Below are positions 1 to 64,000 of a stretch of 64,000 nucleotides of DNA, one piece after another. The position numbers were made by a program, and so were the translations under genes. Numbering within the stretch: the stretch's first letter is position 1; each line of letters opens with the position of its first letter. This DNA comes from a virus. A model generated the notes under the pieces. The model did not search any database, had not been told where the DNA came from, and saw only the letters and a program-made list of their open reading frames with translations. The stretch is from the IMG/VR virus record IMGVR_UViG_3300011008_000186. One strand, 5' to 3'.

Positions 1-3000
1 AATCATAATAATCTCTTGCTATTGGTGTGTTTAGATTGTTTGCTACATCTGCTTCGAGCCATCTATACGTTTTCTTTATTTTTACAATCTTTCCGTTATG
101 TTCCTCTTCAAGTTCAATGCTGGATCCGGCCACGGAATAATATTTGCCATCTTTACAACGATACAATAATCCGCCACCGCATCCATCTTTTACTGGACAG
201 AAACTACTAACGCGTCCTACAAACTGATAGTTATGACCTTTAGCAATTTGATTTGACAATTGATCGAGATCTTCTCTCAAAATATCATTGTCGTTTTTGT
301 TAAGTTCTTTTAGTTTTTTGTCATACTCTTTTTCAAGCTCACTCACGTCGGGAAGGAACTCGTTCATGTCCAAATATAATGCTGAATCCCCAGTAACAGA
401 TTTAGTTTCGCACATATCGGAAAACTCGATCGGCTCTTTTGAGAACAATGTTTTAAATACATATGGAACTTGGAATTGAGTTCCGGTTGCATCCCATTTA
501 CCGTCGTGATAGCAAATGTAAACAGCATTATTCGCAAGACACATTTTGTCATATGTAGCTTCGTGCTCGAAGTTGTATCCATAAAGCTTTCCATAATCCA
601 TAACAAATTGAATTATTTCTGGCGTGGCATTAGGAATCTTAATCGAGTCGGTTTTGATATGGGCTACTGTAAAGCCTCTTTTCTGAACCTGATGCTTGAG
701 ATTTATCATAAACAAAGCACCACGCTTGGCTACGATGTTGTCTTTGTTTCTTGGATCTTTGAATGGATTCTCGAAACTTGCTGAAGTTAAACCATAGACC
801 GAATTAATTGCAATTTTCAAAGCCTGGGCCAACTGTTTTGCTTGATCAGGATCATCCAAATACTTGGCTAATTTACCATTAAATAGCTTCTTAGCCGATT
901 CAAAGTCCTTATGCTTAATGAAAATTCTGGCATTAACTATATCCTGAAAATTCTGAGTATATTTTCCGAATAACCATTCTGCTATAGCTGATGACGGATG
1001 CATAGATGCAATATCAAGAAGAGCTACATTATAGTAAATTCCAGGTTCTGCGTATACATATCCGCCTTCGCCAACTTCTTCGCCTCGATAGAGCGATTTA
1101 AATGCCCCTTTTTCGGTCTTTCCATTCTTAGACAATATCTTTACGTATTTGTACTCATAACCCGGAAATACGGGCTTCTCATCGCTTGTGAAGCATGTAT
1201 ACTCATCATCAAATAAGCAATGATCGGCACCTTCCGCCATGTTACGATAATTGAAACTTGATTGCGGATGCCTTTCGTTACCAAATATAATCTTTTGAGT
1301 CAGTTTAAATACTGCTTCGGTTGCTAATACATCATTGCAGCAATAACTAGCAACTTCTTCCCATCTGCTTTCCGGAACCGGTTCGTCCCAAGGAATACCA
1401 AGTTCTTTATGAACAATAGGCTGATACGGTTTTGAAATATAAAGTTGAACCGTATCTATAGGGATGTCGAGTTTTTTCGAAATTTCTTCATCACTTAGTC
1501 CGTCTTTATGGAACTTGTTAGCTTTGTCGTAATCGGACTGACATTTATTATTAAGCTCTATCTCCCATTTCTTAAGACTTTGCTTTTTACTACAATAATC
1601 ATAAATATCAGTGTACGACATGTCGTAAGCCGGACCATAAAATACAGACTTACTTTTATTTAGAATAATAGACTGTGATAATTCAAATAATCCCTCAAGG
1701 GTTAAATGCTGAATACGACCATAAACAATATGATTATCGTATTTTCGACAGTTAAACCCTACCAGTTTCTTTTTAGAAAATTCCAAACATTCATCTGGTG
1801 TAGGATTGATCATAGTGATCACTGGCATATCAACGTCGTAGTATTTCCAACAGATTACAAAAAGATTTTTAAATGTTTCGACATCATAAATTGTTACTGG
1901 CTCATTATCGTTTTCAACTTCGGCCACAGACCAATCAGTAATTTCTGAAACCTCTTCTTCGTGATCTTTGGACTTAAATTTAATAGTGTCAAGTAAGCCG
2001 AGACAATAATCTGCATGATGAGTGCTATTTGCTGCAAAATCCCAAATAAGTTCGTACATATCTGATAAATCGTATGAAATATCAGAATTGTAAGCATCTT
2101 GAAAAAGCTTTACGATGAAATCCATACTTGGTTTGGTACCAGGTTGGTATTCTTTGTGCATGGAATTAATTATCAATCGTCGTAAATGCTTTTCGTTTTG
2201 TATTTCCTTGCTGTTTACCACCTGGACCTCCTTTTTCAATGGTAAACCACTACTAATTGTTGCTATCGGCTGATCGTTGCATCGTGTGAGTTTTCGACGT
2301 AAAGCCCTCTTGCCTTCGCATATTTTTATCTCTATGTTTTCCGCATATATGTTATCCAGCTTCGACACGTCTCCTGTATAAATATAATGAAGATGTATTC
2401 CGGCATCGGACTTACTTGTTTCTGCATATGTTTTAGGCCAAGTGGATGCTGCTTTCTTATTTAGTTCAAAACTTTTATTTCCGTTTTCGTCTTTAAGATC
2501 AAAGTCAACAAAAATATGTGCCATCCCATTGATTTCCGGAGCTAAAATATAATGAAGCTTCGTAGTATCAAGATCTGATAATTTTGTTTTTACTTTATCC
2601 CATGCCGTTCTTGGGCGATCACGTCCATCAGCTAATACCGTGGCATATTGTGCAGTACAGTCCTTTAAAATATCATCAAGAATGCTGTCTCTTAGTTTCA
2701 GATCAAGCCAATCGTTTGGGGAAGTTTTTTCTGAATTTTCACCCTGGGAATTTTCTTCAAAACTTTTATAGTTTTTCTTGAAAAGTCCGGTTTTAAATCC
2801 AGAATAGACTGATCTGGTACGAGCATTGTCGTTTGAACGAATATCAAATTTTTCGAAATAATTTTTCAATTCTTCTTTGAACGCTCTTTTAGAAAATGGA
2901 TAAGGTACCTTAGCATCTTCGCAGTATTCTTTGTACATTTCGTAAGCTGTAGCCAATGAGATCGAATCTTCTTTTTTAAAAACGAAATACGAGTCAAGAA

Positions 3001-4087
3001 CAAAATCGTAGAAATCATTTGATGCATCGATCATAGTTTCGGGAATATAATCATCATATGCACTGGGATCGGATTCATAAACCTGTTTACAATGATATGC
3101 TATCCCTCCTAATTCGAAGTCAATGTCTTTTATCAAACGCCTGTATTCTTTTGGTGGGATTAATTTTCCGGTTGGACTTACGTCAATCAAACGTCTGATG
3201 ATGCCGGACTTTGCATCGGTAATCCTGACTGGTTTATTAGTTCCCATAAATAAAAAAGAATTAAATCGCATGTTATATAAACCTTTGAACTTTTCATTCA
3301 CTGGCATTTCCTCATGTGATGTTAAAGAATTTAATTTGGTATTGTCTTCGATTCGTGATAGATCGCCGTCATGCTGTATGGCGACTAGTGGATTGTCTTT
3401 CAATGACTCCAAAGCAAATGCGTTTCCTGCTTGTCCCAAAGCCTTTGCGTCGAACGTTCCGTAATATCCAGCGAATAGCTTTTGAATGATATTAAGAACA
3501 GTTGACTTTCCTGTTCCACTTGCGCCATACAGCACTAAAAACTTTTGAATTTTCTTACTGGCACCATTTATTATAGCACCAATCGCCCATTCAATTTTCT
3601 TACGCTCTTTCTCGGAATATAATACGGACATCAGAGTATCGTATGCTGGCGTTTTACATTCTTCCAAAGCATATTCTACTCTCTTTGATGAGTAGTCGCT
3701 TTTCTCCGTTTTATCGTTTAAGAATATAATTTTTTCATCAAGAGGTTTCCAGTTTTCTCTTAAATCTTTCGTGCAGTATGTATGCCACGAGTTTATTATT
3801 CTTGTTGACGATGCCTTTATATGGAGAACTTTAACTCTGGGAACGTCTTCGTATTTGTTTTTTAACTCCTCCCGATACTTTTCGGCGTAATTGTCCAGTT
3901 CTCTATCGATAATATCAAGCACATCTTGCTCGTCAGTGCTCCAACGATGTTCTTCCTCCAGCCAAATAGCATAGAAGTCTTTTCCTCGAATCATTAAATC
4001 TTTCGACTTAATTATCTTAAATTCCGGATAGACTTCCACAACTCCTTTCTTCCCGGGACGGGTTAAAATTTGAAGGAAGTCGAACAC
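1..4087 (-). CDS. Fused replicase: SF3 (D5-like) helicase + AEP primase + family-B DNA polymerase; C-terminus runs off the left edge
   Basis: Hand translation of the minus strand is stop-free from GTG at 4087 (AAGGGGG SD, directly after the TAA of the upstream gene) to nt 1. It is absent from the ORF track only because no stop lies in the window. Walker A LYGASGTGKST (~3500-3535). AEP DFD (~2490-2510) and GIHLHY (~2385-2402). PolB ExoI YDVET (~1875-1890), ExoII YDNH (~1730-1745), ExoIII YCCND (1331-1345), motif A LDIASMHPS (~992-1018), motif B KIAINSVYG (~791-817), motif C IKTDS (~641-661). Confidence 0.85.
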   Translation of the reverse strand, partial: MFDFLQILTRPGKKGVVEVYPEFKIIKSKDLMIRGKDFYAIWLEEEHRWSTDEQDVLDIIDRELDNYAEKYREELKNKYEDVPRVKVLHIKASSTRIINSWHTYCTKDLRENWKPLDEKIIFLNDKTEKSDYSSKRVEYALEECKTPAYDTLMSVLYSEKERKKIEWAIGAIINGASKKIQKFLVLYGASGTGKSTVLNIIQKLFAGYYGTFDAKALGQAGNAFALESLKDNPLVAIQHDGDLSRIEDNTKLNSLTSHEEMPVNEKFKGLYNMRFNSFLFMGTNKPVRITDAKSGIIRRLIDVSPTGKLIPPKEYRRLIKDIDFELGGIAYHCKQVYESDPSAYDDYIPETMIDASNDFYDFVLDSYFVFKKEDSISLATAYEMYKEYCEDAKVPYPFSKRAFKEELKNYFEKFDIRSNDNARTRSVYSGFKTGLFKKNYKSFEENSQGENSEKTSPNDWLDLKLRDSILDDILKDCTAQYATVLADGRDRPRTAWDKVKTKLSDLDTTKLHYILAPEINGMAHIFVDFDLKDENGNKSFELNKKAASTWPKTYAETSKSDAGIHLHYIYTGDVSKLDNIYAENIEIKICEGKRALRRKLTRCNDQPIATISSGLPLKKEVQVVNSKEIQNEKHLRRLIINSMHKEYQPGTKPSMDFIVKLFQDAYNSDISYDLSDMYELIWDFAANSTHHADYCLGLLDTIKFKSKDHEEEVSEITDWSVAEVENDNEPVTIYDVETFKNLFVICWKYYDVDMPVITMINPTPDECLEFSKKKLVGFNCRKYDNHIVYGRIQHLTLEGLFELSQSIILNKSKSVFYGPAYDMSYTDIYDYCSKKQSLKKWEIELNNKCQSDYDKANKFHKDGLSDEEISKKLDIPIDTVQLYISKPYQPIVHKELGIPWDEPVPESRWEEVASYCCNDVLATEAVFKLTQKIIFGNERHPQSSFNYRNMAEGADHCLFDDEYTCFTSDEKPVFPGYEYKYVKILSKNGKTEKGAFKSLYRGEEVGEGGYVYAEPGIYYNVALLDIASMHPSSAIAEWLFGKYTQNFQDIVNARIFIKHKDFESAKKLFNGKLAKYLDDPDQAKQLAQALKIAINSVYGLTSASFENPFKDPRNKDNIVAKRGALFMINLKHQVQKRGFTVAHIKTDSIKIPNATPEIIQFVMDYGKLYGYNFEHEATYDKMCLANNAVYICYHDGKWDATGTQFQVPYVFKTLFSKEPIEFSDMCETKSVTGDSALYLDMNEFLPDVSELEKEYDKKLKELNKNDNDILREDLDQLSNQIAKGHNYQFVGRVSSFCPVKDGCGGGLLYRCKDGKYYSVAGSSIELEEEHNGKIVKIKKTYRWLEADVANNLNTPIARDYYD
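1204..1335. repeat. Repeat locus A: 99-bp exact copy (1204-1302) plus 15-bp (1303-1317) and 20-bp (1316-1335) segments shared with 10298-10450
   Basis: Base-by-base comparison: 1204-1302 is identical to 10312-10410. CATCAT direct repeats at 1204-1209 and 1330-1335 bracket a 126-bp in-frame unit inside the polymerase ORF. Confidence 0.9.
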
Positions 4088-4093
4088 ATCGCT

Positions 4094-4543
4094 TTACCCC
4101 CTTTTGTTGAGGTCATCGATTTTGTGATCGAGATAAGAAACTTCACTCTTGAGTTCATCAACATCGGAATTAAGTCTCTCTTTTTCCTTTTCTAACTTTG
4201 TGAGTTGCTTATTGATAACCATAAGACTAATAAAAGTACCAATCATGCCGATGCCCACTCCGATTATTGCTCTATTATGTGCGACAGCTAATTTGTTCAT
4301 GCCTTTCGCCATCGATACGTCATTTGACGATAGTGTCGATGATAGCGTCAGTAAACCTGTGCCAATCACAGCTTGACTTTCTTTGAGATCACCGATATCC
4401 CTCGTATTAGTGATAACCTGATCACTTAAACTGTTAGGTTTGTCTCCGTTTCCATACGGATATCTTCCAGATTTGGGCTGCTGTATATTGGTGCTATTCT
4501 TATTTTCATTGCTCATTAAAATATCATCCTTTCTAAATTTCAT
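4094..4543 (-). CDS. Hypothetical protein with a hydrophobic segment and a C-terminal coiled coil
   Basis: ORF track. Hydrophobic IIGVGIGMIGTFISLMVI followed by a heptad-like KLEKEKERLNSDVDELK. An alternative start at 4516 has a better SD. Confidence 0.6.
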   Translation of the reverse strand: MKFRKDDILMSNENKNSTNIQQPKSGRYPYGNGDKPNSLSDQVITNTRDIGDLKESQAVIGTGLLTLSSTLSSNDVSMAKGMNKLAVAHNRAIIGVGIGMIGTFISLMVINKQLTKLEKEKERLNSDVDELKSEVSYLDHKIDDLNKRG

Positions 4544-5051
4544 CTAAATAATATTGCATCTGATACCAAATTTCGATTCGTCTCATATCAACGTTTCGCG
4601 ATTTGATTGTAAATAATCCACCTCGACCATTGGCGTCATATTCACGATTTAAAAATCTGGATAAGATAAAATCGACATAATCGTCATTGAAATTATCATT
4701 AGTCATATCTAACAGTTCCATACTGTCAATCATTTTCCAAAACCATTCGGAAGCTCGATTGCCTATATCCGGATCACTCATAATGTCAATTTCAATTCGA
4801 TTAGCTAAAGCCACCATCATTTCGAGAACGCTACACGGCTTTTGTTCTAAATACTCCGGCCAAGTCAACAGTTCCATTTCACGCAGATAATCTTTTCGCA
4901 AGTCGATTCCATCTTTTATCCGATTCACATCTAACAGAATTTTATATGTGAATTCCGTAGAATATAAAGTTTCTAATAACCTTGAATATTTACGAATACT
5001 GGAGTTATCGCAAACCAGATTAGTTAACCAAATATAATATTCGTCGTGCAT
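4533..5051 (-). CDS. Hypothetical protein
   Basis: 172-aa ORF, start overlaps the upstream stop (ATGA-type coupling), coding-like composition. Confidence 0.6.
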   Translation of the reverse strand: MHDEYYIWLTNLVCDNSSIRKYSRLLETLYSTEFTYKILLDVNRIKDGIDLRKDYLREMELLTWPEYLEQKPCSVLEMMVALANRIEIDIMSDPDIGNRASEWFWKMIDSMELLDMTNDNFNDDYVDFILSRFLNREYDANGRGGLFTIKSRNVDMRRIEIWYQMQYYLDEI

Positions 5052-5674
5052 TATTCTCCATACGAATCCAGATCAAAGACAATCTTGTAATCGGTTTCAT
5101 ACAGATCATTTCTCATGTACAGAATTTCCTGTCCATCTTCGAGATATGAAGCAAAATCAAGGCCGACGAATCGATCAATATCATTAGGGCTGAGCATTTC
5201 ATCGTCTTCTGTAAAAAGATGAATCATATCATTGCAGCCCAGCTCAACACATGAATAATCTTCAATTGCTCCATAATCCGATTCGGATATAGGTCTCGGC
5301 AGCTGGCTGAATGAATTCTCAACTACTTCTTCGTCGTCAGGATCCAAATGTGTATATCCCTCCGGAAGATTATCGGTCGGATATTCTTCTTCGGCAGATG
5401 CAGGATCCACTGTCTTCGTATAGTCAACTTTGTTCGTTGAATAGTTTTCATAATATTCTGCCAGAGGCGTCTTATCATCAATGACGTTCGGTTTTTCTTC
5501 TTCCACGCCATTCGAATAGGTTGGTTCGTCTACGCCTAAATACTCGTGCAGCTGCTTTACTTCTTCTGTTAATCTGGATTCAAAATATAATTTTTTAGCA
5601 AGAACATAACCGGCTGCGACTCCAGCACCCAGTCCGGTTATTCCACTAATTGCTATTAACGCATTTTTGTTCAT
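5051..5674 (-). CDS. N-terminally membrane-anchored acidic protein
   Basis: ORF with SD AAGGAG. N-terminal helix ALIAISGITGLGAGVAAGYVLA, remainder D/E-rich. Confidence 0.6.
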   Translation of the reverse strand: MNKNALIAISGITGLGAGVAAGYVLAKKLYFESRLTEEVKQLHEYLGVDEPTYSNGVEEEKPNVIDDKTPLAEYYENYSTNKVDYTKTVDPASAEEEYPTDNLPEGYTHLDPDDEEVVENSFSQLPRPISESDYGAIEDYSCVELGCNDMIHLFTEDDEMLSPNDIDRFVGLDFASYLEDGQEILYMRNDLYETDYKIVFDLDSYGE

Positions 5675-5690
5675 AATTAGATCTCCTTAT

Positions 5691-5762
5691 TTAAATATAG
5701 CCATGGATAATCAAACATATCCTGATTTAAAATATAGCCATGGATAATCAAACATATCCTGT
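5691..5762. repeat. Tandem direct repeat, 2 x ~35 bp, intergenic
   Basis: aaatatagccatggataatcaaacatatcctg occurs twice back to back, immediately upstream (minus sense) of the SD of 5051-5674. Contains the CCATGG palindrome. Confidence 0.85.
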
Positions 5763-5789
5763 TCAGTTCCGCTCCCGAACCCGGCGATA

Positions 5790-6704
5790 TCAGGGCAACA
5801 ATTGCCAAATTGGATGCTTGTCACAATTTAATCTAATCCAAATCCAAGGATCTTTTCCCTTTAAGAAATTGGACCATGATTCCGAGTCACGCATAAGATC
5901 GAAACTAACATGATTTTCAAGATTTGGATCGCTTGTATCATAAATCCAACCATATTTTTGTCCGTATTCAGTGCATTTAACTCTGAGCTTTTTACGAACA
6001 TCATTCTGGAAGAGGATTTTGTCAGCTTTCAAATCTCTGTCACAGTCTTTTTCTATTGCCTGAAGCATGCTCAAAATAGATCCCGGATCTTCATCGTGCA
6101 TCCAAAATGGATGCTTGCCTTTCTCGATTAAAATCGTATTAGTAATGTCAATCAGATCATTTTTAGGTTTGCGAATTGTAGTTGCGTTGCCGTCATTATC
6201 AACGTCAATATATTCTTCTACCTTATCGCCATCCCGAAGATCGTAATATGCTTCTTCTCCGTACTTTTCTTTGAATTTCTTTACAAATTCATCGAACGTT
6301 GCAGAAAGCGCAGCATATGCGGATGTAGCAACTGCCAATCGGCCATCGACAATCTTCTTTGCAGAAAGCATGCTAATAATTGACGCCGCCTGAAGACCAA
6401 CTGCTGGGGCGAATAAAATGGCTATCTTTCCAAGGTATCTTGCATAAATACGGGTCATTTCACGACCCATATCCCCGGGGTTATCCGAATATCTTTCCTG
6501 ACAATCGATAATCTCTGCTTTGAAGTCTTCAATGATCGGAGGAAGTTTCATGCCACCTCTGATCGCAAATGCCATACTACCGATACCAGTAGCAATCGAT
6601 ACGCCAGTTAATATCTCTGGCGATTTCTGTTGAACTTTTAACAGAAATTTGTTTTTGGGTACTACTAGATTGTTCAAAATATAATTCTCCTTTCTATCAT
6701 TCAT
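5790..6704 (-). CDS. Membrane protein (two hydrophobic helices), paralogous architecture to 8058-8831 and 9277-9933
   Basis: ORF track. Helices ILTGVSIATGIGSMAFAI and IAILFAPAVGLQAASIISML. Confidence 0.55.
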   Translation of the reverse strand: MNDRKENYILNNLVVPKNKFLLKVQQKSPEILTGVSIATGIGSMAFAIRGGMKLPPIIEDFKAEIIDCQERYSDNPGDMGREMTRIYARYLGKIAILFAPAVGLQAASIISMLSAKKIVDGRLAVATSAYAALSATFDEFVKKFKEKYGEEAYYDLRDGDKVEEYIDVDNDGNATTIRKPKNDLIDITNTILIEKGKHPFWMHDEDPGSILSMLQAIEKDCDRDLKADKILFQNDVRKKLRVKCTEYGQKYGWIYDTSDPNLENHVSFDLMRDSESWSNFLKGKDPWIWIRLNCDKHPIWQLLP

Positions 6705-7305
6705 CTAACGGAACAGCTTTGGGTAAATCCAAATACCATTTTCCTCCGGACGAAACAACTCGCGCCTCGTCTTCCGCAAGACTATACCAACCATATCTTG
6801 CATCGGCCGGACTTCCAACAGGCTTTCCGTTTTCATCCATAGTTTCGGCAAGATCATACATATCTCGTACAGAACATACTTTGTATCTGTTTATTGCGGC
6901 TCGCATATTCATTAACACTTTTTCTGCTTTGCCCATCGAGGTAAATTCGACATCTGCATAATCATATACGGATGTATACTTTTTGTTCAGACGAGACGAT
7001 GAAGAAAGCTGGCTTTGGGTCGACGGCTTCTTATAATATCTTTCATAAGATACCGAATCTTCCCGGCTTCTCGATCTGGATACACCAGACGAATTACCCC
7101 AAAGCAAAGCGTGTGTTCCTTTACTTATAGTGTCATCGAGAAGATTTTTGACAGCTGGTATTAAAATATCTTTTACGATATAGTTTCCAACCGACGCCAA
7201 ACTTTCAGGAAAAAATGTTTTAACTGCACTCCTGGTCGAGTTTCTTTTTACAAGATACGTTTGATCTACTACTGGCTCTAAACGTTTTTCTTTTTCGTCG
7301 GCCAT
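6697..7305 (-). CDS. Hypothetical protein
   Basis: 202-aa ORF, overlaps its neighbours by a few nt (operon-like). Confidence 0.6.
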   Translation of the reverse strand: MADEKEKRLEPVVDQTYLVKRNSTRSAVKTFFPESLASVGNYIVKDILIPAVKNLLDDTISKGTHALLWGNSSGVSRSRSREDSVSYERYYKKPSTQSQLSSSSRLNKKYTSVYDYADVEFTSMGKAEKVLMNMRAAINRYKVCSVRDMYDLAETMDENGKPVGSPADARYGWYSLAEDEARVVSSGGKWYLDLPKAVPLDE

Positions 7306-7506
7306 TTAGTAACTCCTTTCTATTTTTCCAGGTAACTCAATTTTAGTTTTCTGGATTTGATTATTGGATTTCTTAAATTGATACATAAAATTCGATTTTG
7401 CTTTCTTTTCGGAAGGAGCCATTGTTTCTGCCTTCCAGTTGTAAGCCAATATCTTTCCAAACTGAGTCACCGGACCTGTATAACTATACTTGTACATTCG
7501 ATCCAT
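7306..7506 (-). CDS. Small basic hypothetical protein
   Basis: 66-aa ORF. Start context GGAGGATTATATTTATG. Confidence 0.5.
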   Translation of the reverse strand: MDRMYKYSYTGPVTQFGKILAYNWKAETMAPSEKKAKSNFMYQFKKSNNQIQKTKIELPGKIERSY

Positions 7507-7537
7507 AAATATAATCCTCCTTCCTAATAAAAAAGCT

Positions 7538-7578
7538 GAAAAAAAAAGAAGAGGGCTCTAAAAAGAGCCGCTCCTCTT
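7538..7578 (-). terminator. Rho-independent terminator
   Basis: Minus strand GGCTCT-TTTT-AGAGCC hairpin with extended stem, followed by CTCTTCTTTTTTTTT. Confidence 0.7.
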
Positions 7579-7609
7579 AATTGCTGAAACTAATTCTTAA
7601 TTATTAGAA

Positions 7610-7951
7610 TTATTCTTCTTCGTCATCGGTTACATCATCAACAGAATTGATGATCTTATTGAGTTCTGCTTTTCTGTTGAGAATATCTCGGTAATCCTTC
7701 TCAAGACGTTTCTCTTTCTTCTCAAGCCGCTTATAAGCTCTTCTTGCTTTCTTGTCCTCTGGCGTGAGTTTGTTCACAAGTGTTATCACGCCATATGCAA
7801 GTGCAGGAATAGCTGCTGCTGCTCCGAGACCGCCTACGAGAATACTCTTGGTGTCAGGATGCCACTTTGTTGCTTCATCAACAGGAACCTCAATCTTTGA
7901 TTCCATCATCTCTGCATTTACGATTTCTTCGTTAACCATGTTACTTTCCAT
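7610..7951 (-). CDS. Single-pass membrane / coiled-coil protein
   Basis: ORF with SD AGGAGG. Helix ILVGGLGAAAAIPALAYGVITLV, then a K/R/E-rich tail. Confidence 0.55.
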   Translation of the reverse strand: MESNMVNEEIVNAEMMESKIEVPVDEATKWHPDTKSILVGGLGAAAAIPALAYGVITLVNKLTPEDKKARRAYKRLEKKEKRLEKDYRDILNRKAELNKIINSVDDVTDDEEE

Positions 7952-8006
7952 TTTTAATTCCTCCTAAAATATAATTAATTTAAATTAGTTTTGAAGATTG
8001 ATTATC

Positions 8007-8035
8007 TTCATATAAGCATATTAATTTTTCGCGAA
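8007..8035 (-). promoter_or_regulatory. TTCGCGAA-type promoter-like element, copy 1
   Basis: Minus strand TTCGCGAAAAATTAATATGCTTATATGAAG, ~55 nt upstream of the 7951 start. Confidence 0.5.
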
Positions 8036-8057
8036 GCATTCTTTTTAATTTAAAATA

Positions 8058-8831
8058 TCAACCATACCGATGCACATAATCAGCATGGAAATCCACTCCG
8101 ATCTCAACTACAATCGCAGCTTCGCCAGTTGCAGGACAAGAAACAGTATAATGTTCAATATCTAACGAGAGATTCTTAAGATCACCCTCATCGAGTCCCA
8201 ATTCCCATCCTATGCGACAATAATCAAGATCAAGAAAGTTTCTCCAATCATTTAATGCAGCATTACCGTTTGCTATTTCATCTTTTAATCTCGTGAAAGC
8301 TTCGGCCACCGCGGCGTGACTGGACCTAAAGAATTTATCACTTTGAGGTTCGTAGAATAGAATCTCTCCATGATTTGTCGTAGCTATATCGGATACATCG
8401 TAATGATCTTTATTGTCCTCAACAATTTCTTTACGAACTTGATCCTCTATAACTTTTGTTGCTTCCTCGCCAATTTGTTTCTTTGTTTCTTCCAAAAGTT
8501 TTTCTTTACTGGCTTCGGCCAAAGCAAGGCCTGCCTGAAGCGTATTAACACGTTTCTCTTGGTCGACATCCGAAACTACTATTGCCGACGTGGAAGCAAT
8601 CGCTACGGAGAAGGGAACTACATAGTACTTCCATCCGATTTTAATAATTTGTTTTGGAGTAAGTTTATCAACCCCAAGACGTTCTTTTTCGGCATCTACT
8701 GCTCTCGTAGCTTTAACTGTTCTGCATACAGCCCAGACAGAAGCTCCCCACATGCCGGCAACACCAACGCCGGTTAATATTTTGCTTCGGTTTTGAGCCA
8801 TAAACTTAGAAAAGTTACTGCTTGCTTTCAT
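8058..8831 (-). CDS. Membrane protein (paralogous architecture to 5790-6704)
   Basis: ORF track. Helices ILTGVGVAGMWGASVWAV and YYVVPFSVAIASTSAIVV, followed by a coiled-coil-like segment. Confidence 0.55.
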   Translation of the reverse strand: MKASSNFSKFMAQNRSKILTGVGVAGMWGASVWAVCRTVKATRAVDAEKERLGVDKLTPKQIIKIGWKYYVVPFSVAIASTSAIVVSDVDQEKRVNTLQAGLALAEASKEKLLEETKKQIGEEATKVIEDQVRKEIVEDNKDHYDVSDIATTNHGEILFYEPQSDKFFRSSHAAVAEAFTRLKDEIANGNAALNDWRNFLDLDYCRIGWELGLDEGDLKNLSLDIEHYTVSCPATGEAAIVVEIGVDFHADYVHRYG

Positions 8832-8833
8832 TG

Positions 8834-9016
8834 TTACTCCTTCCCTTCGGTGGTAACAGGTTCGTTTTTGTCTTTCTTGGGCAGAAGCTTAATATCACAG
8901 ATTCGCTTTGTCGGATCTATTACTGACGCTCCGATTGTTGCAAATCCGGCTATTGCGCCAAGTGATACAGATAGAATCTGTAGCCCTACTCCAATAGGCA
9001 TGTTTTTGATTGACAT
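8834..9016 (-). CDS. Small membrane protein
   Basis: 60-aa ORF, hydrophobic GVGLQILSVSLGAIAGFATIGA. Confidence 0.45.
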   Translation of the reverse strand: MSIKNMPIGVGLQILSVSLGAIAGFATIGASVIDPTKRICDIKLLPKKDKNEPVTTEGKE

Positions 9017-9046
9017 AGTTACAAATCTCCTTTCAATTAAAAATAT

Positions 9047-9083
9047 ATAAAAAAGAAAAGAGGAGACTTTTTTAAATCTCCTC
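9047..9083 (-). terminator. Rho-independent terminator
   Basis: GAGGAGA/TCTCCTC 7-bp stem followed by a T-run on the minus strand. Confidence 0.65.
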
Positions 9084-9092
9084 TAATCTTAA

Positions 9093-9212
9093 TTAACCTT
9101 TTCTTCCAAATCGCTTGGAAGGATTTACACAAAAGGTACCAATAATAGTTACAATACTGCCCGCACATGTTAATACTGCTCCTGCAATTAAAACTAATAC
9201 TACTACTAACAT
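9093..9212 (-). CDS. 39-aa hydrophobic micro-protein (below the ORF-track cutoff)
   Basis: Hand translation gives MLVVVLVLIAGAVLTCAGSIVTIIGTFCVNPSKRFGRKG. SD AGGAGGATTAATAAAATG. Has its own promoter-like element and terminator. Confidence 0.4.
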   Translation of the reverse strand: MLVVVLVLIAGAVLTCAGSIVTIIGTFCVNPSKRFGRKG

Positions 9213-9243
9213 TTTATTAATCCTCCTATTTTGTGAAAGTTTA

Positions 9244-9275
9244 TTCTTATCATAATAGAGGACTAAAATTTCGCG
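9244..9275 (-). promoter_or_regulatory. TTCGCGAA-type promoter-like element, copy 2 (variant CCGCGAAA)
   Basis: Minus strand CCGCGAAATTTTAGTCCTCTATTATGATAAG. Confidence 0.45.
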
Positions 9276-9276
9276 G

Positions 9277-9933
9277 CTAATGACAATCCTGGTAATCCGG
9301 TCTCGGCGGCTCCGGATAAGTTAAAATATAATAATACGATCCATCATCTCGAACCACCTTTTGATGCTGAAAGTCTATCCATTTACAAAATTCTTTGTCC
9401 CAGCAATATACATCTCCTAATGCATTTCTTGGACGATCCTGCTGCAAAGATAAATAAAAATAAAAATCATTAAGATAAACTTTGTCGGACAATGCGAATA
9501 TCCGGTTGATGTCATACTCCGCAGCAAATAAATCCATCAATCGAATCTGAAACCAGCCGGCATTTTCTTCTTCGGATTCTCTTCTAAAATCTTCAAATAT
9601 CCATACAAGGTCATCGAGATCTTCATCTATTATGATTTCCTGACGTTCGATCATTTCCTTTAAACCGGATGCAGCAAGTAAACCACCACCAGCCAAGGTC
9701 GACAGTAATGCAGCTTTTTGTTTTCTGTTTAGTACATCAGAAAATATAATAGACGCACCCGTAACACCAAACGATATAGATGTCGGTATGTAATGTTTCA
9801 GAATTTGCTTTTTAGGTTTGCCCGATTCGATATCTGTAAATGCCTTAAGAGTATCATGAATCGCCAAAGCAGTAGTTGTTGCTAAACCCGCCATGCTGGT
9901 TACGGTTAATATCGTCGACAATTTATTATTCAT
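9277..9933 (-). CDS. Membrane protein (paralogous architecture to 5790-6704 and 8058-8831)
   Basis: ORF track gives 9277-9948. The second ATG at 9933 has a GAGGA SD. Helices LSTILTVTSMAGLATTTALAI and ISFGVTGASIIF. Confidence 0.55.
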   Translation of the reverse strand: MNNKLSTILTVTSMAGLATTTALAIHDTLKAFTDIESGKPKKQILKHYIPTSISFGVTGASIIFSDVLNRKQKAALLSTLAGGGLLAASGLKEMIERQEIIIDEDLDDLVWIFEDFRRESEEENAGWFQIRLMDLFAAEYDINRIFALSDKVYLNDFYFYLSLQQDRPRNALGDVYCWDKEFCKWIDFQHQKVVRDDGSYYYILTYPEPPRPDYQDCH

Positions 9934-10411
9934 GGTCGTCGTCCTCATTAATAGGCGGAGTCATTTTAGTAGAAAAATCTCCTTCCATTGCGCATATAAA
10001 AGCCATATTACATGCAGCATGTTTATAATGCGGAATGCCTGATTCTGAATCGACTCCTGCTGGATCATCAATATACGCAAGAAGATGACGAAGCAAAGCA
10101 TCCACGTATCGTTTCTTTTCTACAGTCTTCCAATTGTCTGGATCACCATATTTTTTATTACCATACATTCTGACCTCAGCAATATCACGAATGATCTGTG
10201 TTGGAACCAAGCTGATCTGAAGCTTTCCTTCATCCGCTTTCGCTGTCTGATTATCCAGAGACAATGACTTTTTAAAATAGTTTTCATATGATACCGGTTC
10301 GGTTGCTAATACATCATCAAATAAGCAATGATCGGCACCTTCCGCCATGTTACGATAATTGAAACTTGATTGCGGATGCCTTTCGTTACCAAATATAATC
10401 TTTTGAGTCAC
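9926..10411 (-). CDS. MazZ-like dNTP pyrophosphohydrolase domain protein (DUF5664-like)
   Basis: Core EGKLQISLVP..YGNKKYGDPDNW..LLRHLLAY..DSESGIPHYKHAACN matches my memory of the dATP/dGTP diphosphohydrolase N-terminal family. GTG start without a clear SD. The first 33 aa are encoded by the 99-bp repeat shared with the polymerase. Confidence 0.55.
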   Translation of the reverse strand: MTQKIIFGNERHPQSSFNYRNMAEGADHCLFDDVLATEPVSYENYFKKSLSLDNQTAKADEGKLQISLVPTQIIRDIAEVRMYGNKKYGDPDNWKTVEKKRYVDALLRHLLAYIDDPAGVDSESGIPHYKHAACNMAFICAMEGDFSTKMTPPINEDDDHE

Positions 10412-10450
10412 GAGCTAAGAAATCGCCTTGAGTATGTTTAAATACTGCTT
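10298..10450. repeat. Repeat locus B: permuted copy of locus A (20 bp + 99 bp + 25-bp unique insert + 15 bp)
   Basis: 10298-10317 = 1316-1335; 10312-10410 = 1204-1302; 10436-10450 = 1303-1317; 10411-10435 has no counterpart. Confidence 0.9.
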
Positions 10451-10778
10451 TGCGACATATCGGCGGTATTCCGTATGTAGAATTTAATGCATTTATCGGC
10501 ATGCGTTTTTGCAATTTTAAACTATTTTTGTAATCATTATCTTTTATTGCGGGTACCGCTCGGCCATCCAAATATTTAATAATAAAATCACCGATATTAA
10601 CTGAGTGAATTTGAGGCAAAGCAATAGAGTTAATATCTGGCGAAGATTCATAAAATAAGATCGATACACTAAAATCTTCAAGATGCATATGAGTTCTAAT
10701 AAAGCGATCACCTAAAAATTTTTTAACGGAATCCAAATTCTGTCCGGTGTATTCGATTACCTTCAACTTATTATCCAT
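10386..10778 (-). CDS. Hypothetical protein; its 3' end lies inside repeat locus B
   Basis: 130-aa ORF with SD AGGAGG. Removing the 25-bp insert 10411-10435 would fuse it in frame to 9926-10411. Confidence 0.5.
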   Translation of the reverse strand: MDNKLKVIEYTGQNLDSVKKFLGDRFIRTHMHLEDFSVSILFYESSPDINSIALPQIHSVNIGDFIIKYLDGRAVPAIKDNDYKNSLKLQKRMPINALNSTYGIPPICRKAVFKHTQGDFLARDSKDYIW

Positions 10779-10802
10779 TTTTCTAATTCCTCCTAAATAT
10801 AA

Positions 10803-10991
10803 TTAAGCTTTGGGCTTACCTACTATACCTTCGTCCCATGCTTTCCAAGCCTCTTTCGGCGTTTCATATCCATACGAAGTTCGTTTTCGGCAGTTTGGAC
10901 AGCTGATCCAATAAACATCCATACTTCTTTCATCAGCAGAAGTTTTATGATACTCATTTACTTTCGGAACTTTTCCGCAGCACTTTCGCAT
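10803..10991 (-). CDS. Lar-like restriction-alleviation zinc-ribbon protein
   Basis: CCGK..ISCPNCRKRTSYGYETPKEAWKAWDEG resembles the Lar family pattern (Cys pairs, then eA..aWN). Confidence 0.45.
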   Translation of the reverse strand: MRKCCGKVPKVNEYHKTSADERSMDVYWISCPNCRKRTSYGYETPKEAWKAWDEGIVGKPKA

Positions 10992-11151
10992 CCGAATCTC
11001 CTTTCTTCCAGTGAACCGGTTTATGTGAATTAGTATTCACCGGCTCGTCGAGGCAGTCATCGCATGGGCTGTCTTCTTCTGCTTTGCCGTAGAATCTGCA
11101 AGTAGGACAATAAACATCAAAAAACACTTCCTTGAGTTCGTTTACTTCCAT
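10954..11151 (-). CDS. Small zinc-ribbon protein
   Basis: 65-aa ORF with CPTC...CDDC. Confidence 0.45.
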   Translation of the reverse strand: MEVNELKEVFFDVYCPTCRFYGKAEEDSPCDDCLDEPVNTNSHKPVHWKKGDSDAKVLRKSSESK

Positions 11152-11153
11152 TA

Positions 11154-11774
11154 TTAATTCTCCTTTTTTCGTATATCGATACGACCGTAGTCATAAATAT
11201 CAATAGCAACTTCAAAATCCGCATGTGGCGAATTCAATACAACTTCGTCTATCTGTGTATCGAATATCGGACTATTCGAAAAATTCTCCGTGAACTTACT
11301 AACATTTTCAGCAAATGCCTCTGCGTCTTCTTTCCTTCTGAAGAAATAATAATCTTCAAACGGATCGCCATCATCATATGGGTTATCAGACAGTACCGTG
11401 CATCGATAAGTTGTAATATCGCATCCATAAAGTGATTGTAAGCGGTTTACATCTTTTGAAGTGTGGCCATCCCAATGCTTAGCTGTTTCGAGTTCCTGGC
11501 ATGTAAACTTATACCAATGCTTAAGTTCATAATGATAAGTATATGATCCTCTTGGCGTATCGATCCCGACTATAAAGTATTCACCATTAAAACATGGACT
11601 TCCATCTTCATGTCTTTTGCTTTTCCAAGATCGCTCAGGATAAGCATCAACTAAAGCTATTGTTAAATATAATCTCTGCTCATAAAGATCGTTGAATGTA
11701 TGATAACCATCGGACAACTCTCCGATTCCACCCTCTGGTATTTTTGTTAATAAATCTCTAGCTAACTCTGCCAT
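11154..11774 (-). CDS. WDGH-domain-like protein
   Basis: 206-aa ORF with SD AGGAGG. Contains YHTFNDLYEQR and KHWDGHT signatures. Confidence 0.5.
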   Translation of the reverse strand: MAELARDLLTKIPEGGIGELSDGYHTFNDLYEQRLYLTIALVDAYPERSWKSKRHEDGSPCFNGEYFIVGIDTPRGSYTYHYELKHWYKFTCQELETAKHWDGHTSKDVNRLQSLYGCDITTYRCTVLSDNPYDDGDPFEDYYFFRRKEDAEAFAENVSKFTENFSNSPIFDTQIDEVVLNSPHADFEVAIDIYDYGRIDIRKKEN

Positions 11775-11801
11775 TTTAATTACCTCCTATTTTTAGACAA
11801 T

Positions 11802-11835
11802 AAAAAGGAGCGGTTTAAAGTCTCGCTCCAAGACT
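11802..11835 (-). promoter_or_regulatory. Conserved hairpin element (T-element), copy a, variant stem
   Basis: Plus-strand GGAGCG-gtttaaagtct-CGCTCC. It has the same 11-nt loop as the other five copies, and its innermost stem pair is G-C instead of A-T. Confidence 0.6.
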
Positions 11836-11861
11836 GTTTTAGTGGTTTAAAATATAATTAA

Positions 11862-12197
11862 TTATTCATCGAATGCCGGACAACTCGCTTTACATTCTGG
11901 ATAAGGTCCACCACAATTAGCGCATCCCCATGGGATATCACTAGTGTCTTCATATTCCCAATCGTCTTCGTCCATAGTATATCCGCAATTAAAGCATTTA
12001 AATTCTCGTTCCAAATTGCTGTATCTCATCTCAATACCGCATTCGGGGCAATTTGGACAAAAGCCGGAATAATCAGGAATATCATGATAACCTTCGTCAT
12101 CATCATCGGGACCATATCCGTGAAGTCGATCGTGCGCATATGAGCTTTCCGGATGATCGCCAGAACCAGAAAATATATTACCTAAAAACTTGAACAT
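11862..12197 (-). CDS. Acidic Cys-rich (multi zinc-ribbon) protein
   Basis: 111 aa; CPNCPECG..CFNCG..CANCGG..CKASC; D/E-rich. Confidence 0.55.
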   Translation of the reverse strand: MFKFLGNIFSGSGDHPESSYAHDRLHGYGPDDDDEGYHDIPDYSGFCPNCPECGIEMRYSNLEREFKCFNCGYTMDEDDWEYEDTSDIPWGCANCGGPYPECKASCPAFDE

Positions 12198-12259
12198 TGT
12201 GCAACCTCCTCTTAATTTGTAAGGAGATTATACAATGTTTCAACAAGTTTTACTATATT

Positions 12260-13246
12260 TTATTTCGATTCTTCCAAAATGTTTATTCCGATTTTTTCTT
12301 TGACTTTTAGCGCAATTTCATTGATCGATTTACGTCCAAGATTCCTAATATTTTGGAGTTGTTCAAGATGAGATTTTCCCGGACGCGAATCCAAATAGCA
12401 CAATAGATCGTCAATTGTATGTATCCCTTTCCGGATAAGACAGTTGCGGGATCTTACTGACAGTTCAAGTTCATCGATGGACTCTAAATATAAATTTATT
12501 TCGTTGACGTCCACATCTTTCGAATTAATTAATTGAGTTTTTCTTTTAATATATTCTTCATACTCTTTTTCAAAAAGCTCAATCTCTTTCTTTCGCTGAC
12601 ATCCATTATAGCCATATAATATCAATGCGCTACGAGAACTATGACGCATTTTTCGAACAGCTTTGGCAATTATCTGCCGTATTCGCTCTCTAGTAACATG
12701 AAACTTTTTTGCAATTTCATCATACGTCTCATTATTCTGATAGTAGCAAATAATACAATCCCTTTCTCTCTGTGAAAGCATCTGCAGCGCATTTGCTAAA
12801 CCTTGTTCCTGATCGTTAGTAAGCATAGAGTTGCCATTCAAATAATCGCTTCCGTTAAAAATAACATCGAGCAGGTTATAAGGATAAGGAGCAATAAAAC
12901 CATCCGGTATTTCAATAGTTTTATTCTTATTCCTTGGAACTTTCTGAGAATAAAGATACTGTTCATATGAATTTCTACGGGCTAAATTGTAAAAATTAGC
13001 AAGTAACATCTTTATATCATGTTCTTCTAATTCGGTCAGGTTCGTTCTTCCTAAAATATAATCTGTCGGAACCATAAAGAAATCGGCCATCGCCATCAAA
13101 GTATTAACAGTCGGAGCTGCGTACATGCCGATGTAATTTTTTAACTGAGTTTCCTTGATTCCTATTTTTCTAGCGAGATCTCTTTGCGAAATCTGAGCCA
13201 AATCCATTAGTTCTTTTAATTTACTTGAATCCCATTTTTTATTCAT
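12260..13246 (-). CDS. Chimeric transcription factor: XRE-type HTH + sigma-70 region-4-like + RNAP alpha C-terminal-domain-like
   Basis: N-terminal ISQRDLARKIGIKETQLKNYI (XRE helix-turn-helix, HTH). Middle LSQRERDCIICYY..TYDEIAKKFHVTRERIRQIIAKAVRKMR (sigma region 4). C-terminal IDELELSVRSRNCLIRKGIHTIDDLL..IRNLGRKSINEI (alphaCTD helix-hairpin-helix). No sigma region 2 seen. Confidence 0.7.
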   Translation of the reverse strand: MNKKWDSSKLKELMDLAQISQRDLARKIGIKETQLKNYIGMYAAPTVNTLMAMADFFMVPTDYILGRTNLTELEEHDIKMLLANFYNLARRNSYEQYLYSQKVPRNKNKTIEIPDGFIAPYPYNLLDVIFNGSDYLNGNSMLTNDQEQGLANALQMLSQRERDCIICYYQNNETYDEIAKKFHVTRERIRQIIAKAVRKMRHSSRSALILYGYNGCQRKKEIELFEKEYEEYIKRKTQLINSKDVDVNEINLYLESIDELELSVRSRNCLIRKGIHTIDDLLCYLDSRPGKSHLEQLQNIRNLGRKSINEIALKVKEKIGINILEESK

Positions 13247-13248
13247 AT

Positions 13249-13611
13249 CTAATTCTCCTTATTTTGTTTTTTTTTTTGGCACCAAATCGGTTGATTATCA
13301 TTTTCATCAATATCATCGTTCTCTGAAAATTTATGAAGCGTATTCAATCCAAAGCATTCGTTCGTGAATAGATCCATACACCCTAAACATCCGGAAGGAA
13401 TGATACTTTTCAATGGTTTTTCGTTATCTCTGATAAGAAAGCCACAATTCTGCATGTCATTAATATACTCTTCGAATACGGTGCCCTGAAATAAAGAAGA
13501 GAGAGGGATAAATTGATCCCCCTCGTCGTTCATGATTAATCCAAAATTCCGTTTAATTATTGCAAATTGATTACGAAATTCACTTTTATCTAGTTCTGCT
13601 GCTAAAATCAT
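13249..13611 (-). CDS. Hypothetical protein
   Basis: 120-aa ORF. TAG stop 2 nt upstream of the next ATG. Confidence 0.55.
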   Translation of the reverse strand: MILAAELDKSEFRNQFAIIKRNFGLIMNDEGDQFIPLSSLFQGTVFEEYINDMQNCGFLIRDNEKPLKSIIPSGCLGCMDLFTNECFGLNTLHKFSENDDIDENDNQPIWCQKKKQNKEN

Positions 13612-13631
13612 ATTCTAGTCCTCCATTTTTA

Positions 13632-14045
13632 CTATTCATTTTCCCGAAGTACTTTTTCAAAGGCCAGATCAAGACCAACTGCTACAGCCATTAATAATTC
13701 TTTGGATCCCTGCGGATCTGTGGCTATACTATCTATGAATTCCAATATTTCTTTTTCAGAATTGCTTTTTGAAAGAGCTTCTTTGGTTCCAACATCAATT
13801 TTCAAACTTTCAAAAATCATTAACATCGTTTCCTTAGCTTTACTCGGATTAATATCTATCAAATCCACAAGCATATTTATCGATTTGTAAAACTGCGGAA
13901 AACCATCGAAAATCCGGTTCCCATCGGTACTTTTAACTATTCGAGAGACCGATGGATAAACTGAATTTGTAAACTCCATAAGATCATTTGTGCGAAGATT
14001 TCCAGAAGTGAATACCTCGTTAAGTCTTTCCTGTGTTGTTAACAT
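13632..14045 (-). CDS. Hypothetical protein
   Basis: 137-aa ORF, SD AGGAGGAG. Confidence 0.55.
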   Translation of the reverse strand: MLTTQERLNEVFTSGNLRTNDLMEFTNSVYPSVSRIVKSTDGNRIFDGFPQFYKSINMLVDLIDINPSKAKETMLMIFESLKIDVGTKEALSKSNSEKEILEFIDSIATDPQGSKELLMAVAVGLDLAFEKVLRENE

Positions 14046-14086
14046 GTTTCTACTCCTCCTAGTTTGAAATATAATTTAAGAAAAAT

Positions 14087-14117
14087 AAAAGAGCAGTTTA
14101 AAGTCTTGCTCAGGACT
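14087..14117 (-). promoter_or_regulatory. Conserved hairpin element (T-element), copy b
   Basis: aaaagagcagtttaaagtcttgctcaggact, directly upstream of the SD of 13632-14045. Confidence 0.6.
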
Positions 14118-14136
14118 TTTTACAATGTAAGGTTTC

Positions 14137-14283
14137 TTAAAATAGAGCTAAGACACCTACTGTTATTATAATTGTAAATATAGTACCTCCCATTATTACC
14201 CCAGCTATAGTGCCGCTAGTGAATAATATTACAGCAATAGTTACAAATAATACAAATGCTACAATAAATGCTAAAAATCTCAT
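14137..14283 (-). CDS. 48-aa hydrophobic micro-protein (below the ORF-track cutoff)
   Basis: Hand translation gives MRFLAFIVAFVLFVTIAVILFTSGTIAGVIMGGTIFTIIITVGVLALF. SD GAGGAGGTGAATGAAATG. Confidence 0.4.
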   Translation of the reverse strand: MRFLAFIVAFVLFVTIAVILFTSGTIAGVIMGGTIFTIIITVGVLALF

Positions 14284-14295
14284 TTCATTCACCTC

Positions 14296-14325
14296 CTCGT
14301 ATTAGGGAGTCAAAATTTCGCGAAA
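14296..14325 (-). promoter_or_regulatory. TTCGCGAA-type promoter-like element, copy 3
   Basis: Minus strand TTCGCGAAATTTTGACTCCCTAATACGAG. Confidence 0.45.
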
Positions 14326-14356
14326 AGAAAAAGAGCCTCTTAGAATCGAGACTCTT
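14323..14356 (-). terminator. Rho-independent terminator
   Basis: GAGTCTC/GAGGCTC 7-bp stem (one G-U pair), then TTTTTCTTTT on the minus strand. Confidence 0.6.
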
Positions 14357-14379
14357 CGTCTTAAAATATAATCTTCGAG

Positions 14380-14760
14380 TTACTTCTTTAATGGTAAGCT
14401 GAAAAGATTTCTTTTCATGGTTTTTCCATATTCAGTTGTATCGATCATACCTGCCGCATTAATCGAATCAGCATGCTTAATCGCAAATGCCTGTGCACCA
14501 ACACCGATACCAGTTGTTGCCAATGTTGTCGCTATACTAACTTTAGAAATAACATTTTTGGCTTTCTCAACCTCTAATGCATCTCTTTTGTCTCTGATTT
14601 CCGACAATTCTTTAGCATTACTAATAAAGGTATTAGCGTCATCGGGATCACTGCTATTAGCAGCCTTCTCCAATTGCGCAACCATAAGATCGTCAATCTG
14701 GTTACGAATTTCCTGTTCATGTTTCTTTTTTTCTTTCCTTTCTTTAAACCATCTAAACAT
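14380..14760 (-). CDS. Hypothetical protein with a hydrophobic segment
   Basis: ORF track gives 14380-14790. ATG at 14760 has the SD AAAGGAGG. Hydrophobic segment VSIATTLATTGIGVGAQAFAI. Confidence 0.55.
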   Translation of the reverse strand: MFRWFKERKEKKKHEQEIRNQIDDLMVAQLEKAANSSDPDDANTFISNAKELSEIRDKRDALEVEKAKNVISKVSIATTLATTGIGVGAQAFAIKHADSINAAGMIDTTEYGKTMKRNLFSLPLKK

Positions 14761-14785
14761 ATCGTTACCTCCTTTGATTTTATAT

Positions 14786-14815
14786 TTCATAATAGTGCTA
14801 TAATTTTTCGCGAAT
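14786..14815 (-). promoter_or_regulatory. TTCGCGAA-type promoter-like element, copy 4
   Basis: Minus strand TTCGCGAAAAATTATAGCACTATTATGAAA. Confidence 0.5.
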
Positions 14816-14850
14816 ACAGAATATAATAAATTGTTGTCACCTGCGTCGGA

Positions 14851-15060
14851 TTATTCGATCAGACTTTGTTCGGCTTTATCTAAACCATCTAACCATAACA
14901 TAAATTTTCTACAGCATGATGGGCATAAGTCAAGTTCGGACTCGTCGTACTTTGCCAGCTCATCATCGCAGAACCGAGCAACACTCGCGTCAATAGTGAC
15001 GACGACCCGATGATAGTCGTCTACTATTCTGCGACATTTGTCACAAAAATGTTTTACCAT
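14851..15060 (-). CDS. Small zinc-ribbon protein
   Basis: Internal start at 15060 with SD AAGGAGG; MVKHFCDKC...CPSCC. The 169-aa track ORF is an upstream read-through. Confidence 0.5.
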   Translation of the reverse strand: MVKHFCDKCRRIVDDYHRVVVTIDASVARFCDDELAKYDESELDLCPSCCRKFMLWLDGLDKAEQSLIE

Positions 15061-15062
15061 AT

Positions 15063-15158
15063 TTAATCCTCCTTGTTTGAAAATAGTAATACAAAAGCGA
15101 TAAAACCCAAGTTGCCTCCTAAAAGAAATGCAATTGGTAAATACCACCACGGTATCAT
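15063..15158 (-). CDS. 31-aa hydrophobic micro-protein
   Basis: Hand translation gives MIPWWYLPIAFLLGGNLGFIAFVLLFSNKED. ATGA overlap with the upstream stop. Confidence 0.35.
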   Translation of the reverse strand: MIPWWYLPIAFLLGGNLGFIAFVLLFSNKED

Positions 15159-15421
15159 AATTCTTCTCCTTTCTCTTCGTAGTATTCATCGTCTTCAAAT
15201 ACTTTTCTAAAATTAACAGCATGGCGAACGTCAGTAGTTCGTTTACAATCCGGAAAGCATTTACCATCTTCGCATCTCTGCCGATCGCAAATATAAGTAA
15301 CTTTAGGACAAATAGGCATATTTTTAATAACTGTAATAACCCAGGTGGGTACATCGGCATTAATTTTTTCAGATATACTAAGTCTTTTTAAAAGATCATT
15401 TTTATCGATATATTCGTTCAT
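15155..15421 (-). CDS. Cys-rich small protein
   Basis: 88-aa ORF; CPKVTYICDRQRCEDGKCFPDC. Confidence 0.5.
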   Translation of the reverse strand: MNEYIDKNDLLKRLSISEKINADVPTWVITVIKNMPICPKVTYICDRQRCEDGKCFPDCKRTTDVRHAVNFRKVFEDDEYYEEKGEEL

Positions 15422-15448
15422 AATGGTAGTTAACCTTTCATTATTTAT

Positions 15449-15796
15449 TTATCCTCTATCGTTTATCATGGTAGTTCCTATAGCATATGTTCTTCCGCAA
15501 TAAGGACACATAAATATATGCTTATTGGCGTTCAGTTCTATTGTTCCTCCACAAGAATTGCATTTGTGTTCCAGAACAGGAACTTCTGATAAAGATTGCA
15601 TGAATTCTTCGAATAATGCTTTCTTAACATTATCTGACAAATTAATTTCAAATTCTCCTTGCGAAACGCGTATCTTATTAATGAACCGATGATCACTCGA
15701 AGTTGCTGGCTCATAAATTTTGGAGTTTCTTCTCCCTCCTGGTGTGGTAATTAACGTATTCGACATATCACTTACATTAATTGTAGCTTGGTCCAT
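15449..15796 (-). CDS. Zinc-ribbon protein
   Basis: 115 aa; CNSCGG...CPYCG. Start context AAAGGAGATTATATTTATG. Confidence 0.55.
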   Translation of the reverse strand: MDQATINVSDMSNTLITTPGGRRNSKIYEPATSSDHRFINKIRVSQGEFEINLSDNVKKALFEEFMQSLSEVPVLEHKCNSCGGTIELNANKHIFMCPYCGRTYAIGTTMINDRG

Positions 15797-15828
15797 AAAT
15801 ATAATCTCCTTTCATTATTAAAATGAAA

Positions 15829-15900
15829 CAACGGCAGCAGGAATCGAACCTACATATACTGGGTCAAAGCCAGTCACACTCACCATTGTGCTATGCCGCT
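15829..15900 (-). tRNA. tRNA-Gln (anticodon UUG)
   Basis: Hand fold: acceptor AGCGGCA/TGCCGTT, D arm GCAC/GTGT, anticodon stem ACTGG/CCAGT with loop CTTTGAC, T arm GTAGG-TTCGATT-CCTGC. CCA is not encoded. Confidence 0.8.
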
Positions 15901-15932
15901 AAAAAGAGCAGTTTAAAGTCTTGCTCAGGACT
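15901..15932 (-). promoter_or_regulatory. Conserved hairpin element (T-element), copy c, abutting the tRNA 5' end
   Basis: aaaaagagcagtttaaagtcttgctcaggact. Its T-run ends at the first tRNA nucleotide. Confidence 0.6.
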
Positions 15933-15940
15933 ACTTCGTA

Positions 15941-16456
15941 TTACTCTATTTTTATTCCGGTTATTTCTTCAAAAATATCCGCATCAAAATTGGGTAATGC
16001 CTTGATTTTTTCTTCATCGCCGTCAATAAGTGTTTTATCATTTATGCGGCAGCATAATTTGCAAAAATTATAATCAAGCGCATTCAGCCATTCACTTCTT
16101 GTCATGTCATATTCCCGGTTAAATGCTCTCAGCTTCGGTTCGTTCGTATTGAATATTCCACTGTTGTAGTTTCCACTGTTGTAGTTTCCGCTGTTCCAGT
16201 TTCCACTGTTGCAGTTTCCGCTGTTGTGTCTTCCACTGTTCCAGTTTCCGCTGTTCCAGTCTCCACTGTTCCAGTGTCCACTGTTGCGCATTCCGCTGTT
16301 GTAGTATCCACTATTGTGCATTCCGCTGTTGCAGTTTCCGCTGTTGCAGTTTCCGCTGTTGCCGTTTCCGCTGTTGCAGTTTCCACTGTTGCGCATTCCG
16401 CTGTTGTAGTATCCACTATTGTAGTTTCCACCAAAACTTTGTCCCTTCCTGTTCAA
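15941..16456 (-). CDS. Pentapeptide-repeat protein (about 20 x NSGxx) with a globular C-terminal domain
   Basis: GNYNSGYYNSGMRNSGNCNSG... with strict 5-aa periodicity. TTG start. Overlaps the upstream ORF by 41 nt in another frame. Confidence 0.65.
   Translation of the reverse strand: MNRKGQSFGGNYNSGYYNSGMRNSGNCNSGNGNSGNCNSGNCNSGMHNSGYYNSGMRNSGHWNSGDWNSGNWNSGRHNSGNCNSGNWNSGNYNSGNYNSGIFNTNEPKLRAFNREYDMTRSEWLNALDYNFCKLCCRINDKTLIDGDEEKIKALPNFDADIFEEITGIKIE
16146..16432. repeat. 15-nt-period tandem DNA repeat encoding the pentapeptide array
   Basis: Repeating ttccactgttgcagt-like units. These explain the spurious ORFs 16129-16434(-) and 16226-16489(+). Confidence 0.85.
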
Positions 16457-16661
16457 TATTCCCTAATGCTTCTATTACGGCAATCTTAGTCTCGCCGTCC
16501 ATTGGATAATAGCCGAATACGTCTATTGGGTTTGCGCAAAAGTGGAATCCGCATTTGCACATCTTTAACTTTTCTCCCTCGGCAAGTTCATATGTCTTTC
16601 CGATTTCATACTGGAAATCTCTACACGTCCAATCTTTGTTAAATGCCTTATACCCTTTCAT
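16416..16661 (-). CDS. N-terminal module usually fused to phage pentapeptide-repeat proteins (possible frameshifted single gene with 15941-16456)
   Basis: MKGYKAFNKDWTCRDFQYEIGKTYE..CGFHFCANPIDVFGYY matches, from memory, the usual N-terminus of this phage protein family. SD AGGAGG. Ends in TAG inside the overlap. Confidence 0.55.
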   Translation of the reverse strand: MKGYKAFNKDWTCRDFQYEIGKTYELAEGEKLKMCKCGFHFCANPIDVFGYYPMDGETKIAVIEALGNIEQEGTKFWWKLQ

Positions 16662-16683
16662 TTTTAATTCCTCCTAATTTTTA

Positions 16684-17523
16684 TTAATTCCAGCAATAAA
16701 TGCCTCTTTCTGTGTAAATATAATCGTTCGGAATTGTGCAGCCATTACAATATTTACAATACGTAGGATCCTGATAACACATAAGTAAATAATCATATGC
16801 GTAATCAGCAATTCCAAGACTATCCATCCAGGTTCCATATTGGGTGTCTATTTCGCCAAAAGCAGAATATAAATTTCCATACCCCCAATAGTCTTCCGTT
16901 GCACGAACCCAACAGCAACATGCGACATAATAGCTGAGCATGCTCTCTCCGTAACCTTCATAGGTTATAAGCTTAAGTGTTCTTTCAGTGTCTAAGTGAC
17001 TAATACCATACCGATCAAGCCCAAGTTCAAATACATCATCAGATGAATCGAACACAATTGGCTGATCAGGAATCTCGGCATAAGCTAAAGATTCTTGTAT
17101 ATTATTATTACTCGCGATTTTAGGGGTAATATGCGAACATAATTCGTCTATTGCTTGCTGCACTTCATCGAATCGATCACCGAGAGCTATTTTTCTTTCC
17201 TCGCCATTGCCAAAAGATCCTTGAAGCACTGCATCAATGAGTTCGTCAATAGTCATGGAAGAAATATAATCTTCCGTTTCGATTTTTACATTAACTTCTA
17301 CATCGGTTTCTTCCACAAAAGTTTCTTCCGAGTCAGATGACGATTCTGGAAATTCTTCGGCAACGGCGACTCTCGGTATCGAGGTCTCCAAAATAGTTTC
17401 GGTTGTTTCTTGAGTCGTTTCCTCGATTAGTTCATTTGAGTTATTATGCTCACTTATAAATACCAATGTTGCAGCTGAGATAATAACTACAATAATACAT
17501 ATTACTGCGTACTTTGCTTTCAT
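16684..17523 (-). CDS. Secreted or anchored cell-wall-binding protein (CW_7-like motif) with a possible cell-wall hydrolase domain
   Basis: N-terminal helix AVICIIVVIISAATLVFI. IDELIDAVLQGSFGNGEERKIALGDRFDEVQQAI resembles the Cpl-7 (CW_7) repeat. The Cys/aromatic-rich C-terminal domain is unassigned. Confidence 0.45.
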   Translation of the reverse strand: MKAKYAVICIIVVIISAATLVFISEHNNSNELIEETTQETTETILETSIPRVAVAEEFPESSSDSEETFVEETDVEVNVKIETEDYISSMTIDELIDAVLQGSFGNGEERKIALGDRFDEVQQAIDELCSHITPKIASNNNIQESLAYAEIPDQPIVFDSSDDVFELGLDRYGISHLDTERTLKLITYEGYGESMLSYYVACCCWVRATEDYWGYGNLYSAFGEIDTQYGTWMDSLGIADYAYDYLLMCYQDPTYCKYCNGCTIPNDYIYTERGIYCWN

Positions 17524-17548
17524 GTTTCATACTCCTTTAAATAAAAAT

Positions 17549-17579
17549 AAAAGAGCAGTTTAAAGTCTTGCTCAGGACT
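17549..17579 (-). promoter_or_regulatory. Conserved hairpin element (T-element), copy d
   Basis: aaaagagcagtttaaagtcttgctcaggact, directly upstream of the SD of 16684-17523. Confidence 0.6.
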
Positions 17580-17624
17580 TATACAAAGGAGTACGATTAT
17601 GGACATACTCCTTCTGATCTAATT

Positions 17625-17648
17625 AAAAAGAAGAGCCTTAGTAGGCCC
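17625..17648 (-). terminator. Weak rho-independent terminator
   Basis: GGGCC-TACTAA-GGCTC, then TTCTTTTT on the minus strand. Confidence 0.45.
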
Positions 17649-17727
17649 TTCCCTTATGCATAAACTCGATTATTGCTTTTATAATACCCCGTACTGTTTC
17701 TATTGCTAGTTCAATTCTAATCGTCAT
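17638..17727 (-). CDS. 29-aa micro-ORF
   Basis: MTIRIELAIETVRGIIKAIIEFMHKGRAY; SD AAAGGAGAATACGCCATG. Low confidence. Confidence 0.25.
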   Translation of the reverse strand: MTIRIELAIETVRGIIKAIIEFMHKGRAY

Positions 17728-17765
17728 GGCGTATTCTCCTTTCTGTAAAAAACATAATCTTGTTT

Positions 17766-17797
17766 CTGCATAATAGGACAACTAAAAATCGCGAAAA
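17766..17797 (-). promoter_or_regulatory. TTCGCGAA-type promoter-like element, copy 5 (TTCGCGAT variant)
   Basis: Minus strand TTCGCGATTTTTAGTTGTCCTATTATGCAG. Confidence 0.45.
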
Positions 17798-17818
17798 AAA
17801 AAGAGAGCCCACGCCCTC
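17794..17818 (-). terminator. Rho-independent terminator
   Basis: GAGGGC-GTGG-GCTCTC, then a T9 run on the minus strand. Confidence 0.6.
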
Positions 17819-17832
17819 TTAACTATTTGCAA

Positions 17833-18138
17833 TTAATATTCAATGACGCTTATAGTACCGTCATCGTTAATAACTGTCTGATAGTTAGAGTTCATAGACT
17901 CCTCTTTTTTGCTAACAATTTCTTTTGCTTCTTTCAAGACTTTAAGTCCATTCGTTACTCGTTTTGCGTGCCAAGGCAATAAAACTACCTCAGCGATCGT
18001 TGCTGCTGTTAGAACTGCTGCAGTCTTCTTAACTGCTTTTTCATCTGCAAGCATGTCAAACGTTTCTGCAAGATCTTCTGAGGCCTGTTTAAAATCATCC
18101 TCGGTTACTCCAAAACCTAAATATCTTTTAATGTTCAT
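17833..18138 (-). CDS. Hypothetical protein
   Basis: 101-aa ORF, SD AAAGGAGAACATTATG. Confidence 0.55.
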   Translation of the reverse strand: MNIKRYLGFGVTEDDFKQASEDLAETFDMLADEKAVKKTAAVLTAATIAEVVLLPWHAKRVTNGLKVLKEAKEIVSKKEESMNSNYQTVINDDGTISVIEY

Positions 18139-18178
18139 AATGTTCTCCTTTCATATATAAGCAAACACTAATAGTTAT

Positions 18179-18207
18179 CTTCATATAAGGAGACCAAAAT
18201 TTCGCGA
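18179..18207 (-). promoter_or_regulatory. TTCGCGAA-type promoter-like element, copy 6 (consensus)
   Basis: Minus strand TTCGCGAAATTTTGGTCTCCTTATATGAAG. Confidence 0.55.
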
Positions 18208-18216
18208 AAAAAAAAA

Positions 18217-18248
18217 AAAGAGAGCAGTTTAAAGTCTTGCTCAGGACT
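18217..18248 (-). promoter_or_regulatory. Conserved hairpin element (T-element), copy e
   Basis: agagagcagtttaaagtcttgctcaggact. A T13 run joins it to promoter-like copy 6. Confidence 0.6.
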
Positions 18249-18262
18249 TTGAATATTATTAA

Positions 18263-18577
18263 TTAACTGATATACTCCGATCTTATTTTCTGAAGCACAA
18301 TACTTAGTACTCTGTTCTCTGCCATTGTGTTTAGTTTTCTTGTGACAAATGGTGCCAAAGCAAATTGCAGAGCGTAACCAACATTAAACATCGCTTCCTC
18401 TTCATCTAAGTTTGATATAAGTTCATCAAAATCAAATGTCTCGTCATCGATCATTTGTTGTATTGCATTCTCTGCAGCTTTTGCTGCAACATCATTATCC
18501 AATAAAACTTTTATAGCATTAAACGGAGTTCCTGGTAAAAATGTTCTGATAATAAATTTTTTAATGCCCTTATTCAT
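18263..18577 (-). CDS. Hypothetical protein
   Basis: 104-aa ORF, SD AGGAGGTAATTGATATG. Confidence 0.55.
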   Translation of the reverse strand: MNKGIKKFIIRTFLPGTPFNAIKVLLDNDVAAKAAENAIQQMIDDETFDFDELISNLDEEEAMFNVGYALQFALAPFVTRKLNTMAENRVLSIVLQKIRSEYIS

Positions 18578-18607
18578 ATCAATTACCTCCTAAAATATAA
18601 TATTATT

Positions 18608-18636
18608 CTTCATATAAGGAGACTAAAATTTCGCGT
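18608..18636 (-). promoter_or_regulatory. TTCGCGAA-type promoter-like element, copy 7 (overlaps the stop of the ATPase gene)
   Basis: Minus strand AACGCGAAATTTTAGTCTCCTTATATGAAG. Confidence 0.5.
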
Positions 18637-19273
18637 TCCGATATCTTCTATCTTTTGTTTTCTTGGTCTTTAAAATATAATCTCGATACTCTTCGTAATT
18701 AGCAAAAGTAATATATTTGCCAACTGCTACATCAAGACATTTTTCACCGCGAGCAAGTTCGTATTCATTTGCTGCCGCAACAATATAAATTGCAACATTT
18801 TTATTAGTATCAATAATGGCATCGAACAATTCTTTGAGCTCGATAATGCCATCAATCGAAAAACCAGAATCTACAGAATCCATTAATATCCATATTTCCT
18901 CAATACCAATGCGAGCACGAATATTTGTACCTATCTTTTTAGCAAATAAATGTAAATTCTGTTTTATACGTTCGCCTTCTGACGACATTACTTGATCGGC
19001 GAGAAGATCGTAACGTTGAAGTTGCAAGAATTGCTGCCAATTATTTCCGCTGCCATCATGTAAATTATCATATGCTATATATAAAACATTATGCTTCTTA
19101 CATTGTTCCTCTATATTATTTAATAAAGTAGTTTTGCCAATTCCGTTGCACCCGACAAGAACAGTCAGACCGAGCTCAAATTGTATCTCTCGTTTATAGG
19201 TTGTCGAGAATCCAATATCATAAGGATCCCTCCAAGTTTTTATCAGCCCATTTAATTTTCCAAACGAGTTCAT
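18623..19273 (-). CDS. Minimal ABC/SMC-type ATPase
   Basis: Start moved to 19273 (SD AAAGGAGATCGCATAATG). Walker A GCNGIGKTT, signature-like SSEGE, Walker-B-like WILMDSVDSG. Confidence 0.6.
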   Translation of the reverse strand: MNSFGKLNGLIKTWRDPYDIGFSTTYKREIQFELGLTVLVGCNGIGKTTLLNNIEEQCKKHNVLYIAYDNLHDGSGNNWQQFLQLQRYDLLADQVMSSEGERIKQNLHLFAKKIGTNIRARIGIEEIWILMDSVDSGFSIDGIIELKELFDAIIDTNKNVAIYIVAAANEYELARGEKCLDVAVGKYITFANYEEYRDYILKTKKTKDRRYRNAKF

Positions 19274-19292
19274 TATGCGATCTCCTTTCTGC

Positions 19293-19340
19293 AAAAAAAA
19301 AATAAGAAAAGAAAAAGAGGACATCATTTCTAATGTCCTC
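19293..19340 (-). terminator. Rho-independent terminator
   Basis: GAGGACAT/ATGTCCTC 8-bp stem followed by a T-rich tract on the minus strand. Confidence 0.7.
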
Positions 19341-19351
19341 AACATTTCTAT

Positions 19352-19627
19352 TTAGTCTACTGAGTGAAACTCGATGTTCGTGAAATGCGGATCTGATGAC
19401 ATGTTAAATTCGAATTCAATTCCTGCTGCATCAAACGTCATTGATAATTTATCATCTTTTACCAACATACAATAACTACCACCATCGGGCGTCATCATTG
19501 CTACGCCGTAATTTTTCTCATTATCAATAATGTTAATTACAACATTATTGTATTCGCCGTTACTGTCAATAAATCCAGCTTCAACTAAAGATGTTCCTCT
19601 TTGTACTGAAATAAAATGTTTCTGCAT
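19352..19627 (-). CDS. Hypothetical protein
   Basis: Start moved to 19627 (SD AAAAGGAGGAAC). The longer track ORF reads through the promoter-like element. Confidence 0.55.
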   Translation of the reverse strand: MQKHFISVQRGTSLVEAGFIDSNGEYNNVVINIIDNEKNYGVAMMTPDGGSYCMLVKDDKLSMTFDAAGIEFEFNMSSDPHFTNIEFHSVD

Positions 19628-19671
19628 TGTTAAGTTCCTCCTTTTCGTTTTTACAAAATTGTTATATATCT

Positions 19672-19700
19672 TTTCATATAAGGAGACCAAAATTTCGTGA
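19672..19700 (-). promoter_or_regulatory. TTCGCGAA-type promoter-like element, copy 8 (TCACGAAA variant)
   Basis: Minus strand TCACGAAATTTTGGTCTCCTTATATGAAAAG. Confidence 0.45.
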
Positions 19701-19706
19701 GAAAAA

Positions 19707-19738
19707 CAAAAGAGCAGTTTAAAGTCTTGCTCAGGACT
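19707..19738 (-). promoter_or_regulatory. Conserved hairpin element (T-element), copy f
   Basis: aaaagagcagtttaaagtcttgctcaggact, immediately upstream of promoter-like copy 8. Confidence 0.6.
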
Positions 19739-19755
19739 ATACCGATGGTTATAAT

Positions 19756-19971
19756 TTACCAAATAGACATTAAGGTTTCTTTAATAAAAAGTGCATCTTC
19801 ATCGCCGTCTCTTATCGAGTCGTTCAACCATTCAATCGTGCAATCTCTATGTTCATCATCGGTGTTTCTTATAGCATCGATGATATCGGGATTACAAGCT
19901 TTTAAATAATTAATAAACTCTTCTTGCTCGACATTTTCGCAAATATTGTTTGCACATACAGTAATTTCCAT
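19756..19971 (-). CDS. Small acidic hypothetical protein
   Basis: Start moved to 19971 (SD GGGGAAAGGAGAAC); MEITVCANNICENVEQEEF... Confidence 0.5.
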   Translation of the reverse strand: MEITVCANNICENVEQEEFINYLKACNPDIIDAIRNTDDEHRDCTIEWLNDSIRDGDEDALFIKETLMSIW

Positions 19972-20011
19972 AATGTTCTCCTTTCCCCATTGACGCAAAT
20001 TAATATTCATC

Positions 20012-20041
20012 TTTTCATATAAGGAAACCAAAATTTCGCGA
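20012..20041 (-). promoter_or_regulatory. TTCGCGAA-type promoter-like element, copy 9
   Basis: Minus strand TTCGCGAAATTTTGGTTTCCTTATATGAAAAG. Confidence 0.55.
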
Positions 20042-20049
20042 AAAAAAAA

Positions 20050-20222
20050 TAGAGAGAAACAAGAATGGCTGGACCGCCACTTATTATGCACTTTAACCGA
20101 ATATAATTCGTAACTCCTTGCGGATATTTATTTCAAAGCTTCGGCGCCCTTACATCTTGGGGGTGCATTACCTGCCCCGAAGGCCAATTAACAGTATACA
20201 TTCCTGTATACCTGACACATTC
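20050..20222 (-). ncRNA. Candidate structured small RNA (GC-rich island without a credible ORF)
   Basis: Lies between promoter-like copy 10 and a T9 run. Contains the GTATAC-AGGAAT-GTATAC hairpin, CUUCGG...CCGAAG and GGGG...CCCC pairings (20130-20185), and a weak GUGGC-GGUCCA-GCCAU hairpin before the T-run. Only GTG or no-SD micro-ORFs are present. Confidence 0.35.
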
Positions 20223-20225
20223 TTG

Positions 20226-20253
20226 TTCGTATAAGGAGACCAAAATTTCGCGA
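20226..20253 (-). promoter_or_regulatory. TTCGCGAA-type promoter-like element, copy 10
   Basis: Minus strand CTCGCGAAATTTTGGTCTCCTTATACGAAC. Confidence 0.5.
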
Positions 20254-20283
20254 GAAAAAGAGGAGACCAAATCAGGACTCCTC
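20254..20283 (-). terminator. Rho-independent terminator
   Basis: GAGGAG...CTCCTC stem, then TTTTT on the minus strand. Confidence 0.55.
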
Positions 20284-20292
20284 TGACTACAT

Positions 20293-20418
20293 CTACTTTA
20301 TATAGTCTACTGCTTCTTTTATGCCTTCTTTGATCTCCTCTTTAGCATCTTCAATGCCTTCTCCAATTTCTTTTGCTGCATCTTTTACGCTATCAATTAT
20401 TTCTCTTAAAAATCCCAT
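20293..20418 (-). CDS. 41-aa acidic helical micro-protein
   Basis: MGFLREIIDSVKDAAKEIGEGIEDAKEEIKEGIKEAVDYIK. TAATG overlap with the upstream stop. Confidence 0.35.
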   Translation of the reverse strand: MGFLREIIDSVKDAAKEIGEGIEDAKEEIKEGIKEAVDYIK

Positions 20419-20522
20419 TATTTCTTCTCCTCTCGACGTATTAATAGATATAATGTTGCTACTGAATTAACTATGGACCCAATAGATCCAACAGTCAATC
20501 CGATTAATAAACCTAATAACAT
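20418..20522 (-). CDS. 34-aa membrane micro-protein
   Basis: MLLGLLIGLTVGSIGSIVNSVATLYLLIRREEKK with SD AAAGGAGATAGCGATATG. The track ORF 20418-20624 is longer. Confidence 0.4.
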   Translation of the reverse strand: MLLGLLIGLTVGSIGSIVNSVATLYLLIRREEKK

Positions 20523-20565
20523 ATCGCTATCTCCTTTCTTAATGGTTTTCATTATAGAGCGAGAA

Positions 20566-20973
20566 TTATTCGCGAATCTTATTGAGTATCCAGAAAAACT
20601 TCCTATATTCTTCATAGTAAACATCTCTCGAAATTGAAATATTCGTATTCATTGACAAATATGTATACGATAGACCGTAAATCACAGCTTTTAAAATATA
20701 ATCGCCATCTTCTACTTGTGCCGCTGCCCGTTCGACCATTTTCATTCGTGTCTGGTAAAAATCTCTGGCGACTGCGGTCCGTCCTGTAGGATCAGAAAAT
20801 CCGGTGCCTCTAATGCCAGATCCATCGATTATGCGTTTAGACAATCCGTCCAGACTATAATAAGCACTTTGCCATATTGGATACTGCATACAAAAATGCT
20901 TCAGCTCATAATATCGATGCTTGGGAATATAATATTTATTTTTGTATGAAATCTCTGGTCTAACCTGATTCAT
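20566..20973 (-). CDS. RinA/ArpU-like (sigma-4-like HTH) phage transcriptional regulator
   Basis: C-terminal ISISRDVYYEEYRKFFWILNKI resembles the IS.rtYYr.k.kA HTH of that family. Second gene of the leftward early operon. Confidence 0.4.
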   Translation of the reverse strand: MNQVRPEISYKNKYYIPKHRYYELKHFCMQYPIWQSAYYSLDGLSKRIIDGSGIRGTGFSDPTGRTAVARDFYQTRMKMVERAAAQVEDGDYILKAVIYGLSYTYLSMNTNISISRDVYYEEYRKFFWILNKIRE

Positions 20974-21161
20974 TTAAGCGCCCTCCTGTATTTCTCATAA
21001 AGCACTGGATCGATGAGGAATTTGCTATTCTGAGCAGTCCCCGACCGCATAGTAAATCTTTCTGCATACTCGCTGTGGAGCATTTTGTCTACTTGAGTCT
21101 TTGGATACCCTCTTTCGATCATTTCTTTTCTCGTGTACCAAACTTTTTGTTTTCCAATCAT
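20970..21161 (-). CDS. Cro/excisionase-like small DNA-binding protein
   Basis: 63-aa first gene of the leftward operon, divergent from the repressor. HTH-like YTRKEMIERGYPKTQVDKML. Confidence 0.4.
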   Translation of the reverse strand: MIGKQKVWYTRKEMIERGYPKTQVDKMLHSEYAERFTMRSGTAQNSKFLIDPVLYEKYRRALK

Positions 21162-21180
21162 TATTAATACCTCTTTTCTG

Positions 21181-21244
21181 AATATAATTAAGTTCAGCTT
21201 AATCTGTCAAGCAGCATTTTACAGATGAATTTTTTAAAAGTCAA
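21181..21244 (-). promoter_or_regulatory. Two tandem sigma-A-type leftward early promoters
   Basis: On the minus strand: TTGACA (21205-21210), 18-nt spacer, TATATT (21181-21186); and TTGACT (21239-21244), 17-nt spacer, TAAAAT (21216-21221). Confidence 0.65.
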
Positions 21245-21276
21245 GCGGATTTTAAGCAAAACTTAATCAAATTCAG

Positions 21277-21305
21277 TTGAACTTTACTAAAAAGTGGAAT
21301 ATAAT
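21277..21305 (+). promoter_or_regulatory. Sigma-A-type rightward promoter for the repressor-integrase operon
   Basis: TTGAAC (21277-21282), 17-nt spacer, TATAAT (21300-21305). SD AAAGGAGG, then GTG at 21338. Confidence 0.65.
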
Positions 21306-21337
21306 ACAGCTAAAACAAATTAAAAGGAGGCAAAAAA

Positions 21338-21676
21338 GTGAATAATGATCTATTTTCTAAACGTTTTAATCGGGCTATAAAAAGCAAAAATATAACACAG
21401 AAAGAATTAGCTAAATTGACGAATTTATCTCCTGCAGCGATCAATCAGTATGTTAAAGGAATATATCAGCCAAATCGGGAGAATCTTAAAAAAATAGCAA
21501 ATGCTCTTGAGGTTGATATTGTATGGCTGCAAGGATACGACAAAGACGAAATACCGCCAAACGGGGAAAAATTTAAAAGAGTAATAGAAATTTGCGATCA
21601 GTTAAATGCAACAGGGCTTGATCGTCTAATTGAATATGGAAAAGACATTCTCGGAAAATACGGAAAGGAGCAATAA
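21338..21676 (+). CDS. cI-like XRE-family repressor
   Basis: ITQKELAKLTNLSPAAINQYVKG HTH. Divergent from the early operon and co-oriented with the integrase. Confidence 0.85.
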   Translation: MNNDLFSKRFNRAIKSKNITQKELAKLTNLSPAAINQYVKGIYQPNRENLKKIANALEVDIVWLQGYDKDEIPPNGEKFKRVIEICDQLNATGLDRLIEYGKDILGKYGKEQ

Positions 21677-22726
21677 ATGGCCAAATATAGTAAATATATA
21701 ACATTAGGGTATAATTCGGACGGAAACCGTGTAAGGAAACGAGCTTACGGCAACACAAAAATCGAATTGGAATCAAATATAGCCAGGTTAAAAAGAGAAT
21801 ATCTTGAATCGATTGCCAATAATCACGTAACGTTTAAAAAGTATGCACAAACTTGGCTCAACACATATAAAAAAGGGACCTCGCCGAGAACTTATGATAT
21901 GTATGATCAGTTATTGAAGAAGTGCAAAGAGCTCGATCCGTTCGAAATGATGGAGATCAAACGATCCGATATACAAAATCTGATGAATGATTTAATAGAT
22001 AGACCGAATCTGCATAACAAAGTATTAATGTGCCTTAATCAGGTGTTTGAGTCGGCAATAATGGACGAAATCGTTCGAATTAATCCGGTAAAAGGAATAT
22101 CAAAGCAAAAAACAATAGTAAAAGAAAAACGTGCGTTGACAACAAACGAGAAAAGAATACTAGCAACTATCAACTTCGAGCCGAAAGAACAGATGTTTAT
22201 TGATCTGCTTCTCAATTTTGGATTACGTCCTGGAGAAGCACTTGCGTTAACAAAAGATGACTTCGATTTCGCAAATAATACATTGACCATCAGCAAGGCG
22301 ATTACTTTCGTTACTAATGATCCTATATTAAAGGGTACAAAAACCGGGACAGTTAGAACGCTTCCCATCCCGGCTTCATTAGTACCCAAAACGAAACAAT
22401 ACCTTGACGAATCTGAAAATATACTTTTTGACATGCAAAAACAAGGAGACTATGGATATATGACAAAAATGGCCTACCGAATATTCAAAAATGAAATATT
22501 CGAGAAAATTAATATTGCATTAGGAGGTAACAATAATAATGACAAGTTAAACGGTATGACTTTTTATACTTTCCGACATAACAAAGCTACTGCTTTATAC
22601 TATGTGGATGGGTTGAGTTTAAAAGCCAAGGCGGAGTATATGGGTCATTCGGTAAGCATGCTTCTTAAAATATATTCTCATATTGACAAGGAAAAGGAAA
22701 ATAGCGAAAAATATAATGTGATTTAA
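21677..22726 (+). CDS. int: Tyrosine integrase
   Basis: LRPGEALAL (Arg), FYTFRHNKAT (His-x-x-Arg), GHS..LLKIYSH (His, Tyr). N-terminal SAM-like domain. Confidence 0.95.
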   Translation: MAKYSKYITLGYNSDGNRVRKRAYGNTKIELESNIARLKREYLESIANNHVTFKKYAQTWLNTYKKGTSPRTYDMYDQLLKKCKELDPFEMMEIKRSDIQNLMNDLIDRPNLHNKVLMCLNQVFESAIMDEIVRINPVKGISKQKTIVKEKRALTTNEKRILATINFEPKEQMFIDLLLNFGLRPGEALALTKDDFDFANNTLTISKAITFVTNDPILKGTKTGTVRTLPIPASLVPKTKQYLDESENILFDMQKQGDYGYMTKMAYRIFKNEIFEKINIALGGNNNNDKLNGMTFYTFRHNKATALYYVDGLSLKAKAEYMGHSVSMLLKIYSHIDKEKENSEKYNVI

Positions 22727-22763
22727 GTGAACCAAAATTGAACCACTGAACCAAAAATGCACC
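22727..22763 (+). promoter_or_regulatory. attP arm-type repeats (left arm)
   Basis: GTGAACCAAAATTGAACCA, then CTGAACCAAAAATGCACC. The 19-mer recurs at 22992-23010. Confidence 0.5.
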
Positions 22764-22870
22764 ATTATTTAAGCTCGAATCATTTTAAATCGAACAATGA
22801 GAAAAGCACGTAAATACAACGTTTTTGCAAAATATAATCGTTTTTAGATTCGAATAAAAATAGTATTTTT

Positions 22871-22917
22871 TCTGACTCTTAATCAGGGTGTGCAGGGTTC
22901 GAGCCCCTGGAGGTGCA
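22871..22917 (+). other. attP core: 3' 47 nt of a tRNA-Lys(CUU) (anticodon stem to discriminator); no 5' half
   Basis: TCTGA-CTCTTAA-TCAGG, variable GTGTG, CAGGG-TTCGAGC-CCCTG, acceptor GAGGTGC-A. The upstream sequence is AT-rich and cannot pair with the acceptor. Confidence 0.75.
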
Positions 22918-22929
22918 CGCTAAGAAAAG

Positions 22930-22959
22930 CCCTAGAATTCAATGATTCTGGGGTTTTTT
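22930..22959 (+). terminator. Rho-independent terminator downstream of the tRNA fragment
   Basis: CCCTAGAAT-TCAATG-ATTCTGGGG, then TTTTTT. Confidence 0.7.
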
Positions 22960-22991
22960 ATTTCTAATTATGAGCGTTCTAATTACGAAAA

Positions 22992-23010
22992 GTGAACCGA
23001 AATTGAACCA
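22992..23010 (+). promoter_or_regulatory. attP arm-type repeat (right arm)
   Basis: GTGAACCGAAATTGAACCA, 18/19 identical to 22727-22745. Confidence 0.5.
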
Positions 23011-23039
23011 AAGAAAAATATAATTACATATTAAATCAG

Positions 23040-23213
23040 TTAATAATACCAATTAAATTTGCCCTGCCGCGCATCATGCAGGACTCTATATACACCATTA
23101 ATGGTCGTAGCATTTCTTATTTTATCTACAACCACCGGGGGATAGCCTAATTCTATCGCTGTGTTTTCGGATTCTTTTTTAACCCGTCGAAGCTCTGCTT
23201 TATTTTCATCCAT
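23040..23213 (-). CDS. 57-aa hypothetical protein (below the ORF-track cutoff)
   Basis: Hand translation gives MDENKAELRRVKKESENTAIELGYPPVVVDKIRNATTINGVYRVLHDARQGKFNWYY, with a GGAG SD. Confidence 0.4.
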   Translation of the reverse strand: MDENKAELRRVKKESENTAIELGYPPVVVDKIRNATTINGVYRVLHDARQGKFNWYY

Positions 23214-23232
23214 GTAAAGTCTCCATCAATTC

Positions 23233-23310
23233 TTACTTATGGTCAAGCGATACGACCACTATTGCCATAAGAAGACAAAATATAATGATTTTTATTACTA
23301 ATTCTGACAT
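23233..23310 (-). CDS. 25-aa membrane micro-protein
   Basis: MSELVIKIIIFCLLMAIVVVSLDHK, SD TGAGGT. Confidence 0.3.
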   Translation of the reverse strand: MSELVIKIIIFCLLMAIVVVSLDHK

Positions 23311-23469
23311 ATAAATACCTCAATAAACGGCCCGCACTAGTAGATGAGCCTTACTGTGGTGGGTGAAAAAAAAGAATGCTAGAGAAAGAAAGTGCGGACC
23401 GCCTATTACAAATATTACAAAATCGGTTTAACGTCACGATTCCTCAGTTGTCGAGCTTTTTGAACGTAT

Positions 23470-24045
23470 TCATTTCTGACAAATATAATCGCTAATACGA
23501 TCAATTTTCTCACAATAAAGATCACGCATCTCTTTTTGACACGGAATAATAACGCTTAAATCATAGTCAATAGACTTTGCATTAATATGTTCGTTTGTAG
23601 CGAATGCTAATTCGTCATCAACATCAAGAATATAATCCTCTAGCATTAGAGCATCCGCAACATTTCCAGCAGCGACAAACTCGGCATGCATGTTCTCATA
23701 TAATTCTTTAGTTTCCGACTCCCAGTCGACCCACAACTTCATTCCATGTTCTATTGCCGATCTTTTTGTTTTCGGATCGACATCTTGTTTAGTATAGTCA
23801 AACCAACCATTTGGAATTATTTGTGGGGTCTCGACCTTGCTATTTCGTATCAAGCGATCGTGATGTGACATATAATACTGGCATAATTTGCGATAAGAAA
23901 CAGATTCACTGATATAATGATACTCATGACACTTTGCATAGCCCTCCAAATTCAAGAAAGCATAATAATTAGCAAGTAATTCATGAGTCATGAACCCTTT
24001 TATCATATGTGCAGCCAATTCGGAGAATATGTTTTCTACATCCAT
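23470..24045 (-). CDS. Ferritin-like / four-helix-bundle-like cargo protein
   Basis: 191-aa ORF with spaced E/H pairs (HELLANYY, EYHYISE, EHGMKLWVDWESE). Assignment by pattern only. Confidence 0.4.
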   Translation of the reverse strand: MDVENIFSELAAHMIKGFMTHELLANYYAFLNLEGYAKCHEYHYISESVSYRKLCQYYMSHHDRLIRNSKVETPQIIPNGWFDYTKQDVDPKTKRSAIEHGMKLWVDWESETKELYENMHAEFVAAGNVADALMLEDYILDVDDELAFATNEHINAKSIDYDLSVIIPCQKEMRDLYCEKIDRISDYICQK

Positions 24046-24061
24046 CTATTTTTACCAATAA

Positions 24062-24463
24062 TCAGCTCTTTTCAGCTCTAAATGACACATTAGTAACTAC
24101 GCCCGGGCCGGCAATAAGCTCGCAAGTGATTGTGGAGAGCGAATCACAGCACTTGTTTCTTATAGTCGCTATCAAAGGAAGTGTCACGGGGGTATTTGCT
24201 GCGGCAGCATATCCAGAAGCAATCGCGCCGGGGATCTGAATGCCATTGCAATATAATACTACAGTTACTTCTCCTGCTGCGGTTGGCTCAACTGTTACTG
24301 CTGCTTCCATTGGATAATATCCATCGCCGGCCAGTTCTATACCATTTCCGGAAAGTCTGCAATTACAGCCGTAACGTCTCACTACGGAACCGAAAGAAAT
24401 ATCGCCATTTAGAACGACGTTTTGCGTTGTCTGATTTACTGTTTGAATTAATGATTTTGACAT
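24062..24463 (-). CDS. Cys-containing beta-rich small protein (BclA-CTD/C1q-like is a weak guess)
   Basis: 133-aa ORF with alternating beta-strand-like pattern; CNC and KCC motifs. Confidence 0.45.
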   Translation of the reverse strand: MSKSLIQTVNQTTQNVVLNGDISFGSVVRRYGCNCRLSGNGIELAGDGYYPMEAAVTVEPTAAGEVTVVLYCNGIQIPGAIASGYAAAANTPVTLPLIATIRNKCCDSLSTITCELIAGPGVVTNVSFRAEKS

Positions 24464-24558
24464 ATAGTTTAAATAAACCTCCAGTCTTAAATACAGGGGC
24501 TGTCACTTAAGACAACCCCCGAAACCTCGCTGTTATTAGCGTAAGGATACGACGATCC

Positions 24559-25209
24559 TCAGATGTTCATCATACATCCATTATTGCATGTGCAGAACGG
24601 GCTTGTTCCAGCATTGTATGTCCAGCTATTAGGATAACGAACAACGTTGCTAGTAGCAGCCTGCAGTTCAAGTGAATTCACTCTTGCCTGAAGAGCATCC
24701 ATCTTGTTCTGCGAAATTGCATCGAGAACTTTCTGGGTGTTCATGGCGGCATCATACCTATTCTGAGCGCTTGTTTCTGCAATAAGCATCTTAATATCGC
24801 AGCAACACCGATCCTGGCTGGCCATTCCCTGCTGTTGAGCAAGAGCTACGCCAGCAATATCTCTCTGGAGCTCGGTGTACTTATCTGATAGCATATTTAC
24901 AGTGTCATGATAAGTTTGATTTGTTGCTGCAACAGTCTGAGCCGTTCCGTTAGTCACAGCTGCAAGAATCTCACGCTGATTTGCCATGGAATTCTGATTG
25001 TCGAATCCACGCTGAACTTCGCTGGAAGTTGCAAGATTCTCGTAACCAATCGCATTAGCAAAACCATTATTGCCCCAATTGTTAAATCCGCCACCGGCAA
25101 GAGCAATAAGAGCGAAAAGCCAAATGATAGCGTTTCCGCCCCAATCGTTGTTGCGATCCATAAGAGCAAGATCGCCAGTTGATAATCCTGAATCCATAAG
25201 AATTACCAT
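24559..25209 (-). CDS. Membrane-anchored coiled-coil protein with a Cys-rich C-terminus
   Basis: Helix AIIWLFALIALAGGGF, Q/N-rich coiled region, CCCD and CTCNNGC. An alternative start lies at 25197. Confidence 0.5.
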   Translation of the reverse strand: MVILMDSGLSTGDLALMDRNNDWGGNAIIWLFALIALAGGGFNNWGNNGFANAIGYENLATSSEVQRGFDNQNSMANQREILAAVTNGTAQTVAATNQTYHDTVNMLSDKYTELQRDIAGVALAQQQGMASQDRCCCDIKMLIAETSAQNRYDAAMNTQKVLDAISQNKMDALQARVNSLELQAATSNVVRYPNSWTYNAGTSPFCTCNNGCMMNI

Positions 25210-25285
25210 CCTTTCAAAAATTTTATTTATAAACTTTGCGCAAGAGTTTATTTTGAAAGATTAGAAAAAATAGAAAGTTAGAAAA

Positions 25286-25528
25286 TTAGAATCTGTTTCT
25301 TAACTGATTAAGAATCGTATTCGGATTTACGCCACGTTGACTGGCTCTTTGATAAAACATATCTTTAAGTGTCATGCCGCTTGCTTGGGCCTCTCGTAAT
25401 ATCTGAGCAGCCATTGGATTCGTACTGGCTATGGCAGTAAATCGCGGATCCGAAGAAAACGAATTATTCGGCGTCTGATTGGATTGATTGCCACAGCCAT
25501 TTAATTCGTTATACAGACTGCTTGCCAT
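25286..25528 (-). CDS. Hypothetical small protein
   Basis: 80-aa ORF, overlaps the upstream gene by 20 nt. Confidence 0.45.
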   Translation of the reverse strand: MASSLYNELNGCGNQSNQTPNNSFSSDPRFTAIASTNPMAAQILREAQASGMTLKDMFYQRASQRGVNPNTILNQLRNRF

Positions 25529-25880
25529 TGTTATTTCTACCTCCTCGAACTTCTTTTATCGCATTAGCCAGCTCTTCTTTTGTTACATACTGAGACATGT
25601 CGATTGTCGGCATTTCCGGTTGGACAGTAGCAGGAGCCGTGGCATCAAATACCTCGTTATAATGGAATGTTCTGAGTGTGCAGAAACCGACATTATCTGA
25701 GATTTTAATGTAAAAGACGCCTTCGTTTTCGCTGTCCATGAGAATAACACTTGCATTCGGAGCCATCATGAATGCTTTGGCGCCTTCAATGCCCTGAACC
25801 CAAATTATTCCAGGATTAAAACGTTGGTATGGATTATTAATATAGTTAGGTTGTGGGAAATAATTATTCATTTTAGTCAT
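25509..25880 (-). CDS. Hypothetical protein
   Basis: 123-aa ORF; SD AAGGAGATGACTAAAATG preceded by ATTATATTTTT. Confidence 0.5.
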   Translation of the reverse strand: MTKMNNYFPQPNYINNPYQRFNPGIIWVQGIEGAKAFMMAPNASVILMDSENEGVFYIKISDNVGFCTLRTFHYNEVFDATAPATVQPEMPTIDMSQYVTKEELANAIKEVRGGRNNNGKQSV

Positions 25881-25903
25881 CTCCTTAAAAATATAATCGT
25901 GAA

Positions 25904-26050
25904 TTACTTCTGATCAGTATCTTTCTTCAGGACATGCTTTCTGTAAAAATCTTCATCAGTAATTGTCTCAACTACTGCTTCGATCGCCGCATCCCATGCC
26001 GCTTTATACAGATCTTTAGTTTCGAGTTTTCCAGGATCAGGTTTCGCCAT
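25904..26050 (-). CDS. 48-aa hypothetical protein (below the ORF-track cutoff)
   Basis: MAKPDPGKLETKDLYKAAWDAAIEAVVETITDEDFYRKHVLKKDTDQK. Start context AAAGGAGATTATATTTATG. Confidence 0.4.
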   Translation of the reverse strand: MAKPDPGKLETKDLYKAAWDAAIEAVVETITDEDFYRKHVLKKDTDQK

Positions 26051-26173
26051 AAATATAATCTCCTTTCTTATTTCATATTTACATCAGATAAGGATTTGCA
26101 CCTTATATGTTCGGTCTTTCCTGTACACCAACTTTCCATGCGTCTACCTATTCCGCCACAGATGTATCGAATA

Positions 26174-27040
26174 TCAACTTTTTCCGAGCCTAATAACTTT
26201 CCAGCTATTCGGGCCTATTTCGCCGTCTACATAAAGCTTATTTGCTTTCTGCCAAGTTTCGGCAGCTGCTTTTGTCGCGGGGCCATAAATACCATCAATA
26301 TCGCCGGTATAATATTTAAACCAAGCAAGATATTGCTGAACGAATACAGTATCAAGATAGTTTGCGCTTCCGACTTTCAGATAATGAGCAGGGTCATTGA
26401 TGAACTGATCGACCATCCAATTTTCCTGATACGTTAGTTCTCTAGCTGGCGTAAGATCGTTAGCTATTGGCTTAATCGTCATAGTTGCTTCTTGCGATAA
26501 TACAGAACAGTCAATCAGTGAATTCATACTGCCATGTCTTGTCCATTTGGATTTAACATAGCCTCCTTTGTGATTCATTCGATTGCCGGATGCATCTACA
26601 TAGCTAAATATAATCCCATCATGGCCAACGTCTCCGGTCCATGCGGTACACTCGACAACGTTGTATGTATTTCCATACGCTGTAACCTCGTATCCAAGAT
26701 ACGTTCCAACATGACCGGACATATAAAGTACATGCGGCTCTTTCTGCAGAAGAATCTTGGAGAAATTCGTTGTTACATTTTCGCATTTACTAAGTAATCC
26801 ATATTCTGTAACATCACCGGTAACACTGAGATTGCTCTGATACGATCCTGCTTTTGCATCTTTTATTTCTCTACCATTGACCAATGCCTTTATCAGGTTA
26901 TTGCAATCGGCAGAAAAACGTCCATTACCATAACAATACAATAAATTATATGGCCATTTGTTTTTGTAAAAAGTATCGCTCCAAGCTAATGTGATTAGAT
27001 CTTCACAATACTTCTTGGCTGTAGTTTTGAACGTTGCCAT
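26174..27040 (-). CDS. Endolysin: cysteine-peptidase-like (NlpC/P60- or CHAP-like) domain + PG_binding_1 domain
   Basis: FSADCNNLIK (Cys), GHVGTYLG (His). C-terminal YTGDIDGIYGPATKAAAETWQKANKLYVDGEIGPNSW is a classic PG_binding_1 motif. Confidence 0.75.
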   Translation of the reverse strand: MATFKTTAKKYCEDLITLAWSDTFYKNKWPYNLLYCYGNGRFSADCNNLIKALVNGREIKDAKAGSYQSNLSVTGDVTEYGLLSKCENVTTNFSKILLQKEPHVLYMSGHVGTYLGYEVTAYGNTYNVVECTAWTGDVGHDGIIFSYVDASGNRMNHKGGYVKSKWTRHGSMNSLIDCSVLSQEATMTIKPIANDLTPARELTYQENWMVDQFINDPAHYLKVGSANYLDTVFVQQYLAWFKYYTGDIDGIYGPATKAAAETWQKANKLYVDGEIGPNSWKVIRLGKS

Positions 27041-27054
27041 AAAATATAATCTCC

Positions 27055-28413
27055 TTATCCATGAACGTAATTCGTCCCAGAATCAAAAATGGATGTTACA
27101 TCACTTTGTAACACCCATGAATCATTGACTTTTTTATAAGCCGCCGTAATTTCCTTCCAGGAACCATTATTTTTCCAGTATAGTTTTTCCGACGCTTGAG
27201 TACCGATCACTACTGCTATTACCGAATCTCCAGACACTATATATGTATAAGTGTAATGATCAACTCCGCCACTTCCTGGAACATCGTATTCGACAAATAC
27301 AGTGGCGCCATTAATTGCACCACCATAATAGCCTAGTCTGCATTGAAGTTTCATAGCAGCTAATTGTGCTACTGTGGGCAGAGTTTCCGCTTCGATAGTT
27401 TGAGTACTATTTGACGTGCCAACATCTTTGAAATTTAGTTCTTCTGACAGTTCTGTACTTCCGCTAATTAGTTGTGCACACATGTATTCACTTGAGTTAG
27501 ATGTGCTCTCGGCATGCCCATTAACCATAGCGTATAATCTTGTAACATTAGCATTTGACGGGATGGTTATTCCGACATCATATGTAAATACCGCAATAGT
27601 ACTAGAACCACCAGAGTAATAATTGCTGGTAGTTGTCTCCGAAGTATCATGGCCATTTCCAACGATCCCCTGAAACCAACTTTCGCCTGAATTAAAACTA
27701 CCGGAAACAAGAGTATAACTTCCAAGAACTGTATTTGCAGAATTTTCAGTGCCATGAGCTACTAATTGACTGGTTATATCAACTCCATCTTTGGTCGCCG
27801 TGACTGTATCGCTCTTATTAGTTGGAGTAATGGTAAGTGTGTATTCGACGCCTTCGTATGTGGAATATGCTCCGGATGGAGATATGGTTCCATCGCCGGT
27901 TAAAGTCGAAGTGACCGTTGCCGGATCTGGAACAGTATAATCAACCTCAATCTCGGCACCATAAATATAAACATAACCTGCCGTATTTCTACTGGCTCGT
28001 CTGCAATCTATTCTTATACCAAAGTTATTACCATATCCAACTATATCTTCCCAACTTGCTGTTAATCCACTAAATGTATAGACCGAAGCCGACGTAGTGA
28101 TGGCCGAACATGAACCGTTGATTGCTGTGGTTCCATTTGCAAGATATGGTTTGTACGAATCAGAAGTTGATACACCACTCTCATAGGCTTTCAGTTTAAC
28201 CGTAAAGCTATTGACGACTGCGGAGCTTGGTATATCGTTAAAATTAAAACCTCTTAAATAAATATAATAAGAAGAAGTACCAGTTCTAGAATTGTATACA
28301 GTCGCATACGTAGTACTGTCGGTATTAGTATACATATTATCAGCATTGCTGACCGACAAATATGATGTACTGCTGAGATAATACGTAGAAGGAATGAGTC
28401 TAGCTGTTGCCAT
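27055..28413 (-). CDS. Virion-surface / receptor-binding-like protein
   Basis: 452-aa S/T/G/Y-rich beta-type sequence, overlaps the next gene by 1 nt. Confidence 0.45.
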   Translation of the reverse strand: MATARLIPSTYYLSSTSYLSVSNADNMYTNTDSTTYATVYNSRTGTSSYYIYLRGFNFNDIPSSAVVNSFTVKLKAYESGVSTSDSYKPYLANGTTAINGSCSAITTSASVYTFSGLTASWEDIVGYGNNFGIRIDCRRASRNTAGYVYIYGAEIEVDYTVPDPATVTSTLTGDGTISPSGAYSTYEGVEYTLTITPTNKSDTVTATKDGVDITSQLVAHGTENSANTVLGSYTLVSGSFNSGESWFQGIVGNGHDTSETTTSNYYSGGSSTIAVFTYDVGITIPSNANVTRLYAMVNGHAESTSNSSEYMCAQLISGSTELSEELNFKDVGTSNSTQTIEAETLPTVAQLAAMKLQCRLGYYGGAINGATVFVEYDVPGSGGVDHYTYTYIVSGDSVIAVVIGTQASEKLYWKNNGSWKEITAAYKKVNDSWVLQSDVTSIFDSGTNYVHG

Positions 28414-29921
28414 TAGCTCACCACCTTCAAGTAAATATCGCCATTTGATCCTAAACTTGATGCGGGATCGGTTGTTCCCGTATAATACGTAACTATCGGA
28501 ATATACACATTAACCGAAGCATAATTGGTAACATCTTCCGTGCCATTACTATCAACCGTCAATGTTCCGGATACAAGTTCGGATGCAGACACACTCACTG
28601 CAGTTCCAGTTTTGGTTCCACCGGAAATATAACCAGCGGTATTGGTTACAGATGGTGTGACGGTAACACTATGGTTACTTACCGTTCCTTTCGAAGCGGT
28701 TGGTGTACCTTCTGAACCAGATGCTATGGACTTACTAGCGGCTGTCGCATAGTAACCAGCGGGCACACTAACTGTTGCGCCGGACGTGGTGAGATCCGTC
28801 GAAGATCTTTGTGCCACATCACTGCCAATATAATTAGAATCAATAGCAGCAACAGTAACCTCACCAGTTGTATATACCCCCGAAGCCACTGCGGTTTGAG
28901 CGGATTCAGTTGGTGTCACAGTTTTAGCTACCTGGGTTGTAAGTTGAAGAGTGCTTGTTGTCGTATCTCCATCTTCTATTTGGCCAATTCCACCGGTACC
29001 AGCAGCATCGACTACCGCAGTAGAGGTTATAAGACCATTAGCATTAATTGATGTGGTAACCTCGTTATGTGCAAAAGGTACCCATAAATCTACAATATTC
29101 GGATAATACCCCGGCATAATAACAATCTCGTCTCCGCCGAAAGTCGGATACTCAAATAAGTTAGAACTTTCAGGTGCAGTTATACGCTCTATTCCCGAAC
29201 CCACATAAGTAGAACTGATCGCCCCAACTTCAACACTCGACAATCCATCATATCCAGAATCGGCTGTAATGGTTTGTGATGATTCGGAAGGGATTGCGGT
29301 TTTAGATTGAAGACTGGGAACAGTTGCAGGAACCGCCACATCTACAGATGCATAATTAGTTACATCGATTCCAGTACCATTGGTCGCAATAGATTTTGTT
29401 CCGCTAACTAGCTCACTAGCAGCTACAGTAACGGCCGTACCAGTTTTAGTGCCTCCGGAAATATAACCAGCCGTATTGGTTACAGATGGCGTGACGGTAA
29501 CGCTATTGTTACTTACAGTTCCCTTCGAAGCAGTCGGAGTACCCTCTGTACCACTAGCTATAGATTTAGTAGCAGACGCAGAGTAATATCCAGCAGGGGC
29601 AGTTACCGTTGCCCCAGACGCAGTGAGATCACTTGAGCTTCTCTGAGTTATGCCACTGCCTACATAAGTAGAACTGATACCCTCAACAGTGACCGTATCT
29701 AATCCAGTATATCCACTGTCCGCAGTCACTTCTTGTTGAGCTTCAGTAGGCGTTATAGTTTTATTTTGATTATTAATTGCAACTGGAGTATAAGATCCAG
29801 TTCCTATTGTTCCATCATTTTGATGAAAGGTTTCAGATGCGAGCACCTCATTTTGCTCCGCAGTATCATTAGTGAGGTCAATAAGGGTCGTACCGTTTAA
29901 TATAACTTTTGAAAATGCCAT
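28413..29921 (-). CDS. Fibre-like protein with the family N-terminus (MAFSKVILNGTTLIDLTNDT) and an internal ~115-aa duplication
   Basis: Shares its N-terminus with 31408-31989, 33292-33879 and the pseudogene at 33281. Repeats at ~28450-28810 and ~29290-29650. Confidence 0.55.
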   Translation of the reverse strand: MAFSKVILNGTTLIDLTNDTAEQNEVLASETFHQNDGTIGTGSYTPVAINNQNKTITPTEAQQEVTADSGYTGLDTVTVEGISSTYVGSGITQRSSSDLTASGATVTAPAGYYSASATKSIASGTEGTPTASKGTVSNNSVTVTPSVTNTAGYISGGTKTGTAVTVAASELVSGTKSIATNGTGIDVTNYASVDVAVPATVPSLQSKTAIPSESSQTITADSGYDGLSSVEVGAISSTYVGSGIERITAPESSNLFEYPTFGGDEIVIMPGYYPNIVDLWVPFAHNEVTTSINANGLITSTAVVDAAGTGGIGQIEDGDTTTSTLQLTTQVAKTVTPTESAQTAVASGVYTTGEVTVAAIDSNYIGSDVAQRSSTDLTTSGATVSVPAGYYATAASKSIASGSEGTPTASKGTVSNHSVTVTPSVTNTAGYISGGTKTGTAVSVSASELVSGTLTVDSNGTEDVTNYASVNVYIPIVTYYTGTTDPASSLGSNGDIYLKVVS

Positions 29922-29944
29922 GTACTAAACCTTCCTCTATCTTA

Positions 29945-30922
29945 TTATTTTGCTAATTTTTGAATATGTTTGAGCCAATTATCAATCGTTACGGCTTCCA
30001 TCATCATTCCTTCTGCGACACTACGCGACCGTACCTGATTTGATATGACCATCTTGTCATTGACAGGGATTTGGTTCCACATGCCACGCCGCTTTTTATA
30101 ATAATTGGCGAATCTTTTTTCCGTGCTATCGCGATATTCTTTGTTTTCCTGGTTGATCCATTCCGGCTTGTTCATTGTATAGTAAGCATCAAATATCATG
30201 AACGCCGTATAAAACATCGCTTTATCTTGAACGCCACGCTTGACGAATTCGTCAATAAGTGCGTCATTACTGTCTATAAGATTTTTGTAAGTTTTTAGAA
30301 TATACTTAGGATCATGTCTGCACACACTGTCGTCACGCCACTTCCAAAGGTAGAAAGCGACAGGGCAGTATTTAACATTCTGCGACAGATTCGAGCATTG
30401 TATATTAAAAAAACTATCCTCATGGATAGTTAGTTTTGGATTCCATCTTATTTTATTATCAATTAGATATTTCCTTCGGTGCACCTTTCCATGTACGAAG
30501 GTACTGTCCATTTCATGATTAATATATGTTATTTCGTTTGAGTTTGGAATGCGGGTCTCTTCAAGAAACATTGAGGTCAGGCTATCAAACCCCCCATTTT
30601 GAATCTCTCTGAATATTATCCACAATCCACAAACATTGCAGAACATGTCATCTATGTCGCAAAACATAACATAGTCTGCGGTCGCTGCATCTAAACATGA
30701 ATTGCGGGCAGCCGACACACCATTATGTTTCTGACGGATCTGTTTTATCTCAAATGGATATTCGACTGTGAAATCCAGATCCTGGGCTTCGTCGCCATCG
30801 TGGCAAATGATAACCCCGATTTCACTAAAATCTATATTTTGTTGTAGTGCTAGACTATCCAGCAAAGGTTTAATAACTTCCGCAGGTTCTTTATAATGCG
30901 GAACTAATATTTGTAATTTCAT
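29945..30922 (-). CDS. Family-2 glycosyltransferase
   Basis: LQILVPHYKEP..., ICHDGDE, GVSAARNSCLDAATADYVMFCDIDDMF (GT2 DxD region). Confidence 0.8.
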   Translation of the reverse strand: MKLQILVPHYKEPAEVIKPLLDSLALQQNIDFSEIGVIICHDGDEAQDLDFTVEYPFEIKQIRQKHNGVSAARNSCLDAATADYVMFCDIDDMFCNVCGLWIIFREIQNGGFDSLTSMFLEETRIPNSNEITYINHEMDSTFVHGKVHRRKYLIDNKIRWNPKLTIHEDSFFNIQCSNLSQNVKYCPVAFYLWKWRDDSVCRHDPKYILKTYKNLIDSNDALIDEFVKRGVQDKAMFYTAFMIFDAYYTMNKPEWINQENKEYRDSTEKRFANYYKKRRGMWNQIPVNDKMVISNQVRSRSVAEGMMMEAVTIDNWLKHIQKLAK

Positions 30923-31019
30923 TTTTATCCTCCATAACGAATAAATAATAATATATAAATACGGCTTGCGTTATGGCGCATTACTCAGCGGTTCATGAAT
31001 CCGCCGCTCCCCGTATTAA

Positions 31020-31989
31020 TTAAGTTGGATTATGTGTGCCATAATCTAATACGTTTTGTATTTCTGTATCAGTAAGCGATACAAATCTCTCAGAAAAATA
31101 GCTCCAATTTGTTGATGATATATAAGCATCATATAGTGATGCGGGCACAAATATACTTCCGTAGACACCATCAGTAGAAGTTGTGTATCCACCTATAGGA
31201 GTTGATACAAAAGTTGTTGAACTAACTGATAATTGATATAAAGTATTTGCCAGTAAATATAAACTTAATAAATGATAACAACTTTGAAATGCATAAGTAT
31301 ATATTATGCCTTGAATAGTTGATGAATTACTAAAAACAGCAGTAGTTAATGCAGAACAATTTTGAAATGCACTCGCATAAATACTTGTACATAATGGAAA
31401 ACTTACTTCAGTTAATGCAGAACAAGTATAAAACGCATAAGCACGCATAAGCACCAATAGTCGTACATAATGGAAAACTTACTTCTGCTAAAGCAGAACA
31501 ATTATAAAACGCATAAGCACCAATAGTCGTAGCACTTCCGCTAATAGTCCCACTAATAGTTCTCATTGCTATCTCATCAACAGTAAATCCACCACCACCT
31601 TCAACATTAACTGTCACCTCATCATAAGCATGACCACTGCTCGCCGTATAAGTTCCATTACTTGTTATACTTAAAGGCTCTATATAAATCTCTTCATCAG
31701 TAGTTATCTCTCTAATTGTACCGCCGTGGGCATCTATAGTATCTCGAATCACAGCAGTTGCCGAACCACTAACATTAACATCGACACTAGCATACTGTGC
31801 AACATCTATGCCTGATCCATTTTCAGTTATGGACATGGTTCCTTCCGGGCGAATAGCTGTGCCGACTATCACTGTTCCACTTTTATCATGGGCTGTTACG
31901 CCATTTTGAAGTGTATCAGCTGTCACGGTATCGGATGTTAGATCAATAAACACAGTACCGTTTGCTAATTCTACTTTGTTATAAGCCAA
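31020..31989 (-). pseudogene. BspA-type LRR fibre gene split by a 10-bp tandem duplication (track ORFs 31408-31989 and 31020-31457)
   Basis: gcataagcac at 31435-31444 is repeated at 31445-31454. Deleting one copy gives the continuous reading ...TTIGAYAFYTCSALTEVSFPLCTSIYASAFQNCSALT... Confidence 0.65.
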
Positions 31990-32382
31990 TTAACTCACCT
32001 CATCCCATCCATATACTCCAGGCTCCCATACATTGGCGTCTACTGTTGATTCCCAGTGTTTACTATTACGTGTAACCTTGTCACCTTTCTGATATGCGTC
32101 CTGAGCTCCAGTAGGCTGAATCCACTCAGAAAACTCTTCTATAGAAACTCGTGTCCAAAGCGCAGGAGCAACATCAGGAATCCAGTCCGCCTGTGACGTA
32201 TGAGCCTGTACACATTTATATAAAATGTCTGAATACCGGATCCTATCTCCAACAGAATAAGCAGTGCCAACCCGCCACATCGGAAATAGTTCGATACCCG
32301 AGAGTGCTGTCTCATCATACAGAGAAACTGCAGCCCGTTCGATAAGCGCTCTCAACTCGTAAGCTCGTTCTCTACTGATCAT
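31990..32382 (-). CDS. Carbohydrate-binding protein (two CBM5/12-like motifs)
   Basis: YSVGDRIRYSDILYKCVQAHTSQADWIPDVAPALW and YQKGDKVTRNSKHWESTVDANVWEPG. Confidence 0.6.
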   Translation of the reverse strand: MISRERAYELRALIERAAVSLYDETALSGIELFPMWRVGTAYSVGDRIRYSDILYKCVQAHTSQADWIPDVAPALWTRVSIEEFSEWIQPTGAQDAYQKGDKVTRNSKHWESTVDANVWEPGVYGWDEVS

Positions 32383-32603
32383 GATAAACCTCCTGTAAGA
32401 ATATCAACTATTTCCTCCGCGGTAGATTCTGTTCCGCCATCGCCTTCCATGACATTCCCTTCTTCATATAACCTGGCGAATTCTGAAGGATCGTTGGCTT
32501 CACTATATTCAATGCCATCACGAACTACATATCGATTGGCATCTGAATACGTTTTAGTAAATTCCCTGCCATTAAGCATGTATTTTTCAGTAACTATTGC
32601 CAT
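32379..32603 (-). CDS. Hypothetical small acidic protein
   Basis: 74-aa ORF, SD AAAGGAG, ATGA overlap with the next gene. Confidence 0.5.
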   Translation of the reverse strand: MAIVTEKYMLNGREFTKTYSDANRYVVRDGIEYSEANDPSEFARLYEEGNVMEGDGGTESTAEEIVDILTGGLS

Positions 32604-32619
32604 TTTGAATCTCCTTTAT

Positions 32620-33281
32620 TCCTCTTGTGGTATTGGCGTTCCGTCAGCATAATAATGTTCATACTCGGAACCTTCTCGGAGTATTCGCAAAAGCATTGAT
32701 GTTAGATAAAATGAGGAAACTATTTTCCTGTCTTATTATCAATACATTGAATACAGAACAATTCCGAAATTCAAATTCTTTTATTCTATTTGCTACTTCA
32801 TTTGTTCGTAGTGTCAATATATCTACTGACTCAAGTTTAGGATTAGCCTAGAATGCAAAACTAGTACTATTACCAAGATTTACTAATTTCTCCAAAACTA
32901 ATATTCTTAATTTTTTGCATTCTGCCAAACAAGCTACTGCGTTATTCGCTGAAGTTAGTGATGAGAAATGTAACACTTCAGCGCCTATGTTATCTAATGC
33001 ATATGCTCCTATACTAGTAACATTAGGAACATCAACATTAGTTATTTTAGTATCGCCATAAAATGCATATGCCCCAATACTGGTTATCTCATCATTCTTA
33101 TAATCCCCTGCATATGTGCGATTCAGTATCTCTTTCTCATAATTCTGTCTGGCGTCGCCTTCAATAGCCTCTCCGCACTTATCGTGAGCGGTAGCTCCTT
33201 CGATCAGATGCCCTGGAATCACAGTTGCACCGCTTAAATCTATCAGTGTAGTCCGTCAAGAGTAACTTTCGATACTCCCAT
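32620..33281 (-). pseudogene. Decayed BspA-type LRR fibre gene (1-nt frameshift, in-frame TAG, further 3' frameshift)
   Basis: ATG at 33281 (GGAG SD) gives MGVSKVTLDGLH*. The next frame continues TLIDLSGATV... (family N-terminus). The TAG at 32848-32850 is followed by 62 more open LRR-like codons (FRNCSVFNVLIIRQENSFLILSNINAFANT). Confidence 0.6.
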
Positions 33282-33291
33282 AGTTTACTCC

Positions 33292-33879
33292 TTATCCAAT
33301 AGTTACAGTTTTGCCTCCAGCTGAGTTATCTGTCTCGGTATAAGGAATAGCATTAACTGTAACCTGTGCCAAATAGTTGTAACCAGTGCTCGGAGTTACA
33401 ACCTGAACGCTGGTGGTTGGTGTTACTGTCGGCGATTCGGCGGTAACATCCTCTGTTCCCGACATAGTTCCTTCTACGCCAAGAATCGTAATACCCTGCC
33501 TGATGTTCTCAGCAATGATCTTGGCCTGTTCGGTTGAATCGATCCCAACCTTACCCGATCCATCATGATAACCCTGCTGAATCGTATACTGGCCATTGAG
33601 AGTGCTGATTGTACCGGTTACAGAGCCACGATTAGGCATAGTACCTGTCAGTTTGGCTCCATTCTTATATGCAGTCTTTGTTGCAAGAATCTCAGCAGCT
33701 GTTGCGGTTGCATCACTGGTATCAGCATCGAACGTACAGGCACCTGTAGCTTCTGCACCACTGGGCAGATGAAATTTCTTACCAGTTAGGACATCACTTG
33801 TCGTCACATCATCGCCAGTAAGATCAATTATTGTATTTCCACCATATATAACTTTGTTTACATACTGGTTTGTTGCCAT
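33292..33879 (-). CDS. Fibre-family protein (N-terminus NKVIYGGNTIIDLTGDD)
   Basis: 195-aa ORF. Paralogous N-terminus; GTMPNRG motif. Confidence 0.5.
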   Translation of the reverse strand: MATNQYVNKVIYGGNTIIDLTGDDVTTSDVLTGKKFHLPSGAEATGACTFDADTSDATATAAEILATKTAYKNGAKLTGTMPNRGSVTGTISTLNGQYTIQQGYHDGSGKVGIDSTEQAKIIAENIRQGITILGVEGTMSGTEDVTAESPTVTPTTSVQVVTPSTGYNYLAQVTVNAIPYTETDNSAGGKTVTIG

Positions 33880-33893
33880 ATTTATTTATCTCC

Positions 33894-34157
33894 TTAATCC
33901 CCAATAATAAAGGTCATACCTTTTTCGTTTTGCGTTAAATATGTCGGGATCTCCTCGACCACGACATCGTCCTTCATTATCTTGCCATCTGTTTCAAGAA
34001 CTTGTTGAAGCTCGACAGCAGGTGTTACGACGTAAGGACCTTCATAGATGTCACGGTCAATTAATTTGGTATTGATGTATTCACTTGTTCCGAAATGGAT
34101 GGGATCGTCGTCCACTATTTTTAATGGAATACGATTTTCAATGATCTGAACGTCCAT
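33894..34157 (-). CDS. Hypothetical protein
   Basis: 87-aa ORF. Confidence 0.45.
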   Translation of the reverse strand: MDVQIIENRIPLKIVDDDPIHFGTSEYINTKLIDRDIYEGPYVVTPAVELQQVLETDGKIMKDDVVVEEIPTYLTQNEKGMTFIIGD

Positions 34158-34163
34158 TCATCG

Positions 34164-34490
34164 TCACCCCTCCCGTAGTATCTTTTCGAGCAGATTTCGG
34201 GTGAATAGGATTGTTTTTATCTCGGTGGCATTTCTCTCGCCGTCGAGCATCCAGTTTATTTGCACTTCGCCTTCTTTTTCAGCTTTGAATAAAGAGGAAA
34301 GCTCCTGCGAAAAATGAACGTTTATTACTGTACGATTATTTTCAGCATCATAATTTACACTGACATCGTCGCCAGTAAATGTATGCTCTACTCGTCCTTG
34401 CTCAAACGTAACATATACCTCGGCAAGGCTGAGATTCACACCCTCAATAATAAATTCTGTTACGGGAGTGGTATATCTTCTTACGCTCAT
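34164..34490 (-). CDS. Hypothetical protein
   Basis: 108-aa ORF; SD AAGGGGG preceded by GATTATATTTTA. Confidence 0.5.
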   Translation of the reverse strand: MSVRRYTTPVTEFIIEGVNLSLAEVYVTFEQGRVEHTFTGDDVSVNYDAENNRTVINVHFSQELSSLFKAEKEGEVQINWMLDGERNATEIKTILFTRNLLEKILREG

Positions 34491-34517
34491 ATAGCCCCCT
34501 TAGTATAAAATATAATC

Positions 34518-34778
34518 TTATTTCGTTTCATCCTTAAACGGTGTTGTGTAATTTAGAGCTCTGGCGCTATCCGAAATTCCAGAAGTAGTCGGGTCGATAA
34601 TAATGCCGGCCAGAACAAGAAGATCAACAATAGCCATCGCAATAGATACTATTCGTTCCTGAGAAAAGGCAGGAACAACTCCAGCGGCATCCAGGATCTG
34701 ATAAGCCAAAGTGATAACACCAAGGATTATTGCTACTAGAGTAGCTTTATTTTTAAGTCTGAGTTTCCAATTGATCAT
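34518..34778 (-). CDS. Holin (phi-LC3/SPP1-type)
   Basis: Start at 34778 (SD AGGAGGTAAATTCAAAATG). MINWKLRLKNKATLVAIILGV...LVLAGIIIDPTTSGISDSARAL matches the family signature DPTT.G.sDS. Confidence 0.7.
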   Translation of the reverse strand: MINWKLRLKNKATLVAIILGVITLAYQILDAAGVVPAFSQERIVSIAMAIVDLLVLAGIIIDPTTSGISDSARALNYTTPFKDETK

Positions 34779-34792
34779 TTTGAATTTACCTC

Positions 34793-35167
34793 CTATACTT
34801 TGAACCATTCTGGTTTTGCCAGATCATTATCTTCGAGCCATTTATTGAACAGACTGGTCAAATACCAGTTTCCATTAATGTCTTTAAAATAATGCTCAGC
34901 AAGTTTCATAATTTCTGAAATTTCGTGCGGATAATCTGCAATAAGCAAAAGAAGTTGCGTTCGTAATTCATCTTTTTCGCTGATCTTTTGCCGACTTTTT
35001 ATCTGTTCCATATCAGATTTTAGAGTCTCAAAATTCTGTCGCATATGATCGTCGCGCTCTTTACTTTTGGTTATCCGTTCTCGTATAGGTTTTATAAAAA
35101 GAGCCGCTAACCCGAATATAGTCAGCAGCCCATCCGCAATAAGTACGGCTGTACTAAATATTTCCAT
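34793..35167 (-). CDS. N-terminally anchored membrane / coiled-coil protein (possibly lysis-associated)
   Basis: Helix VLIADGLLTIFGLAALFI. Immediately upstream of the holin. Confidence 0.45.
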   Translation of the reverse strand: MEIFSTAVLIADGLLTIFGLAALFIKPIRERITKSKERDDHMRQNFETLKSDMEQIKSRQKISEKDELRTQLLLLIADYPHEISEIMKLAEHYFKDINGNWYLTSLFNKWLEDNDLAKPEWFKV

Positions 35168-35182
35168 GTATTTTCATTCCTT

Positions 35183-36292
35183 TTATGATGCGATTGCATC
35201 GGTTTTAACATAGATCAGTTGTACTGTGACTGTTGCTGATACTGATGCCGATGTAACGTTTCGTAGCGATAAGATTGCAGTTGACGTTCCAACGAGACGC
35301 GGCTGCATTGATCTTATAACAACACCAGCATTGCCGGTAAGAACATTAGCAAAAGATAATGGAGCATATCCGCTGGGGGTTTCTACTCCAAGATCCGTAC
35401 TGGCAATATTAGCACCAGTATTTGCTGCTAAGGTGTACGCATACTGATACTCAACGATCTTGAATAGATCGTCGGCTTTCTTTTCAGCTCTATCGCTACT
35501 TACAAATCTATAATATGTTCCATCGTACACAAACGTTAATATATCGCCAACATCCCAAAATAAAGTGTTTGTGGCCGATGTAACTGCATTATTTGCATAC
35601 ACATCTTTTGCGCCAGTGCTGTTAATGTTAAGAGTGATTTTGGCAGTGGCATAAGTATTTGCGGTGGTACATCTTAAAACCACAAAAGCGCCAGGCATCA
35701 ATCTGAAGTTTGTAACAGTACCCACTTTTGCCTGAGTTGTAGCAGTAGTACTACAAGTACCATACCATGTTCCTGCACCGTCAGGAGGAACCACAGAAGC
35801 TGCTGCTCTTGCTGAAATATAACGATAATATGTTCCATCGTACATAAATGTCAGCAATGTATTAGCACTCCATTTAAGAACATTTGTTGTTGCGTTTAAT
35901 GTTCCTGTACCAGCATAAATGGCCAAGGCACCAGTACTATTTACATTTAATGTTGGGGTTGCTGCAGTATTTGCTGTAGAAAATAATACGGATATAATAG
36001 CACCTTTAACTAAAGAAAAACCAGAGCATGCAACCACTTTTGCTGCTGTGCCTGCAGTGGTATTTGACGTTCCATACCATGTGGTTATTGTATCATTGTC
36101 TGTTCCGCTTCCGGATACAGTCGCCCAGGTCCCATCACCTCTTAAAAATTTTCCCTCGTCACCAGCGGACGGAGCAGGAACAGCACCTGACGAACCAGCA
36201 TCTGTGCTTGATGCACCAGACATATTAGTAGTCTTCAGATTACAAACATCGCCATTAGGAAGAGATATTTTATTAATATTATATGTTGCCAT
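35183..36292 (-). CDS. Tail fibre-like protein
   Basis: MATYNINKISLPNGDVCNLK N-terminus is paralogous to 36309-37355. Internally repeated T/A/G-rich beta sequence. Confidence 0.55.
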   Translation of the reverse strand: MATYNINKISLPNGDVCNLKTTNMSGASSTDAGSSGAVPAPSAGDEGKFLRGDGTWATVSGSGTDNDTITTWYGTSNTTAGTAAKVVACSGFSLVKGAIISVLFSTANTAATPTLNVNSTGALAIYAGTGTLNATTNVLKWSANTLLTFMYDGTYYRYISARAAASVVPPDGAGTWYGTCSTTATTQAKVGTVTNFRLMPGAFVVLRCTTANTYATAKITLNINSTGAKDVYANNAVTSATNTLFWDVGDILTFVYDGTYYRFVSSDRAEKKADDLFKIVEYQYAYTLAANTGANIASTDLGVETPSGYAPLSFANVLTGNAGVVIRSMQPRLVGTSTAILSLRNVTSASVSATVTVQLIYVKTDAIAS

Positions 36293-36308
36293 ATAACCCC
36301 CTCCTTAC

Positions 36309-37355
36309 TTAGCTAACTGTAATCGTTGCCTGAGTTCCGGTAAATGTAGGATTAGTAACTGTGCCTTCTGGCTTAATATTCAAGTCTACTGTTCCACCTG
36401 TGGAAATATTATTTACATTACCAGAAAGCGAAGTGACTGCATCTTTTGACGAAACTGAAACGCTACCTTCAGTTCCAGTGAATGTTGCAGAAACAGTGCC
36501 GGTTGGGGTGAATGTTCCGGTAGAAGTTAGTTTACTTCTATGATTTGTTATTCGTAAATATTTAGCGGTACCGGTAAATTTTCCGGGTGTAACTACAATT
36601 GTTGCGTTATCTTCGCTCAAGGCGACACTAGTATCAAGTGTAGGCATAGATCCGGCATCCCACGATATCGCTAACGTTTCATTGTTTGTATCGCCAACAG
36701 TAAATGTAAGAGTAGGAACCGATCCGTTTGAAGTAACCGCGTGAGGAGTTGGCTGACCTATTATTAGTGATGCTGTAGCTGTTGCAGACATATTACCTAC
36801 CGAACCAGATGGCGTAATATCGACGTCATCCCCTCCGTTTGTACTATATGCTGCGATATCAACAGTAGTCAATACCGATGGAGCAGTAACAGTTATATTT
36901 TCATCTTCACTTGTTCCAGTAAAAGTCGCGGACACAGTACCAGATGGCGTAAAGTTACCAGTAGAAGTAGTAGTGTCTTTTATTGCTGTTATATGAGCAT
37001 ATTTCTGCGTCCCGCTGAATGTTGCGGAAACAGTGCCGGCAGGTGTATAAGTTGCACTGGCTGTATCTTTAAAAGCTAACGCTTTAAGACCGGACATATC
37101 ACCAAATTCTTGCCACTCGGAGCCATTAAATATAAATTCTTTACTGCCATAGTTCACAATATTTCCGGTTTTAGCCGTAACACTGCTTCCAGAAACAGTT
37201 ATAGGATTCGTCGTAGCTCCGTCTGTTAATGCGGTAGTTGTAACGCCGAGATAGGCCGTATAATTATTGAGATCGGCAATAGCCTGTCGAGCGGTCGCAT
37301 CCTTTATGTCATAAGTTGTTCCACTCGGTAATGTAATTTTACTAATATCTGCCAT
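36309..37355 (-). CDS. Tail fibre-like protein
   Basis: Start moved to 37355 (MADISKITLPSGTTYDIKD, SD AAAGGAGA). Repeated TPxGTVSATFTGT units. Confidence 0.55.
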   Translation of the reverse strand: MADISKITLPSGTTYDIKDATARQAIADLNNYTAYLGVTTTALTDGATTNPITVSGSSVTAKTGNIVNYGSKEFIFNGSEWQEFGDMSGLKALAFKDTASATYTPAGTVSATFSGTQKYAHITAIKDTTTSTGNFTPSGTVSATFTGTSEDENITVTAPSVLTTVDIAAYSTNGGDDVDITPSGSVGNMSATATASLIIGQPTPHAVTSNGSVPTLTFTVGDTNNETLAISWDAGSMPTLDTSVALSEDNATIVVTPGKFTGTAKYLRITNHRSKLTSTGTFTPTGTVSATFTGTEGSVSVSSKDAVTSLSGNVNNISTGGTVDLNIKPEGTVTNPTFTGTQATITVS

Positions 37356-37371
37356 TTTGAAATCTCCTTTT

Positions 37372-37911
37372 CTAATTGGTTGTAAGAACCAGCGTTTCAT
37401 CTTCCGTCAATGACAGATACGCACGGTTTTTATTATTCCAGAACTCTCGTTCAGTTTGCGTTATATGGATCGTACTATCATTAATGTGTTGCTTATAAAG
37501 CTTATCCGTAAACGGCAAGTCGACAACGTAAGCATTACCATTACCAATCTTAAATCCAGCCAGATCCAAATTACCAGATTGCTGATAATCGGTATAAATG
37601 TATACTGCGTTTCTCTCACTTACCAACGAAACCTGAGAATTCCAATTAGCCGTCGTGTCATAATATATAGCCACCGGACGTATGCCCAAAGCAACCAGCT
37701 TATCAGAAAGATCGGCTTCTGAAATCAATCCAAGTTGAGACCCGGTTTTGTTTCCGGACAATGTTACATTATTGATAGACGGTTTATTGATCAAATCATT
37801 GTAATTACTTGTTCCGCCCGGAGAAGGAGAAGGTGTATCTCCACTCGGACTATCGGGTATTTCACCAATTTCGATGTCGGCATCGTTACCGCCGTAGCCA
37901 GGATCAATCAC
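37372..37911 (-). CDS. Tail fibre / baseplate-associated protein
   Basis: YNDLINKPSINNVTLSGN and IHITQTEREFWNNK motifs, typical of Gram-positive phage fibre proteins. Confidence 0.5.
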   Translation of the reverse strand: MIDPGYGGNDADIEIGEIPDSPSGDTPSPSPGGTSNYNDLINKPSINNVTLSGNKTGSQLGLISEADLSDKLVALGIRPVAIYYDTTANWNSQVSLVSERNAVYIYTDYQQSGNLDLAGFKIGNGNAYVVDLPFTDKLYKQHINDSTIHITQTEREFWNNKNRAYLSLTEDETLVLTTN

Positions 37912-37932
37912 GAGACCCTTCTCCTTTCATCA

Positions 37933-39711
37933 TCAGTATTTTCTAAATATAACCGGAATAGCACAATTGAGTTTTCCAGTGAAAGAACCGGAATAAGAAT
38001 ATAGACGAACGTGAGTTGATCCAATATAATCTCCAATTGTGACATCTTGCTTTATCTCGACCAAAACCGAAGCTGCACCATTCTGCGATGGAACCATTTG
38101 CCGAATATTATGCATAGCTAATAAATGATCAAATAGTCCGACTGTAAACCATTTGCCATTAGGTATTGCCGACTTTATATCGAGATGTATACTTATATAG
38201 CCGAATTGACCACCGGCGCTTCGAGCGACGCAGGAATGTCTGGTACCTATAAACCAATCGGAACTCTCGGGATCGATATCCTCATCATTTTCATCCAGTA
38301 AAACCGGAAGTGAAGTTTCCGTTTGCGATTTGAATGAAGTGTTTGTAGCGGAAATCATAGGTGTCTTTATTCCCTCCGGATTCATGGACACCATTGTAGC
38401 TTCTTGTTCATCGCCGTTACTATCTTGATAAACCAAAGTAATTTCTACTGGATTATCAGTTGAGTTTGAATGTACTTTAAATTGACCTCGAACGACAAGG
38501 TTTTCACCGTTTTGCTCCCGCTGTCGTAATTCGCTCACGTCGTTGGCATCAACGTCGCCATCTTTATCCGTATCATACTTGTAAATATAATCTGGTGTTC
38601 CACTATCGTATTCAGAACTTCCGGCAACATATCGCTGAGCTTCTGTTACATCGGCTTTTGTAACAAGTCTTGAATAAGCTATGTCCGAACTATATCCATT
38701 TGGATCAACGTTAAGACCGCCTAACGTTCCTTCGTTAAATGCAACAGACCCATCGGTATTTATTTTGAAATACTCATTAGCAGTAACTGCACCATTGATG
38801 TTGATTTTACTTGCATCTATTTGCAATCCTTCTTGGGATAGATTAATTTGGTTGATGATATCATTTGCCGATACTTTGGCCGAAATCATTCCATCCATAA
38901 TACTAATGTTCGTTTCATTGTTACCAATCCGTATAGCAAGAGCTCCAGTCCCATCATGTGTTGACGCATAAGAATGTCGAATCTCGCCCGGCTCAAGCAT
39001 TGGATAAAATGTTATACCGTCTTGAGGACATGCATATCCATCTTTTATCTGAGCATAAGCACAAATATATTTATAGCCATAATCTGTAACAACTCCTGAG
39101 CCGTCTTCTATGAATGGAGTTCCGGTGTCGCCACTTGGATCATCTGTTTCAGCATATAATCTTCCACCTATCCAGTAATTAGGATTGTCTTCATCCTCGT
39201 TTGATGGACAACCACTTATTACATATTTATTAGTCGGATCAATAGTTAATACTGGGACTCGATTGCTGAACTCAGCATTACAGAATAAATATCTAGTGAT
39301 TCCCACAGCGGTTCCGGTTGCAGTAACCGAGCCATCCAGATTAACTGTCCACTTAATACCATGATCGGTGTCATCCCAAACTTTTCCATAAAGATCTTCA
39401 TCATGATATACGGTTGGTAAAAGATTGTATCCGCCTTCTCCAGCAGAAATATCTGTATTGTTGCCAATTATTACGGCACTGTGTTTACTAATGTTTAAAG
39501 TAACCCGATCGCCTTCACGAACCTTGGCAACAGTTGATGCGGGAGTCATTACCGTTGTATTAGAATCATCTAGCTTAACCGCTACACCATCTCCCGTAAT
39601 GCTGGACACAGTTCCATATACAACTACTGTATCATCTTTATTATCGGGATTCTTATTACTGTTTACGGCTCGGGCAAAATCCATTAGCAGATTATTATTA
39701 ATCTTACTCAT
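37933..39711 (-). CDS. Baseplate / central spike-like protein with a Ca-binding (dockerin/EF-hand-like) loop
   Basis: Start at 39711 (MSKINNN..., overlaps the upstream stop). OB-like VVVYGTVSSITGDGVAVKLDD. DKDGDVDANDVSEL. Confidence 0.45.
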   Translation of the reverse strand: MSKINNNLLMDFARAVNSNKNPDNKDDTVVVYGTVSSITGDGVAVKLDDSNTTVMTPASTVAKVREGDRVTLNISKHSAVIIGNNTDISAGEGGYNLLPTVYHDEDLYGKVWDDTDHGIKWTVNLDGSVTATGTAVGITRYLFCNAEFSNRVPVLTIDPTNKYVISGCPSNEDEDNPNYWIGGRLYAETDDPSGDTGTPFIEDGSGVVTDYGYKYICAYAQIKDGYACPQDGITFYPMLEPGEIRHSYASTHDGTGALAIRIGNNETNISIMDGMISAKVSANDIINQINLSQEGLQIDASKININGAVTANEYFKINTDGSVAFNEGTLGGLNVDPNGYSSDIAYSRLVTKADVTEAQRYVAGSSEYDSGTPDYIYKYDTDKDGDVDANDVSELRQREQNGENLVVRGQFKVHSNSTDNPVEITLVYQDSNGDEQEATMVSMNPEGIKTPMISATNTSFKSQTETSLPVLLDENDEDIDPESSDWFIGTRHSCVARSAGGQFGYISIHLDIKSAIPNGKWFTVGLFDHLLAMHNIRQMVPSQNGAASVLVEIKQDVTIGDYIGSTHVRLYSYSGSFTGKLNCAIPVIFRKY

Positions 39712-40795
39712 ATGTTTGCTCCCACAAATTCTTAGTATATGTTGCTTTTGCATTGATAGTACATCCAGACTTACAATCAATGTCTTGACTCACTATCTTT
39801 GCCTTTACATCTCTTAATCCTGCCGAAATATAATTTAATCGAACACAATCACCTATTCGTACCGGACAATAACCGTGACTAAAAGATATGCTATATTCAA
39901 GCGATGACAAATGTCGCAAGAGTCTTTCGGCATAATTTCTAATCTGTGGCTCGGTCGCGACACCAGGAAGACTTGGATTGATTTCTCTATGAGTGATCAC
40001 CCGGCCTCTGCTCTGAATCGAGGTTGGACTATTCGGATCATCGTTAACTACAACTGATCTGTAAGTATGATATGAAGTAGAATATAATACTTCCACCCTG
40101 TTCGGAATATTATAGAGATCGCGATCAACTGTAAGATCCGGCAACAATATCGAACTATTGCTGTCATCAAAAGTCCAAACCGGCTGCATTCTCGACGTCT
40201 CGATGATCGGAGCGAATTGTATTCTACCCATATCATCAAGATCAAATCTGTATTTAGCCGTGGAAATAAGAGAAGATAAATATGTAAGCCATGTATCACT
40301 GGTATCAGCTACAAAATGATTATGCAGCTTCACTGTACATTCACCTTCAGAAAACCTGCTAACCGGAGGTCTACAGTTTTCGTCGGCCAAGACAGATGCG
40401 TTATACATGACATCTGAATTTTTCATAACCGAGAACCCAAACGGAGGCGGATTCTCTTTTAATTCTAGAAGAGGAGTGTAAGCTTGAAGACTATTTGTCA
40501 CTCGTTTACCGTCGAATCCAAAAGATGGAGTCTGAACTAAAAAAGTTCCCAAAGGAAAACGTTCTGTAACTCCATTTTGAAGGACCACAAGATAAATTCG
40601 TATATAGCATTCGCCAAGCGCTTCCTCTATCTCAAAATTTGCCGATCCAAGAGTATCTGTATTAAGATCTCTGGTTATCGACGAGCTTATAGCTGTATCT
40701 ATTTTTCGTACATTCTGCCAGGTGTCTGGATCGACCACATAATATTCGAAAGTCTGCGACATGCTTGCTGTCCAATCAACGGCCATATCAAGCAC
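39704..40795 (-). CDS. Tail-associated (Tal / baseplate hub N-domain-like) protein
   Basis: 363 aa, immediately after the Dit-like gene. Assigned on position and size. Confidence 0.5.
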   Translation of the reverse strand: MLDMAVDWTASMSQTFEYYVVDPDTWQNVRKIDTAISSSITRDLNTDTLGSANFEIEEALGECYIRIYLVVLQNGVTERFPLGTFLVQTPSFGFDGKRVTNSLQAYTPLLELKENPPPFGFSVMKNSDVMYNASVLADENCRPPVSRFSEGECTVKLHNHFVADTSDTWLTYLSSLISTAKYRFDLDDMGRIQFAPIIETSRMQPVWTFDDSNSSILLPDLTVDRDLYNIPNRVEVLYSTSYHTYRSVVVNDDPNSPTSIQSRGRVITHREINPSLPGVATEPQIRNYAERLLRHLSSLEYSISFSHGYCPVRIGDCVRLNYISAGLRDVKAKIVSQDIDCKSGCTINAKATYTKNLWEQTYE

Positions 40796-43331
40796 CTCCC
40801 TCGACTCTTGTTATATCTATAGAAACTGGTATCACCATATCAAGATGGTTAAGATTGTAACTAAGTTTAATATTTGCCCAAAAGCCAATTCCGGAAGGTT
40901 CTCTTACATAAACATCGCCCATATAGTTCATAAGCGCACGTATTTTAGCAAGAGTTTCTGTATCGCTTTTAACAACATCAGTACTCCACGATGTAGTTTC
41001 GCCAAGTTGCGTTCCATAATAACTAACCGGATGCTGTCTTCCAACATACTCGACCAATGTAACATCCGGAGAATTACTACTGGAAATGTCTATGTTAAAT
41101 GGAAGCTTTAGTATCGATCCAGCATATGGATAATCTTCCGATCGCATACCTTCAGAATCGCTTTCGTAATAGTCAACCCAGTTCTCATCCCATTGAATTA
41201 CTATTGACTTATCGCCAAGATTAACATCATCTCCATTCGTGTCGAATATCTCGGACAAATAAAAATCAGTATAAGTCATAGATCCACTTAGTAACGACTT
41301 AGCAACCAGTCTGTAGCTTGCGTTATTTAATGCGGGATGAGGATCCACCACACTATGTGCTTCATCATTAGGAATGTTTTCACCGATAAGAGTAAATGTG
41401 CTGTCATAATTTCTTCTGTAAACAGCCATCACAACATCAGACGGAGCAGTATCGGAAGTATCATAAGCCCAAGGTCGTATAGACATGGTTAGAACTTCCG
41501 GATCGCCAGTAAAATCGGCACCAATTGAATATTCGTCGTCGTCAAGATGGACCCAGACTCCTATTGTTTTAGATACTTCGTTTGATGAGCTCATGATGAC
41601 GTTCATTGTAATGATGTATCTAATGTTATTTTGAAAGTCTGCATCAGTAGCGGTAATATTCTTGGTAAGAGAATAGACGGTACGACTGCTCGTCTGCGTT
41701 TCGATCGTTCCGGATTTGTCGATAAATGCTGAATACACAATGGAATCTTTAGGAACATATTGCTCACGTCCTAAATAATCTATTGTTGTATAGGGCATGT
41801 CGTTGGTCACGGTTATGTTATATGAGATTGGCTTTTGTGAATCCGTTACTGTTGTAATCATAGTAAGATCAATAGGAAATCTCACAATTTCATACATGTC
41901 TTCCTCGCCATAAGCATCGAGATTGGAAGTCGAAAACGAAAACGTAATCTTTCCATAAATCTCAATTGTGCCGGCAACAGAGAAATCGCTTCGATAATCT
42001 GTACCACTGCTTACAACACCCCAAGTAGCAAGAAACCATCTAAGCTTTCCGCCTTTTGCAAAATTTGCTGCCGTGAATTGTTTTATGCCGCTTGTAGAGT
42101 CGACGCTTGAAAATTTCTTGGTAACTCCGAACCATGTGTATTCGCCCGTGGCAGTATTAATAGTAAGATCACTAGTATCATCTATATGCTCAAGATCAGT
42201 AGTATTTTCAAGAGGCAATGTACCGCTTATAGACGTTCCGTCTTTGAAAGTTAATGCGAGATACACCGAAGCTCGTGTCTGACTTGATCCATCAGTAGCA
42301 TTATGCACCCAATACAAATGAATGCTTTCACCAACCTGCATGGCGGTTCTCGAAGACCAGGCAGTCGGAGCAGCTGGTTTACTGCCAAGAACAATAGACA
42401 TAACACTTGAATAAGCGCTAATACCAGTCGAATTGACAGCTGCTACTCGAACAAAGTATCTTTTGCCTGTTTCTAAACCGCTTCTTAAAAATAAGTACAG
42501 ATTAGTATTGTTATCCGTTTCCTGGGATGAAATATAATCTGTAGCATTATCGTCAAAGTATTGCTGAGATGTAGCATACTCAACGCGATACTTTTCCGGA
42601 GGAACACCATCCGAAGCACTCCACTCTACATAGATTGTTGTAGGATTAACTGTTTCCTGATCGGCATAAGCTTGGACTTTCTTAAGCGCAACTGCCTTGG
42701 GAACCGAATAAAACGCATCGGAGAATTCACTGTAATCACTCCATACGCCGCTTTTCTTTCGCGCTCTAGCCCTGACTTTGTATTCTCGTCCGGGTATTAA
42801 GGTTAAAGTAAATGAACAACTTCTTGTAGTGCTTACAGCAACAATTTCTGAACTGCATTTGGTTGTATTACTATGGAAAGTCTGAAAATTAACGTAGTCA
42901 GTATCCGAATTAATATTAGTTAAAGTATAAGTAGCAGTCCCATCAGCATTAATAGTAACAGATGGGACGTCTGGAATTGTAGGGATTGCGGCATTTTGAA
43001 TGTTGAAAGATGCCGATACCCACTCATATTGGTATAAGTCTTTACCATTATTATCTTGTTTAGGAACGGGGGCAACTGTAACTCTAACTGAAATGGCTTC
43101 TTCGGGATAAGAATAGGTAAATACCTTTGCAGCACCGACATCGATCGTCTGCTCTTCGTATCCCATTTCTTGTCCATCTGGACGAGTATACCACCAGTGA
43201 GCTTTCAGCTGATCAGTTTTGCTATTATTCGAAGAATTCCAACTAAATTTAGCTAGTAGTTGCCCCTCATTATACTGGTCAGGGGAGATGCTCAAACCAG
43301 TAACTTTTACTTTTGTAGACACATTAGCCAT
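40788..43331 (-). CDS. Distal-tail (Dit-like) protein enlarged with FN3-like repeats
   Basis: 847 aa directly downstream of the tape measure. FN3-like segments (KVRARARKKSGVWSDYSEFS). Confidence 0.5.
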   Translation of the reverse strand: MANVSTKVKVTGLSISPDQYNEGQLLAKFSWNSSNNSKTDQLKAHWWYTRPDGQEMGYEEQTIDVGAAKVFTYSYPEEAISVRVTVAPVPKQDNNGKDLYQYEWVSASFNIQNAAIPTIPDVPSVTINADGTATYTLTNINSDTDYVNFQTFHSNTTKCSSEIVAVSTTRSCSFTLTLIPGREYKVRARARKKSGVWSDYSEFSDAFYSVPKAVALKKVQAYADQETVNPTTIYVEWSASDGVPPEKYRVEYATSQQYFDDNATDYISSQETDNNTNLYLFLRSGLETGKRYFVRVAAVNSTGISAYSSVMSIVLGSKPAAPTAWSSRTAMQVGESIHLYWVHNATDGSSQTRASVYLALTFKDGTSISGTLPLENTTDLEHIDDTSDLTINTATGEYTWFGVTKKFSSVDSTSGIKQFTAANFAKGGKLRWFLATWGVVSSGTDYRSDFSVAGTIEIYGKITFSFSTSNLDAYGEEDMYEIVRFPIDLTMITTVTDSQKPISYNITVTNDMPYTTIDYLGREQYVPKDSIVYSAFIDKSGTIETQTSSRTVYSLTKNITATDADFQNNIRYIITMNVIMSSSNEVSKTIGVWVHLDDDEYSIGADFTGDPEVLTMSIRPWAYDTSDTAPSDVVMAVYRRNYDSTFTLIGENIPNDEAHSVVDPHPALNNASYRLVAKSLLSGSMTYTDFYLSEIFDTNGDDVNLGDKSIVIQWDENWVDYYESDSEGMRSEDYPYAGSILKLPFNIDISSSNSPDVTLVEYVGRQHPVSYYGTQLGETTSWSTDVVKSDTETLAKIRALMNYMGDVYVREPSGIGFWANIKLSYNLNHLDMVIPVSIDITRVEGGA

Positions 43332-43337
43332 AGATTA

Positions 43338-46300
43338 TCACATCCTCCCTTCCACAGTAATTGCGCCTATGAGCGCTGATATAGCATTTGAAACCGTGCT
43401 ACCATCGTCATAGGTTATTCCGTTAACGTTATAAGTATTTGTAGGATTGCTAGTTATAGTACGTTTAAGATCATTTATTGCAGAAACAAGCTGACTATCG
43501 CCAGTATTTCTTATACCGGATTGAACATTAGAGCTCAATGCATAAGACATTCCACTTCCTATTGCCATTCCGCTGTACATTCGATTAACCTCGGAAATAC
43601 CGCTTCGAATATTACTTGAATCAAACACGGGTCGAATAACCGGTTGCATATCCATATCGCTGTCCATCATAGACATTATCTTGTCTACAGATTTAGACAT
43701 GATCGCGATAGACTCTGAACCAAGTTTATCGCCAGCGTTGCGTATAACCTGAATATTGTCGAGCATACCATTAGCGTAGCCGACATCATTATACATGCCG
43801 AGACGTGAAAATTCTTTCGAAGGTGACTGAGTCAGAGTGGCTCTGGCTGTTGCATCTAAGGCCGTTTTACCAAGTTGATAAGCTGCATTATATACATCTT
43901 GATTTTTGGATTTCATGCCTTCGATATAACCATTAACATTATACTTACCGAGCTGAATCCACCGGAACTGAAGATTCTGTAACGCTTTGACTCCATCGGA
44001 CACAAGAGCGAACAGCGCAGTCTCGAAATCTGTTTTTCCGTCTTTAAATGCATTACAAAAATCTTCAATACTTGTTGTTGCAACTTCCCTTAAAATATCA
44101 GGAAAGTTTGTTGCTCCTTTGTACTCTTGCTGAGAAATGTATACTAATGTGTTTGTAATGCTACGAAATTCGGATAATGCGGTTTCGATTTTATCTTTAT
44201 CCATATCTTTAATGTCAAGATAAAATATCCGATATGCTGTTCCGAAATCTGCTAAACGATCACCAAGATCTTTAAATTCTTTACCAGGATCTTTATTTTC
44301 TTTAAAAATTGAGTTTTCAGAGGATACAACCGTATTAGCCGAACTTAATGCCTGTTCTACGTTTGTAGTATCAGCGCCAGAAACACTATTGACAAACGAT
44401 TTGAAATTGCTGCCATAGTTCTTTAAATTATTTCCAATGGTTTTGAGAATTGACAGATCATTATCGCAAACGATTGTTTTTACATCGGTTACCATTGTGG
44501 CGGCAGCCTTCACAGCATCTATACCCGCTTGAAAATCGACACCCGTTACCAATCCATTATAATCAATTAAACCTTGCCCAAGATCTTTTAGTTTCTTGCC
44601 AAATTGGCCAAAGTCCATCGTACTCTTTCCAAATAATTTTGAAAAGAAACTACCTTCTTCGGGAAGATTAATGTTGGCCAAAGCCACAATAACATCTGTA
44701 GCGTCTTTAGCGGCTTCAGTATCGATGTTACCTTTAGATATGATATTCGCAAAGCCAACTATACCATTCGCCAAATAAGGCATCTGCGCACCGAATGTTT
44801 CGAAGTCGATAGATCCGCCAAATATCTTTCCAATAAGTCCTTTATCGACTGGTATATCTTCGGCCAGTGCTGCGATAATTCCTGCCGCATCTGCCGCTGT
44901 ATCAACAGCATTAGGATCAACTTTACCAGTGACAGAACTTGAAAAGTCAGCGATTCCTTCGCCAAAGCTCTTAAGCTGATTTCCGAATTTGCCAAGATCC
45001 TTTGTTCCACCGAATAACCATCCAATGACGCCAGTACTATCAGGAATGTCCTTCGCCAACGTAGCCATTATCTCGCCAGCTAATGCTGCAACCTGTGCTG
45101 ATGTAGGATCGACTTTGCCCCGAACCGATTCAGAGAATTTAGCAATTCCGTCACCGAAGCTAGCTAATTGATCTCCGAATTCGCCAAGATCCTTTTTACC
45201 ACCAAATAGCCATCCTAAAACTCCAGAACTGTCAGGAATGTCTTTTGCTAATGCGGCCATCATCTCGCCAGCCTCGACAGCAATATTTACTGCATTAGGA
45301 TCGACTTTTCCTGATACTTTATCTGAAAACTTAGCTATTCCGGCACCAAAGTCAACTATTTGTCTGCTAAATTCAGAGAAATCTTTGGACCCTCCGAACA
45401 GCCAATCAAGAACACCAGAGCCTTCTGGAATGTCTTTTGCTAATGCTATCAATATTTCACCAGCTATAGCAGCAACAAGAACTGAAGCTAAATTAACTCT
45501 GCCTTTAACGATCTGCGAGAAATCAGCAATACCATTACCAAACGCAATTAATTTACTAGCCCATAAGTCCATTGCGGTTTTGCCAAATATCGAATCAATA
45601 AAGTTCGAACCAGTAGGCATGTCTTGAGATAATATTCTCGCCACTCCTGCGGCACAGGCCATTAGCAATAGAGCCGTGGCATTCAAACCACCGTCACGCA
45701 TTATATGATAAGCTTCAGTTATGGCCGTAATATACGCCTTTACTTTTTCTCCAAAGACGCCAATATCTGAAGTACCTATTAATTGTTCAAAGAATCCGCC
45801 AGTCAAAGGTATTGTCTGAGCCAGATCACTCATTGCGTGTCCAACATCGGCAGCCATTTTGAACATTGATACATCATCGTCGGATAGACCAAATGCTCTA
45901 AGCCCATTGACACTCATGTTGATAGCTCTAATATATGTTTTTACTTTCTCTCCGAAGTCACCTAAATCTTTTTCGCCAACGAGTTCCTGAACAATACCAC
46001 CAGTTCGAGGAATCGTCTCTGCTAAGTCGGACATAGCCTTGCCCATTGTCGCAGCACGATCGAACAATTCGACGTCCGTATCGGCAATATTCATGAATCT
46101 AAGACCCATGACAGAAAGATTGATCGCTCGTATATATGCTTGTACTTTATTACCAAAGTCGCCTATATCCTGCTCACCAATAATCTTCTGCAGCCATCCA
46201 CCCGATCGAGGAATTGATTTGGCTAATTCGGCCATTGCGGTACCCATAGCAGCTGCTCGATTGAACAATTCAACATCGGAATCTTGAAGACCAATAATTC

Positions 46301-49300
46301 TAATATAATTAGTACAGAGGCCGAGCGCAGCAATAAAGGCCATCATCTTCTTGCCGAAATCATCCATATCCTTTTCGCCGATGATATCCTGAAGAATACC
46401 GCCGGTTCGAGGAATGGCATTAGCAAAAGTGGCCATAGTTACAGCTGCATCCGCTGCCAATTGAGTTTTATTTAAATCATTCTCAGAGAGTACGCTTACA
46501 GCTGTTGTAAATCCAACAATTGCTGCTGCAAACGAAACCAAGTCGTTCGCAAGATCAGTAAATGAACGTCCTCCACCAAACGTAAGTAATGGATTATGAG
46601 CAAACGCGTCAATTAATTCTGCTACAGATAATGCAAGAAGAACTGCCACAAGGCATTCAACGCCCTTTATAGTACTATCATCGATGTTCTTTGCACCATT
46701 GATAAATGGCTGGAATGCATCCATGAACGCACTAAGAGCTGCGCCAATAGCAGGTAATGCTTCCATAGCAAATCCAGCAACCAAACCGCCAAAGAATTTG
46801 CCGATAGCTGTGGCCAAGGCACCGAGCAGATCACCTAACTGATTAACAGTATCTATGATCTGTGCCATGTCTGTTGCCCCGCCGGAAATAGCTTTGATGG
46901 CTTCGAATATGCCATACGTCGCGGCAATAATAACTCCAACTCCGGCTATCACTATGCCCATTGCAGCTATGCCATATAGTGCGCCAGTTATAGCACCGGC
47001 GCCAAAAGTATTACCTATTATAGTTAATACTGCAGTCATAGCAGTAAAAGCTAGAAGCGCCATGGTTAATGATATAGCAGCCTTTAGCAATTTACCCGAA
47101 TCAAACATCGTAAGAACACCGAGAATCGCTGCTATCGATGCCATAGCAAGGATCATTATGCCCAGGCTTACCAATGACTTTTGATATACTTCTCTATTTT
47201 TACCTAAGAAATATAACATTGCGCCAAATGCCACAAAGGCACCTGCCAGAATCCCAAGATTCTTTATGCCAATTCCTTTTATACATTCAGCTAATGCTAT
47301 AATTATTTCTTGAACAATCTTAAATACTTTTTCTACAATTTCCGGAGCGCGTTCGGTCAATTTATCCAATACCATAGAGATAATATCCATTACGAGATCA
47401 ATGATAGGACCAAGATTATCTCTAATCATCGTTAGACCGGATATAATTAAATTCAAAAGCGCATCGCCAATCTGAGGTATGTGTGCAACTAATGACCCAA
47501 GAAATGCTTCTATCAATCCGCTAATCAACGCTGCTGCACTCGACTTAAATGTATCTTTTGCCGCAGCTAACCCTTCAGCAATTGTTACTAATATTTTTGG
47601 AACTTTCCATGCTGATTCATATAAAATATCTATCGCTTTTGCAAATGCTAATAAACCGACGCCAGTGCCGGCTACCAAGATCCCCAAACCGGCCGCAGCC
47701 ATTCCGAATCCTTTTAGTCGCTCTTCAATTGCGCCCATTCCCTTAAGCGCAAATCCGATCCCGACCATTATGCTGGCAAATCCAGCTAAAGCCGCACCAG
47801 CTTTTAAAAGATCGTCCCAACTAACTAATGAAAAAGCTTTAACTATAATAACTAATGAGGACATTACGCCAACAAAAGCCAGCATAGGAAGCAAACTCTT
47901 CTTGGTATCGAGAGTGCCCATTACATGAGAAACTCCAGCCAATATTGACGAGAATGCCAATAAAGTAACAGCAAACTTACCAATTCCTTCCCAAGATATC
48001 TTAGCAATCTTTGTGGCGGCAAATGATACTAATACCATGGCTGCACCAAATGTCATTATAGCAAGTGCCGTCTCTCCAAGATTAGAGCCATCCACGAATT
48101 TCGAAAAGATTGCAAGCGAAACACCAAATCCAACTAATATTGCACCAAATTTGCCAAGATCAGGCCAACTAATTGTAGCTATTATTTTAGCTGCTATAGC
48201 AAACATATTCATGGTTAAACCGAAAGCCATAACTGTTCCAGCAACTTTTGCTAGATCTTGTTCTTTGTATTTTCCAAGCAAAATAACGATCATACCCATC
48301 GCAGCTAGCATAGCAAGTATAGCATCCAAACCTCTATACATCGATTCAGCATCTATCTTAGCAAGTATTTTTATTGAGAGTGATAAAATTAAAATCGATA
48401 CTGAAAGTGCTTCAAGTGCTTGGCCTATGGCTTTAGTCTTTTTGCCAAAAATATCTTTAACATTATCAGCATATAAGAACATTGCGGCCATTGCCGCCAT
48501 AAGTGCTGCGACAATTATGCCTAGTCCTTCAATACCTTGGATAAATTCTCTGGTGTTTAATTTACCTATTATATAAACAGCTCCGGCTATAATAGCGATA
48601 GCGGCAGCCACTTTCATTAAAGCCGAGCCGAGCATATTCATCTCGATGCCCGTAGCTATCTTATTTAAAAAATTGTTAACTCCATTTGCAAGGTTATTTA
48701 CTATATTCTCCCATTTAAACGTACTGTCTTCGCTTTTTTCTATTTTAATATTGACTTTATCGATAATCGCAAACAGCACGGCCAGACCAGTAAATATAAA
48801 ACCGAGAATGGCGATTGCTTCGTTTAATCGATCGCTATCGACCAAAGATAATGCAATAACCGAACCTGCTAAAATAGCTACCGCAACGGCTATCTTTTTA
48901 AGAATATCCGCTTTTATTGTATTTTGATATTCGGTGAGAACGCCTTGAAGACTCTTAAACGTATTAACAACGGCTTCAGTTATTGTACCGAGAGGTCCTG
49001 CTGCGCCTTTTTTCTTAATATCATTGATCAGATCAATAATCTTTAGTATTAATGCGAATGCGCCGCCTTCGACAAGAACCTGAGTAACGCTCTTTCCGCC
49101 CATATAAGTATTCCAAAAGTCTCTAAGATAATCGCTAATTTGCCCAAATAAATCTTTTATAAATCCCCAAACAACTTTCACTACGCTCCAAACTTTATCA
49201 ACAACTTTTTTAAAGTTTTCCCATGCTTTTGAAAGTTTTTCGAGAATTGTGACCCAATCTATATTCTTAATAGATTCTCCAAGATTATCAAAGAATGCTT

Positions 49301-51566
49301 TGATTTTCTTACCAGTCTCACTTTGTTCGATACTATCGTTTATTTTTTTCAGACTGTTGGAAACTCTTTGACCAAATGTTTCGACTCCGGTTTCTTTCTT
49401 TCCGAAAACTTTTGATATAGCATCTTTAATATTATTAAATGCTGTACCAATATTTGAACCGAAATTACGAACGACCGGCCAAACTTTATCTATGATTGAT
49501 TTGATGTGCTCAAGAACATCTGCGAAAGTTGACCAACCGCCACCTTTCTTTTTCATGGTATCGGTAACTTTGCCAAAGAAATCCCCAAAATCTTTAGATT
49601 CCTTAGTTAAATCAATAATAATATTTAACCATCGGGTAAATGCGTCTATTCCTTTATTAGCGCCTTCGCTTATCTTTTCTATACGTTCCCTTACTGGTGC
49701 TAGGAAATCATTTATTGCTTTAGCTGCATCTTTGAACCAAGTTACACTATCAAGCCAAGTATTAATTCGTTTTACTAAATTGCCGAAATGTTTTGTTATA
49801 TTTAATATAACATCAACAATCCCTTTAAATGCGGGACCTAAAGTATTATCAAATATAGCTTTAAGTATTTCTTTTAAACCTTTTGCTAATTTCCAAATAA
49901 CTGATAATGGACCGACAATAGCATAAGTTAAGCTTTTTATGTCATCCGCATGACTCTCGATAAATTCGGAGAACTGTTTCATCCTAGCTTGGAATCTGGT
50001 TGTTATATCAAATAAAAGTAGTGCTTGATCGGATGCCTCGCCAGCACCTTCTCCCATTTGATCATAAGCTTCGTATAGTACTTCCAAATAATCAGGAACT
50101 GTATTAAACTCTTCCTGATATGCGGCTTGAATTTCGAGAATCTTTCCCGAAAGCCGTTCCATAAAAGACTCAGAAGCTTCGCCGACTTTTTCGGTGGTAG
50201 CTAATATAGGGAAAATGTCTGAAAGCGCATTACTAACAGTATCCAAAAAGCTTTTAATCGCATCGCCAAGATAATAAAATGCACCTATATCCTGATCGAA
50301 TAAAAACTTTCTTCCACCAATATCTTTCCACTCAGCTATAGCGTCAGAAACAAACCATATAGGATCTACAAATATCTCATATAAATAATTGGCTAAATCT
50401 GTAAATAGTATTTTTGCTTCATCGTAGTTACCAATGATGGTTTTCCATACAAACATCCACCGAGAACTTGCGGCGTCGTTTACGGAGGCTATAGCTTCTT
50501 CCCATGTTTTGGCCTCTTGCGCGGCGACAGCTGCTGCTTTGGCAGCCTCAGTCCAGCCCCAATCTTCGCCACTCATCTCTTGCATGGTTTCGGCAAGCTG
50601 CTTAGCCTCGCCAAATGTCATACCAAATACGGTTTCCAAGTTCATGATATCATCCATGTACTTGCCAAATCCGTTAAGCGCCTTCATAATTACGTCGTTT
50701 GAAAGCCACTGGGAACTAAGTGTAGAAGCAAAATTCTTGGTGCTAACGTCGTCGAACTGTTTTTTTGCTTCGGTTACTGTTCGTAAGTATTCTACTCCGG
50801 TTTCTTCATCGACATATCTTTCAAGCGTGCCCAGTGCTTCGCCCGCTTCAATAAATGCTGAGGTCAAAGCCGTACCAGTCATCTTAGCAGTACTGAACCA
50901 TTTCCAGTTATTGTTTGCCAAGTATCCCTGCGCCATACCGCCAACCAGACCAGATAGAGCATGCTGTGCATTTCCGGCATTTACACCCATAAGAGCCGCT
51001 GCAGCATTGAAACCTTCCAACGCTCTAGTCGAATCAGACAAATCTAAATCATAAGTAGTGAATTTTGCAATAGCATCAACCATACTGCTATAATCATATG
51101 AGGTTTCATCAGCAAAAGTCATTAACTTAGCAAGATTGTGCTCAACTGTATCAAGATCATAACCGGCATTAACCATCATCTGAACTGATGAGATTTCCTG
51201 ATTATATTTGTTCCAGCCTTCTAGCATGTTATCTACACCGAGATTTTTAACTAGTTTCTCACCAAGTTCTTCTACTTTAGATCCTATAGTAGCAAAGACA
51301 CCGAATGCTACTGCTTGAAGTGCAGAGAATGAACTTGATACATGCTCTGCCTGATCGGTTATATTACTAAATGAAATGCCATTGACGGATCGTGTCAAAT
51401 CGGATAATGCAGCATTTACATTTTCTTCAGTACTGCTGACCGAGCCTTCAAGATTTTTTAGTGTTACTAAAGACTGAGCCACACCAGCCTCGAAGGAGGC
51501 ATTATCAAACTCAAGGATAACTATTCTTTTATCAGTACTACTCAAGATGAAACAACCTCCTCCCAC
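43338..51566 (-). CDS. Tape measure protein (2742 aa)
   Basis: Position after the chaperones. Long hydrophobic multi-helix core (~46880-48930). About 10-11 tandem ~64-aa modules (~44470-46620). The likely true start is TTG at 51545 after GGAGGAGG. Confidence 0.8.
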   Translation of the reverse strand: MGGGCFILSSTDKRIVILEFDNASFEAGVAQSLVTLKNLEGSVSSTEENVNAALSDLTRSVNGISFSNITDQAEHVSSSFSALQAVAFGVFATIGSKVEELGEKLVKNLGVDNMLEGWNKYNQEISSVQMMVNAGYDLDTVEHNLAKLMTFADETSYDYSSMVDAIAKFTTYDLDLSDSTRALEGFNAAAALMGVNAGNAQHALSGLVGGMAQGYLANNNWKWFSTAKMTGTALTSAFIEAGEALGTLERYVDEETGVEYLRTVTEAKKQFDDVSTKNFASTLSSQWLSNDVIMKALNGFGKYMDDIMNLETVFGMTFGEAKQLAETMQEMSGEDWGWTEAAKAAAVAAQEAKTWEEAIASVNDAASSRWMFVWKTIIGNYDEAKILFTDLANYLYEIFVDPIWFVSDAIAEWKDIGGRKFLFDQDIGAFYYLGDAIKSFLDTVSNALSDIFPILATTEKVGEASESFMERLSGKILEIQAAYQEEFNTVPDYLEVLYEAYDQMGEGAGEASDQALLLFDITTRFQARMKQFSEFIESHADDIKSLTYAIVGPLSVIWKLAKGLKEILKAIFDNTLGPAFKGIVDVILNITKHFGNLVKRINTWLDSVTWFKDAAKAINDFLAPVRERIEKISEGANKGIDAFTRWLNIIIDLTKESKDFGDFFGKVTDTMKKKGGGWSTFADVLEHIKSIIDKVWPVVRNFGSNIGTAFNNIKDAISKVFGKKETGVETFGQRVSNSLKKINDSIEQSETGKKIKAFFDNLGESIKNIDWVTILEKLSKAWENFKKVVDKVWSVVKVVWGFIKDLFGQISDYLRDFWNTYMGGKSVTQVLVEGGAFALILKIIDLINDIKKKGAAGPLGTITEAVVNTFKSLQGVLTEYQNTIKADILKKIAVAVAILAGSVIALSLVDSDRLNEAIAILGFIFTGLAVLFAIIDKVNIKIEKSEDSTFKWENIVNNLANGVNNFLNKIATGIEMNMLGSALMKVAAAIAIIAGAVYIIGKLNTREFIQGIEGLGIIVAALMAAMAAMFLYADNVKDIFGKKTKAIGQALEALSVSILILSLSIKILAKIDAESMYRGLDAILAMLAAMGMIVILLGKYKEQDLAKVAGTVMAFGLTMNMFAIAAKIIATISWPDLGKFGAILVGFGVSLAIFSKFVDGSNLGETALAIMTFGAAMVLVSFAATKIAKISWEGIGKFAVTLLAFSSILAGVSHVMGTLDTKKSLLPMLAFVGVMSSLVIIVKAFSLVSWDDLLKAGAALAGFASIMVGIGFALKGMGAIEERLKGFGMAAAGLGILVAGTGVGLLAFAKAIDILYESAWKVPKILVTIAEGLAAAKDTFKSSAAALISGLIEAFLGSLVAHIPQIGDALLNLIISGLTMIRDNLGPIIDLVMDIISMVLDKLTERAPEIVEKVFKIVQEIIIALAECIKGIGIKNLGILAGAFVAFGAMLYFLGKNREVYQKSLVSLGIMILAMASIAAILGVLTMFDSGKLLKAAISLTMALLAFTAMTAVLTIIGNTFGAGAITGALYGIAAMGIVIAGVGVIIAATYGIFEAIKAISGGATDMAQIIDTVNQLGDLLGALATAIGKFFGGLVAGFAMEALPAIGAALSAFMDAFQPFINGAKNIDDSTIKGVECLVAVLLALSVAELIDAFAHNPLLTFGGGRSFTDLANDLVSFAAAIVGFTTAVSVLSENDLNKTQLAADAAVTMATFANAIPRTGGILQDIIGEKDMDDFGKKMMAFIAALGLCTNYIRIIGLQDSDVELFNRAAAMGTAMAELAKSIPRSGGWLQKIIGEQDIGDFGNKVQAYIRAINLSVMGLRFMNIADTDVELFDRAATMGKAMSDLAETIPRTGGIVQELVGEKDLGDFGEKVKTYIRAINMSVNGLRAFGLSDDDVSMFKMAADVGHAMSDLAQTIPLTGGFFEQLIGTSDIGVFGEKVKAYITAITEAYHIMRDGGLNATALLLMACAAGVARILSQDMPTGSNFIDSIFGKTAMDLWASKLIAFGNGIADFSQIVKGRVNLASVLVAAIAGEILIALAKDIPEGSGVLDWLFGGSKDFSEFSRQIVDFGAGIAKFSDKVSGKVDPNAVNIAVEAGEMMAALAKDIPDSSGVLGWLFGGKKDLGEFGDQLASFGDGIAKFSESVRGKVDPTSAQVAALAGEIMATLAKDIPDSTGVIGWLFGGTKDLGKFGNQLKSFGEGIADFSSSVTGKVDPNAVDTAADAAGIIAALAEDIPVDKGLIGKIFGGSIDFETFGAQMPYLANGIVGFANIISKGNIDTEAAKDATDVIVALANINLPEEGSFFSKLFGKSTMDFGQFGKKLKDLGQGLIDYNGLVTGVDFQAGIDAVKAAATMVTDVKTIVCDNDLSILKTIGNNLKNYGSNFKSFVNSVSGADTTNVEQALSSANTVVSSENSIFKENKDPGKEFKDLGDRLADFGTAYRIFYLDIKDMDKDKIETALSEFRSITNTLVYISQQEYKGATNFPDILREVATTSIEDFCNAFKDGKTDFETALFALVSDGVKALQNLQFRWIQLGKYNVNGYIEGMKSKNQDVYNAAYQLGKTALDATARATLTQSPSKEFSRLGMYNDVGYANGMLDNIQVIRNAGDKLGSESIAIMSKSVDKIMSMMDSDMDMQPVIRPVFDSSNIRSGISEVNRMYSGMAIGSGMSYALSSNVQSGIRNTGDSQLVSAINDLKRTITSNPTNTYNVNGITYDDGSTVSNAISALIGAITVEGRM

Positions 51567-51910
51567 ATGGTGTTTACAAATTTATCAAAAATAGGTTGAA
51601 CAACAGGAGATATAAACTCTCGTCCTTCAACATATCCCCCGCTGCCGGTCACATGTCCCCAACGAAGCAATATAACGATTGGAACACCGTTTTCGGTGGC
51701 TTCGGTGTTAGTCCATGCTAGTTCGATGGCTTTTGGAGTTTCTGTAATTTCATAGGCCCAGGCGTCTGCTGTTTTTCCAGTATCTTTTGGTGTTTCGGAT
51801 TTCAAAGCTTCAAGACCTTCTCGACCGTAATCATTCAAAAGATCCTTAAAATCTCTCTTTGACATTTTTGTCAAAAATTTTGTTAGATTATTGAAATTAC
51901 CCTTACCCAC
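51542..51910 (-). CDS. HK97 gp10-like neck/tail component
   Basis: EALKSETPKDTGKTADAW resembles the gp10 family P.dTG.l motif. Confidence 0.45.
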   Translation of the reverse strand: MGKGNFNNLTKFLTKMSKRDFKDLLNDYGREGLEALKSETPKDTGKTADAWAYEITETPKAIELAWTNTEATENGVPIVILLRWGHVTGSGGYVEGREFISPVVQPIFDKFVNTMWEEVVSS

Positions 51911-51920
51911 AAAACCCCCA

Positions 51921-52463
51921 TTAACCTTTACTATTCATAGCTTTTCTTCGAGCAGCATTAATAGAGTTGTTGCTTCGAAGAATGTCATTTGTTTTCATTT
52001 TCTTTTTGGGTTGATTTTCAACATTACAAACTTGAATCAAAGTAAGCAAACGATTCAAATGCCACTTTTGACACTCGAATGGTATTTGTAATGCAACCAT
52101 CCAATAATAGATAAGTTCTGACGTAACAATTCTGCTTTGCGATTTCTTCTTCTGTTTGTCTGAAAACCAGGTAGCAGTCATCGGATCTTCAATGTAATCT
52201 TGTATAGCTTTAATGTTTTCGTCAGTTAGCGCATAATAGACCAAAGGATTAACATTTTGCGTTAACGTCATACACCGTACATAATCAATAAACATTTCTG
52301 GAGTTTTTTGATCTTTACTAAGAAATGGTTTATGCCACTTAGATTCCCATTTTGAAATTGAAACTAAAGAATGTTCTATTTGAATAGTTGTTTCTTTAAT
52401 CGGTATAAAGGTATTGGTGCCGTTATCATATAGTTCCGCTGCCGGAACCACTATTTTTTTCAT
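51921..52463 (-). CDS. Tail assembly chaperone-like protein (T-like position)
   Basis: 180-aa ORF between the gpG-like gene and the tape measure. Confidence 0.35.
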   Translation of the reverse strand: MKKIVVPAAELYDNGTNTFIPIKETTIQIEHSLVSISKWESKWHKPFLSKDQKTPEMFIDYVRCMTLTQNVNPLVYYALTDENIKAIQDYIEDPMTATWFSDKQKKKSQSRIVTSELIYYWMVALQIPFECQKWHLNRLLTLIQVCNVENQPKKKMKTNDILRSNNSINAARRKAMNSKG

Positions 52464-52465
52464 TT

Positions 52466-52882
52466 TTAAACGCCACTGTTATACTCTATTACACCAGGAG
52501 CACCTTTTGTTTTATGATCTTCGGGAATGACCGGAACAATACCATTCACAAACTCAGAAGCCGCATCCGCATTAGTTGAGAGCTCCATAAACAGCTCATC
52601 ATACGCGGCAGTATGCCGGAAATCTTCCCTAATTTTTTCGTCTTTATAAAAGTGAAGACCGTCATCCGACTTAACGCCATAAGACTTAAGAATGATATCC
52701 TGGAACAGCTTGATTATCTTTTCCTGATCCTTTGCTTTGACGATCTTGTTGATCTGTTCCTGGAGGCCGCCGTCGTTCGTTAACTGCATTTCTGCAATCT
52801 CGGTCCTCGTAAGATTGAAATAGAAATCTTCTTCTCTTTCTACCCCATTGAAATCAGTGTAGGTAATACTTTTCTTGTACAT
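52466..52882 (-). CDS. Tail assembly chaperone (gpG-like)
   Basis: 138 aa, acidic, immediately after the tail tube gene. Confidence 0.5.
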   Translation of the reverse strand: MYKKSITYTDFNGVEREEDFYFNLTRTEIAEMQLTNDGGLQEQINKIVKAKDQEKIIKLFQDIILKSYGVKSDDGLHFYKDEKIREDFRHTAAYDELFMELSTNADAASEFVNGIVPVIPEDHKTKGAPGVIEYNSGV

Positions 52883-52951
52883 TGTTATTTCTCCTTTCTA
52901 AAAAGAGGGCCCACTTAATGAGCCCTCAAGCAATTAATTTTTAATTAATTA

Positions 52952-53620
52952 TTACTCAGCAAATACCTGAAGCACCTGAGCAGGTGTGGGCAGTGTAGCT
53001 GTTGTCGCCTCAGTACTACCTTGAGCATCTTTGCCATAAAGCGTATCAAGCAAAGTTGCAAGTTTGGTTGCATCAGCCTTTCTTGAATCAATAGTAATTG
53101 TACTAATAGGGCTATGACCTGTAACAGCAACCGGATCCGAAGTGAAATCCCAAGAGAATGTGATAGCATCCGGGCTGTCATTGATTGTCTCGTAAGATTT
53201 CTCGGAAGGTGATGCTGTACATCCGTAAATTATATGAAGCTTATACATCTGACTAAGATCAGTAACTTCATCAGAGCCAACTGCAGTTCTATAGCAAAGA
53301 GCAAATTTAGCTCTTGGCTGCTGTCCCAGAACTACTCCGTCTGCTGCCTCTACAGATCCGTCGCAAGCCATCCACTCATCGGGATATGTAAATGCTTCAA
53401 TCGAACCGCTAAATGTTTCAGCGGAACGAAGAGAAGCATACTTAATATCATCAGCATAAATATCGGTTGCTTCTGCTCCGTCGGGACTTTCGGAAATAGA
53501 AGTAATACCATTCCAAGCAACACCTTTCCAAGTGTCATTTTCTTTAATATAAAGAACGCAATTCTTCACACCGGTCTCAAAGTAACGAGTTCCGGTTGCA
53601 TCCCATGTAAGTCGTGCCAT
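52952..53620 (-). CDS. Major tail (tube) protein
   Basis: GVKNCVLYIKE..WKGVAWNGITSISESPDGAEATDIYADD..FSGSIEAFTYPDEW resembles the lambda-V/Phage_tail_2 pattern. Confidence 0.65.
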   Translation of the reverse strand: MARLTWDATGTRYFETGVKNCVLYIKENDTWKGVAWNGITSISESPDGAEATDIYADDIKYASLRSAETFSGSIEAFTYPDEWMACDGSVEAADGVVLGQQPRAKFALCYRTAVGSDEVTDLSQMYKLHIIYGCTASPSEKSYETINDSPDAITFSWDFTSDPVAVTGHSPISTITIDSRKADATKLATLLDTLYGKDAQGSTEATTATLPTPAQVLQVFAE

Positions 53621-53636
53621 TTAAGTGACCTCCTGT

Positions 53637-53942
53637 TTAGTAATATAAAATAAAAGAATCGTGATATAAATTATCGGCCACATATCGATTCTGGTGACTG
53701 CAATATGGAAGATCATTAATATCCTCGATCATAGGATCATCGGCATCTTTACTGACAAGCAACACCATATACTGGCGATGTTTTTTGTATTTAATATTGT
53801 CCGCTTTAAACGATTCCAGTTGCTGCAACCTGTAAATGATACATGGATATTTTAGTTTTTCAGAAGAAGGCGGCTGAAAATATACATGGCCTTCCCCGGC
53901 TATTCCTATAAGAATTGATGCCAGTTCTGATCTAGTTCCCAT
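53637..53942 (-). CDS. Head-tail joining / tail terminator-like protein
   Basis: 101 aa between capsid and tube. VYFQPPSSEKLKYPCIIY pattern. Confidence 0.4.
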   Translation of the reverse strand: MGTRSELASILIGIAGEGHVYFQPPSSEKLKYPCIIYRLQQLESFKADNIKYKKHRQYMVLLVSKDADDPMIEDINDLPYCSHQNRYVADNLYHDSFILYY

Positions 53943-54249
53943 TCCATACGCCTCCTAAACTTATAACTAAGCGTGGGTACAAAACTTCAATCGATGTAAT
54001 TTTCCATTTTGTACCCATGAAAGTTGCATATTTCATTAAATGAAAGTTTTGAGTGGCGTATGGATCAGCGACTATGCTTATACGATTCGTAATATTTAGG
54101 TCATCATTAACTTTATCAGCTGAATCCCATCGGTTTGCATTTCGTAAAAGGTCACCTTTAACTGGCTTTTCTACAATCTCGACCGTGTATTTATCTGTTC
54201 CATCGAAAGAACTGACTTCATACCCAATCATTCCAACATACTTAGCCAT
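53932..54249 (-). CDS. Head-tail adaptor-like protein
   Basis: 105 aa directly after the capsid gene; assigned on position only. Confidence 0.35.
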   Translation of the reverse strand: MAKYVGMIGYEVSSFDGTDKYTVEIVEKPVKGDLLRNANRWDSADKVNDDLNITNRISIVADPYATQNFHLMKYATFMGTKWKITSIEVLYPRLVISLGGVWNGN

Positions 54250-54268
54250 TCAAACCTCCATTTTGAAA

Positions 54269-56215
54269 TCAACCTTCTGCGAATGTTCCGGTAGTCTCAA
54301 TAGCGATTGCTGAGTAAGGCTTAGTGAGAGCACCAGAAATGCGATCCTCAATCAGATATTTCATCTGGTTATAATCGATATCGAAATCCTCGAAGAGTGC
54401 TCTCTTGACGCCCTTGTTACCACCCACTGTATAATCATCAAGATTTACAATAATGCCAAGAAGGTTGTATGTGGTCGTTGTGGCATTATCTCCAGTTCCA
54501 GTAGTAACTGTCCTTGTAAGATTCTCCATAATAGGAGCGGAAACAATCTCTCTAACTCTAAGAGCCGTTGCCAAATCGGACACGCCATTATAAATCTTGC
54601 GGCCGGTTGTATCCTTAATGAGCAGCATCTCGGTAAGGGCGGTTTCAGAAGCAAACATAATAGGGTTGCCGGTTCCTCTATAGTTCTTGCGGCCACGAAT
54701 TGCAGCATCAACCACAGCATCTGCTTTTGCGCTGTTTGTTGCGAGACCGGTGAACGATACATTAACCTTAATTGTATACAGATCATCATCTGTCCAAATA
54801 GGACGAATGTGGTCTTCTTTGATCTTGTCATCGCTAAGAGAGCTTCTGCCATCTCCTACAAGGATAGCACGAGCCTTCTCCTCATCAAGCATGACATTCA
54901 TTTCTCTCTTTAGGAACGCAACAATATCGAAATCGGTGATGTCCTCTGCGTCATCGCGATCGAGCTTCTGCTTCTTATAGATAGTCTGAGGATCGGTGGA
55001 TCTTCTAAGAAGCTTGATAACCTCTTCCTTCTTCAACTTGCCCTTTGTGTAACCAAGTGCCCTAGCTTCTTCGATAGTTGTGTCTGCAAAGATTGACTTA
55101 ATACGAGAGAAAGGTGACTTATGAACACCATTAATAACTTTGCTTACCCAGCCATTATCTCTGGAAATAATTTCAGGTGTTGATGTGAGCGCCTTAGGCT
55201 CGGGGAAAAGCCAATCAATATCGGCAATACCATACGTCACATCTTTGTTGTCATCGTCTTTTACTGCATGAGCAATAGTATCACTATGCTCAATGTAATC
55301 CATTACCGTATCTCTAAGAGATCCGCTCCTGCGAGCATCTTTAAAAATCGCATCAATATCAGCTCTGTCAAAAGCGCTATGCTGAACGGTCTGAGTGCCT
55401 TCTTCAAATACATTATGCTTCACGTTTTTATCCTCCTCGGAATCTTTAGACTTATTTTCTTTAGTATCTTCATCCTCGTCTTTACTATTCTCAAGCGCAA
55501 GACCAACAAGTGCATACAGAGCAGTCTTCTGCTTTTCATTCATAGTGTTCACGACGTCTTCGAGAGTCTCTTCATCAGAGCTTTCGTTTTCTTTTTCTTT
55601 TTCGTCAGCATGTTCCACATCATCTTCAAGAGCCATACCCACAATGGCATACATAGCATTCTTCTGTGCTTCGGTCATTGTATTAATAACATCTTCGAGA
55701 GTTTCTTCCTCATGCTCTATTTCGGACTCTTCTGCATGCTCGACAGAAGGGATTTCGAAATCCTGAACAAGTCCGTTATAAATAATGGCGCCTTCCCCAG
55801 CGGACTCTTCGTGCTCAAGAACATAGTCAATTCGCGCCGTGGGATCGGCTCCAGCAAATACAAGACTGAGCTCTCTGATGGTTCCATGCAGAATATCTTT
55901 TCCAGTTGCTCCACCGAACTTAATCTTGTTAGCATAAATAGACAAAGAATCAATATCACCGTGGACTATTGCTTCTTTGGCATCGATACCTGATGAGCTA
56001 TTGTTAAGGTATCCGTAAGCGTACGTGCCTTCATCACGATCTTCAAGAATAGCATGGCCCACAACTGTATGCGGTGTATCATGCTGATGCCCCCATACCA
56101 AAGCGACGCGAGCTCCATCCTGATGCTTAAATGCGCCTCTTTTAACAGTTGTTCCATCGCTACACAGAACATCATTACGAGCAGCCCATCCGCTAAAATC
56201 GTAATCTTTGTTCAT
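54269..56215 (-). CDS. Prohead protease - scaffold-like linker - HK97-fold major capsid fusion protein
   Basis: N-terminal HK97 (S78)-type protease pattern (ALVWGHQHD..VGHAILEDRDEGTYAYGYL..DSLSIYA). Duplicated acidic EETLEDV(I/V)NTM..QK.A(M/L)YA(I/L)VG(M/L)ALE (~55470-55720). C-terminal capsid-like ARALGYTKG...ILVGDGR. Confidence 0.75.
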   Translation of the reverse strand: MNKDYDFSGWAARNDVLCSDGTTVKRGAFKHQDGARVALVWGHQHDTPHTVVGHAILEDRDEGTYAYGYLNNSSSGIDAKEAIVHGDIDSLSIYANKIKFGGATGKDILHGTIRELSLVFAGADPTARIDYVLEHEESAGEGAIIYNGLVQDFEIPSVEHAEESEIEHEEETLEDVINTMTEAQKNAMYAIVGMALEDDVEHADEKEKENESSDEETLEDVVNTMNEKQKTALYALVGLALENSKDEDEDTKENKSKDSEEDKNVKHNVFEEGTQTVQHSAFDRADIDAIFKDARRSGSLRDTVMDYIEHSDTIAHAVKDDDNKDVTYGIADIDWLFPEPKALTSTPEIISRDNGWVSKVINGVHKSPFSRIKSIFADTTIEEARALGYTKGKLKKEEVIKLLRRSTDPQTIYKKQKLDRDDAEDITDFDIVAFLKREMNVMLDEEKARAILVGDGRSSLSDDKIKEDHIRPIWTDDDLYTIKVNVSFTGLATNSAKADAVVDAAIRGRKNYRGTGNPIMFASETALTEMLLIKDTTGRKIYNGVSDLATALRVREIVSAPIMENLTRTVTTGTGDNATTTTYNLLGIIVNLDDYTVGGNKGVKRALFEDFDIDYNQMKYLIEDRISGALTKPYSAIAIETTGTFAEG

Positions 56216-57501
56216 TTTGAAAATTCCTCCATTGCATCATATTCTTCATTTGAATCTTGCGATTGTAATTGTTCTTCTACTAATGCCGCTGGCTTGTTAA
56301 GATTCTTGTTTCTAAGTTCATCTGCATCCGGATTGTCAGAAGGACGAAGACCAATCTTTCTTCTGATTTCATTAGATGTCATGATCTCATTTCGAGTAAA
56401 CTTATCAGCAATGTCGGCCATCTTAGTAGCAGGGACTAATCTCAGAGGATCCCTGAAGAAATAAATAGATTGATGTAGTGTTCTAGCTTTTTTAGTTAGA
56501 AACTTTCTTTTCATTTCATCCACGATAGCAGAAGCAATCGGCTCAATCGTACGATCGTAGTAATTTGTCATTACTGCCTCGTCGGCAGTGCCATCTAATA
56601 TCGAAGTCGTTATTCCTAACTGGCTGTATAGCATACTCGTTAAATACTCAACTTGGGACATAAGATTATTATCTGCTGGACGGTTCAACTGAGTGATATG
56701 TTCAGTGCCATCTATATATGCAATTCCATACTTGGAATCAACTAGTTGCTCTTCTATTTTTTGTTTTCTCAATTCTGCTTGCTTCTGACGTTCTGTTGAC
56801 TTTATTGTGTATGGAAGCTGAATGATAATATCAAGTTTTCCAGAACTAGTTTGTTCGTCAACCACATCGAGAAGATTAAGTTTTCTCTTAAGTCTTTGAA
56901 GAGTACTATTTGGTTCATTCATTATGGAATACATTGGATTTTCTATTATGGCGACCGTTTTTTTAGGCAGAATAATATTTTTATATACACCCACACGATC
57001 GTCATAGACATTTAACTTTACGTGGCGCGGATACCATTCAACTATCTGTCCACGCCGCATAGTGCTGATGTCATACGCTCCAGTAATTGTCGGGTCGTCG
57101 TCAGTATCAACCGGAACAATCGCTATTGCCCCTTCGTCAAACATAGAAAGTACTATGTCCTGAATAAACGCTCGACTTGTTTGATCAATATTTGCTTCAA
57201 GCGTGAGGCAATTATTAATACCTGTATCCAGTGTTTCTTCGAAATTTTTTTCGTCGTCAAGTCTAACGTGCATATATGTCAATGATGCAACGTCTAATGA
57301 AATTCTATTTAATATGGAATTAATAATAGAACGTTCATTTCCTCGACTGAGTCGAACGCGATCGGTTCGATAGGATGATCCGTAGCCAAGATTGCAATCT
57401 ACAGTATAATCATAATTATAAGATTGATTATCGGAGGCTGTAGGATCTCGGCTAAAAGCATTCCAGGCTCGTTTAATCCTGGATGACAATCGTTCAGCCA
57501 T
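56212..57501 (-). CDS. Portal protein
   Basis: 429 aa between terminase and protease-capsid. ATGA overlap with the capsid fusion gene. Confidence 0.6.
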   Translation of the reverse strand: MAERLSSRIKRAWNAFSRDPTASDNQSYNYDYTVDCNLGYGSSYRTDRVRLSRGNERSIINSILNRISLDVASLTYMHVRLDDEKNFEETLDTGINNCLTLEANIDQTSRAFIQDIVLSMFDEGAIAIVPVDTDDDPTITGAYDISTMRRGQIVEWYPRHVKLNVYDDRVGVYKNIILPKKTVAIIENPMYSIMNEPNSTLQRLKRKLNLLDVVDEQTSSGKLDIIIQLPYTIKSTERQKQAELRKQKIEEQLVDSKYGIAYIDGTEHITQLNRPADNNLMSQVEYLTSMLYSQLGITTSILDGTADEAVMTNYYDRTIEPIASAIVDEMKRKFLTKKARTLHQSIYFFRDPLRLVPATKMADIADKFTRNEIMTSNEIRRKIGLRPSDNPDADELRNKNLNKPAALVEEQLQSQDSNEEYDAMEEFSK

Positions 57502-57662
57502 AGTACCTCCTGATTATTTAGTTTTTATATTGTTTCCTGATCGGTAAGAGCTTTGGCTAAATATTTTTCAGCTTTTTGTTTATTATTCTTATCAAAAAAC
57601 TTCTGTTTTTTTTTCTTAAATTCTCAGATTTAGAATAGAAAGCCTTTGCATAAATATCTTCT

Positions 57663-58694
57663 TTATCGAATACCCAATATCTTATTTATTTTATCGCGTC
57701 CCGAAGCAGTATATCTAGAGCTTACTAAATCTTTAGATTTAACTTTACGAGCTCTCTGCTTCTGCTTCTCTTCAATCTTATCAATCTGAGCTTTCATTTT
57801 CTCAAATTGTTTTTCTGTAAGCAGATCGGCATTCACGCCTGCTTCTTCAGCCAAACTGACTTTGTAATCATTGTCGCTGCTATTGCCATTACCGACATGA
57901 AGATGGTCGCGAGTCGAATTAGGATTCCTCTTTGTGTAGTAATCATATACGCCCTTTGCATACTGTTTGCGCCAATCAGGAGATACCATTTCCCTTTTAG
58001 ATACGCCTTTTCCTTCTCCAGATACATTGCGCTGACGAGAACGTGGTAAGTTTGAATTACTATCGTCCCTTCTGGAATCACTATTATTAGCTGTGTTTTC
58101 CAACATCTTCTTTGCTTTGTCGGACATGTTGTCGGGATTCTTTACCTTATCATTTTTAGCAATGGTTTGAGAAATTGTCGCTTGTCTCTCTTTCTCTATA
58201 TTTTTATAATAATTTTCAGCATTTTTTTCACCTTGCTTAAATTCTGCGTCTGTTTTAGCATGTGTGTTCGTCTTGTTGGCTGCTTTCAAAGATTCGTTAT
58301 ACATAACTTGCTGCATTTTTTTAACTTCACTTTTAGAATATTTAGAAGTATCAATACCCGATTCAGCAACATAATTACTAAAATACTCTTCATTTAAAAA
58401 ATCGCCCGGACGTACTTTGCTGTTTTCTTTTACGCGAATAGATGAAGTGCGTTCAGCATCTCTTTCTGCAAAAGCCCTAAACTCTTCATTGGACATTTTT
58501 CCTTCGCCGATGTAATTTCCGTCCTCGTCGAAGCGAGATCTATTGTTGAGATATCTGAGTCTTCCAGCAGCAGTCAAGCTTCCGTCTTCATTTTGAAAAC
58601 GACGCTTTCCCCATTGCTGCCCCTTTATACCATAATGCTCGACATATTCATAATTATTGCCAAATAATGCTTTGGCCAATTCAGCTTTCGTCAT
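57663..58694 (-). CDS. Paralogue 3 of the HxGIKGQ(K/Q)WG N-terminal-motif family
   Basis: EHYGIKGQQWGKRRFQNEDGSLTAAGRLRY, rest K/E/N-rich. Lies between TerL and portal. Confidence 0.6.
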   Translation of the reverse strand: MTKAELAKALFGNNYEYVEHYGIKGQQWGKRRFQNEDGSLTAAGRLRYLNNRSRFDEDGNYIGEGKMSNEEFRAFAERDAERTSSIRVKENSKVRPGDFLNEEYFSNYVAESGIDTSKYSKSEVKKMQQVMYNESLKAANKTNTHAKTDAEFKQGEKNAENYYKNIEKERQATISQTIAKNDKVKNPDNMSDKAKKMLENTANNSDSRRDDSNSNLPRSRQRNVSGEGKGVSKREMVSPDWRKQYAKGVYDYYTKRNPNSTRDHLHVGNGNSSDNDYKVSLAEEAGVNADLLTEKQFEKMKAQIDKIEEKQKQRARKVKSKDLVSSRYTASGRDKINKILGIR

Positions 58695-58703
58695 ATATTC
58701 TCC

Positions 58704-60431
58704 TTACTCAAATGCTTCTTTGTTAATCTTATATGCTACAAAAGCATCCATCATAGCTGCAACGGCATCGATTTTGTCGCTGTATCTTTTCTTTAATAAT
58801 TTACGATTCCCATTAGTATCTTCCATAACTATGCAATTGCCCATTGCAAATTTCATAAGTTGCTCATCAAACAGAAGCATTCTTTCTTCTGATAACTTCT
58901 TAAGTTCCCCCAAAGGAACTGATTCAGTTCGAACTCCCTGTTGAACTTTCTCAATGCCGAATGGACCATTTTCTCTTTCCCATCGAGCTACAAATTCTTT
59001 AGCATTATATGGGTCGTATCCGAAGCAACGAATGTCATAATCATGCTCTAAAATATGCTGGTCAAGATCGTCGAATACTTCCATCATATCCAGTATCGAT
59101 CCGTCGAGCACAACCAGGCTGCCTTCATTTATAAACTCTTCATATGCATTTCTTGTTGCCAAAGTCAGCTTTGAAAAAGTTAAAGAAGAAATATAGTTAC
59201 GAGTTTTAACTCCGAAGCAACCGTTCGACAAAGGGAATAAAAAAGTAAACGCACAAAAGTCATCTCCTTGCGACAAGTCTGCGCCCATCGAACAAGCCAT
59301 CTGCCAATAGTCACGATGCTTATGGGGAAGTATTTCTTCATACGTAAAGAAATATGTGTATCCTTCCGTTGGTATACCGAACCTCTTTGCAAGTATATCA
59401 TTTCGAGCAGAAGGTGCATTTTCGGCACGTTCCTTATCCAACTGATATACTTCATAGGTAACAGTCTTTCCTATATTGGGATTTGCTTTAACCCACATAT
59501 GAGGATCTTCCACCTCATTGACAGAATCTAATTTATACCAAAAAATAGATACATGCGGATTGAGATACTCGCCCTTAAGAATGTCCATTAACTCCATTTT
59601 TATGGTATCGCCAGGACCGTTTCTTATAGTACCTTCCGAACTAATCGCAATTATTAAATAATCATCCAGTTTGGAAGCACCCTGCTCAATAGCGCCGACT
59701 ACGTCTTCTCTAATGTCTCCAGATAGCCACTCATCAATGGTGTTAATCTTAGTTCTCAAACCATTTAACTTTGCGATGCTCATCGGTCGAATCTCGAGAA
59801 GCGATCCTGTGATAAAGTTTTCAATGCCTTTCTTAGTAGAAGCTAATTTTTGTCTATTAGCTCTCGATCCAGTTGTATTTTGAAGTGAACCTTCTGTTAA
59901 AAACTTGAAATAAGGCCCTCTTGCACGCGTTATAGCTGTACGAATTGGGGAAAGAACTTCATCTGCTTGTTTCATAGTAGGAGCAGTTGTTATTTGATGA
60001 GTAGTTGTTGGATCAACATTAAGAAAATAACTTTGTATACAAGAAGCATACATAGATTTGGCAGCACCTCTTGCTACTATTAGATACTGCTTATTTATTA
60101 AACGTTTTTTAATACTTTTTGTTATCATTCGACCTTTTCCGTCGGGAATCGATCGTTCTACGAAATAATACCATCCAAATACCTGTTCGGCCCAGAGTTT
60201 AAAAGTGTCTAATAATTTCAAATCGGAACCATCAGTTAGAGTTAATTCATTCTCGCAATATTTAATAAAACCGTTTATTGCCTTATCATCGTAATAAATC
60301 CCAGGATTATCGATCAGACTATCGATTCTATTCATTTCCATCGATATTTCTCGATTTACCGGGATCTCGCCTCTAATTACTGCATCTCTGAATTGTCCAT
60401 AGTAAATAGGAACTGCAGTATTCGAAAGCAT
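58704..60431 (-). CDS. terL: Terminase large subunit
   Basis: 575 aa. Walker-A-like LIVARGAAKS; nuclease-domain signatures GADLSQGDDF and DKIDAVAAMMDA. Confidence 0.9.
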   Translation of the reverse strand: MLSNTAVPIYYGQFRDAVIRGEIPVNREISMEMNRIDSLIDNPGIYYDDKAINGFIKYCENELTLTDGSDLKLLDTFKLWAEQVFGWYYFVERSIPDGKGRMITKSIKKRLINKQYLIVARGAAKSMYASCIQSYFLNVDPTTTHQITTAPTMKQADEVLSPIRTAITRARGPYFKFLTEGSLQNTTGSRANRQKLASTKKGIENFITGSLLEIRPMSIAKLNGLRTKINTIDEWLSGDIREDVVGAIEQGASKLDDYLIIAISSEGTIRNGPGDTIKMELMDILKGEYLNPHVSIFWYKLDSVNEVEDPHMWVKANPNIGKTVTYEVYQLDKERAENAPSARNDILAKRFGIPTEGYTYFFTYEEILPHKHRDYWQMACSMGADLSQGDDFCAFTFLFPLSNGCFGVKTRNYISSLTFSKLTLATRNAYEEFINEGSLVVLDGSILDMMEVFDDLDQHILEHDYDIRCFGYDPYNAKEFVARWERENGPFGIEKVQQGVRTESVPLGELKKLSEERMLLFDEQLMKFAMGNCIVMEDTNGNRKLLKKRYSDKIDAVAAMMDAFVAYKINKEAFE

Positions 60432-60433
60432 TG

Positions 60434-61693
60434 TTATCCTCTAAGCAACGGCAACATACGCTTAATATAATCTTCGCCATTTGAAGTAATTCTAACTGGA
60501 ACAAGACTTGTTGATTCATTAACCTCGTGCCATTCGCCATTTATTATATCGTCATAAAACATTTTACCGTTTCTTGTACGTTGTTCATTAGCTCGATTGC
60601 TATTAGAACTAGCGAATCCTTCTCCTTCCACGGTGCCTTCATAGACTTTTCGTTCTTCGGACGAAAATGATTTTGAAGATTTCGACGATGATTTGTTTGC
60701 TCGTTCACGAGTTTTTCGTTCTTGTTTATTGGTATTGGTATTGGTATTTGTATTTGTGTTACTACTAGTTTCTTGCTTTTCTTTCTTCTGTTGCTTATTG
60801 GCAGTGTCCGTATTATTATTCTTCGCTGACTTGTTATTATCTTTAGTACTGTTCTCGCCCCCGGTATTACTATTGTTAGACGAACTATTTTTTTCAGATT
60901 TACTAGATCGCCCAGCCATATTTTTAATTTCGGAAGCAATACCAACTCCAGATGCGCCAAGCCCGGTAACAACATTTGCAACATCAAGTATTTGCTCAAC
61001 CCTTGCTTTACCGCTATCAATCTGAGAACCTTGCTGCACAAGACTGTTATATGTTCGTTCTAGATTTATTCGATTAATAACTTCTCGTATCTCGGAATCC
61101 GAAAAATCCGATAAATCTATTTTGCTTTTAAATTCATTAATCTGGTTCTGATACATCTTGTCTCGAAGATTATTAATTCCCAAATATGAACTCTTACCTT
61201 GTCCAATCAGCTTTGATACCGAACCAAGATTATCAGCGAGGTCTTTTTTATTTCCTAACCTGGCAACGCTAGAAGCTAGCTGAGTAGTATTTCTAGCTAG
61301 ATCAATGCTTTTCCCAACAATATTAGATTGCTTTGGTTTAGCTATATTTTGCTCGGCAAGAAGCTGTTTTAACTGATTCTCGCTGTTCATTCTGTTAATA
61401 GCGTTCTGCAATTCAGAATTGGTCATATCCTTAGCGTTTTTTACCAAAGACTTTTTTACATCATCAGTCACTTTAGATGCATCGACTGACTTCAGACCCT
61501 CATGTGAATCGCTATCTTTGTTACTCGAAACGCCATCTTTTCCATATCTTTCTTTGCCGGAATCGGAAATGGCTCCATTTTTCTTCTTTTCTTCGGCCGA
61601 GCGTTGTTCCCTACTTAATGGATAAGACGGACCATTTTGAACTCCCCATTTCTGGCCTTTTATGCCATGATGTTGGATTGTATCATTTGACAT
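60434..61693 (-). CDS. Paralogue 2 of the HHGIKGQKWG family, with a low-complexity S/N/K/T tail
   Basis: Start moved to ATG 61693 (SD AGGTGA). QHHGIKGQKWGVQNGPSYPL. (TN)5 microsatellite at ~60720-60760. Confidence 0.6.
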   Translation of the reverse strand: MSNDTIQHHGIKGQKWGVQNGPSYPLSREQRSAEEKKKNGAISDSGKERYGKDGVSSNKDSDSHEGLKSVDASKVTDDVKKSLVKNAKDMTNSELQNAINRMNSENQLKQLLAEQNIAKPKQSNIVGKSIDLARNTTQLASSVARLGNKKDLADNLGSVSKLIGQGKSSYLGINNLRDKMYQNQINEFKSKIDLSDFSDSEIREVINRINLERTYNSLVQQGSQIDSGKARVEQILDVANVVTGLGASGVGIASEIKNMAGRSSKSEKNSSSNNSNTGGENSTKDNNKSAKNNNTDTANKQQKKEKQETSSNTNTNTNTNTNKQERKTRERANKSSSKSSKSFSSEERKVYEGTVEGEGFASSNSNRANEQRTRNGKMFYDDIINGEWHEVNESTSLVPVRITSNGEDYIKRMLPLLRG

Positions 61694-62270
61694 TTTTATC
61701 ACCTACATATACTTTGTATGCTAATCCTGGAGCAACCGTATGTAAATTATAACCAATTCCAGTACTGCCTCCGGTGGCTACAGTTACTGCCGCTGATACG
61801 CCTGTAGCAGCTAAACTTGCAACAAAATTTTTACCGCGATTGACGTCTCTGGTTATTTCGCTGCTTTTAACGACATATCCTTTAGAAACTGCTTCTTTTA
61901 TAAAAGATTCGGTATTTTTTCTGTTTTCGCTAAGATCTTCAACTAAATTTTTATAAACTTTGCTTAAATCATTAGCTTTCAGTAAATATTCTTCAGTTTT
62001 TGATGTTTTCCCTTTAGTTTCAGCTTTTGCGGCTTTTAAGACATAATTAGCAGCTTTATTTCTTGTAGCTATAGCATCTGCAGTAAGCTGTGCACGATCT
62101 TGATCCAACCGATTTAATGAATTACGAATACTCTTAGCATCTTTCTTCATAGCCCGTTTCTCAGCGGCCGTGTGATCATTATAGTCCAATGGATATGGCG
62201 GACCATTTTGAACTCCCCATTTCTGGCCTTTTATGCCGTGATGGTAGAGTTCCGTACTGAAATTATTCAT
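61683..62270 (-). CDS. Paralogue 1 of the HHGIKGQKWG family
   Basis: YHHGIKGQKWGVQNGPPYPL. The 39-nt stretch 62199-62237 is identical to 61628-61666. Confidence 0.6.
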   Translation of the reverse strand: MNNFSTELYHHGIKGQKWGVQNGPPYPLDYNDHTAAEKRAMKKDAKSIRNSLNRLDQDRAQLTADAIATRNKAANYVLKAAKAETKGKTSKTEEYLLKANDLSKVYKNLVEDLSENRKNTESFIKEAVSKGYVVKSSEITRDVNRGKNFVASLAATGVSAAVTVATGGSTGIGYNLHTVAPGLAYKVYVGDKNVK

Positions 62271-62630
62271 TTAACCATTCCCTTCTCCAGGATCAACCAG
62301 AACATTGATCCGCCATTCGTATTCTTTTATTAAATTCTTTATAGATTCAAGAGTAAATGAATTTGTAGGGGGATCGAATATTAATCGTACATACATCTGT
62401 ACGTATGTTTTTACCATATTAACCAGCCTTGCATTATCTGAAAAATCAGACCAAACTTCGTCCGTGTCTATTATCTGAAATCCATCTTCGGGACCGGCAC
62501 CGAGTTGGTTCAATACTGTGAATGCCGCATTTGCATGCATGATTATGTCCTGGTCGAAATCTGTCATTTTTTCATTTCCGCATACAGTATCGCGAAGGGT
62601 TTCTAAAATACTGCTACTATCTGACTCCAT
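62271..62630 (-). CDS. Hypothetical protein
   Basis: 119-aa ORF, abuts the next gene. Confidence 0.5.
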   Translation of the reverse strand: MESDSSSILETLRDTVCGNEKMTDFDQDIIMHANAAFTVLNQLGAGPEDGFQIIDTDEVWSDFSDNARLVNMVKTYVQMYVRLIFDPPTNSFTLESIKNLIKEYEWRINVLVDPGEGNG

Positions 62631-62658
62631 ATTTGACCTCCCTTACCTCGTATGGTAC

Positions 62659-63012
62659 TTATACTATTGATATATAATCTTTAACACAGTATCCAATTAG
62701 TCCTTTACCATTCGATACTTTAACCCATTCCGGATCATCGGATTCTGTTATTTCTAATTTTTCTCCTCTAAAAGCAACACCAGCTATATCTGAATTAAGA
62801 CCCGGTGCAACTCGGACATTAAGTGCAGTTACAGTAACGCCATGTTTGATTGCTTTCTTTTCTTTCACTTTGGGTTCCCGTTCAGTTACTGCTGCCTCAG
62901 CTGGAGCCACCTCTTCTACTGGTTTTACTGGCTCTTTCTTTTCTTCTACTGATTTCTTAGAAGCTTTGATTTCGAGTTCTTCGAGTTCTTTATCTTTACT
63001 ATTAGTAGACAT
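62659..63012 (-). CDS. SH3b-domain protein
   Basis: LNVRVAPGLNSDIAGVAFRGEKLEITESDDPEWVKVSNGKGLIGYCVKDYI is a bacterial SH3_3 pattern. Confidence 0.6.
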   Translation of the reverse strand: MSTNSKDKELEELEIKASKKSVEEKKEPVKPVEEVAPAEAAVTEREPKVKEKKAIKHGVTVTALNVRVAPGLNSDIAGVAFRGEKLEITESDDPEWVKVSNGKGLIGYCVKDYISIV

Positions 63013-63031
63013 AAAATACCTCCGTCAAACG

Positions 63032-63454
63032 CTACCGCTTCCACGGTGCCATATCATTTTTTGTTCTTTCGATTGGATCATTAAATAGTTTGGACGAATT
63101 GCCATAGTGAATAGCATTGTGAGTAGTTGGGCTGACGGTTATTAGATTTTCCGGATCAAGTAAGAATTTGGATCCAAATTTAATATCATCAGGGGTGATA
63201 GGATTGATATGGTGTATGATAATACCTCTTGGTATTTCTCGTCCTTTTACTCCTAGATCGCATCCGTAATCTCGTGAAATTATCTCATAACGAATTTGTT
63301 CCCATTCTTTAGATTTGTAAAACATCTGATTCATATATCTATCAAATCCAAATGTGTCAAATCCAACCTGCCCGTGAAGTGCTAAATAATTATACCGATC
63401 ATCAAATGAAGAATAACTTATCAGTTCGGAATATGTTTTAATATTCTTCTTCAT
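63032..63454 (-). CDS. HNH endonuclease
   Basis: Start at 63454 (MKKNIKTY). IIIHHINP...NLITVSPTTHNAIH. Confidence 0.8.
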   Translation of the reverse strand: MKKNIKTYSELISYSSFDDRYNYLALHGQVGFDTFGFDRYMNQMFYKSKEWEQIRYEIISRDYGCDLGVKGREIPRGIIIHHINPITPDDIKFGSKFLLDPENLITVSPTTHNAIHYGNSSKLFNDPIERTKNDMAPWKR

Positions 63455-63785
63455 CGTCGGAGTCCTCCACACCTCTGTACTCCTTAAATGCTGCGAGAGC
63501 TTCTGCATATAACTTCTCACTTTCTTTAGCAGCTTGAAGTTGTTCAGTTTTTGCTTTTGCAAGTTTAATATTCTCTTCAAGAAGCTCTATTTCTTTCTTA
63601 GCTTTTATCGCTCCGAGTCTTAAAAAATGAGTTGTTTCTTGCGAAGAGGCCGTCCCTTCAAGCAATCGCTTCTCTACCAAACTATAAGCCAATGATATAC
63701 ATCGATCTTCTTGCGCTTCTTGCGTCAAAGCAGGTCGTAGTGCTGTCTTTTGTGGTTCATCTACCTTGGGTTTTGTTCTTGGCAT
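63438..63785 (-). CDS. Putative terminase small subunit / DNA-packaging protein
   Basis: First gene of the late operon, basic N-terminus, coiled-coil, next to the HNH gene. Assigned mainly on position. Confidence 0.35.
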   Translation of the reverse strand: MPRTKPKVDEPQKTALRPALTQEAQEDRCISLAYSLVEKRLLEGTASSQETTHFLRLGAIKAKKEIELLEENIKLAKAKTEQLQAAKESEKLYAEALAAFKEYRGVEDSDDEEEY

Positions 63786-63824
63786 GGCACGTTTGACCTC
63801 CTTTCACATAAGATTGCACTAAGA

Positions 63825-63964
63825 TTTATGCTCCTTCACAGAGACTTATAGCTATCCCCAGAGTCATTAATTTTTTAATGAAAGGAGAAGAATAAAAAAT
63901 AATAAGGAGATCCACAACCAATACCAAACCAATATTGCTATAAGCCTCTGGGAAAGAGCATAAA
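63825..63964. repeat. 28-bp imperfect inverted repeat (25/28) with an 84-nt spacer upstream of the packaging genes
   Basis: TTTATGCTCCTTCACAGAGACTTATAGC (63825-63852) versus the reverse complement of 63937-63964, TTTATGCTCTTTCCCAGAGGCTTATAGC. Confidence 0.85.
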
Positions 63965-64000
63965 ATGTTTTGAATATAATCCCCCGGAGATTTTTCAAAG

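What the first reader, a model, noticed from the sequence alone, without database searches (positions are those of the whole stretch)
1204..10450. 99-bp perfect repeat with circularly permuted flanks linking the DNA polymerase gene and the MazZ-like locus
1204-1302 equals 10312-10410 exactly. The flanks also match, but in permuted order. At locus A (polB) the order is X(99) + S2(15) + S1(20). At locus B it is S1(20) + X(99) + a 25-bp unique insert + S2(15). In the polymerase, the 126-bp (42-codon) unit is in frame and bracketed by CATCAT direct repeats (1204-1209, 1330-1335), immediately after the ExoIII Asp codon. Locus B contains the X-to-S1 junction that a circle or a tandem duplication of that unit would create. 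At locus B the 25-bp insert (10411-10435) is what separates ORF 10386-10778 from ORF 9926-10411. Removing it fuses them in frame. As a result the same 33-aa peptide (TQKIIFGNERHPQSSFNYRNMAEGADHCLFDD) is encoded in both the polymerase and the MazZ-like protein. Zero divergence over 99 bp implies a recent or ongoing exchange such as template switching, circle-mediated transposition of a mini-segment, or gene conversion.
Basis: seen in the sequence. Interest (0 to 1): 0.62.

Follow-up and report, generated by a model that had tools for sequence, protein, structure and literature searches.

The report
Polymerase fragment copy, blurred by misassembly
A rumen phage really does carry a circularly permuted, in-frame copy of a 204-base piece of its DNA polymerase gene inside a MazZ-like gene. 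The "99-bp repeat", the "25-bp insert" and the "126-bp unit" are most likely damage done by the assembler where it crossed that repeat.

Summary
1204-1302 equals 10312-10410 exactly, and the flanks are permuted as described.

The anatomy is misleading. A contig 100% identical to the window elsewhere (L006, SPAdes-style name) carries an exact 192-nt repeat R in both genes. There the polymerase is intact (1410 aa) and the MazZ-like gene is one 301-aa ORF. The window lacks 78 nt of R in the polymerase and 53 nt at locus B. The "25-bp insert" is surviving polymerase sequence (HTQGDFLAR).

Five different deletions occur in assemblies of this phage. Each has one end exactly 99 nt from an end of R. 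That is where k=100 de Bruijn unitigs end, and the moose-rumen study these IMG datasets are labelled as used IDBA-UD. The deleted 26 aa are present in 120 of 121 family members. I therefore read the deletions as scaffold-merge artefacts (about 0.9).

What remains real is one exact, unit-length (204 nt, 68 codons), circularly permuted polymerase segment. It is inserted in frame, with ATGATG and AA microhomology at its joints. It is best read as a single recent illegitimate-recombination event, through a small circle or a tandem intermediate. It is a lineage-specific curiosity with no evidence of function, so interest is low.

The parts
2..4087 (-). Fused D5-like helicase/primase and family B DNA polymerase gene. 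It runs off the window start. The true product is 1410 aa; in the window it lacks 26 aa.
   Evidence: DUF5906 and Pox_D5; phrog_4210, with the profile match breaking at residue 928. P0244 is 1410 aa and intact; weak match to E. coli Pol II across the palm motifs.
1204..1302 (-). X, polymerase copy. It is the last 99 nt of the true 192-nt repeat R (R[94..192]) and encodes TQKIIFGNE...CLFDD.
1302..1303 (.). Junction where 78 nt of the polymerase gene (HTQGDFLARKILADIAGMNYNTPTNT) are missing. Inferred scaffold-merge artefact.
   Evidence: 120 of 121 homologues keep the segment. L006 is intact, and the right-hand piece starts at R[94].
1303..1317 (-). S2, the first 15 nt of R in the polymerase gene (AAGCAGTATTTAAAC on the coding strand; AVFK).
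1318..1335 (-). Native polymerase sequence D-VLATE just after the ExoIII Asp. It includes the upstream ATGATG hexamer (1330-1335). Its partner hexamer lies at 1204-1209.
9926..10778 (-). MazZ-like gene: orphan N-terminal region, polymerase patch, then a PF18909 domain. It is a single 301-aa ORF in L006. In the window it is split into 10386-10778 and 9926-10411.
   Evidence: PF18909, E 4.7e-24. P0245 is 301 aa. L006 5508-6413; the N-terminal part has no homologue.
10298..10311 (-). 14-nt permuted polymerase piece (TATTAGCAACCGAA; VLATE) that follows R at locus B. It closes exactly one 204-nt unit, with a 2-nt AA overlap.
10312..10410 (-). X, locus-B copy (R[94..192]).
10410..10411 (.). Junction where 53 nt of R (..KILADIAGMNYNTPTNTL) are missing, which causes the frameshift. 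Inferred scaffold-merge artefact.
   Evidence: L003, from the same study, carries the missing sequence directly upstream of X.
10411..10450 (-). The first 40 nt of R at locus B (AVFK-HTQGDFLAR).
   Evidence: tblastx match to the polymerase gene of L001..

Best explanation
Two layers are superimposed.

**Layer 1: real biology.** In this temperate rumen phage, one unit of the family B polymerase gene has been copied into the MazZ-like (PF18909) gene 5.8 kb upstream.
- The unit is 204 nt, or 68 codons: VLATE-AVFK-HTQGDFLARKILADIAGMNYNTPTNT-LTQKII...CLFDD. It lies between two ATGATG hexamers just after the ExoIII Asp.
- The copy sits between the orphan N-terminal region and the catalytic domain. 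It is in the same orientation and the same reading frame as in the polymerase.
- It is circularly permuted. It starts at AA|GCAGTA (AVFK), runs 192 nt to GATGATG, jumps back across the ATGATG microhomology to TATTAGCAACCG (VLATE), and ends at the same AA where it began.
- A copy of exactly one unit length whose two ends fall at the same donor position is what integration of a 204-nt circle would give. A unit excised from a tandem duplication would give the same. In both cases the unit forms by recombination between the ATGATG hexamers and integrates by one illegitimate crossover at an AA dinucleotide. This step is inferred.
- Donor and copy are 100% identical over 206 nt, so the event is recent. 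The product is a 301-aa in-frame chimera.

**Layer 2: artefact.** The resulting 192-nt exact repeat R is shorter than 2 x 99.
- In a k=100 de Bruijn graph, the unitig entering R ends at R[99] and the unitig leaving it starts at R[94]. They overlap by only 6 nt (TGACTC).
- The repeat core is 192 nt, below IDBA-UD's 200-nt minimum contig length.
- The scaffolder then joined the flanking contigs using an over-estimated negative gap and did not check the overlap. That removed 78 and 53 nt in this contig, and different amounts in sister assemblies.
- This created the 99-bp repeat, the 25-bp 'insert', the split MazZ-like ORFs and the 26-aa gap in the polymerase.
For: **Shown**
- L006 (ENA ERZ3810914, NODE_241) is 100% identical to the window over 16.2 kb, apart from an intact 192-nt R at both loci.
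- Its polymerase is 1410 aa and its MazZ-like ORF is 301 aa.
- Junction geometry:
  - The four DNA-level deletions are window A 78 nt, window B 53 nt, L002 A 202 nt and L002 B 140 nt. In each, the retained piece starts at R[94].
  - P0249, known only as protein, has a 111-nt deletion and keeps exactly R[1..99].
  - So one end of every deletion is 99 nt from an end of R, while the other end varies.
- In sample 3300010998 the crossing was left unjoined. L008 ends at R[59] (k-1 for k=60) and L003 starts at R[60] with the intact sequence.
- IMG 3300011002 and 3300011005 are moose rumen, Palmer, Alaska (PMC10734544).
- That study sequenced four size fractions of one rumen sample, assembled each separately and then co-assembled them (PMC6784887). 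It used IDBA-UD (PMC5322302).
- The missing 26 aa are present in 120 of 121 family members, with at least 7 invariant columns.
- The '25-bp insert' is homologous to the polymerase gene of the 70%-identical relative L001.
- The junctions b1|R and R+14|b2 are identical in all assemblies.
- Removing the 204-nt unit leaves a continuous 233-aa ORF.

**From my own knowledge, not verified here**
- IDBA-UD defaults are k = 20 to 100 in steps of 20, with a minimum contig length of 200.
- It appends contigs at negative estimated distances without aligning them.
Against: - The lack of read support for 1302/1303 and 10410/10411 is therefore inferred.
- I could not confirm that the IMG records are the authors' IDBA-UD assemblies.
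- I could not confirm whether ERZ3810914 is an independent sample or a re-assembly of the same reads.
- Contig L004 starts at R[158], which fits no k-1 value.
- The exact abutment of L008 and L003 is only partly explained.
- Deletion sizes up to 202 nt imply large errors in the gap estimates.
- For the origin of the patch, no circle, tandem intermediate or patch-less ancestor was found. A circle cannot be told apart from serial template switching on this evidence alone.
Confidence: 0.82

Rival explanations
1. The deletions are real population variants. A site-specific break at C|TGACTC|A, present in both copies, is repaired by end joining with one-sided resection. The break could come from a nuclease, a homing endonuclease of a co-infecting relative, or CRISPR targeting. 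The result would be a hypervariable hotspot.
For: Five different deletions share one endpoint within 6 nt. Microhomology at the joints is 0-1 nt, as in end joining. The site lies in the most conserved stretch of the polymerase, which is a typical homing-endonuclease target. Both copies are affected in each full-length contig.
Against: - The shared endpoints are exactly R[94] and R[99], that is 99 nt from either end of the repeat. A biological hotspot has no reason to sit there. An assembler with k-1 = 99 does.
- All variants are labelled as the same moose-rumen study, which sequenced fractions of one rumen sample, and are otherwise 100% identical (PMC6784887).
- L002's version frameshifts the essential polymerase, and the window's version removes invariant residues.
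- The SPAdes-style contig has both copies intact.
- GAGTC and GANTC enzyme cut positions do not fit the junctions.
Confidence: 0.05
2. The locus-B patch arose by serial template switching during replication or break repair (MMBIR/FoSTeS-like filler synthesis), not from a circle. A 3' end from the MazZ-like gene primed on the polymerase gene and copied 192 nt. It slipped back 204 nt at ATGATG, copied 14 more nt and returned.
For: Microhomology is present at each joint: AA, ATGATG and AA. Donor and acceptor lie 9 kb apart on the same strand. Backward slippage between short direct repeats is a standard replication error (established knowledge).
Against: The copy ends at the very nucleotide where it began, so it is exactly one unit plus a 2-nt overlap. 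Under free template switching that is a coincidence of roughly 1 in 100 or more. A circle or a unit excised from a tandem gives it automatically. No secondary structure brings the switch points together (z = -0.15).
Confidence: 0.3
3. The patch is a retained, functional domain graft. The polymerase-derived 68 aa would tether or regulate the MazZ-like dNTP pyrophosphatase at the replisome, and gene conversion with the polymerase gene would keep it identical.
For: The patch is in frame, in the polymerase's own reading frame and free of stops, so the 301-aa ORF is intact. It lies in a linker that varies among homologues. Identity is 100% over 206 nt.
Against: Only this lineage carries it. No other small protein in 5.8 billion clusters contains the segment, and the nearest relative, L001, lacks the gene altogether. 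Zero divergence is explained more simply by a recent origin. An in-frame, stop-free insert is the only kind that would survive in a needed gene. The fragment is not a complete fold.
Confidence: 0.1
4. The whole polymerase patch at locus B is a chimeric assembly, and the true genome has no polymerase sequence there.
For: The locus lies in a repeat-affected region of assemblies that demonstrably contain errors.
Against: The junctions b1|R and R+14|b2 lie inside contigs and are identical in five assemblies made with two different kinds of assembler. De Bruijn assemblers cannot invent junction k-mers. The joints share only 2 nt of homology, far below any k.
Confidence: 0.03

Closest known systems
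Local assembly (scaffolding) errors of IDBA-UD-type de Bruijn assemblers at short exact repeats (Chen et al. 2020, Genome Res, PMC7111523)
   Same: The junction sequence is absent from an alternative assembly. The errors sit at a repeat. The breakpoints fall at k-1 from the repeat ends. Different assemblies labelled as the same moose-rumen study give different results.
   Different: Here the repeat (192 nt) is just under 2(k-1) and under the minimum contig length. Every crossing was therefore damaged, and the damage mimics in-frame and frameshift deletions in two genes.
Microhomology-mediated templated insertions, and re-integration of small DNA circles (eukaryotic microDNA/eccDNA; MMBIR/FoSTeS rearrangements). 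Comparison from my own knowledge.
   Same: A short donor segment is copied to an ectopic site with 2-6 nt of microhomology at each joint. The unit size (about 200 nt) and the circular permutation are what a microDNA-like circle would give.
   Different: This occurs in a phage genome. It is a single event and is in frame within a coding region. No circle was observed, and the enzymes involved are unknown.
Diversity-generating retroelement template/variable repeat pairs
   Same: Two copies of a 100-200-nt segment lie in one phage genome, one of them inside a gene, and one boundary appeared to be fixed.
   Different: No reverse transcriptase was found among ORFs of at least 200 aa. There are no adenine-specific differences, because the copies are identical. 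The copy is permuted. The fixed boundary is an assembler effect.
MazZ/PF18909 (dATP/dGTP diphosphohydrolase) phage proteins
   Same: The C-terminal 90 aa match PF18909 (E 4.7e-24) and are 60-88% identical to hundreds of metagenomic homologues.
   Different: The N-terminal 113 aa are an orphan, and a polymerase-derived 68-aa insert lies between the two parts. No activity was tested, and no PurZ was looked for.

Membership tests
Assembly (scaffold-merge) artefact at a repeat | Breakpoints fall at k-1 (or k) from the ends of an exact repeat. | tested here: met
   All five deletions have one end at R[94] or R[99] of the 192-nt repeat, that is 99 nt from a repeat end. L008 ends at R[59].
Assembly (scaffold-merge) artefact at a repeat | The junction is absent from an alternative assembly of the same organism. 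| tested here: met
   L006 is 100% identical over 16.2 kb and carries an intact R at both loci. L003 carries the intact sequence upstream of X.
Assembly (scaffold-merge) artefact at a repeat | Separate assemblies of the same material give different junctions. | tested here: met
   The window, L002, L003/L008 and P0249 all differ at these junctions. The IMG datasets holding L002 and L004 are listed as the moose-rumen study (PMC10734544); for the other records, including the window's own contig, a shared origin is inferred. That study sequenced fractions of one rumen sample (PMC6784887).
Assembly (scaffold-merge) artefact at a repeat | No read spans the junction. | not testable with these tools
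Circle-derived or tandem-derived templated insertion | The donor is elsewhere in the genome, the copy is permuted, its length equals one unit, and both ends fall at the same donor position. | tested here: met
   The patch is 192 + 14 nt, which is 204 nt plus a 2-nt AA overlap.
Circle-derived or tandem-derived templated insertion | Microhomology at the unit-closing joint. | tested here: met
   ATGATG occurs at both ends of the unit in the polymerase gene (window 1204-1209 and 1330-1335).
Circle-derived or tandem-derived templated insertion | The circular or tandem intermediate is observed. | not testable with these tools
   No reads were available. No assembly shows a tandem duplication in the polymerase gene.
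Diversity-generating retroelement | A reverse transcriptase gene nearby. | tested here: not met
   A Pfam scan of 19 of the 23 listed ORFs of at least 200 aa in 12-64 kb, plus the ORFs around the loci, found no RT. The 2742-aa ORF, two ORFs on the opposite strand and all smaller ORFs were not scanned.
Diversity-generating retroelement | Adenine-specific mismatches between the template and variable repeats. | tested here: not met
   The copies are 100% identical.
Intein, intron or homing-endonuclease insertion in the polymerase gene | Extra sequence in the polymerase relative to its family. | tested here: not met
   The window's polymerase has less sequence than its relatives, not more. The intact version aligns colinearly with 120 homologues.
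Family B DNA polymerase | ExoI-III motifs plus palm motifs A (DxxSLYPS-like) and C (DTDS-like). | tested here: met
   YDVET, NCRKYDNH, YCCND, LDIASMHPS and IKTDS are all present. There is a weak match to E. coli Pol II over motifs A-C (E 0.003). phrog_4210 is annotated as DNA polymerase.
MazZ-like PF18909 | Profile match above the gathering threshold. | tested here: met
   84.7 bits against a cut-off of 27. Enzyme activity was not tested.

The most novel reading that the evidence does not exclude
The intact locus records the re-integration of a 204-bp DNA circle into a phage genome. The circle would have been excised from the polymerase gene between two ATGATG hexamers and inserted at an AA dinucleotide, a prokaryotic-virus counterpart of eukaryotic microDNA. 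It would have created, in one step, an in-frame chimeric protein that joins a polymerase peptide to a dNTP pyrophosphatase.
Probability: 0.3. Interest if true: 0.45.

Novelty: new member of a known kind. Interest (0 to 1): 0.2.

Why it matters
The main value is as a caution. The public record for this phage shows a polymerase lacking 26 conserved residues and a MazZ-like gene split in two. A sister record shows a frameshifted polymerase. All of these are probably scaffolding damage at a 192-bp repeat, so neither gene calls nor "recombination hotspot" inferences should be built on them. The rule used here can be applied to other metagenomic contigs: a breakpoint lying exactly k-1 from the end of a repeat points to the assembler.

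The biological remainder is a clean, datable example of how a phage can graft a piece of one gene into another, in frame, through microhomology. It is a minor contribution to understanding how chimeric phage genes arise.

Tried and rejected
- **Close DNA relatives in the phage collection.** None were found.
- **Junction pattern in viral contigs and metagenome contigs.** There were 0 hits, although JGI contigs contain the pattern, so those collections do not hold these records.
- **Exact look-up of the window's own polymerase.** It is not on record.
- **Homing endonuclease, CRISPR escape or nuclease hotspot at TGACTC.** I held this idea until the endpoints proved to be exactly 99 nt from both ends of R. 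GAGTC (PleI/MlyI) and GANTC (HinfI) cut positions do not fit the junctions either.
- **Slippage between the internal repeats ATACTC and ACTCAA.** The predicted products do not match the observed junctions.
- **RNA splicing.** I considered this in case the records were metatranscriptomes, and rejected it. The 5' ends vary with no common motif, and the study describes DNA metagenomes (PMC6784887).
- **DGR.** No RT was found and there are no A-specific mismatches.
- **Native homology between the MazZ-like N-termini and X.** The BLAST extensions into X are not real similarity. Conserved homology starts at NQTAKADEGKL.
- **A structural driver for the rearrangement.** The DNA fold has z = -0.15.
- **Other proteins carrying the patch.** Only a polymerase fragment was found.

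Full report
**1. Observation**

- 1204-1302 and 10312-10410 are identical over 99 nt.
- At locus A the order on the + strand is X, a 15-nt block, then a roughly 20-nt block.
- At locus B the roughly 20-nt block comes first (10291-10317, 93%). X follows, then 25 other bases, then the 15-nt block.
- All genes here are on the minus strand.
- Locus A lies in a 1362-aa (open-ended) ORF at 2..4087. This ORF fuses a D5/DUF5906 helicase-primase with a family B polymerase.
- Locus B lies where ORF 10386-10778 (130 aa, no family) overlaps ORF 9926-10411 (161 aa, PF18909 dATP/dGTP diphosphohydrolase, E 4.7e-24).

**2. What the polymerase family shows**

I aligned the window's polymerase with its homologues. 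Of the 121 sequences, 120 carry a 26-residue segment between AVF(K/D) and LTxKIIFG. In the nearest relative this segment reads ATQGDFLARKILADIAGMNYNTPTNT. At least seven of its columns are invariant. Only the window's protein lacks it, and the gap falls exactly at 1302/1303.

The '25-bp unique insert' at locus B, read on the coding strand, is AT ACT CAA GGC GAT TTC TTA GCT CG. That encodes HTQGDFLAR, the beginning of the missing polymerase segment. It also aligns to the polymerase gene of a 70%-identical relative (L001). So locus B holds polymerase sequence that the window's own polymerase gene lacks.

**3. Near-identical contigs**

Cluster look-ups and exact-protein look-ups of neighbouring genes retrieved several records of the same phage.

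- **L006 (ENA ERZ3810914, NODE_241_length_29187).** It is 100% identical to the window over 16.2 kb, except that both loci carry an uninterrupted, exact 192-nt repeat R. R is made of the 15-nt block, 78 nt and X. There the polymerase is 1410 aa and colinear with the family. The MazZ-like gene is a single 301-aa ORF: an orphan N-terminus, then AVFK-HTQGDFLARKILADIAGMNYNTPTNT-LTQKII..CLFDD, then VLATE, then PVSYENYF and the PF18909 domain.
- **L002 (JGI 3300011005, 76,639 nt).** It is also 100% identical elsewhere but has larger gaps: 202 nt in the polymerase gene, which frameshifts it into 887-aa and 456-aa ORFs, and 140 nt at locus B.
- **A 1433-nt JGI contig.** It encodes P0249, in which locus B lacks 111 nt on the other side of the same site.
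- **JGI sample 3300010998.** The crossing is unjoined. L008 ends at R[59], and L003 starts at R[60] with the intact sequence.

**4. Why the gaps are artefacts**

One search gives the four DNA-level junctions relative to R.

| Junction | Left piece ends | Right piece starts | Deleted |
|---|---|---|---|
| Window A | R[15] | R[94] | 78 nt |
| Window B | R[40/41] | R[94] | 53 nt |
| L002 A | 108 nt before R | R[94] | 202 nt |
| L002 B | 47 nt before R | R[94] | 140 nt |

P0249 keeps exactly R[1..99] and then resumes 18 nt beyond R. This is deduced from its protein sequence, because the junction codon CTA needs C from R[99] plus TA.

So every deletion has one end exactly 99 nt from one end of the repeat and an arbitrary other end. 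In a de Bruijn graph with k=100:
- The unitig entering a repeat ends at its 99th base.
- The unitig leaving it starts 99 bases before its end.
- For a 192-nt repeat these two unitigs overlap by only 6 nt (TGACTC), and the repeat core is a 192-nt contig.

IDBA-UD uses k = 20, 40, 60, 80 and 100 and discards contigs under 200 nt. When it scaffolds at a negative estimated distance, it drops that many bases from the appended contig without checking the overlap. These three points are from my own knowledge and were not verified here. That behaviour would remove the estimate minus 6 bases at every crossing of R, by a different amount each time, which is what is seen. The R[59] end of L008 is the k=60 equivalent.

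The literature fits this account.
- That study's four metagenomes are size fractions of one rumen-fluid sample, assembled individually and then co-assembled (PMC6784887).
- The assembler was IDBA-UD (PMC5322302).

A biological hotspot has no reason to lie exactly 99 nt from both ends of the repeat. It is also unlikely to yield a different pair of deletions in each separate assembly of this phage, or to leave a frameshifted or motif-less essential polymerase in a phage abundant enough to assemble into 76 kb. I put the artefact reading at about 0.9.

The caveats are these.
- Reads could not be examined.
- I could not confirm that the IMG records are the authors' own assemblies.
- L004 begins at R[158], which fits no k value.
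- The exact abutment of L008 and L003 is only partly explained.

**5. What is real**

The junctions b1|R (..TGTCGCA|AAGCAGTATT..) and R|TATTAGCAACCGAA|CCGGTATC.. are identical in every assembly, including the SPAdes-style one. They share only about 2 nt with their flanks, so no assembler could have invented them.

The donor unit in the polymerase gene runs from the base after the first ATGATG (codons N-D|V) to the second ATGATG (D-D|E). That is 204 nt, or 68 codons.

Locus B starts at AA|GCAGTA inside that unit and runs 192 nt to GATGATG. It continues with TATTAGCAACCG, which is the beginning of the unit, and ends at the same AA. The total is 206 nt, one unit plus a 2-nt overlap, and it is 100% identical to the donor.

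Removing 204 nt restores a continuous 233-aa ORF (..PPICRK|PVSYENYF..). That length is within the range of MazZ-like homologues, whose N-termini vary and whose conserved part begins at NQTAKADEGKL.

The N-terminal 113 aa have no homologue among 1.84 billion representative proteins. No other protein of 165-527 aa in the large database carries the polymerase segment. The nearest relative, L001, has no MazZ-like gene at this position. The graft is therefore young and lineage-specific.

**6. Mechanism**

A copy of exactly one unit length, permuted, with both ends at the same donor nucleotide, is the automatic product of two related routes. One is a 204-nt circle formed by recombination between the ATGATG hexamers. 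The other is one unit excised from a tandem duplication made the same way. Either would integrate by a single illegitimate crossover at AA.

Serial template switching (prime on the polymerase gene, slip back at ATGATG, return) also explains the microhomologies. It makes the coincidence of start and end points fortuitous, so I rank it second, at about 0.3. No DNA secondary structure links the switch points.

No reverse transcriptase was found, and there are no A-biased differences, so this is not a DGR. The phage is temperate, with a tyrosine integrase at 21677-22726.

Whether the 68-aa graft does anything is unknown. It comprises half of the ExoIII helix plus the conserved TNxLTxKIIFG stretch. 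Being in frame and free of stops is what survival in a needed gene would require, so it is not evidence of function.

**7. Verdict**

The specific anatomy (99 bp, 126-bp unit, 25-bp insert, split ORFs) is most likely assembler damage. The underlying event is an ordinary, if neat, microhomology-mediated segmental copy. Interest is 0.2.

Noticed in passing
window 2-4087 (-); L006 12252-16484: The replication protein is a single 1410-aa fusion of a DUF5906/D5-like helicase-primase with a family B polymerase. The family is very large in gut and rumen metagenomes: 8000 or more hits, mostly 1330-1400 aa.
   Followed up: partly
window 1204-1317 and 10312-10450 (true R, 192 nt, 9.2 kb apart, direct): In the intact genome, two exact 192-nt direct repeats flank 9.2 kb that includes the helicase-primase half of the polymerase gene. 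Homologous recombination between them would delete this block and fuse the orphan N-terminus to the polymerase domain. I saw no such recombinant contig.
   Followed up: no
L009 and L010 (ENA NODE_241 and JGI Ga0139361_1000164): The same gene lies at identical record coordinates (9146-15679) in the ENA contig and the JGI contig. Both contigs therefore start at the same genome position. Either both come from the same reads or this is a fixed genome end.
   Followed up: no
window 10439-10778 (-): The N-terminal 113 aa of the MazZ-like gene have no homologue among 1.84 billion representative proteins.
   Followed up: yes
window 5690-5761: Two 35-nt direct repeats lie 37 nt apart (97% identical) in the intergenic region upstream of ORF 5051-5674. 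Contig L004 ends about 35 nt beyond the repeat pair.
   Followed up: no
window 21677-22726 (+): A tyrosine integrase (PF00589 plus an N-terminal SAM-like domain) lies on the opposite strand, so the phage is temperate. Portal, terminase and tail genes lie at 37-62 kb.
   Followed up: partly
window 16155-16609: Internal 83-87% repeats lie upstream of (just outside) the stretch that matches L002's pentapeptide/DUF7666 gene exactly. This is another place where short-read assemblies of this phage may be unreliable.
   Followed up: no
L004 position 1 (R[158]): This contig begins 35 nt before the end of R, which fits none of the k-1 values that explain the other boundaries.
   Followed up: no
L001 (Logan SRR30535858_840): The 70%-identical relative keeps synteny around the polymerase gene, but the region upstream is mosaic. 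The Lar-like and DUF6353 genes are rearranged, and there is no MazZ-like gene.
   Followed up: partly

Follow-up and report, generated by a model that had tools for sequence, protein, structure and literature searches.

What is the short element that recurs along one strand in the early region of this phage, and which machinery reads it? The DNA analysed here (the window) is a 64-kb stretch of a gut prophage, a temperate phage related to Faecalibacterium phage FP_oengus. The ten minus-strand copies named in the original prediction all exist and align without gaps in the window, their start coordinates being off by 0–3 nt. A PWM scan scored these ten at 28–48, against a shuffle maximum of 14, and raised the number of copies to eleven; the 29-nt consensus, with ≤3 mismatches allowed, gave 5 matches versus 0 in 100 shuffles. 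On neither strand did the PWM scan detect a further copy in the rest of the 64 kb, nor is there one in the ~6 kb of the parent contig past the window's left edge. The copies are as follows.

20546..20576, minus strand: motif copy 1, absent from the original prediction, TTCGCGAATAATTCTCGCTCTATAATGAAAA; PWM score 19.7
20224..20254, minus strand: motif copy 2, CTCGCGAAATTTTGGTCTCCTTATACGAACA; preceded by a hairpin and T-run
20012..20042, minus strand: motif copy 3, TTCGCGAAATTTTGGTTTCCTTATATGAAAA; terminator at 20081-20064
19671..19701, minus strand: motif copy 4, CTCACGAAATTTTGGTCTCCTTATATGAAAA; found by consensus match and PWM
18607..18637, minus strand: motif copy 5, AACGCGAAATTTTAGTCTCCTTATATGAAGA; overlaps the 3' end of ORF 18623-19345
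18178..18208, minus strand: motif copy 6, the window consensus, TTCGCGAAATTTTGGTCTCCTTATATGAAGA
17765..17795, minus strand: motif copy 7, TTCGCGATTTTTAGTTGTCCTATTATGCAGA; terminator at 17820-17801
14784..14814, minus strand: motif copy 8, TTCGCGAAAAATTATAGCACTATTATGAAAT; found by alignment and PWM
14294..14324, minus strand: motif copy 9, TTCGCGAAATTTTGACTCCCTAATACGAGGA; terminator at 14357-14330
9247..9277, minus strand: motif copy 10, GCCGCGAAATTTTAGTCCTCTATTATGATAA; adjoins the 3' end of DUF6353 ORF 9277-9948
8005..8035, minus strand: motif copy 11, TTCGCGAAAAATTAATATGCTTATATGAAGA; terminator-like site at 8088-8062

The conclusion that each copy is a promoter, usually part of a terminator-promoter cassette that opens a separate small unit, is well supported, because the copies share the strand of the genes, are intergenic, follow terminators (four scan-called and at least three more recognizable by eye as a hairpin plus T-run) and lie 11–54 nt before start codons (motif columns 42–85), and because copies in related phages lie right in front of tRNA-like genes and of small RNAs, with a terminator immediately upstream. 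The layout of one promoter per small gene, often with a terminator, had been described correctly, as had an oriented, intergenic, promoter-like element that departs from the sigma-70 rule: a sigma-70 scan called none of the 11 copies, and none has a -35 element at 16–18 bp. The expectation of a Shine-Dalgarno (SD) site and start codon downstream of every copy holds generally but not for copy 2, which leads into ~180 non-coding nt and a terminator.

20046..20228, minus strand: candidate small non-coding RNA from copy 2, modelled from the conserved G

The first 11 nt of this RNA pair with the 11 nt before its terminal U-run; its overall z-score is only -1.3, and no Rfam match was found.

Transcription probably starts at the invariant G at column 27, just after the AT box, since SD sites, tRNA-like genes and the closing helices of small RNAs all begin there. 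No SD site starts before column 27 and seven start at columns 27–32, among them GAGGAGG of copy 9, which begins at the conserved G itself. The acceptor stems of tRNA-like genes start at column 28 in FP_oengus and at column 31 in a second locus (L005), and RNAs modelled from G27 at six loci in four phage lineages have a closing helix from nt 1–2, with z-scores of -3.1 to -4.4 in three of the six. For copy 1, whose AT box matches TATAAT perfectly, the predicted start G is at 20550. A start immediately past the AT box is at odds with a sigma-70 -10 element, so the box had probably been misassigned as such; nor does a T4 MotA-type geometry (an activator box at -30 combined with a sigma-70 -10) agree with functional RNA features that begin 1–4 nt past it.

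A motif scan of related phages, suggested by the original prediction, recovers the same element in register in FP_oengus (8 copies, all on the gene strand), in many gut viral contigs, in Lactococcus phage P078, Streptomyces phage Scap1, Gordonia phage Gravy and Arthrobacter phage CapnMurica, and at 12 loci with a homologue of the 135-aa gene described below. The shared frame is CGC(G/A)-N7-ACA-N5-T(A/T)(A/T)(A/T)(A/G)TG-ARA, from which P078 departs in having no CGC and the window copies in having no ACA. An unbiased IMG/VR pattern scan returned 115 loci with a copy (58 multi-copy, 57 single-copy); the great majority of the former and 41 of the latter encode proteins of one phage supercluster, which comprises the FP_oengus, Lactococcus 1706-like and actinophage groups. 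Judged by these sequences, the motif is not private to the window phage and appears to be an old promoter family of that supercluster. The hosts of motif-bearing relatives are Clostridia, Lactococcus and Actinobacteria. The Streptomyces members of the supercluster are BI phages, according to a preprint, the Arthrobacter members belong to Gordonvirus, and the Gordonia members would, by analogy with Vardy and Conley, be DJ phages.

These comparisons also bear on the palindrome TTCGCGAA, which had been proposed as the functional unit. Relatives show CACGCAAAA, GACGCGAAA, AGCGCGAAA and TCGCAGAAA in its place, P078 has none, and only 6 of the 11 window copies are perfect; the palindrome is not conserved across relatives and is not that unit. 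The scarcity of CGCG is real but moderate (51 observed in the window versus 86–129 expected), and 10 of the 51 occurrences lie within copies.

The best reading, although it falls somewhat short of probable, is that the motif serves as the promoter for a phage-encoded polymerase. A YonO-like single-chain RNA polymerase is the signature gene of the supercluster. Its 250 homologues in phage records occur in exactly the motif-bearing groups, and a phage with a distant homologue of the 135-aa protein and no polymerase has no motif. On such a model, transcription would begin at the invariant G abutting the AT box, the DNA would melt at that box (-6 to -1), and duplex recognition would fall to the CGC(G/A)A and (T)TACA blocks (-24 to -12), a layout like that used by phage-encoded polymerases such as that of T7, or by phiKZ with its TATG box and G as +1. 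The supercluster's two-barrel YonO-like enzyme would be the most likely reader; synteny suggests that the window phage's own polymerase gene lies off the window. In the visible part the element is indeed restricted to the early region, but in relatives the polymerase operon is also headed by a copy, itself preceded closely by a terminator. A search upstream of this operon in relatives found no conserved host promoter of canonical type, so that a promoter specific to the polymerase would leave its first molecules unexplained unless the enzyme is injected or made by read-through. Also counting against a phage polymerase are the late structural genes, which lack the motif in the window, FP_oengus and IMG/VR relatives, since YonO of SPbeta serves only the late operon, and the perfect TATAAT of P078, Gravy and CapnMurica, which resembles a host -10 box.

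In temperate members the cascade would be started from the cI-cro switch, by a sigma-A-driven, CI-controlled operon of a cro-like gene and the 135-aa gene. The relevant features of the window are listed here.

20566..20973, minus strand: 135-aa ORF, phrog_11237, no Pfam; second gene of the immediate-early operon
20970..21161, minus strand: cro-like 63-aa gene, first gene of the rightward operon
21181..21244, minus strand: two canonical sigma-A-type promoters of the cro-like/135-aa operon, TTGACT-17-TAAAAT and TTGACA-18-TATATT
21188-21202 and 21252-21266: TTAAG-N5-CTTAA operators
21338-21676, plus strand: cI-like XRE repressor
21677-22726, plus strand: tyrosine integrase

As predicted, the switch contains no motif copy and has canonical promoters. 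Its operators are different, the two perfect TTAAG-N5-CTTAA copies being found only there. Copy 1 overlaps the final codons and stop of the 135-aa ORF, and a copy sits at the stop codon of its homologue in another locus (L002) and in FP_oengus too; the 135-aa protein may link the switch to the motif programme. Its family is limited to the temperate gut members of the phage group. The protein was undetectable in the 24–54 kb half of P078 that was searched and, profile HMM included, in Scap1, and tblastn against the phage collection gave no match in any Gordonia or Arthrobacter record, Gravy and CapnMurica among them. Since the protein is absent from P078 and Scap1, which carry the motif, the motif tracks the polymerase group rather than the 135-aa protein. 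The proteins from 12260-13246 and 20566-20973, put forward as regulators, are dispensable in this sense: all four lytic relatives with the motif lack the latter. The former, a 328-aa protein with HTH/sigma-r4/alpha-CTD features, has no relative in IMG/VR and was not found at any related locus examined.

The main rival, close to the original prediction and in our estimate rather unlikely, though by no means negligible, holds that the copies are host sigma-A promoters of the middle type that need a phage factor. The AT box would then be a -10 element, and the role of the missing -35 would pass to a phage protein that binds the CGC...ACA blocks. The 135-aa immediate-early protein would activate promoters with a degenerate AT box in temperate gut members, the perfect-TATAAT promoters of lytic relatives would be constitutive, and the phage polymerase, made last, would transcribe late genes as YonO does in SPbeta. 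This agrees with an AT box that is a perfect TATAAT in the three lytic lineages and degenerate (TTATAT, TTTAAT, CTTTAT) in integrase-carrying phages with the 135-aa gene, with the placement of that gene in a sigma-A/CI-controlled operon, and with the abutment of the first motif copy on its stop codon in three divergent phages. The 135-aa AF2 model is all-helical (pLDDT 84) and shows weak Foldseek likeness to small viral 'transcriptional activator' and 'ECF sigma' models; the family, however, has no significant match in Pfam, NCBIfam, PDB sequences or PDB folds. The polymerase operon always stands behind a motif copy, with none between the polymerase gene and terL, a layout that fits a host-to-phage polymerase cascade like that of SPbeta (PMC5467207), and announcements of Gordonia DJ phages interpret the motif as a sigma-70 -10 promoter (PMC9671010, PMC10868162). 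A sigma-70-type start 6–8 nt downstream of the AT box would, however, truncate the SD sites, tRNA-like stems and small-RNA helices that begin 1–4 nt past it. Moreover, the gut copies do not conserve A-11, no factor shared by every motif-bearing phage was identified apart from the polymerase, lytic relatives have no 135-aa protein, and host-type promoters are not usually conserved over 30 nt between host phyla.

An improbable alternative, and one that would add to either promoter model rather than replace it, is that the copies are mobile or homogenized terminator-promoter cassettes like the T4-type PeSL, near-identical through recent duplication, gene conversion or shuffling and not through selection on every base. 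The five copies within 2.1 kb at 18178-20254 differ at only 0–2 of 29 positions while distal ones are more diverged by PWM score, the hairpin GAGCAAGACTTTAAACTGCTC occurs ahead of two copies and of tRNA-Gln, and the genes behind the copies are small and variable, most of them lacking homologues in relatives. The same columns are nevertheless kept across phages with unrelated flanks and spacers, and across host phyla, which argues that the motif core is under functional selection.

It is very improbable that the copies form a repressor-binding array in which the CGCG palindrome acts as an operator silencing early units in the lysogen. Stoperators of L5 and Bxb1 and the conserved inverted repeats of phiC31 are precedents for such arrays, a prophage must hold these units silent, and the 8-bp palindrome is perfect in six copies. 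Against this, the palindrome is not kept in relatives, the cI-cro switch has its own operators in place of the motif, and lytic relatives without integrase or repressor equally carry the motif (PMC9671010). Equally improbable, finally, is an RNA-level element (translation control through an anti-SD-like CTCC(T) or the ATG region, or a processing site at column 27): columns 17–21 (CTCCT) are complementary to the downstream AAGGAG SD and cleavage at column 27 would yield the same helix boundaries, but such CTCC/GGAG complementarity is generic, most copies directly follow an intrinsic terminator so that little upstream transcription would be expected to reach them, and conservation of the upstream CGC and ACA has no RNA rationale.

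Several known systems share part of this design. The T4-type PeSL cassettes and the SPO1 host-takeover module use host sigma-70 or sigma-A consensus promoters. They likewise consist of repeated promoter and stem-loop units, which flank numerous small accessory genes of a plastic region, whereas the element here is off that consensus. As in T4 MotA/AsiA middle promoters, a conserved box at about -30 from the AT box stands in for the -35, and the element may plausibly depend on an early phage function; no MotA-box sequence is present, a scan of early proteins found no MotA/AsiA homologue, and the AT box here, unlike that of T4, apparently adjoins the start site and does not occupy the -10 position.

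Promoters of the T7/T3/SP6 class are blocks of ~25–30 nt, near-identical among many copies per genome. Like them, the element would have an AT-rich segment abutting the start, which is predicted here to be a G followed by purines, and there is one promoter per unit, often with terminators. The polymerase of the supercluster, however, is a YonO-like two-barrel enzyme, and the likeness to T7-class promoters is limited to the TATA-G flavour. Late promoters of the phiKZ non-virion RNA polymerase consist of 5'-TATG-3' with G as +1 (PMC4666361), an element that, as would hold for the one here and in contrast to a bacterial -10 box, overlaps the start, ends (T/A)ATG in the initiating G and is read by a non-canonical two-barrel polymerase. 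In phiKZ, however, the enzyme is multisubunit and no block upstream of the late-promoter element is conserved, in contrast to the ~20 nt conserved upstream here.

A further such system is the 50-bp or 43-bp intergenic motif of the Gordonia DJ phages Vardy and Conley, announced without a link to other clusters, Firmicutes phages or a polymerase (PMC9671010, PMC10868162). Gravy, which we assume to be a DJ phage and whose copies we therefore equate with that element, has 10–11 copies (TCGCAGAAATTACACGTCCTATAATGAGACCCC...) in register with those of the window, intergenic, mid-genome and ahead of small genes adjoining terminators. The window version differs in having CGCGAAA, no ACA and a degenerate AT box.

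YonO of SPbeta is of a distantly related polymerase family, and its gene likewise lies immediately ahead of the late genes. It drives a single late operon from a single start site (PMC5467207), whereas the motif here heads many early or middle units and the polymerase operon, and not the structural genes. SPbeta has only two TCATTTATGA(A/G)GG sites in 40 kb, both in the yonN-yonK gap, and one of them lies between the published P_YonO primer-extension primers, where the sequence TCATTTATGAGGG resembles the start-proximal half of the motif.

All ten copies of the element listed in the original prediction are present on the minus strand of the window, and they align without gaps when anchored on C-CGA. 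The 29-nt consensus, with at most three mismatches allowed, has 5 sites in the window and 0 in 100 shuffles, and a position weight matrix (PWM) built from the ten copies scores them at 28-48, against a best score of 14 in shuffled sequence. The same scan, run over both strands of the 64 kb, returned an eleventh copy (TTCGCGAATAATTCTCGCTCTATAATGAAAA, score 19.7) at 20546-20576, where it overlaps the final codons of the 135-aa ORF 20566-20973, and no copies beyond the eleven; the ~6 kb of parent contig past the left edge of the window likewise hold no additional copy. Columns C3, C5, G6, A7, C20, T21, T24, A25 and G27 of the alignment are invariant in the window. The perfect palindrome TTCGCGAA is present in 6 of the 11 copies and missing from the others, and the proposed scarcity of CGCG amounts to only a mild depletion (51 observed versus 86-129 expected, with 10 of the 51 inside copies).

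A hairpin with a T-run precedes seven copies, four of these hairpins having been called by scan and the rest by eye, and start codons lie at motif columns 42-85. The copies had been described as intergenic with one over a gene 3' end; in fact three lie over, or directly against, the 3' end of the ORF before them. A Shine-Dalgarno (SD) sequence and start codon had been proposed after each copy, a rule broken by the copy at 20224-20254, which has no ORF behind it and is followed by ~180 nt of non-coding sequence and then a terminator. That the cI/cro switch is free of copies was borne out, none being found in 21160-21340. The element is very probably a promoter of some kind. The features of the window to which the argument refers are as follows.

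Features of the window (position, strand, description)
5790-6704, 8058-8831 and 9277-9948, minus: three DUF6353 paralogues
12260-13246, minus: 328-aa ORF with HTH_3 (1e-9), sigma-70 region 4 (3e-16) and RNA polymerase alpha-CTD (9e-17) matches (Pfam E-values)
15828-15901, minus: tRNA-Gln(UUG), preceded (to ~15935) by the hairpin GAGCAAGACTTTAAACTGCTC and a T-run, without a motif of its own
20046-20228, minus: non-coding unit of ~180 nt between a motif copy and the next terminator
21181-21244, minus: rightward switch promoters, TTGACT-17-TAAAAT and TTGACA-18-TATATT (consensus scan)
21277-21305, plus: leftward switch promoter, TTGAAC-17-TATAAT (consensus scan)

The hairpin GAGCAAGACTTTAAACTGCTC with its T-run also precedes the motif copies at 18208 and 19701. 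Rfam and tRNA scans of the window returned tRNA-Gln only. At the switch, an XRE-type repressor and a tyrosine integrase are encoded on the plus strand and a 63-aa cro-like gene and the 135-aa gene on the minus strand, and the motif region encodes, besides tRNA-Gln, small proteins of unknown function and AAA ATPase, CW_7, pentapeptide-repeat, WDGH and dATP/dGTP diphosphohydrolase-N proteins. Megablast of this region against GenBank phages gave no match. Judged by gene order and protein identity, the closest placement of the window phage would be with Faecalibacterium phage FP_oengus, with which it shares the same gene order and identities of 70% for TerL, 55% for portal, 50-54% for DNA polymerase and 61% for helicase. 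FP_oengus is grouped with the 1706-like phages of Lactococcus and an extensive supercluster of actinophages, all marked by a YonO-like polymerase that has a DxDGD catalytic loop and HTH domains at each terminus (bioRxiv 10.1101/842583). A tblastn search with this polymerase returned 250 phage records spanning Arthrobacter, Gordonia, Streptomyces and Lactococcus phages and gut siphoviruses, and the predicted polymerase gene of the window phage is expected within the final 6.7 kb of contig Ga0139361_1000164 (76.6 kb; JGI 3300011005). The DUF6353 family is present in 2-3 copies in FP_oengus and all gut relatives as well, interleaved with motif copies. Near the other end of the window (~63780-64000), an independent JGI contig with the same structural genes (L142) begins at ~63869, so the right end of the window may be near the physical (cos) end of the genome.

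The motif extends well beyond the window phage. It is found on the gene strand in 12 of 12 IMG/VR loci that carry a homologue of the 135-aa protein (41-59% identical), each copy with a terminator before it and an SD and ATG after it, and FP_oengus has 8 copies, on the gene strand only and none past the polymerase gene. Scanning IMG/VR by pattern alone returned more than 120 loci; proteins of the supercluster (polymerase, gp56, DUF6353, DNA polymerase or the 135-aa protein) are encoded in most of the 58 loci with at least two copies and in 41 of the 57 with a single copy. Four lytic phages carry the motif in register.

Motif in lytic relatives (phage, sequence, copies)
Lactococcus phage P078: TTTAAGTTTTACATACCCTATAATGAAAGG, at least 6 copies
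Streptomyces phage Scap1: TCGCAAGTTTTACAGCCTCTATAGTGAGACCCC, 6 copies
Gordonia phage Gravy: TCGCAGAAATTACACGTCCTATAATGAGACCCC, 10-11 copies
Arthrobacter phage CapnMurica: CTCGCAAGAATTACACACCTTATAATGAGAAG, at least 9 copies

The frame common to these phages consists of CGC at columns 3-5, ACA at 13-15, an AT box at 21-26, G at 27 and ARA at 28-30. P078 lacks the CGC; the window copies match the family with CGC, AT box, G27 and ARA in register and have GGT or AGT in place of ACA. The palindrome, on which the element was said to be built, does not survive this comparison as its basis, its TT...AA arms not being conserved among relatives. A variant core, AAAACATG(C/G)(C/G)C, is in every case located upstream of the polymerase gene, at a distance of ~0.9-1.1 kb, in Firmicutes and Actinobacteria phages alike (FP_oengus 27682, gut loci L029-L133, Gravy ~35441, CapnMurica ~34135), where it heads an endonuclease-exonuclease-polymerase operon. 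The interval from the polymerase gene to terL is free of copies in the gut phages and actinophages examined. Host genomes were scanned with the exact window consensus only, an uninformative scan that gave no match.

Other elements were encountered in the same genomes. An AT-rich stretch of FP_oengus (26900-27100) carries iteron-like repeats (TTGGCCAAAAACCCACTT / TGGCCACAAAA), which could mark an origin of replication or a set of sites bound by protein; at 27217-27591 there is an ORF missing from the annotation. Immediately behind the polymerase and gp56 genes comes a conserved GC-rich element of ~80 nt, ATAGGGGGAGGGTC..CACCCCCTCC..ATCGCGGCGGTCTTTAAAATTCCCCGGGGG, located at ~31660-31760 in FP_oengus (L013 and L014) and just after the gp56 homologue in loci L024, L044-L046, L050, L079, L121, L125 and L131; it is probably a cos/packaging site, since the genomes of linear actinophage relatives end at the same point. 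About 150 nt past this element, a conserved GCT(T/C)A(T/C)(G/A)GGG box within a long inverted repeat might serve as a late promoter or mark where a non-coding RNA begins.

Three independent kinds of downstream feature bear on where transcription starts. Among ~55 copies, no SD starts before column 27 and seven start at columns 27-32, including that of the window copy at 14294-14324. Three tRNA-like genes begin 1-4 nt after the conserved G.

tRNA-like genes behind motif copies
FP_oengus (L013), 2935-3006: starts at column 28
Phage locus L005, 9345-9415: starts at column 31
Phage locus L004, ~7942-8012

In FP_oengus and L005 the motif itself comes directly after a terminator. An 8-bp acceptor stem and an anticodon loop of 6 nt characterize the tRNA-like genes, which ARAGORN labels 'tRNA-???'; compensatory acceptor-stem changes between phages suggest that they are functional. 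RNAs modelled from G27 have a closing helix that runs from nucleotide 1 or 2 to the U-run in six loci (the window small RNA, L003, L011, FP_oengus, L005 and Gravy), three of which have z-scores between -3.1 and -4.4. For the window unit at 20046-20228, which has no Rfam match, pairing joins the first 11 nt to the 11 nt that precede the U-run, with a fold z-score of only -1.3. Locus L003 has a non-coding RNA of different sequence in the analogous place (10893-10972, z-score -3.5). In some cases a terminator hairpin comes straight after the copy, its 5' arm beginning at column 27-28 (L002 4747, L011 9857, L012 9810, Gravy 32312); transcripts of these units would be only 30-40 nt long, and one such unit sits just upstream of the 135-aa gene in three gut relatives.

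G27 itself is the same in all lineages, and purines come after it. Together with the SD, tRNA-like and helix boundaries, this places +1 probably at column 27, give or take one base, with the AT box then occupying -6 to -1. Indirectly, the positions of the same features speak against the earlier reading of the AT box as -10-like, since a sigma-70 start would be expected 5-8 nt downstream of a -10; a sigma-70-type start is unlikely to fit, because initiation 6-8 nt past the AT box would cut into them.

Who, then, reads the promoter? The simplest candidate is the supercluster's own single-chain, two-barrel YonO-like polymerase, and we tentatively favor the reading of the element as its cognate promoter, at somewhat below an even chance. 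The promoter so proposed would span ~30 nt, with the blocks CGCRA and TTACA recognized as duplex and the AT box melting right upstream of the initiating G, and it would have been kept from actinophages to gut Clostridia phages. The case stems from the long near-identical block and the AT segment abutting the initiating G, a combination that is the signature of phage-encoded polymerase promoters. Against it stand the AT box, a perfect TATAAT in three lytic lineages, and the polymerase operon itself, which lies behind a motif copy with a terminator upstream. A search for a conserved host-type promoter ahead of this operon gave only chance-level matches; unless the polymerase is carried in the virion or made by read-through, this reading therefore does not explain where its first molecules come from.

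The main rival, somewhat less probable, is a promoter read by the host polymerase with the help of a phage factor, the 135-aa protein acting as activator in temperate phages of the group; it accounts well for gene order and poorly for geometry. A sigma-70 consensus scan of 7000-22000 did not call any of the 11 copies; the distance between TTCGCG and the AT box is 14 bp, and there is no TTGACA-like -35 at 16-18 bp. The AT box is TATAAT in one window copy and TTATAT, TATTAT or TAATAC in the others; it is TATAAT in P078, Gravy and CapnMurica, and gut relatives have TTTAAT, TTTTAT or CTTTAT, often with T for A-11. Between 7 and 22 kb, strong canonical promoters are confined to the switch, for which the original prediction had named ordinary promoters; they match at 10-11 of 12 positions. 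The likeness drawn to the T4 MotA box, (a/t)(a/t)TGCTT(t/c)A centered at -30, does not hold, the conserved block being CGC(G/A)A... with no TGCTT, and neither MotA nor AsiA was matched when 30 of the window proteins were scanned against Pfam and PHROG.

As for gene order, the 135-aa gene is a member of a CI-controlled sigma-A operon, the first motif copy begins at its stop codon in three divergent phages, and among the phages examined the gene is present only in integrase carriers; it may link the lysis-lysogeny switch to the motif program. The protein was one of two regulators put forward at the outset, and as a universal reader it fails: a profile HMM search of Scap1 and of the 24-54 kb half of P078, two phages that carry the motif, gave no homologue, and a polymerase-less phage with a 31% identical homologue has neither the motif nor any other repeat. 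From this distribution, the motif tracks the supercluster, and hence the polymerase, not the 135-aa protein. The family has 946 matches, one Lachnospiraceae genome included. No Pfam or NCBIfam match was found and nothing significant by PDB sequence profile or PDB Foldseek; the only PHROG match is phrog_11237, a family of unknown function. The AF2 model is all-helical (pLDDT 84), with weak resemblance in BFVD to small viral proteins, some of them named transcriptional activator or ECF sigma. The other proposed regulator, the 328-aa protein, must be set aside, as IMG/VR holds no close relative and none of the 12 related loci encodes it. It is an odd fusion of two host-polymerase DNA-binding modules behind an N-terminal XRE HTH_3 domain.

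The remaining weight falls to cassette, operator and RNA-level readings. An operator array of the stoperator or phiC31 CIR type is very unlikely, since the motif is missing from the switch and present in repressor-less lytic relatives, and the operators differ: the two perfect TTAAG-N5-CTTAA palindromes of the window, both in the switch region, are the switch operators, a sequence different from the motif, which also disposes of the motif as a CI operator. Taking TTTACA as a -35 with a downstream -10, or columns 7-12 as a -10, yields no consistent partner hexamer across lineages.

Repeated phage-specific promoters are a known kind of element. This one had already been glimpsed in Gordonia DJ-cluster phages, the two genome announcements for Vardy and Conley being the only earlier mention found (PMC9671010, PMC10868162). 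As far as the searchable literature shows, its in-register conservation across host phyla, its co-distribution with the YonO-like polymerase and the positional evidence for a start at the G after the AT box are new. YonO-type polymerases are minimal single-chain relatives of cellular RNA polymerases, and their promoter recognition and need for factors were explicitly left open (PMC5467207). A 30-nt element conserved alongside the polymerase in phages of Actinobacteria, Lactococcus and gut Clostridia offers a concrete in vitro substrate, and cultivable systems exist in Gordonia, Arthrobacter and Streptomyces phages, L. lactis P078 and the FP_oengus prophage of F. prausnitzii. FP_oengus-like phages have been reported from as many as 40% of human fecal viromes (PMC5883640), and knowledge of their transcription signals would for that reason aid annotation of a common gut group. 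Were the host polymerase to read the element, it would still represent an unusual -35-less promoter class kept across phyla, with its silence in the lysogen to be explained.

If the phage polymerase reads it, the element would be the first promoter consensus for the YonO-like family, and the enzyme would transcribe most of the non-structural genome and its own operon, whereas YonO of SPbeta transcribes late genes only, a difference that counts against this reading. In SPbeta, TCATTTATGA(A/G)GG occurs only twice in 40 kb, both times in the yonN-yonK gap.

TCATTTATGA(A/G)GG sites in SPbeta (SPBc2 record)
60438, minus: the G of TCATTTATG/AGGG
60595, minus

One of the two falls between the published P_YonO primer-extension primers as placed on the SPBc2 record, on which the published start (B. 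subtilis 168 position 2225998) is not exactly mappable. The SPbeta sequence resembles the start-proximal half of the motif. A further comparison is with phiKZ. Its middle-promoter box AAanTTACc is only superficially like AAATTACAC, lying at ~-24 in phiKZ versus ~-15 here; its non-virion two-barrel polymerase uses TATG with the G as +1 (PMC4666361), a likeness to the AT box followed by G27.

Follow-up and report, generated by a model that had tools for sequence, protein, structure and literature searches.

Six copies of a short element in a 64-kb viral DNA stretch (the window) belong, judging from sequence comparison, to a very widespread family of tiny intergenic RNA pseudoknots of phages that is apparently uncatalogued. 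The prediction that a 5-bp hairpin and an AGUC/GACU helix between its loop and its 5' flank form one H-type pseudoknot is well supported by covariation. From the anatomy and genomic context of this pseudoknot (the knot), we tentatively propose, at somewhat below an even chance, that it is a compact triplex structure that stays folded between translating ribosomes and insulates and caps segments of the transcript. We collected at least 482 instances in at least 388 viral and bacterial loci, with hosts among the Firmicutes, Actinobacteria, Cyanobacteria, Alphaproteobacteria, Bacteroidales, and candidate phyla. The sample is skewed to the commonest stem, GAGYA/UGCUC, because several search patterns fixed that stem. 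No family in Rfam 15 matches the motif, and a literature search by sequence found no paper on it.

Six copies in the window

A sequence search of the window found the loop GTTTAAAGTCT exactly six times, always on the plus strand (11813, 14096, 15911, 17558, 18227, and 19717). The 31-mer AAAAGAGCAGTTTAAAGTCTTGCTCAGGACT lies at 14087, 15902, 17549, 18218 (one mismatch), and 19708, with 0 occurrences expected by chance (100 shuffles), and the sixth copy (11802-11838) has the stem GGAGCG...CGCTCC around an identical loop. The six copies, invariant loop, and variant stem reported by the first-pass annotation are thus all present, with three of its start coordinates off by one base. The minus strand is the coding strand of every gene here, and all six copies are read on it. 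A covariance model (CM) built from relatives matches only these six sites in the window (Table 1). Similarity between copies ends at the motif edges, and five of them are identical even where the family leaves positions free.

Table 1. Minus-strand features at the six knot copies (SD, Shine-Dalgarno)
Feature	Position	CM score (bits)	RNA of knot and following tract	Context
Copy 1, divergent variant	11798..11835 (-)	20	A-GUC / UU / GGAGCG / A / GACU / UUAAAC / CGCUCC (11835-11807), then UUUUUAUUG; fold -11.6 kcal/mol	SD and ATG of WDGH-domain gene (11154-11774; Pfam WDGH) downstream
Copy 2	14080..14117 (-)	49	A-GUC / CU / GAGCA / A / GACU / UUAAAC / UGCUC (14117-14091), then UUUUAUUUUUC	SD and ATG downstream at 45 nt; no promoter-like site in the gap
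tRNA-Gln, anticodon UUG	15828..15901 (-)			ARAGORN; Rfam tRNA, 64.9 bits
Copy 3	15901..15932 (-)	47	Knot 15932-15906 plus UUUUU	Stem to tRNA-Gln start, 4-5 nt
Copy 4	17539..17579 (-)	48	Knot 17579-17553 plus UUUUAUUUUUAUUU	SD and ATG of 279-aa CW_7-repeat protein (Pfam) at 29 nt
Separate hairpin	~17613-17586			Immediately 5' of copy 4
Promoter-like repeat motif CGCGAAATTTTGGTCTCCTTATATGAA	18180..18206 (-)			Abuts copy 5
Copy 5	18207..18248 (-)	49	Knot 18248-18222 plus UCUUUUUUUUUUUUU	Promoter-like repeat motif next
Promoter-like repeat motif (CACGAAATTTTGGTCTCCTTATATGAA)	19673..19699 (-)			Abuts copy 6
Copy 6	19700..19738 (-)	49	Knot 19738-19712 plus UUUUGUUUUUCU	Promoter-like repeat motif next

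As the first-pass annotation had recognized, the element is terminator-like in this window: a U-tract directly follows the knot in all six copies. It had also argued that unconditional termination at the four copies preceding an SD sequence or the tRNA would silence the genes downstream, and this point stands; SD sequences with an ATG lie 29 to 45 nt past the copies at 11.8, 14.1, and 17.5 kb. At 18.2 and 19.7 kb, the U-tract leads into a second repeated motif, which is promoter-like. Knot plus U-tract takes the place of canonical terminators before a promoter motif in this window and in three collected loci (L003, L008, and L009). The early operon of this phage contains many terminators, and the folding energy of the knot hairpin by itself (helix S2, below) is -5.1 kcal/mol (z about 0), versus -14.7 and -17.2 kcal/mol for canonical terminators of the same operon. 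A simple terminator scan did not call the knot copies.

Covariation of both helices

The family consensus, N-G(U/A)C – CU – 5-bp stem – N – G(A/U)C-N' – NN-AAAC – stem, spans 26 to 30 nt. Helix S1 (4 bp) pairs N-G-U/A-C with G-A/U-C-N', and helix S2 (5 bp) has an invariant A-U closing pair. The connecting loops measure 2 nt (loop 1, CU), 1 nt (a junction nucleotide unconstrained across the family), and 6 nt (loop 3, NN-AAAC). A viral scan constrained only at GTCCT and the loop listed 57 matches, of which 51 had at least four of the five S2 positions paired (about 7% by chance); the matches carried many different stems. Across 110 distinct sequences, covariation is seen at four of the five S2 pairs, with 97.8% of cells paired; none of 500 shuffles reached the covariation score. 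Because G-U pairs are common (at least 50 cells in S2) and non-standard pairs rare (12 cells), the structure is assigned to the sense strand.

Evidence for S1 comes from positions that the searches did not constrain. Its outer pair (columns 4:19), left free by all search patterns, was CG 30 times, AU 27, UA 20, UG 6, GC 3, GU 2, and another combination 22 times. A search that required GAC in the flank but accepted either GAC or GTC in the loop listed 120 matches, all 120 of them with GTC. A GAC...GUC version of S1 occurs in Staphylococcus phage B166 and Lactobacillus phage KC5a, and a CUC...GAG version in Vibrio phage D456. Among phages that can be cultured, candidate carriers of the knot include S. 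aureus phages B166 and B122, L. gasseri phage KC5a, and Mycobacterium phage Labelle. Where the search pattern did not constrain them, loop 1 was CU in 141/150 matches listed and the loop end was AAAC in 140/150. By analogy, these near-invariant CU and AAAC segments probably sit in the helix grooves as base triples of the luteovirus type.

The first-pass annotation had taken the hairpin for a selected structure of the minus-strand transcript and had noted the pairing between loop and flank; both hold, and both helices are preserved by covariation among relatives. The single compensatory change that it cited is weak evidence alone, and the support now comes from hundreds of relatives elsewhere. 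Its further proposal, that the flank-loop helix and the stem are mutually exclusive folds of a conditional attenuator, is not supported. The two helices share no nucleotides and covary within one and the same sequence set, as expected of a pseudoknot but not of a switch, and loops of 2, 1, and 6 nt also fit a pseudoknot. Neither strand of the stem has a conserved competing partner, and our analysis found no evidence for an alternative fold competing with the stem. We regard the attenuator as highly improbable, even though a U-tract follows every copy, four copies precede genes without an intervening promoter, and a hairpin weak by itself could let an extra input decide termination.

The conserved unpaired nucleotides also bear on a nut/put-type site in nascent RNA, at which a host factor, RNA polymerase itself, or here a phage protein would bind and alter downstream termination. 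The early operon is rich in terminators, and the combination of a 5-bp hairpin, a fixed loop, and a conserved 5' flank is reminiscent of boxA/boxB; UGCUCUUU, past the loop, resembles rrn boxA. However, this string lies within S2 and is lost through covariation in relatives, conservation across hosts of many phyla rules out a phage-specific partner, and up to 8 copies per 10 kb exceed what processive antitermination needs, so we consider such a site quite unlikely. Since the motif spans phages of many phyla and its flanking genes are unrelated, a link to RinA/ArpU-like or sigma4-alphaCTD proteins, which the first-pass annotation had suggested, is likewise unlikely as a general rule.

Placement relative to genes and RNA features

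The distance from stop codon to knot, determined for 412 collected cases, has a minimum of about 5-6 nt and a sharp peak at 6–7 nt (5 nt, 7 cases; 6 nt, 74; 7 nt, 38; 8 nt, 25; then declining). From knot to start codon, the minimum is 20 nt and the peak lies at 20-29 nt. Frameshift and read-through pseudoknots are spaced 5-6 nt from the A-site codon, which equals the spacing from the stop to the first S1 pair. The knot might therefore act on the ribosome at the stop codon, by pausing, recycling, or blocking scanning, or serve as a standby site or enhancer that borders the next ribosome-binding site on its 5' side; start codons never lie closer than 20 nt, and many of the leaders downstream have little G and no Shine-Dalgarno sequence. 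We nevertheless think such a role rather unlikely: the 412 cases contain no slippery heptamers and no conserved spacer before the knot, the reading frame past the stop varies, about one copy in three is far from any stop codon, and the knot also precedes untranslated tRNAs, ribozymes, and noncoding RNAs.

A U-tract follows 64/450 collected knots (14%), versus at most 1/450 control windows. Within 200 nt of collected knots, 17 tRNAs lie downstream and only 2 upstream; tRNAs start 4, 5, 5, 5, 8, and 12 nt downstream, and a tRNA-like start 2 nt downstream in L016 was read by eye and is clipped by the locus end. A type III hammerhead match sits directly downstream of the knot in L006 (Rfam 45.1 bits, E = 5.7e-7; just under the gathering score of 48.5 bits), as do hammerhead core-pattern matches in L004 and L296, and no true hammerhead was found upstream of a knot among the collected loci. 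The knot also occurs directly upstream of the DUF2800 RNA. Downstream of about 84% of family members there is neither a U-tract nor a tRNA nor a ribozyme. Some knots, about 17 of 450, come 2-5 nt past a canonical terminator (Saccharibacteria, marine T7-like contigs, and L018), and at about 25 bacterial loci a small open reading frame ends within the knot.

This arrangement would also suit a processing signal, cut by a nuclease or by the RNA itself, that separates cistrons, tRNAs, and noncoding RNAs as the early RNase III sites of T7 do. Knots lie between cistrons, as many as 8 of them before successive genes in L149 and L160; they come immediately 5' of tRNAs, hammerheads, and the DUF2800 RNA, and in marine T7-like contigs a knot precedes the first small gene, close to the end of the contig. 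We judge processing unlikely, however: adjoining hammerheads and tRNAs (RNase P sites) suggest that the knot does not cleave itself, nearly all conserved bases of a 26-nt RNA can be assigned to helices or groove contacts, so that few are left to build an active site, the motif matches no ribozyme family, and we know of no bacterial nuclease that recognizes such a knot.

The same positions, past terminators, 20-30 nt before starts, and 2-5 nt before tRNAs, are promoter-like, which raises a DNA-level element: a promoter whose start site falls on the 3' border of the motif, or a PeSL-like recombination hot spot that shuffles gene cassettes. The identity of five window copies at family-free positions suggests copying or gene conversion, and the same variant flanks unrelated genes in other phages. 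No -35 signal lies upstream, however, and tolerance of G-U but not A-C pairs, pseudoknot helix included, would be meaningless in duplex DNA. The hard limit of about 6 nt past stop codons points to ribosomes rather than polymerase. Recombination may be a side effect and cannot explain conservation across phyla; overall, a DNA-level element is very unlikely.

Proposed function and comparison with known systems

The insulating and capping role that we prefer would operate as follows. Each copy is transcribed together with the early genes of this temperate phage, which are read leftward. S1 would fold first and pre-organize the weak S2 hairpin, giving a bulkhead, presumably mechanically stable (by analogy) and nuclease resistant, between units of the polycistronic RNA. 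It would stand just beyond the footprint of the upstream terminating ribosome (about 6 nt past the stop) and that of the downstream initiating ribosome (at least 20 nt before the start), and would therefore stay folded during translation, expose no single strand beside the genes, and insulate neighboring RNA units. Where a 3' end is made just downstream, by a U-tract, by RNase P at a tRNA 2-12 nt away, or by a hammerhead ribozyme, the knot would remain on the upstream message as a protective 3' cap.

Because S1 would pre-organize S2, knot and U-tract in the window probably act as an intrinsic terminator, though a weak and leaky one, and stabilize the 3' end. Two of the window sites would close a unit right in front of the next promoter-like motif; through the remaining four, a sizeable share of polymerases would have to continue to the downstream genes and tRNA-Gln. 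Capping is not the whole story of the family, because most members lack any of the three downstream features. Past canonical terminators, there would be no need for a 3' cap, and the knot more plausibly serves the downstream unit; tRNAs downstream, and almost never upstream, make the knot look more like a start-of-unit element. Where a small open reading frame ends inside the knot, ribosomes must unfold it.

In the window, the stems resemble intrinsic terminators in being directly followed by a U-tract, with two copies in canonical terminator position; unlike them, they have a 5-bp stem, an 11-nt loop, and -5 kcal/mol against the canonical -15 to -17, and a U-tract follows only 14% of the collected family. 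T7 early genes are separated by RNase III processing hairpins, which leave a structure on the 3' end of the upstream RNA. The knot is likewise intercistronic, repeated along an early operon, and found before the first gene in T7-like contigs, but RNase III requires about 20 bp of duplex and the knot helices have only 4 and 5 bp. In size and topology, the knot resembles the preQ1-I riboswitch aptamer (34 nt): both are H-type pseudoknots of very small size, and the A-rich loop of the knot would, by analogy, likewise lie in a helix groove; some members adjoin a terminator. A minimal riboswitch, in which a small molecule bound by the knot tunes termination or stability, would accord with the highly conserved unpaired bases and with U-tracts directly past S2 in some members. 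We find it hardly credible, however: no Rfam or riboswitch family matches, the stem lengths are reversed relative to preQ1-I, the junction nucleotide is unconstrained, the motif shows no association with queuosine-metabolism genes, and it is multicopy and precedes unrelated genes, tRNAs, and ribozymes, unlike ligand-specific regulons. As a putative exonuclease block defining the ends of stable RNA segments, the knot would be analogous to REP 3' stabilizers, 5' stabilizers, and flaviviral xrRNA, with no sequence or structural kinship to them.

The PeSL elements of T4-type phages are composite terminator/promoter cassettes whose stem-loops are ordinary hairpins differing in sequence between phage pairs (PMC2839356, PMC4122927). 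Like them, the window copies combine a repeated stem-loop with an early-promoter unit among small accessory genes in a plastic region, and are homogenized within the genome; unlike them, the motif is a pseudoknot conserved across phyla, mostly without a promoter. In anatomy, the knot recalls the 28-nt -1 frameshifting pseudoknots of luteoviruses and enamoviruses such as BWYV, which have a 2-nt loop 1 starting with C and an A-rich loop 3. Both are compact H-type folds with two short stems, such loops, and a 1-nt junction, and both begin 5-6 nt past the ribosomal A-site codon. Unlike the BWYV type, the phage knot follows a stop codon, has no slippery heptamer or overlapping frame, and resides in intergenic RNA of DNA phages, often in multiple copies and also before tRNAs and ribozymes.

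Fold and covariation of the repeated element

The first-pass annotation reported six repeated hairpins in the window, and these are real: their 11-nt loop, GTTTAAAGTCT, has six occurrences, all on the plus strand, and a search for the complete 31-mer with up to one mismatch gives five matches against a chance expectation of none. Three of the reported start coordinates were one base low. All genes at 8-21 kb lie on the minus strand, and read on this strand the element is A-GUC-CU-GAGCA-A-GACU-UUAAAC-UGCUC followed by a U-tract, while the 11.8-kb copy reads A-GUC-UU-GGAGCG-A-GACU-UUAAAC-CGCUCC. Similarity between copies stops at the edges of the motif; thus, it is not part of a larger repeat. 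A covariance model made from relatives recovered only the six sites across 64 kb.

To describe the fold, we used an alignment of 110 distinct instances. The 5-bp hairpin stem (S2) covaries at four of its five pairs, and the closing A-U pair is invariant. G-U pairs are frequent and nonstandard combinations are rare, indicating that the structure forms on the sense strand. A second, 4-bp helix (S1) pairs the flank with the loop. Its outer pair (the base before GUC with the base after GAC; columns 4:19) was left free by every search pattern, and it is CG in 30 instances, AU in 27, UA in 20, UG in 6, GC in 3, GU in 2, and unpaired in 22. The middle pair (column 6:17, UA/AU) occurs both as GUC...GAC and as GAC...GUC; when the flank was set to GAC and the loop left free as G[A/T]C, the loop read GUC in 120 of 120 among the matches listed, and isolates B166 and KC5a carry the GAC...GUC state. 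At columns 5:18, GC is replaced by CG in Vibrio phage D456 (CUC...GAG). Since this copy lies opposite annotated small ORFs, either their annotation is doubtful or the copy is antisense.

S1 and S2 share no nucleotides, and their strands are interleaved. They are connected by a 2-nt loop 1 (CU in 141 of 150), a free 1-nt junction, and a 6-nt loop 3 (NN-AAAC in 140 of 150), so that in the alignment 2 nt span the 5-bp S2 and 6 nt span the 4-bp S1; by comparison with known pseudoknots, these lengths suffice to cross the grooves. The topology is that of a textbook H-type pseudoknot, with covariation in both helices. The covariation that preserves a helix, on whose presence among homologues the first-pass annotation had staked its claim, was therefore found twice over. 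The annotation had also proposed that the flank-loop helix and the hairpin are mutually exclusive folds of an attenuator or antiterminator. The flank-loop helix exists, as covariation at 4:19, 6:17, and 5:18 demonstrates, but it forms one pseudoknot with the hairpin instead of excluding it, and we regard a two-state attenuator as highly improbable.

In the frameshifting pseudoknots of luteoviruses, a C-containing loop 1 and an A-rich loop 3 make triples in the grooves. By analogy, the CU and AAAC loops may form such triples here, which would account for the invariance of the closing A-U pair and of the bases outside the helices.

Distribution among phages and bacterial genomes

A scan of IMG/VR with GAGCNAGACTTTAAACNGCTC returned 10 contigs, 4-267 kb in length. 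With the stem left free (GTCCT-N5-AGACTTTAAAC), 50 contigs were returned; of 57 matches in them, 51 were complementary in four or more of the five stem positions, and their many different stems included GAGCA/UGCUC, AAAUA/UGUUU, GGGCA/UGUUC, AGGUA/UGCCU, GACCA/UGGUC, UGACA/UGUCA, and others; in a relaxed-loop scan, the conserved part shrank to xGAC-NNN-AAAC only. Three viral scans with the full consensus and a scan of bacterial genomes each gave at least 120 matches. Overall, we collected at least 482 instances from at least 388 sources (3.46 Mb), with up to eight per locus, counts that are biased as abundances because the commonest stem or loop was fixed in several of the patterns. Except in the relaxed-stem and GAC-flank scans, an instance was kept if four or more of its five S2 positions paired.

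Conservation of the knot extends over phages of many phyla. BLAST with 33-mers identified it in isolated phages of Firmicutes (Staphylococcus, with more than 80 records, Lactobacillus, Bacillus megaterium, Anoxybacillus, and Geobacillus), of Mycobacterium and Arthrobacter, of Synechococcus, Nostoc, and Microcystis, and of Paracoccus, as well as in Roseophage SIO1 (Roseobacter) and crAss-like phages. Individual carriers include the S. aureus Phietaviruses B166/B122, whose knot separates the genes for the minor head protein and the scaffold, L. gasseri phages KC5a and phi adh, Mycobacterium phage Labelle, and B. megaterium phage Page. The knot hardly occurs in 7.3 Gb of plasmid sequence, and an idea that it belongs to plasmid leading regions was dropped on this ground. 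In searches with single 33-mers, 5,426 complete E. coli genomes yielded nothing for one common variant, and phages of Escherichia, Salmonella, Klebsiella, and Pseudomonas were not found among the organism tallies and matches listed for such queries. To judge from these searches, enterobacterial phages may carry the knot less often than others, perhaps hinting at a host factor such as RNase J; the compensated variant in Vibrio phage D456 blurs this pattern, however, and the host-factor idea was dropped.

MAGs of Saccharibacteria/Patescibacteria were abundant among the matches listed in the genome scan (loci L175-L278). Here the knot follows recurrent small proteins with the C-termini ...WRDLLQHAFRQVDWLEIIKANLD, ...GPFGLKVERD...DIPRW, and ...CDPLD..C.R.LTIM.A.EY, which we take to resemble anti-restriction-island proteins of the DUF2958 and DUF3768 types, and a pentapeptide-repeat-like protein lies downstream. 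The surrounding DNA could be of phage or mobile-element origin. Separately, the 5' half of the motif (GAGTCCTGAGTAA) matches the standard AFLP MseI adapter primer GATGAGTCCTGAGTAA, an apparent coincidence that is worth remembering in contamination screens.

Placement and neighbors of the knot

The position of the knot relative to genes is constrained on both sides. In distances taken from raw open frames, the G of GUC lies 5 nt past the upstream stop in 7 cases, 6 nt in 74, 7 nt in 38, and 8 nt in 25, with a decay thereafter, that is, with a hard lower limit and a peak at 6-7 nt; the first S1 pair is thus 5-6 nt past the stop. With a stop codon in the A site, this is the entrance of the ribosomal mRNA channel. 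Distances to the following start codon run from 20 nt upward with a maximum at 20-29 nt, which is the 5' edge of an initiating ribosome. Placed in this way, the knot would stay folded during translation on either side. Orientation of neighboring genes (convergent versus divergent) did not separate a 3' from a 5' role, as raw ORFs were too noisy for this purpose.

Elements that may make an RNA 3' end recur just behind the knot. tRNAs within 200 nt are downstream in 17 cases and upstream in 2, with starts 4, 5, 5, 5, 8, and 12 nt downstream of the knot; in one further locus (L016), a tRNA-like start was recognized by eye 2 nt downstream, where the locus end cuts it off. Hammerhead ribozymes or matches to their core pattern directly follow the knot in three loci (see the table), the type III match scoring below the Rfam gathering threshold; the locus that carries it (L006) has a second hammerhead at 5236-5292. 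A U-tract follows the knot in 64 of 450 cases (14%), compared to at most 0.3% (no more than 1 of 450) in control windows, and among the genomes richest in A+T this share rises to 26%. A canonical terminator ends 2-5 nt upstream of about 4% of the knots.

Two further associations were seen in particular lineages. The DUF2800 RNA was detected behind one knot (L053), and the same downstream sequence was recognized by eye in the Clostridia prophages L152, L210, L240, L283, L251, L259, and L263; in such prophages, the knot and the RNA lie between a small protein ending in ...SELYAIEADLR and a gene for a sigma-4-like late regulator. Among the matches listed, about 25 loci from Deltaproteobacteria, Thermodesulfobacteriota, and Actinobacteria contain a Cys-rich ORF of 20-26 codons (M-[KR]-R-[FY]-M-x-P-R-x-A-H-C-x-x-G-C-x-x-x-S) with a strong Shine-Dalgarno (SD) sequence in front, its UGA stop inside the knot (G-UCC-UGA), and a canonical terminator 30-50 nt later. 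Its third-position changes are synonymous, indicating that it is translated. The peptide matched no Pfam or NCBIfam family and has no constant neighbor gene; by eye, some of these ORFs adjoin merA-like or Fur-family-like genes.

The window belongs to a temperate phage with an integrase (21677-22726, plus strand), for which megablast with 9.5 kb found no close relative among 50,697 phage records. Divergent, strong sigma-70-like promoters lie at about 21.2 kb, and beyond them a leftward operon of small early genes contains several canonical terminators. Behind three of the six knots, an SD and ATG come 29-45 nt later; behind one, tRNA-Gln begins 4-5 nt away; and two precede a second repeated motif, CGCGAAA-N11/12-TAtaAT-GAA (CGCGAAATTTTGGTCTCCTTATATGAA). 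About 11 copies of this motif lie in the early region, most of them behind a canonical terminator and T-run. The motif has a TATAAT-type -10-like hexamer, lacks a canonical -35, and may represent a class of promoter (middle?) particular to the phage. Sites of similar sequence, CGCRAAA...TATAAT, come after the knot in three other loci (L001, L003, and L008). The protein with sigma-70 region 4 and alpha-CTD that the annotation had named is indeed encoded here, with an XRE-type HTH in addition; this uncommon architecture is a candidate reader of the CGCGAAA motif.

Other features adjoin individual copies. Near-identical 12-nt units (aacagcggaaac / aacagtggaaac ...) at 16129-16434 (minus strand) within ORF 15941-16456 encode a repetitive segment of the N-S-G-N type just upstream of copy 3. 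A separate 10-bp hairpin (aaggaguaugu...acuccuu, about 17613-17586, minus strand) without a U-tract lies 6 nt upstream of copy 4 and resembles the order of terminator and then knot in other lineages.

Features associated with the knot and the second motif (L numbers denote collected viral or bacterial loci that carry the knot; other positions are those of the window)
Feature	Location	Strand	Remarks
Hammerhead type III	L006 6740-6824	-	Begins at next base after knot; Rfam 45.1 bits (gathering threshold, 48.5 bits), E = 5.7e-7
Hammerhead core-pattern matches	L004 ~1900-2005; L296 ~2520-2631	-	Within about 20 nt downstream of knot
DUF2800 RNA (RF02960)	L053 258-445		160 bits; starts one base after knot
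Cys-rich ORF loci	L221 ~7170-7264; L254, L258, L277, L282, L285, L290, L190, L203, L249, L265, L293, others		
Vibrio phage D456 variant	L429 401-427 (record 55528-55554)	Opposite annotated small ORFs	S1 = CUC/GAG, loop 1 = CC
Second motif, main copies	20252-20226, 20040-20014, 19699-19673, 18635-18609, 18206-18180	-	
Second motif, weaker copies	Starts near 20574, 17795, 14812, 14322, 9275, 8033	-	
XRE-type HTH (HTH_3) + sigma-70 region 4 + RNA polymerase alpha C-terminal domain fusion, 328 aa	12260-13246	-	Pfam E = 1e-9 to 1e-17

Possible roles and comparison with known systems

For a knot that flanking ribosomes would never unfold and in which every base would be structural, the simplest role we infer is that of a physical barrier or insulator. 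What would be three independent 3'-end makers recur right behind it (the U-tract, RNase P at the tRNA, and the hammerhead), and each such event would part the downstream RNA from the knot. With a cut behind it, the knot would most plausibly cap the 3' end of the upstream RNA or permit independent folding on both sides. In the window, the knot and U-tract may also act as a partial terminator and, at two sites, would take the place of canonical terminators before the promoter-like motif. A U-tract directly after the stem, present in all six window copies, is a feature shared with intrinsic terminators; however, these require a G+C-rich, stable hairpin with a loop of 3-8 nt, whereas the knot loop is 11 nt, and a terminator scan of the window did not call the knot. 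S2 alone is weak (-5.1 kcal/mol, z about 0, versus -14.7 and -17.2 for adjacent canonical terminators); S1 and the groove contacts would therefore be needed for termination, which would have to be partial, since four window copies precede genes or the tRNA with no promoter between. This combination of barrier, 3' cap, and partial terminator is our preferred explanation, held tentatively and at somewhat under even odds; it fits most poorly with the knots that directly follow terminators, with how rarely tRNAs lie upstream, and with the small ORF whose end falls within the knot.

The knot could also be a processing signal, with an action like that of the T7 RNase III sites, of which it is not a member. 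Adjoining hammerheads and tRNAs speak, indirectly, against self-scission of the knot, and we consider processing unlikely. A translation-linked element would account for the spacing to the stop, which resembles that of stimulators of -1 frameshifting and read-through (peak 6-7 nt after the stop). Around the knot, though, there is no slippery heptamer, conserved spacer, or conserved downstream frame; the frame after the stop varies, and a 7-nt distance puts a UGA in frame. Frameshifting and read-through were dropped accordingly, and a translation-linked role in general is distinctly unlikely.

A site bound by a factor or by RNA polymerase for antitermination would recall the lambda-type nut site, to which N and Nus factors bind, and the knot does hold a boxA-like UGCUCUUU. 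This sequence belongs to the covarying stem, however, and the 11-nt loop differs from the GNRA-like pentaloop of boxB; we rate this role as quite improbable. We rate a promoter or recombination element acting as DNA as very unlikely: upstream of the knot there is no information content except an A at -1 and no -35 of the sigma-70 type, a promoter scan gave no excess over shuffles, and TTGACA abuts the motif only in a few marine contigs; the promoter reading was dropped. Likenesses, judged in part by eye, to the hammerhead, group I intron R/S, CRISPR repeats (Cas12a, Cas13b, and St1), integron attC, SECIS, boxA, and a tRNA-like acceptor were also rejected, as the matching letters were covarying stem positions or the order or spacing did not fit. 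Finally, the preQ1-I aptamer works in a similar way, but the knot is not a member of that family, and a riboswitch is extremely unlikely.

Rfam 15 at the gathering threshold matched only tRNA in the window, and permissive searches (E up to 5-10), including one with a 66-nt slice, returned nothing relevant. No family covered the motif in 18 bacterial loci; across the window, slice, and related loci, the matches were to tRNA, hammerhead, DUF2800 RNA, and unrelated riboswitches, none over the motif. Sequence and keyword searches of the literature found no description, although an earlier one is possible. If the knot is undescribed, as these searches suggest, it would rank with the most widespread of the small structured RNAs that phages carry. 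It would offer an experimentally tractable 26-nt model for how phages order and stabilize polycistronic RNA, a landmark for annotating where units begin and end in phage genomes, possibly a ready-made genetic insulator or stabilizer for synthetic biology, and, through its exact spacing to stops and starts, an in vivo readout of the footprints of terminating and initiating ribosomes.

Of the systems compared, the frameshifting pseudoknots of luteoviruses have an architecture closely like that of the knot. The PeSL elements of T4-type phages, stem-loops with an early promoter directly behind them between accessory ORFs, work in a similar way but differ in structure and are lineage-specific sequences of T4-like myoviruses, whereas the knot is shared by phages of many phyla and the window phage is temperate with an integrase; a putative promoter motif follows two of the six window copies, but not the other four. 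We would place the knot among cis-acting mRNA pseudoknots or stabilizer-terminators, with a fair, though less than even, chance that it represents a new functional class. It is likewise possible, rather than probable, that it represents a new, very widespread RNA class specific to phages and phage-like elements, either a universal roadblock of about 26 nt in bacterial mRNA, with a triple helix, or a new minimal processing signal. As a roadblock spaced to the edges of ribosome footprints, it would stop exonucleases, RNase scanning, or helicases, and phages would thereby modularize polycistronic transcripts, such that gene cassettes, tRNAs, and ribozymes become independent of context. The knot would then be, in effect, a bacterial counterpart of the viral xrRNAs.
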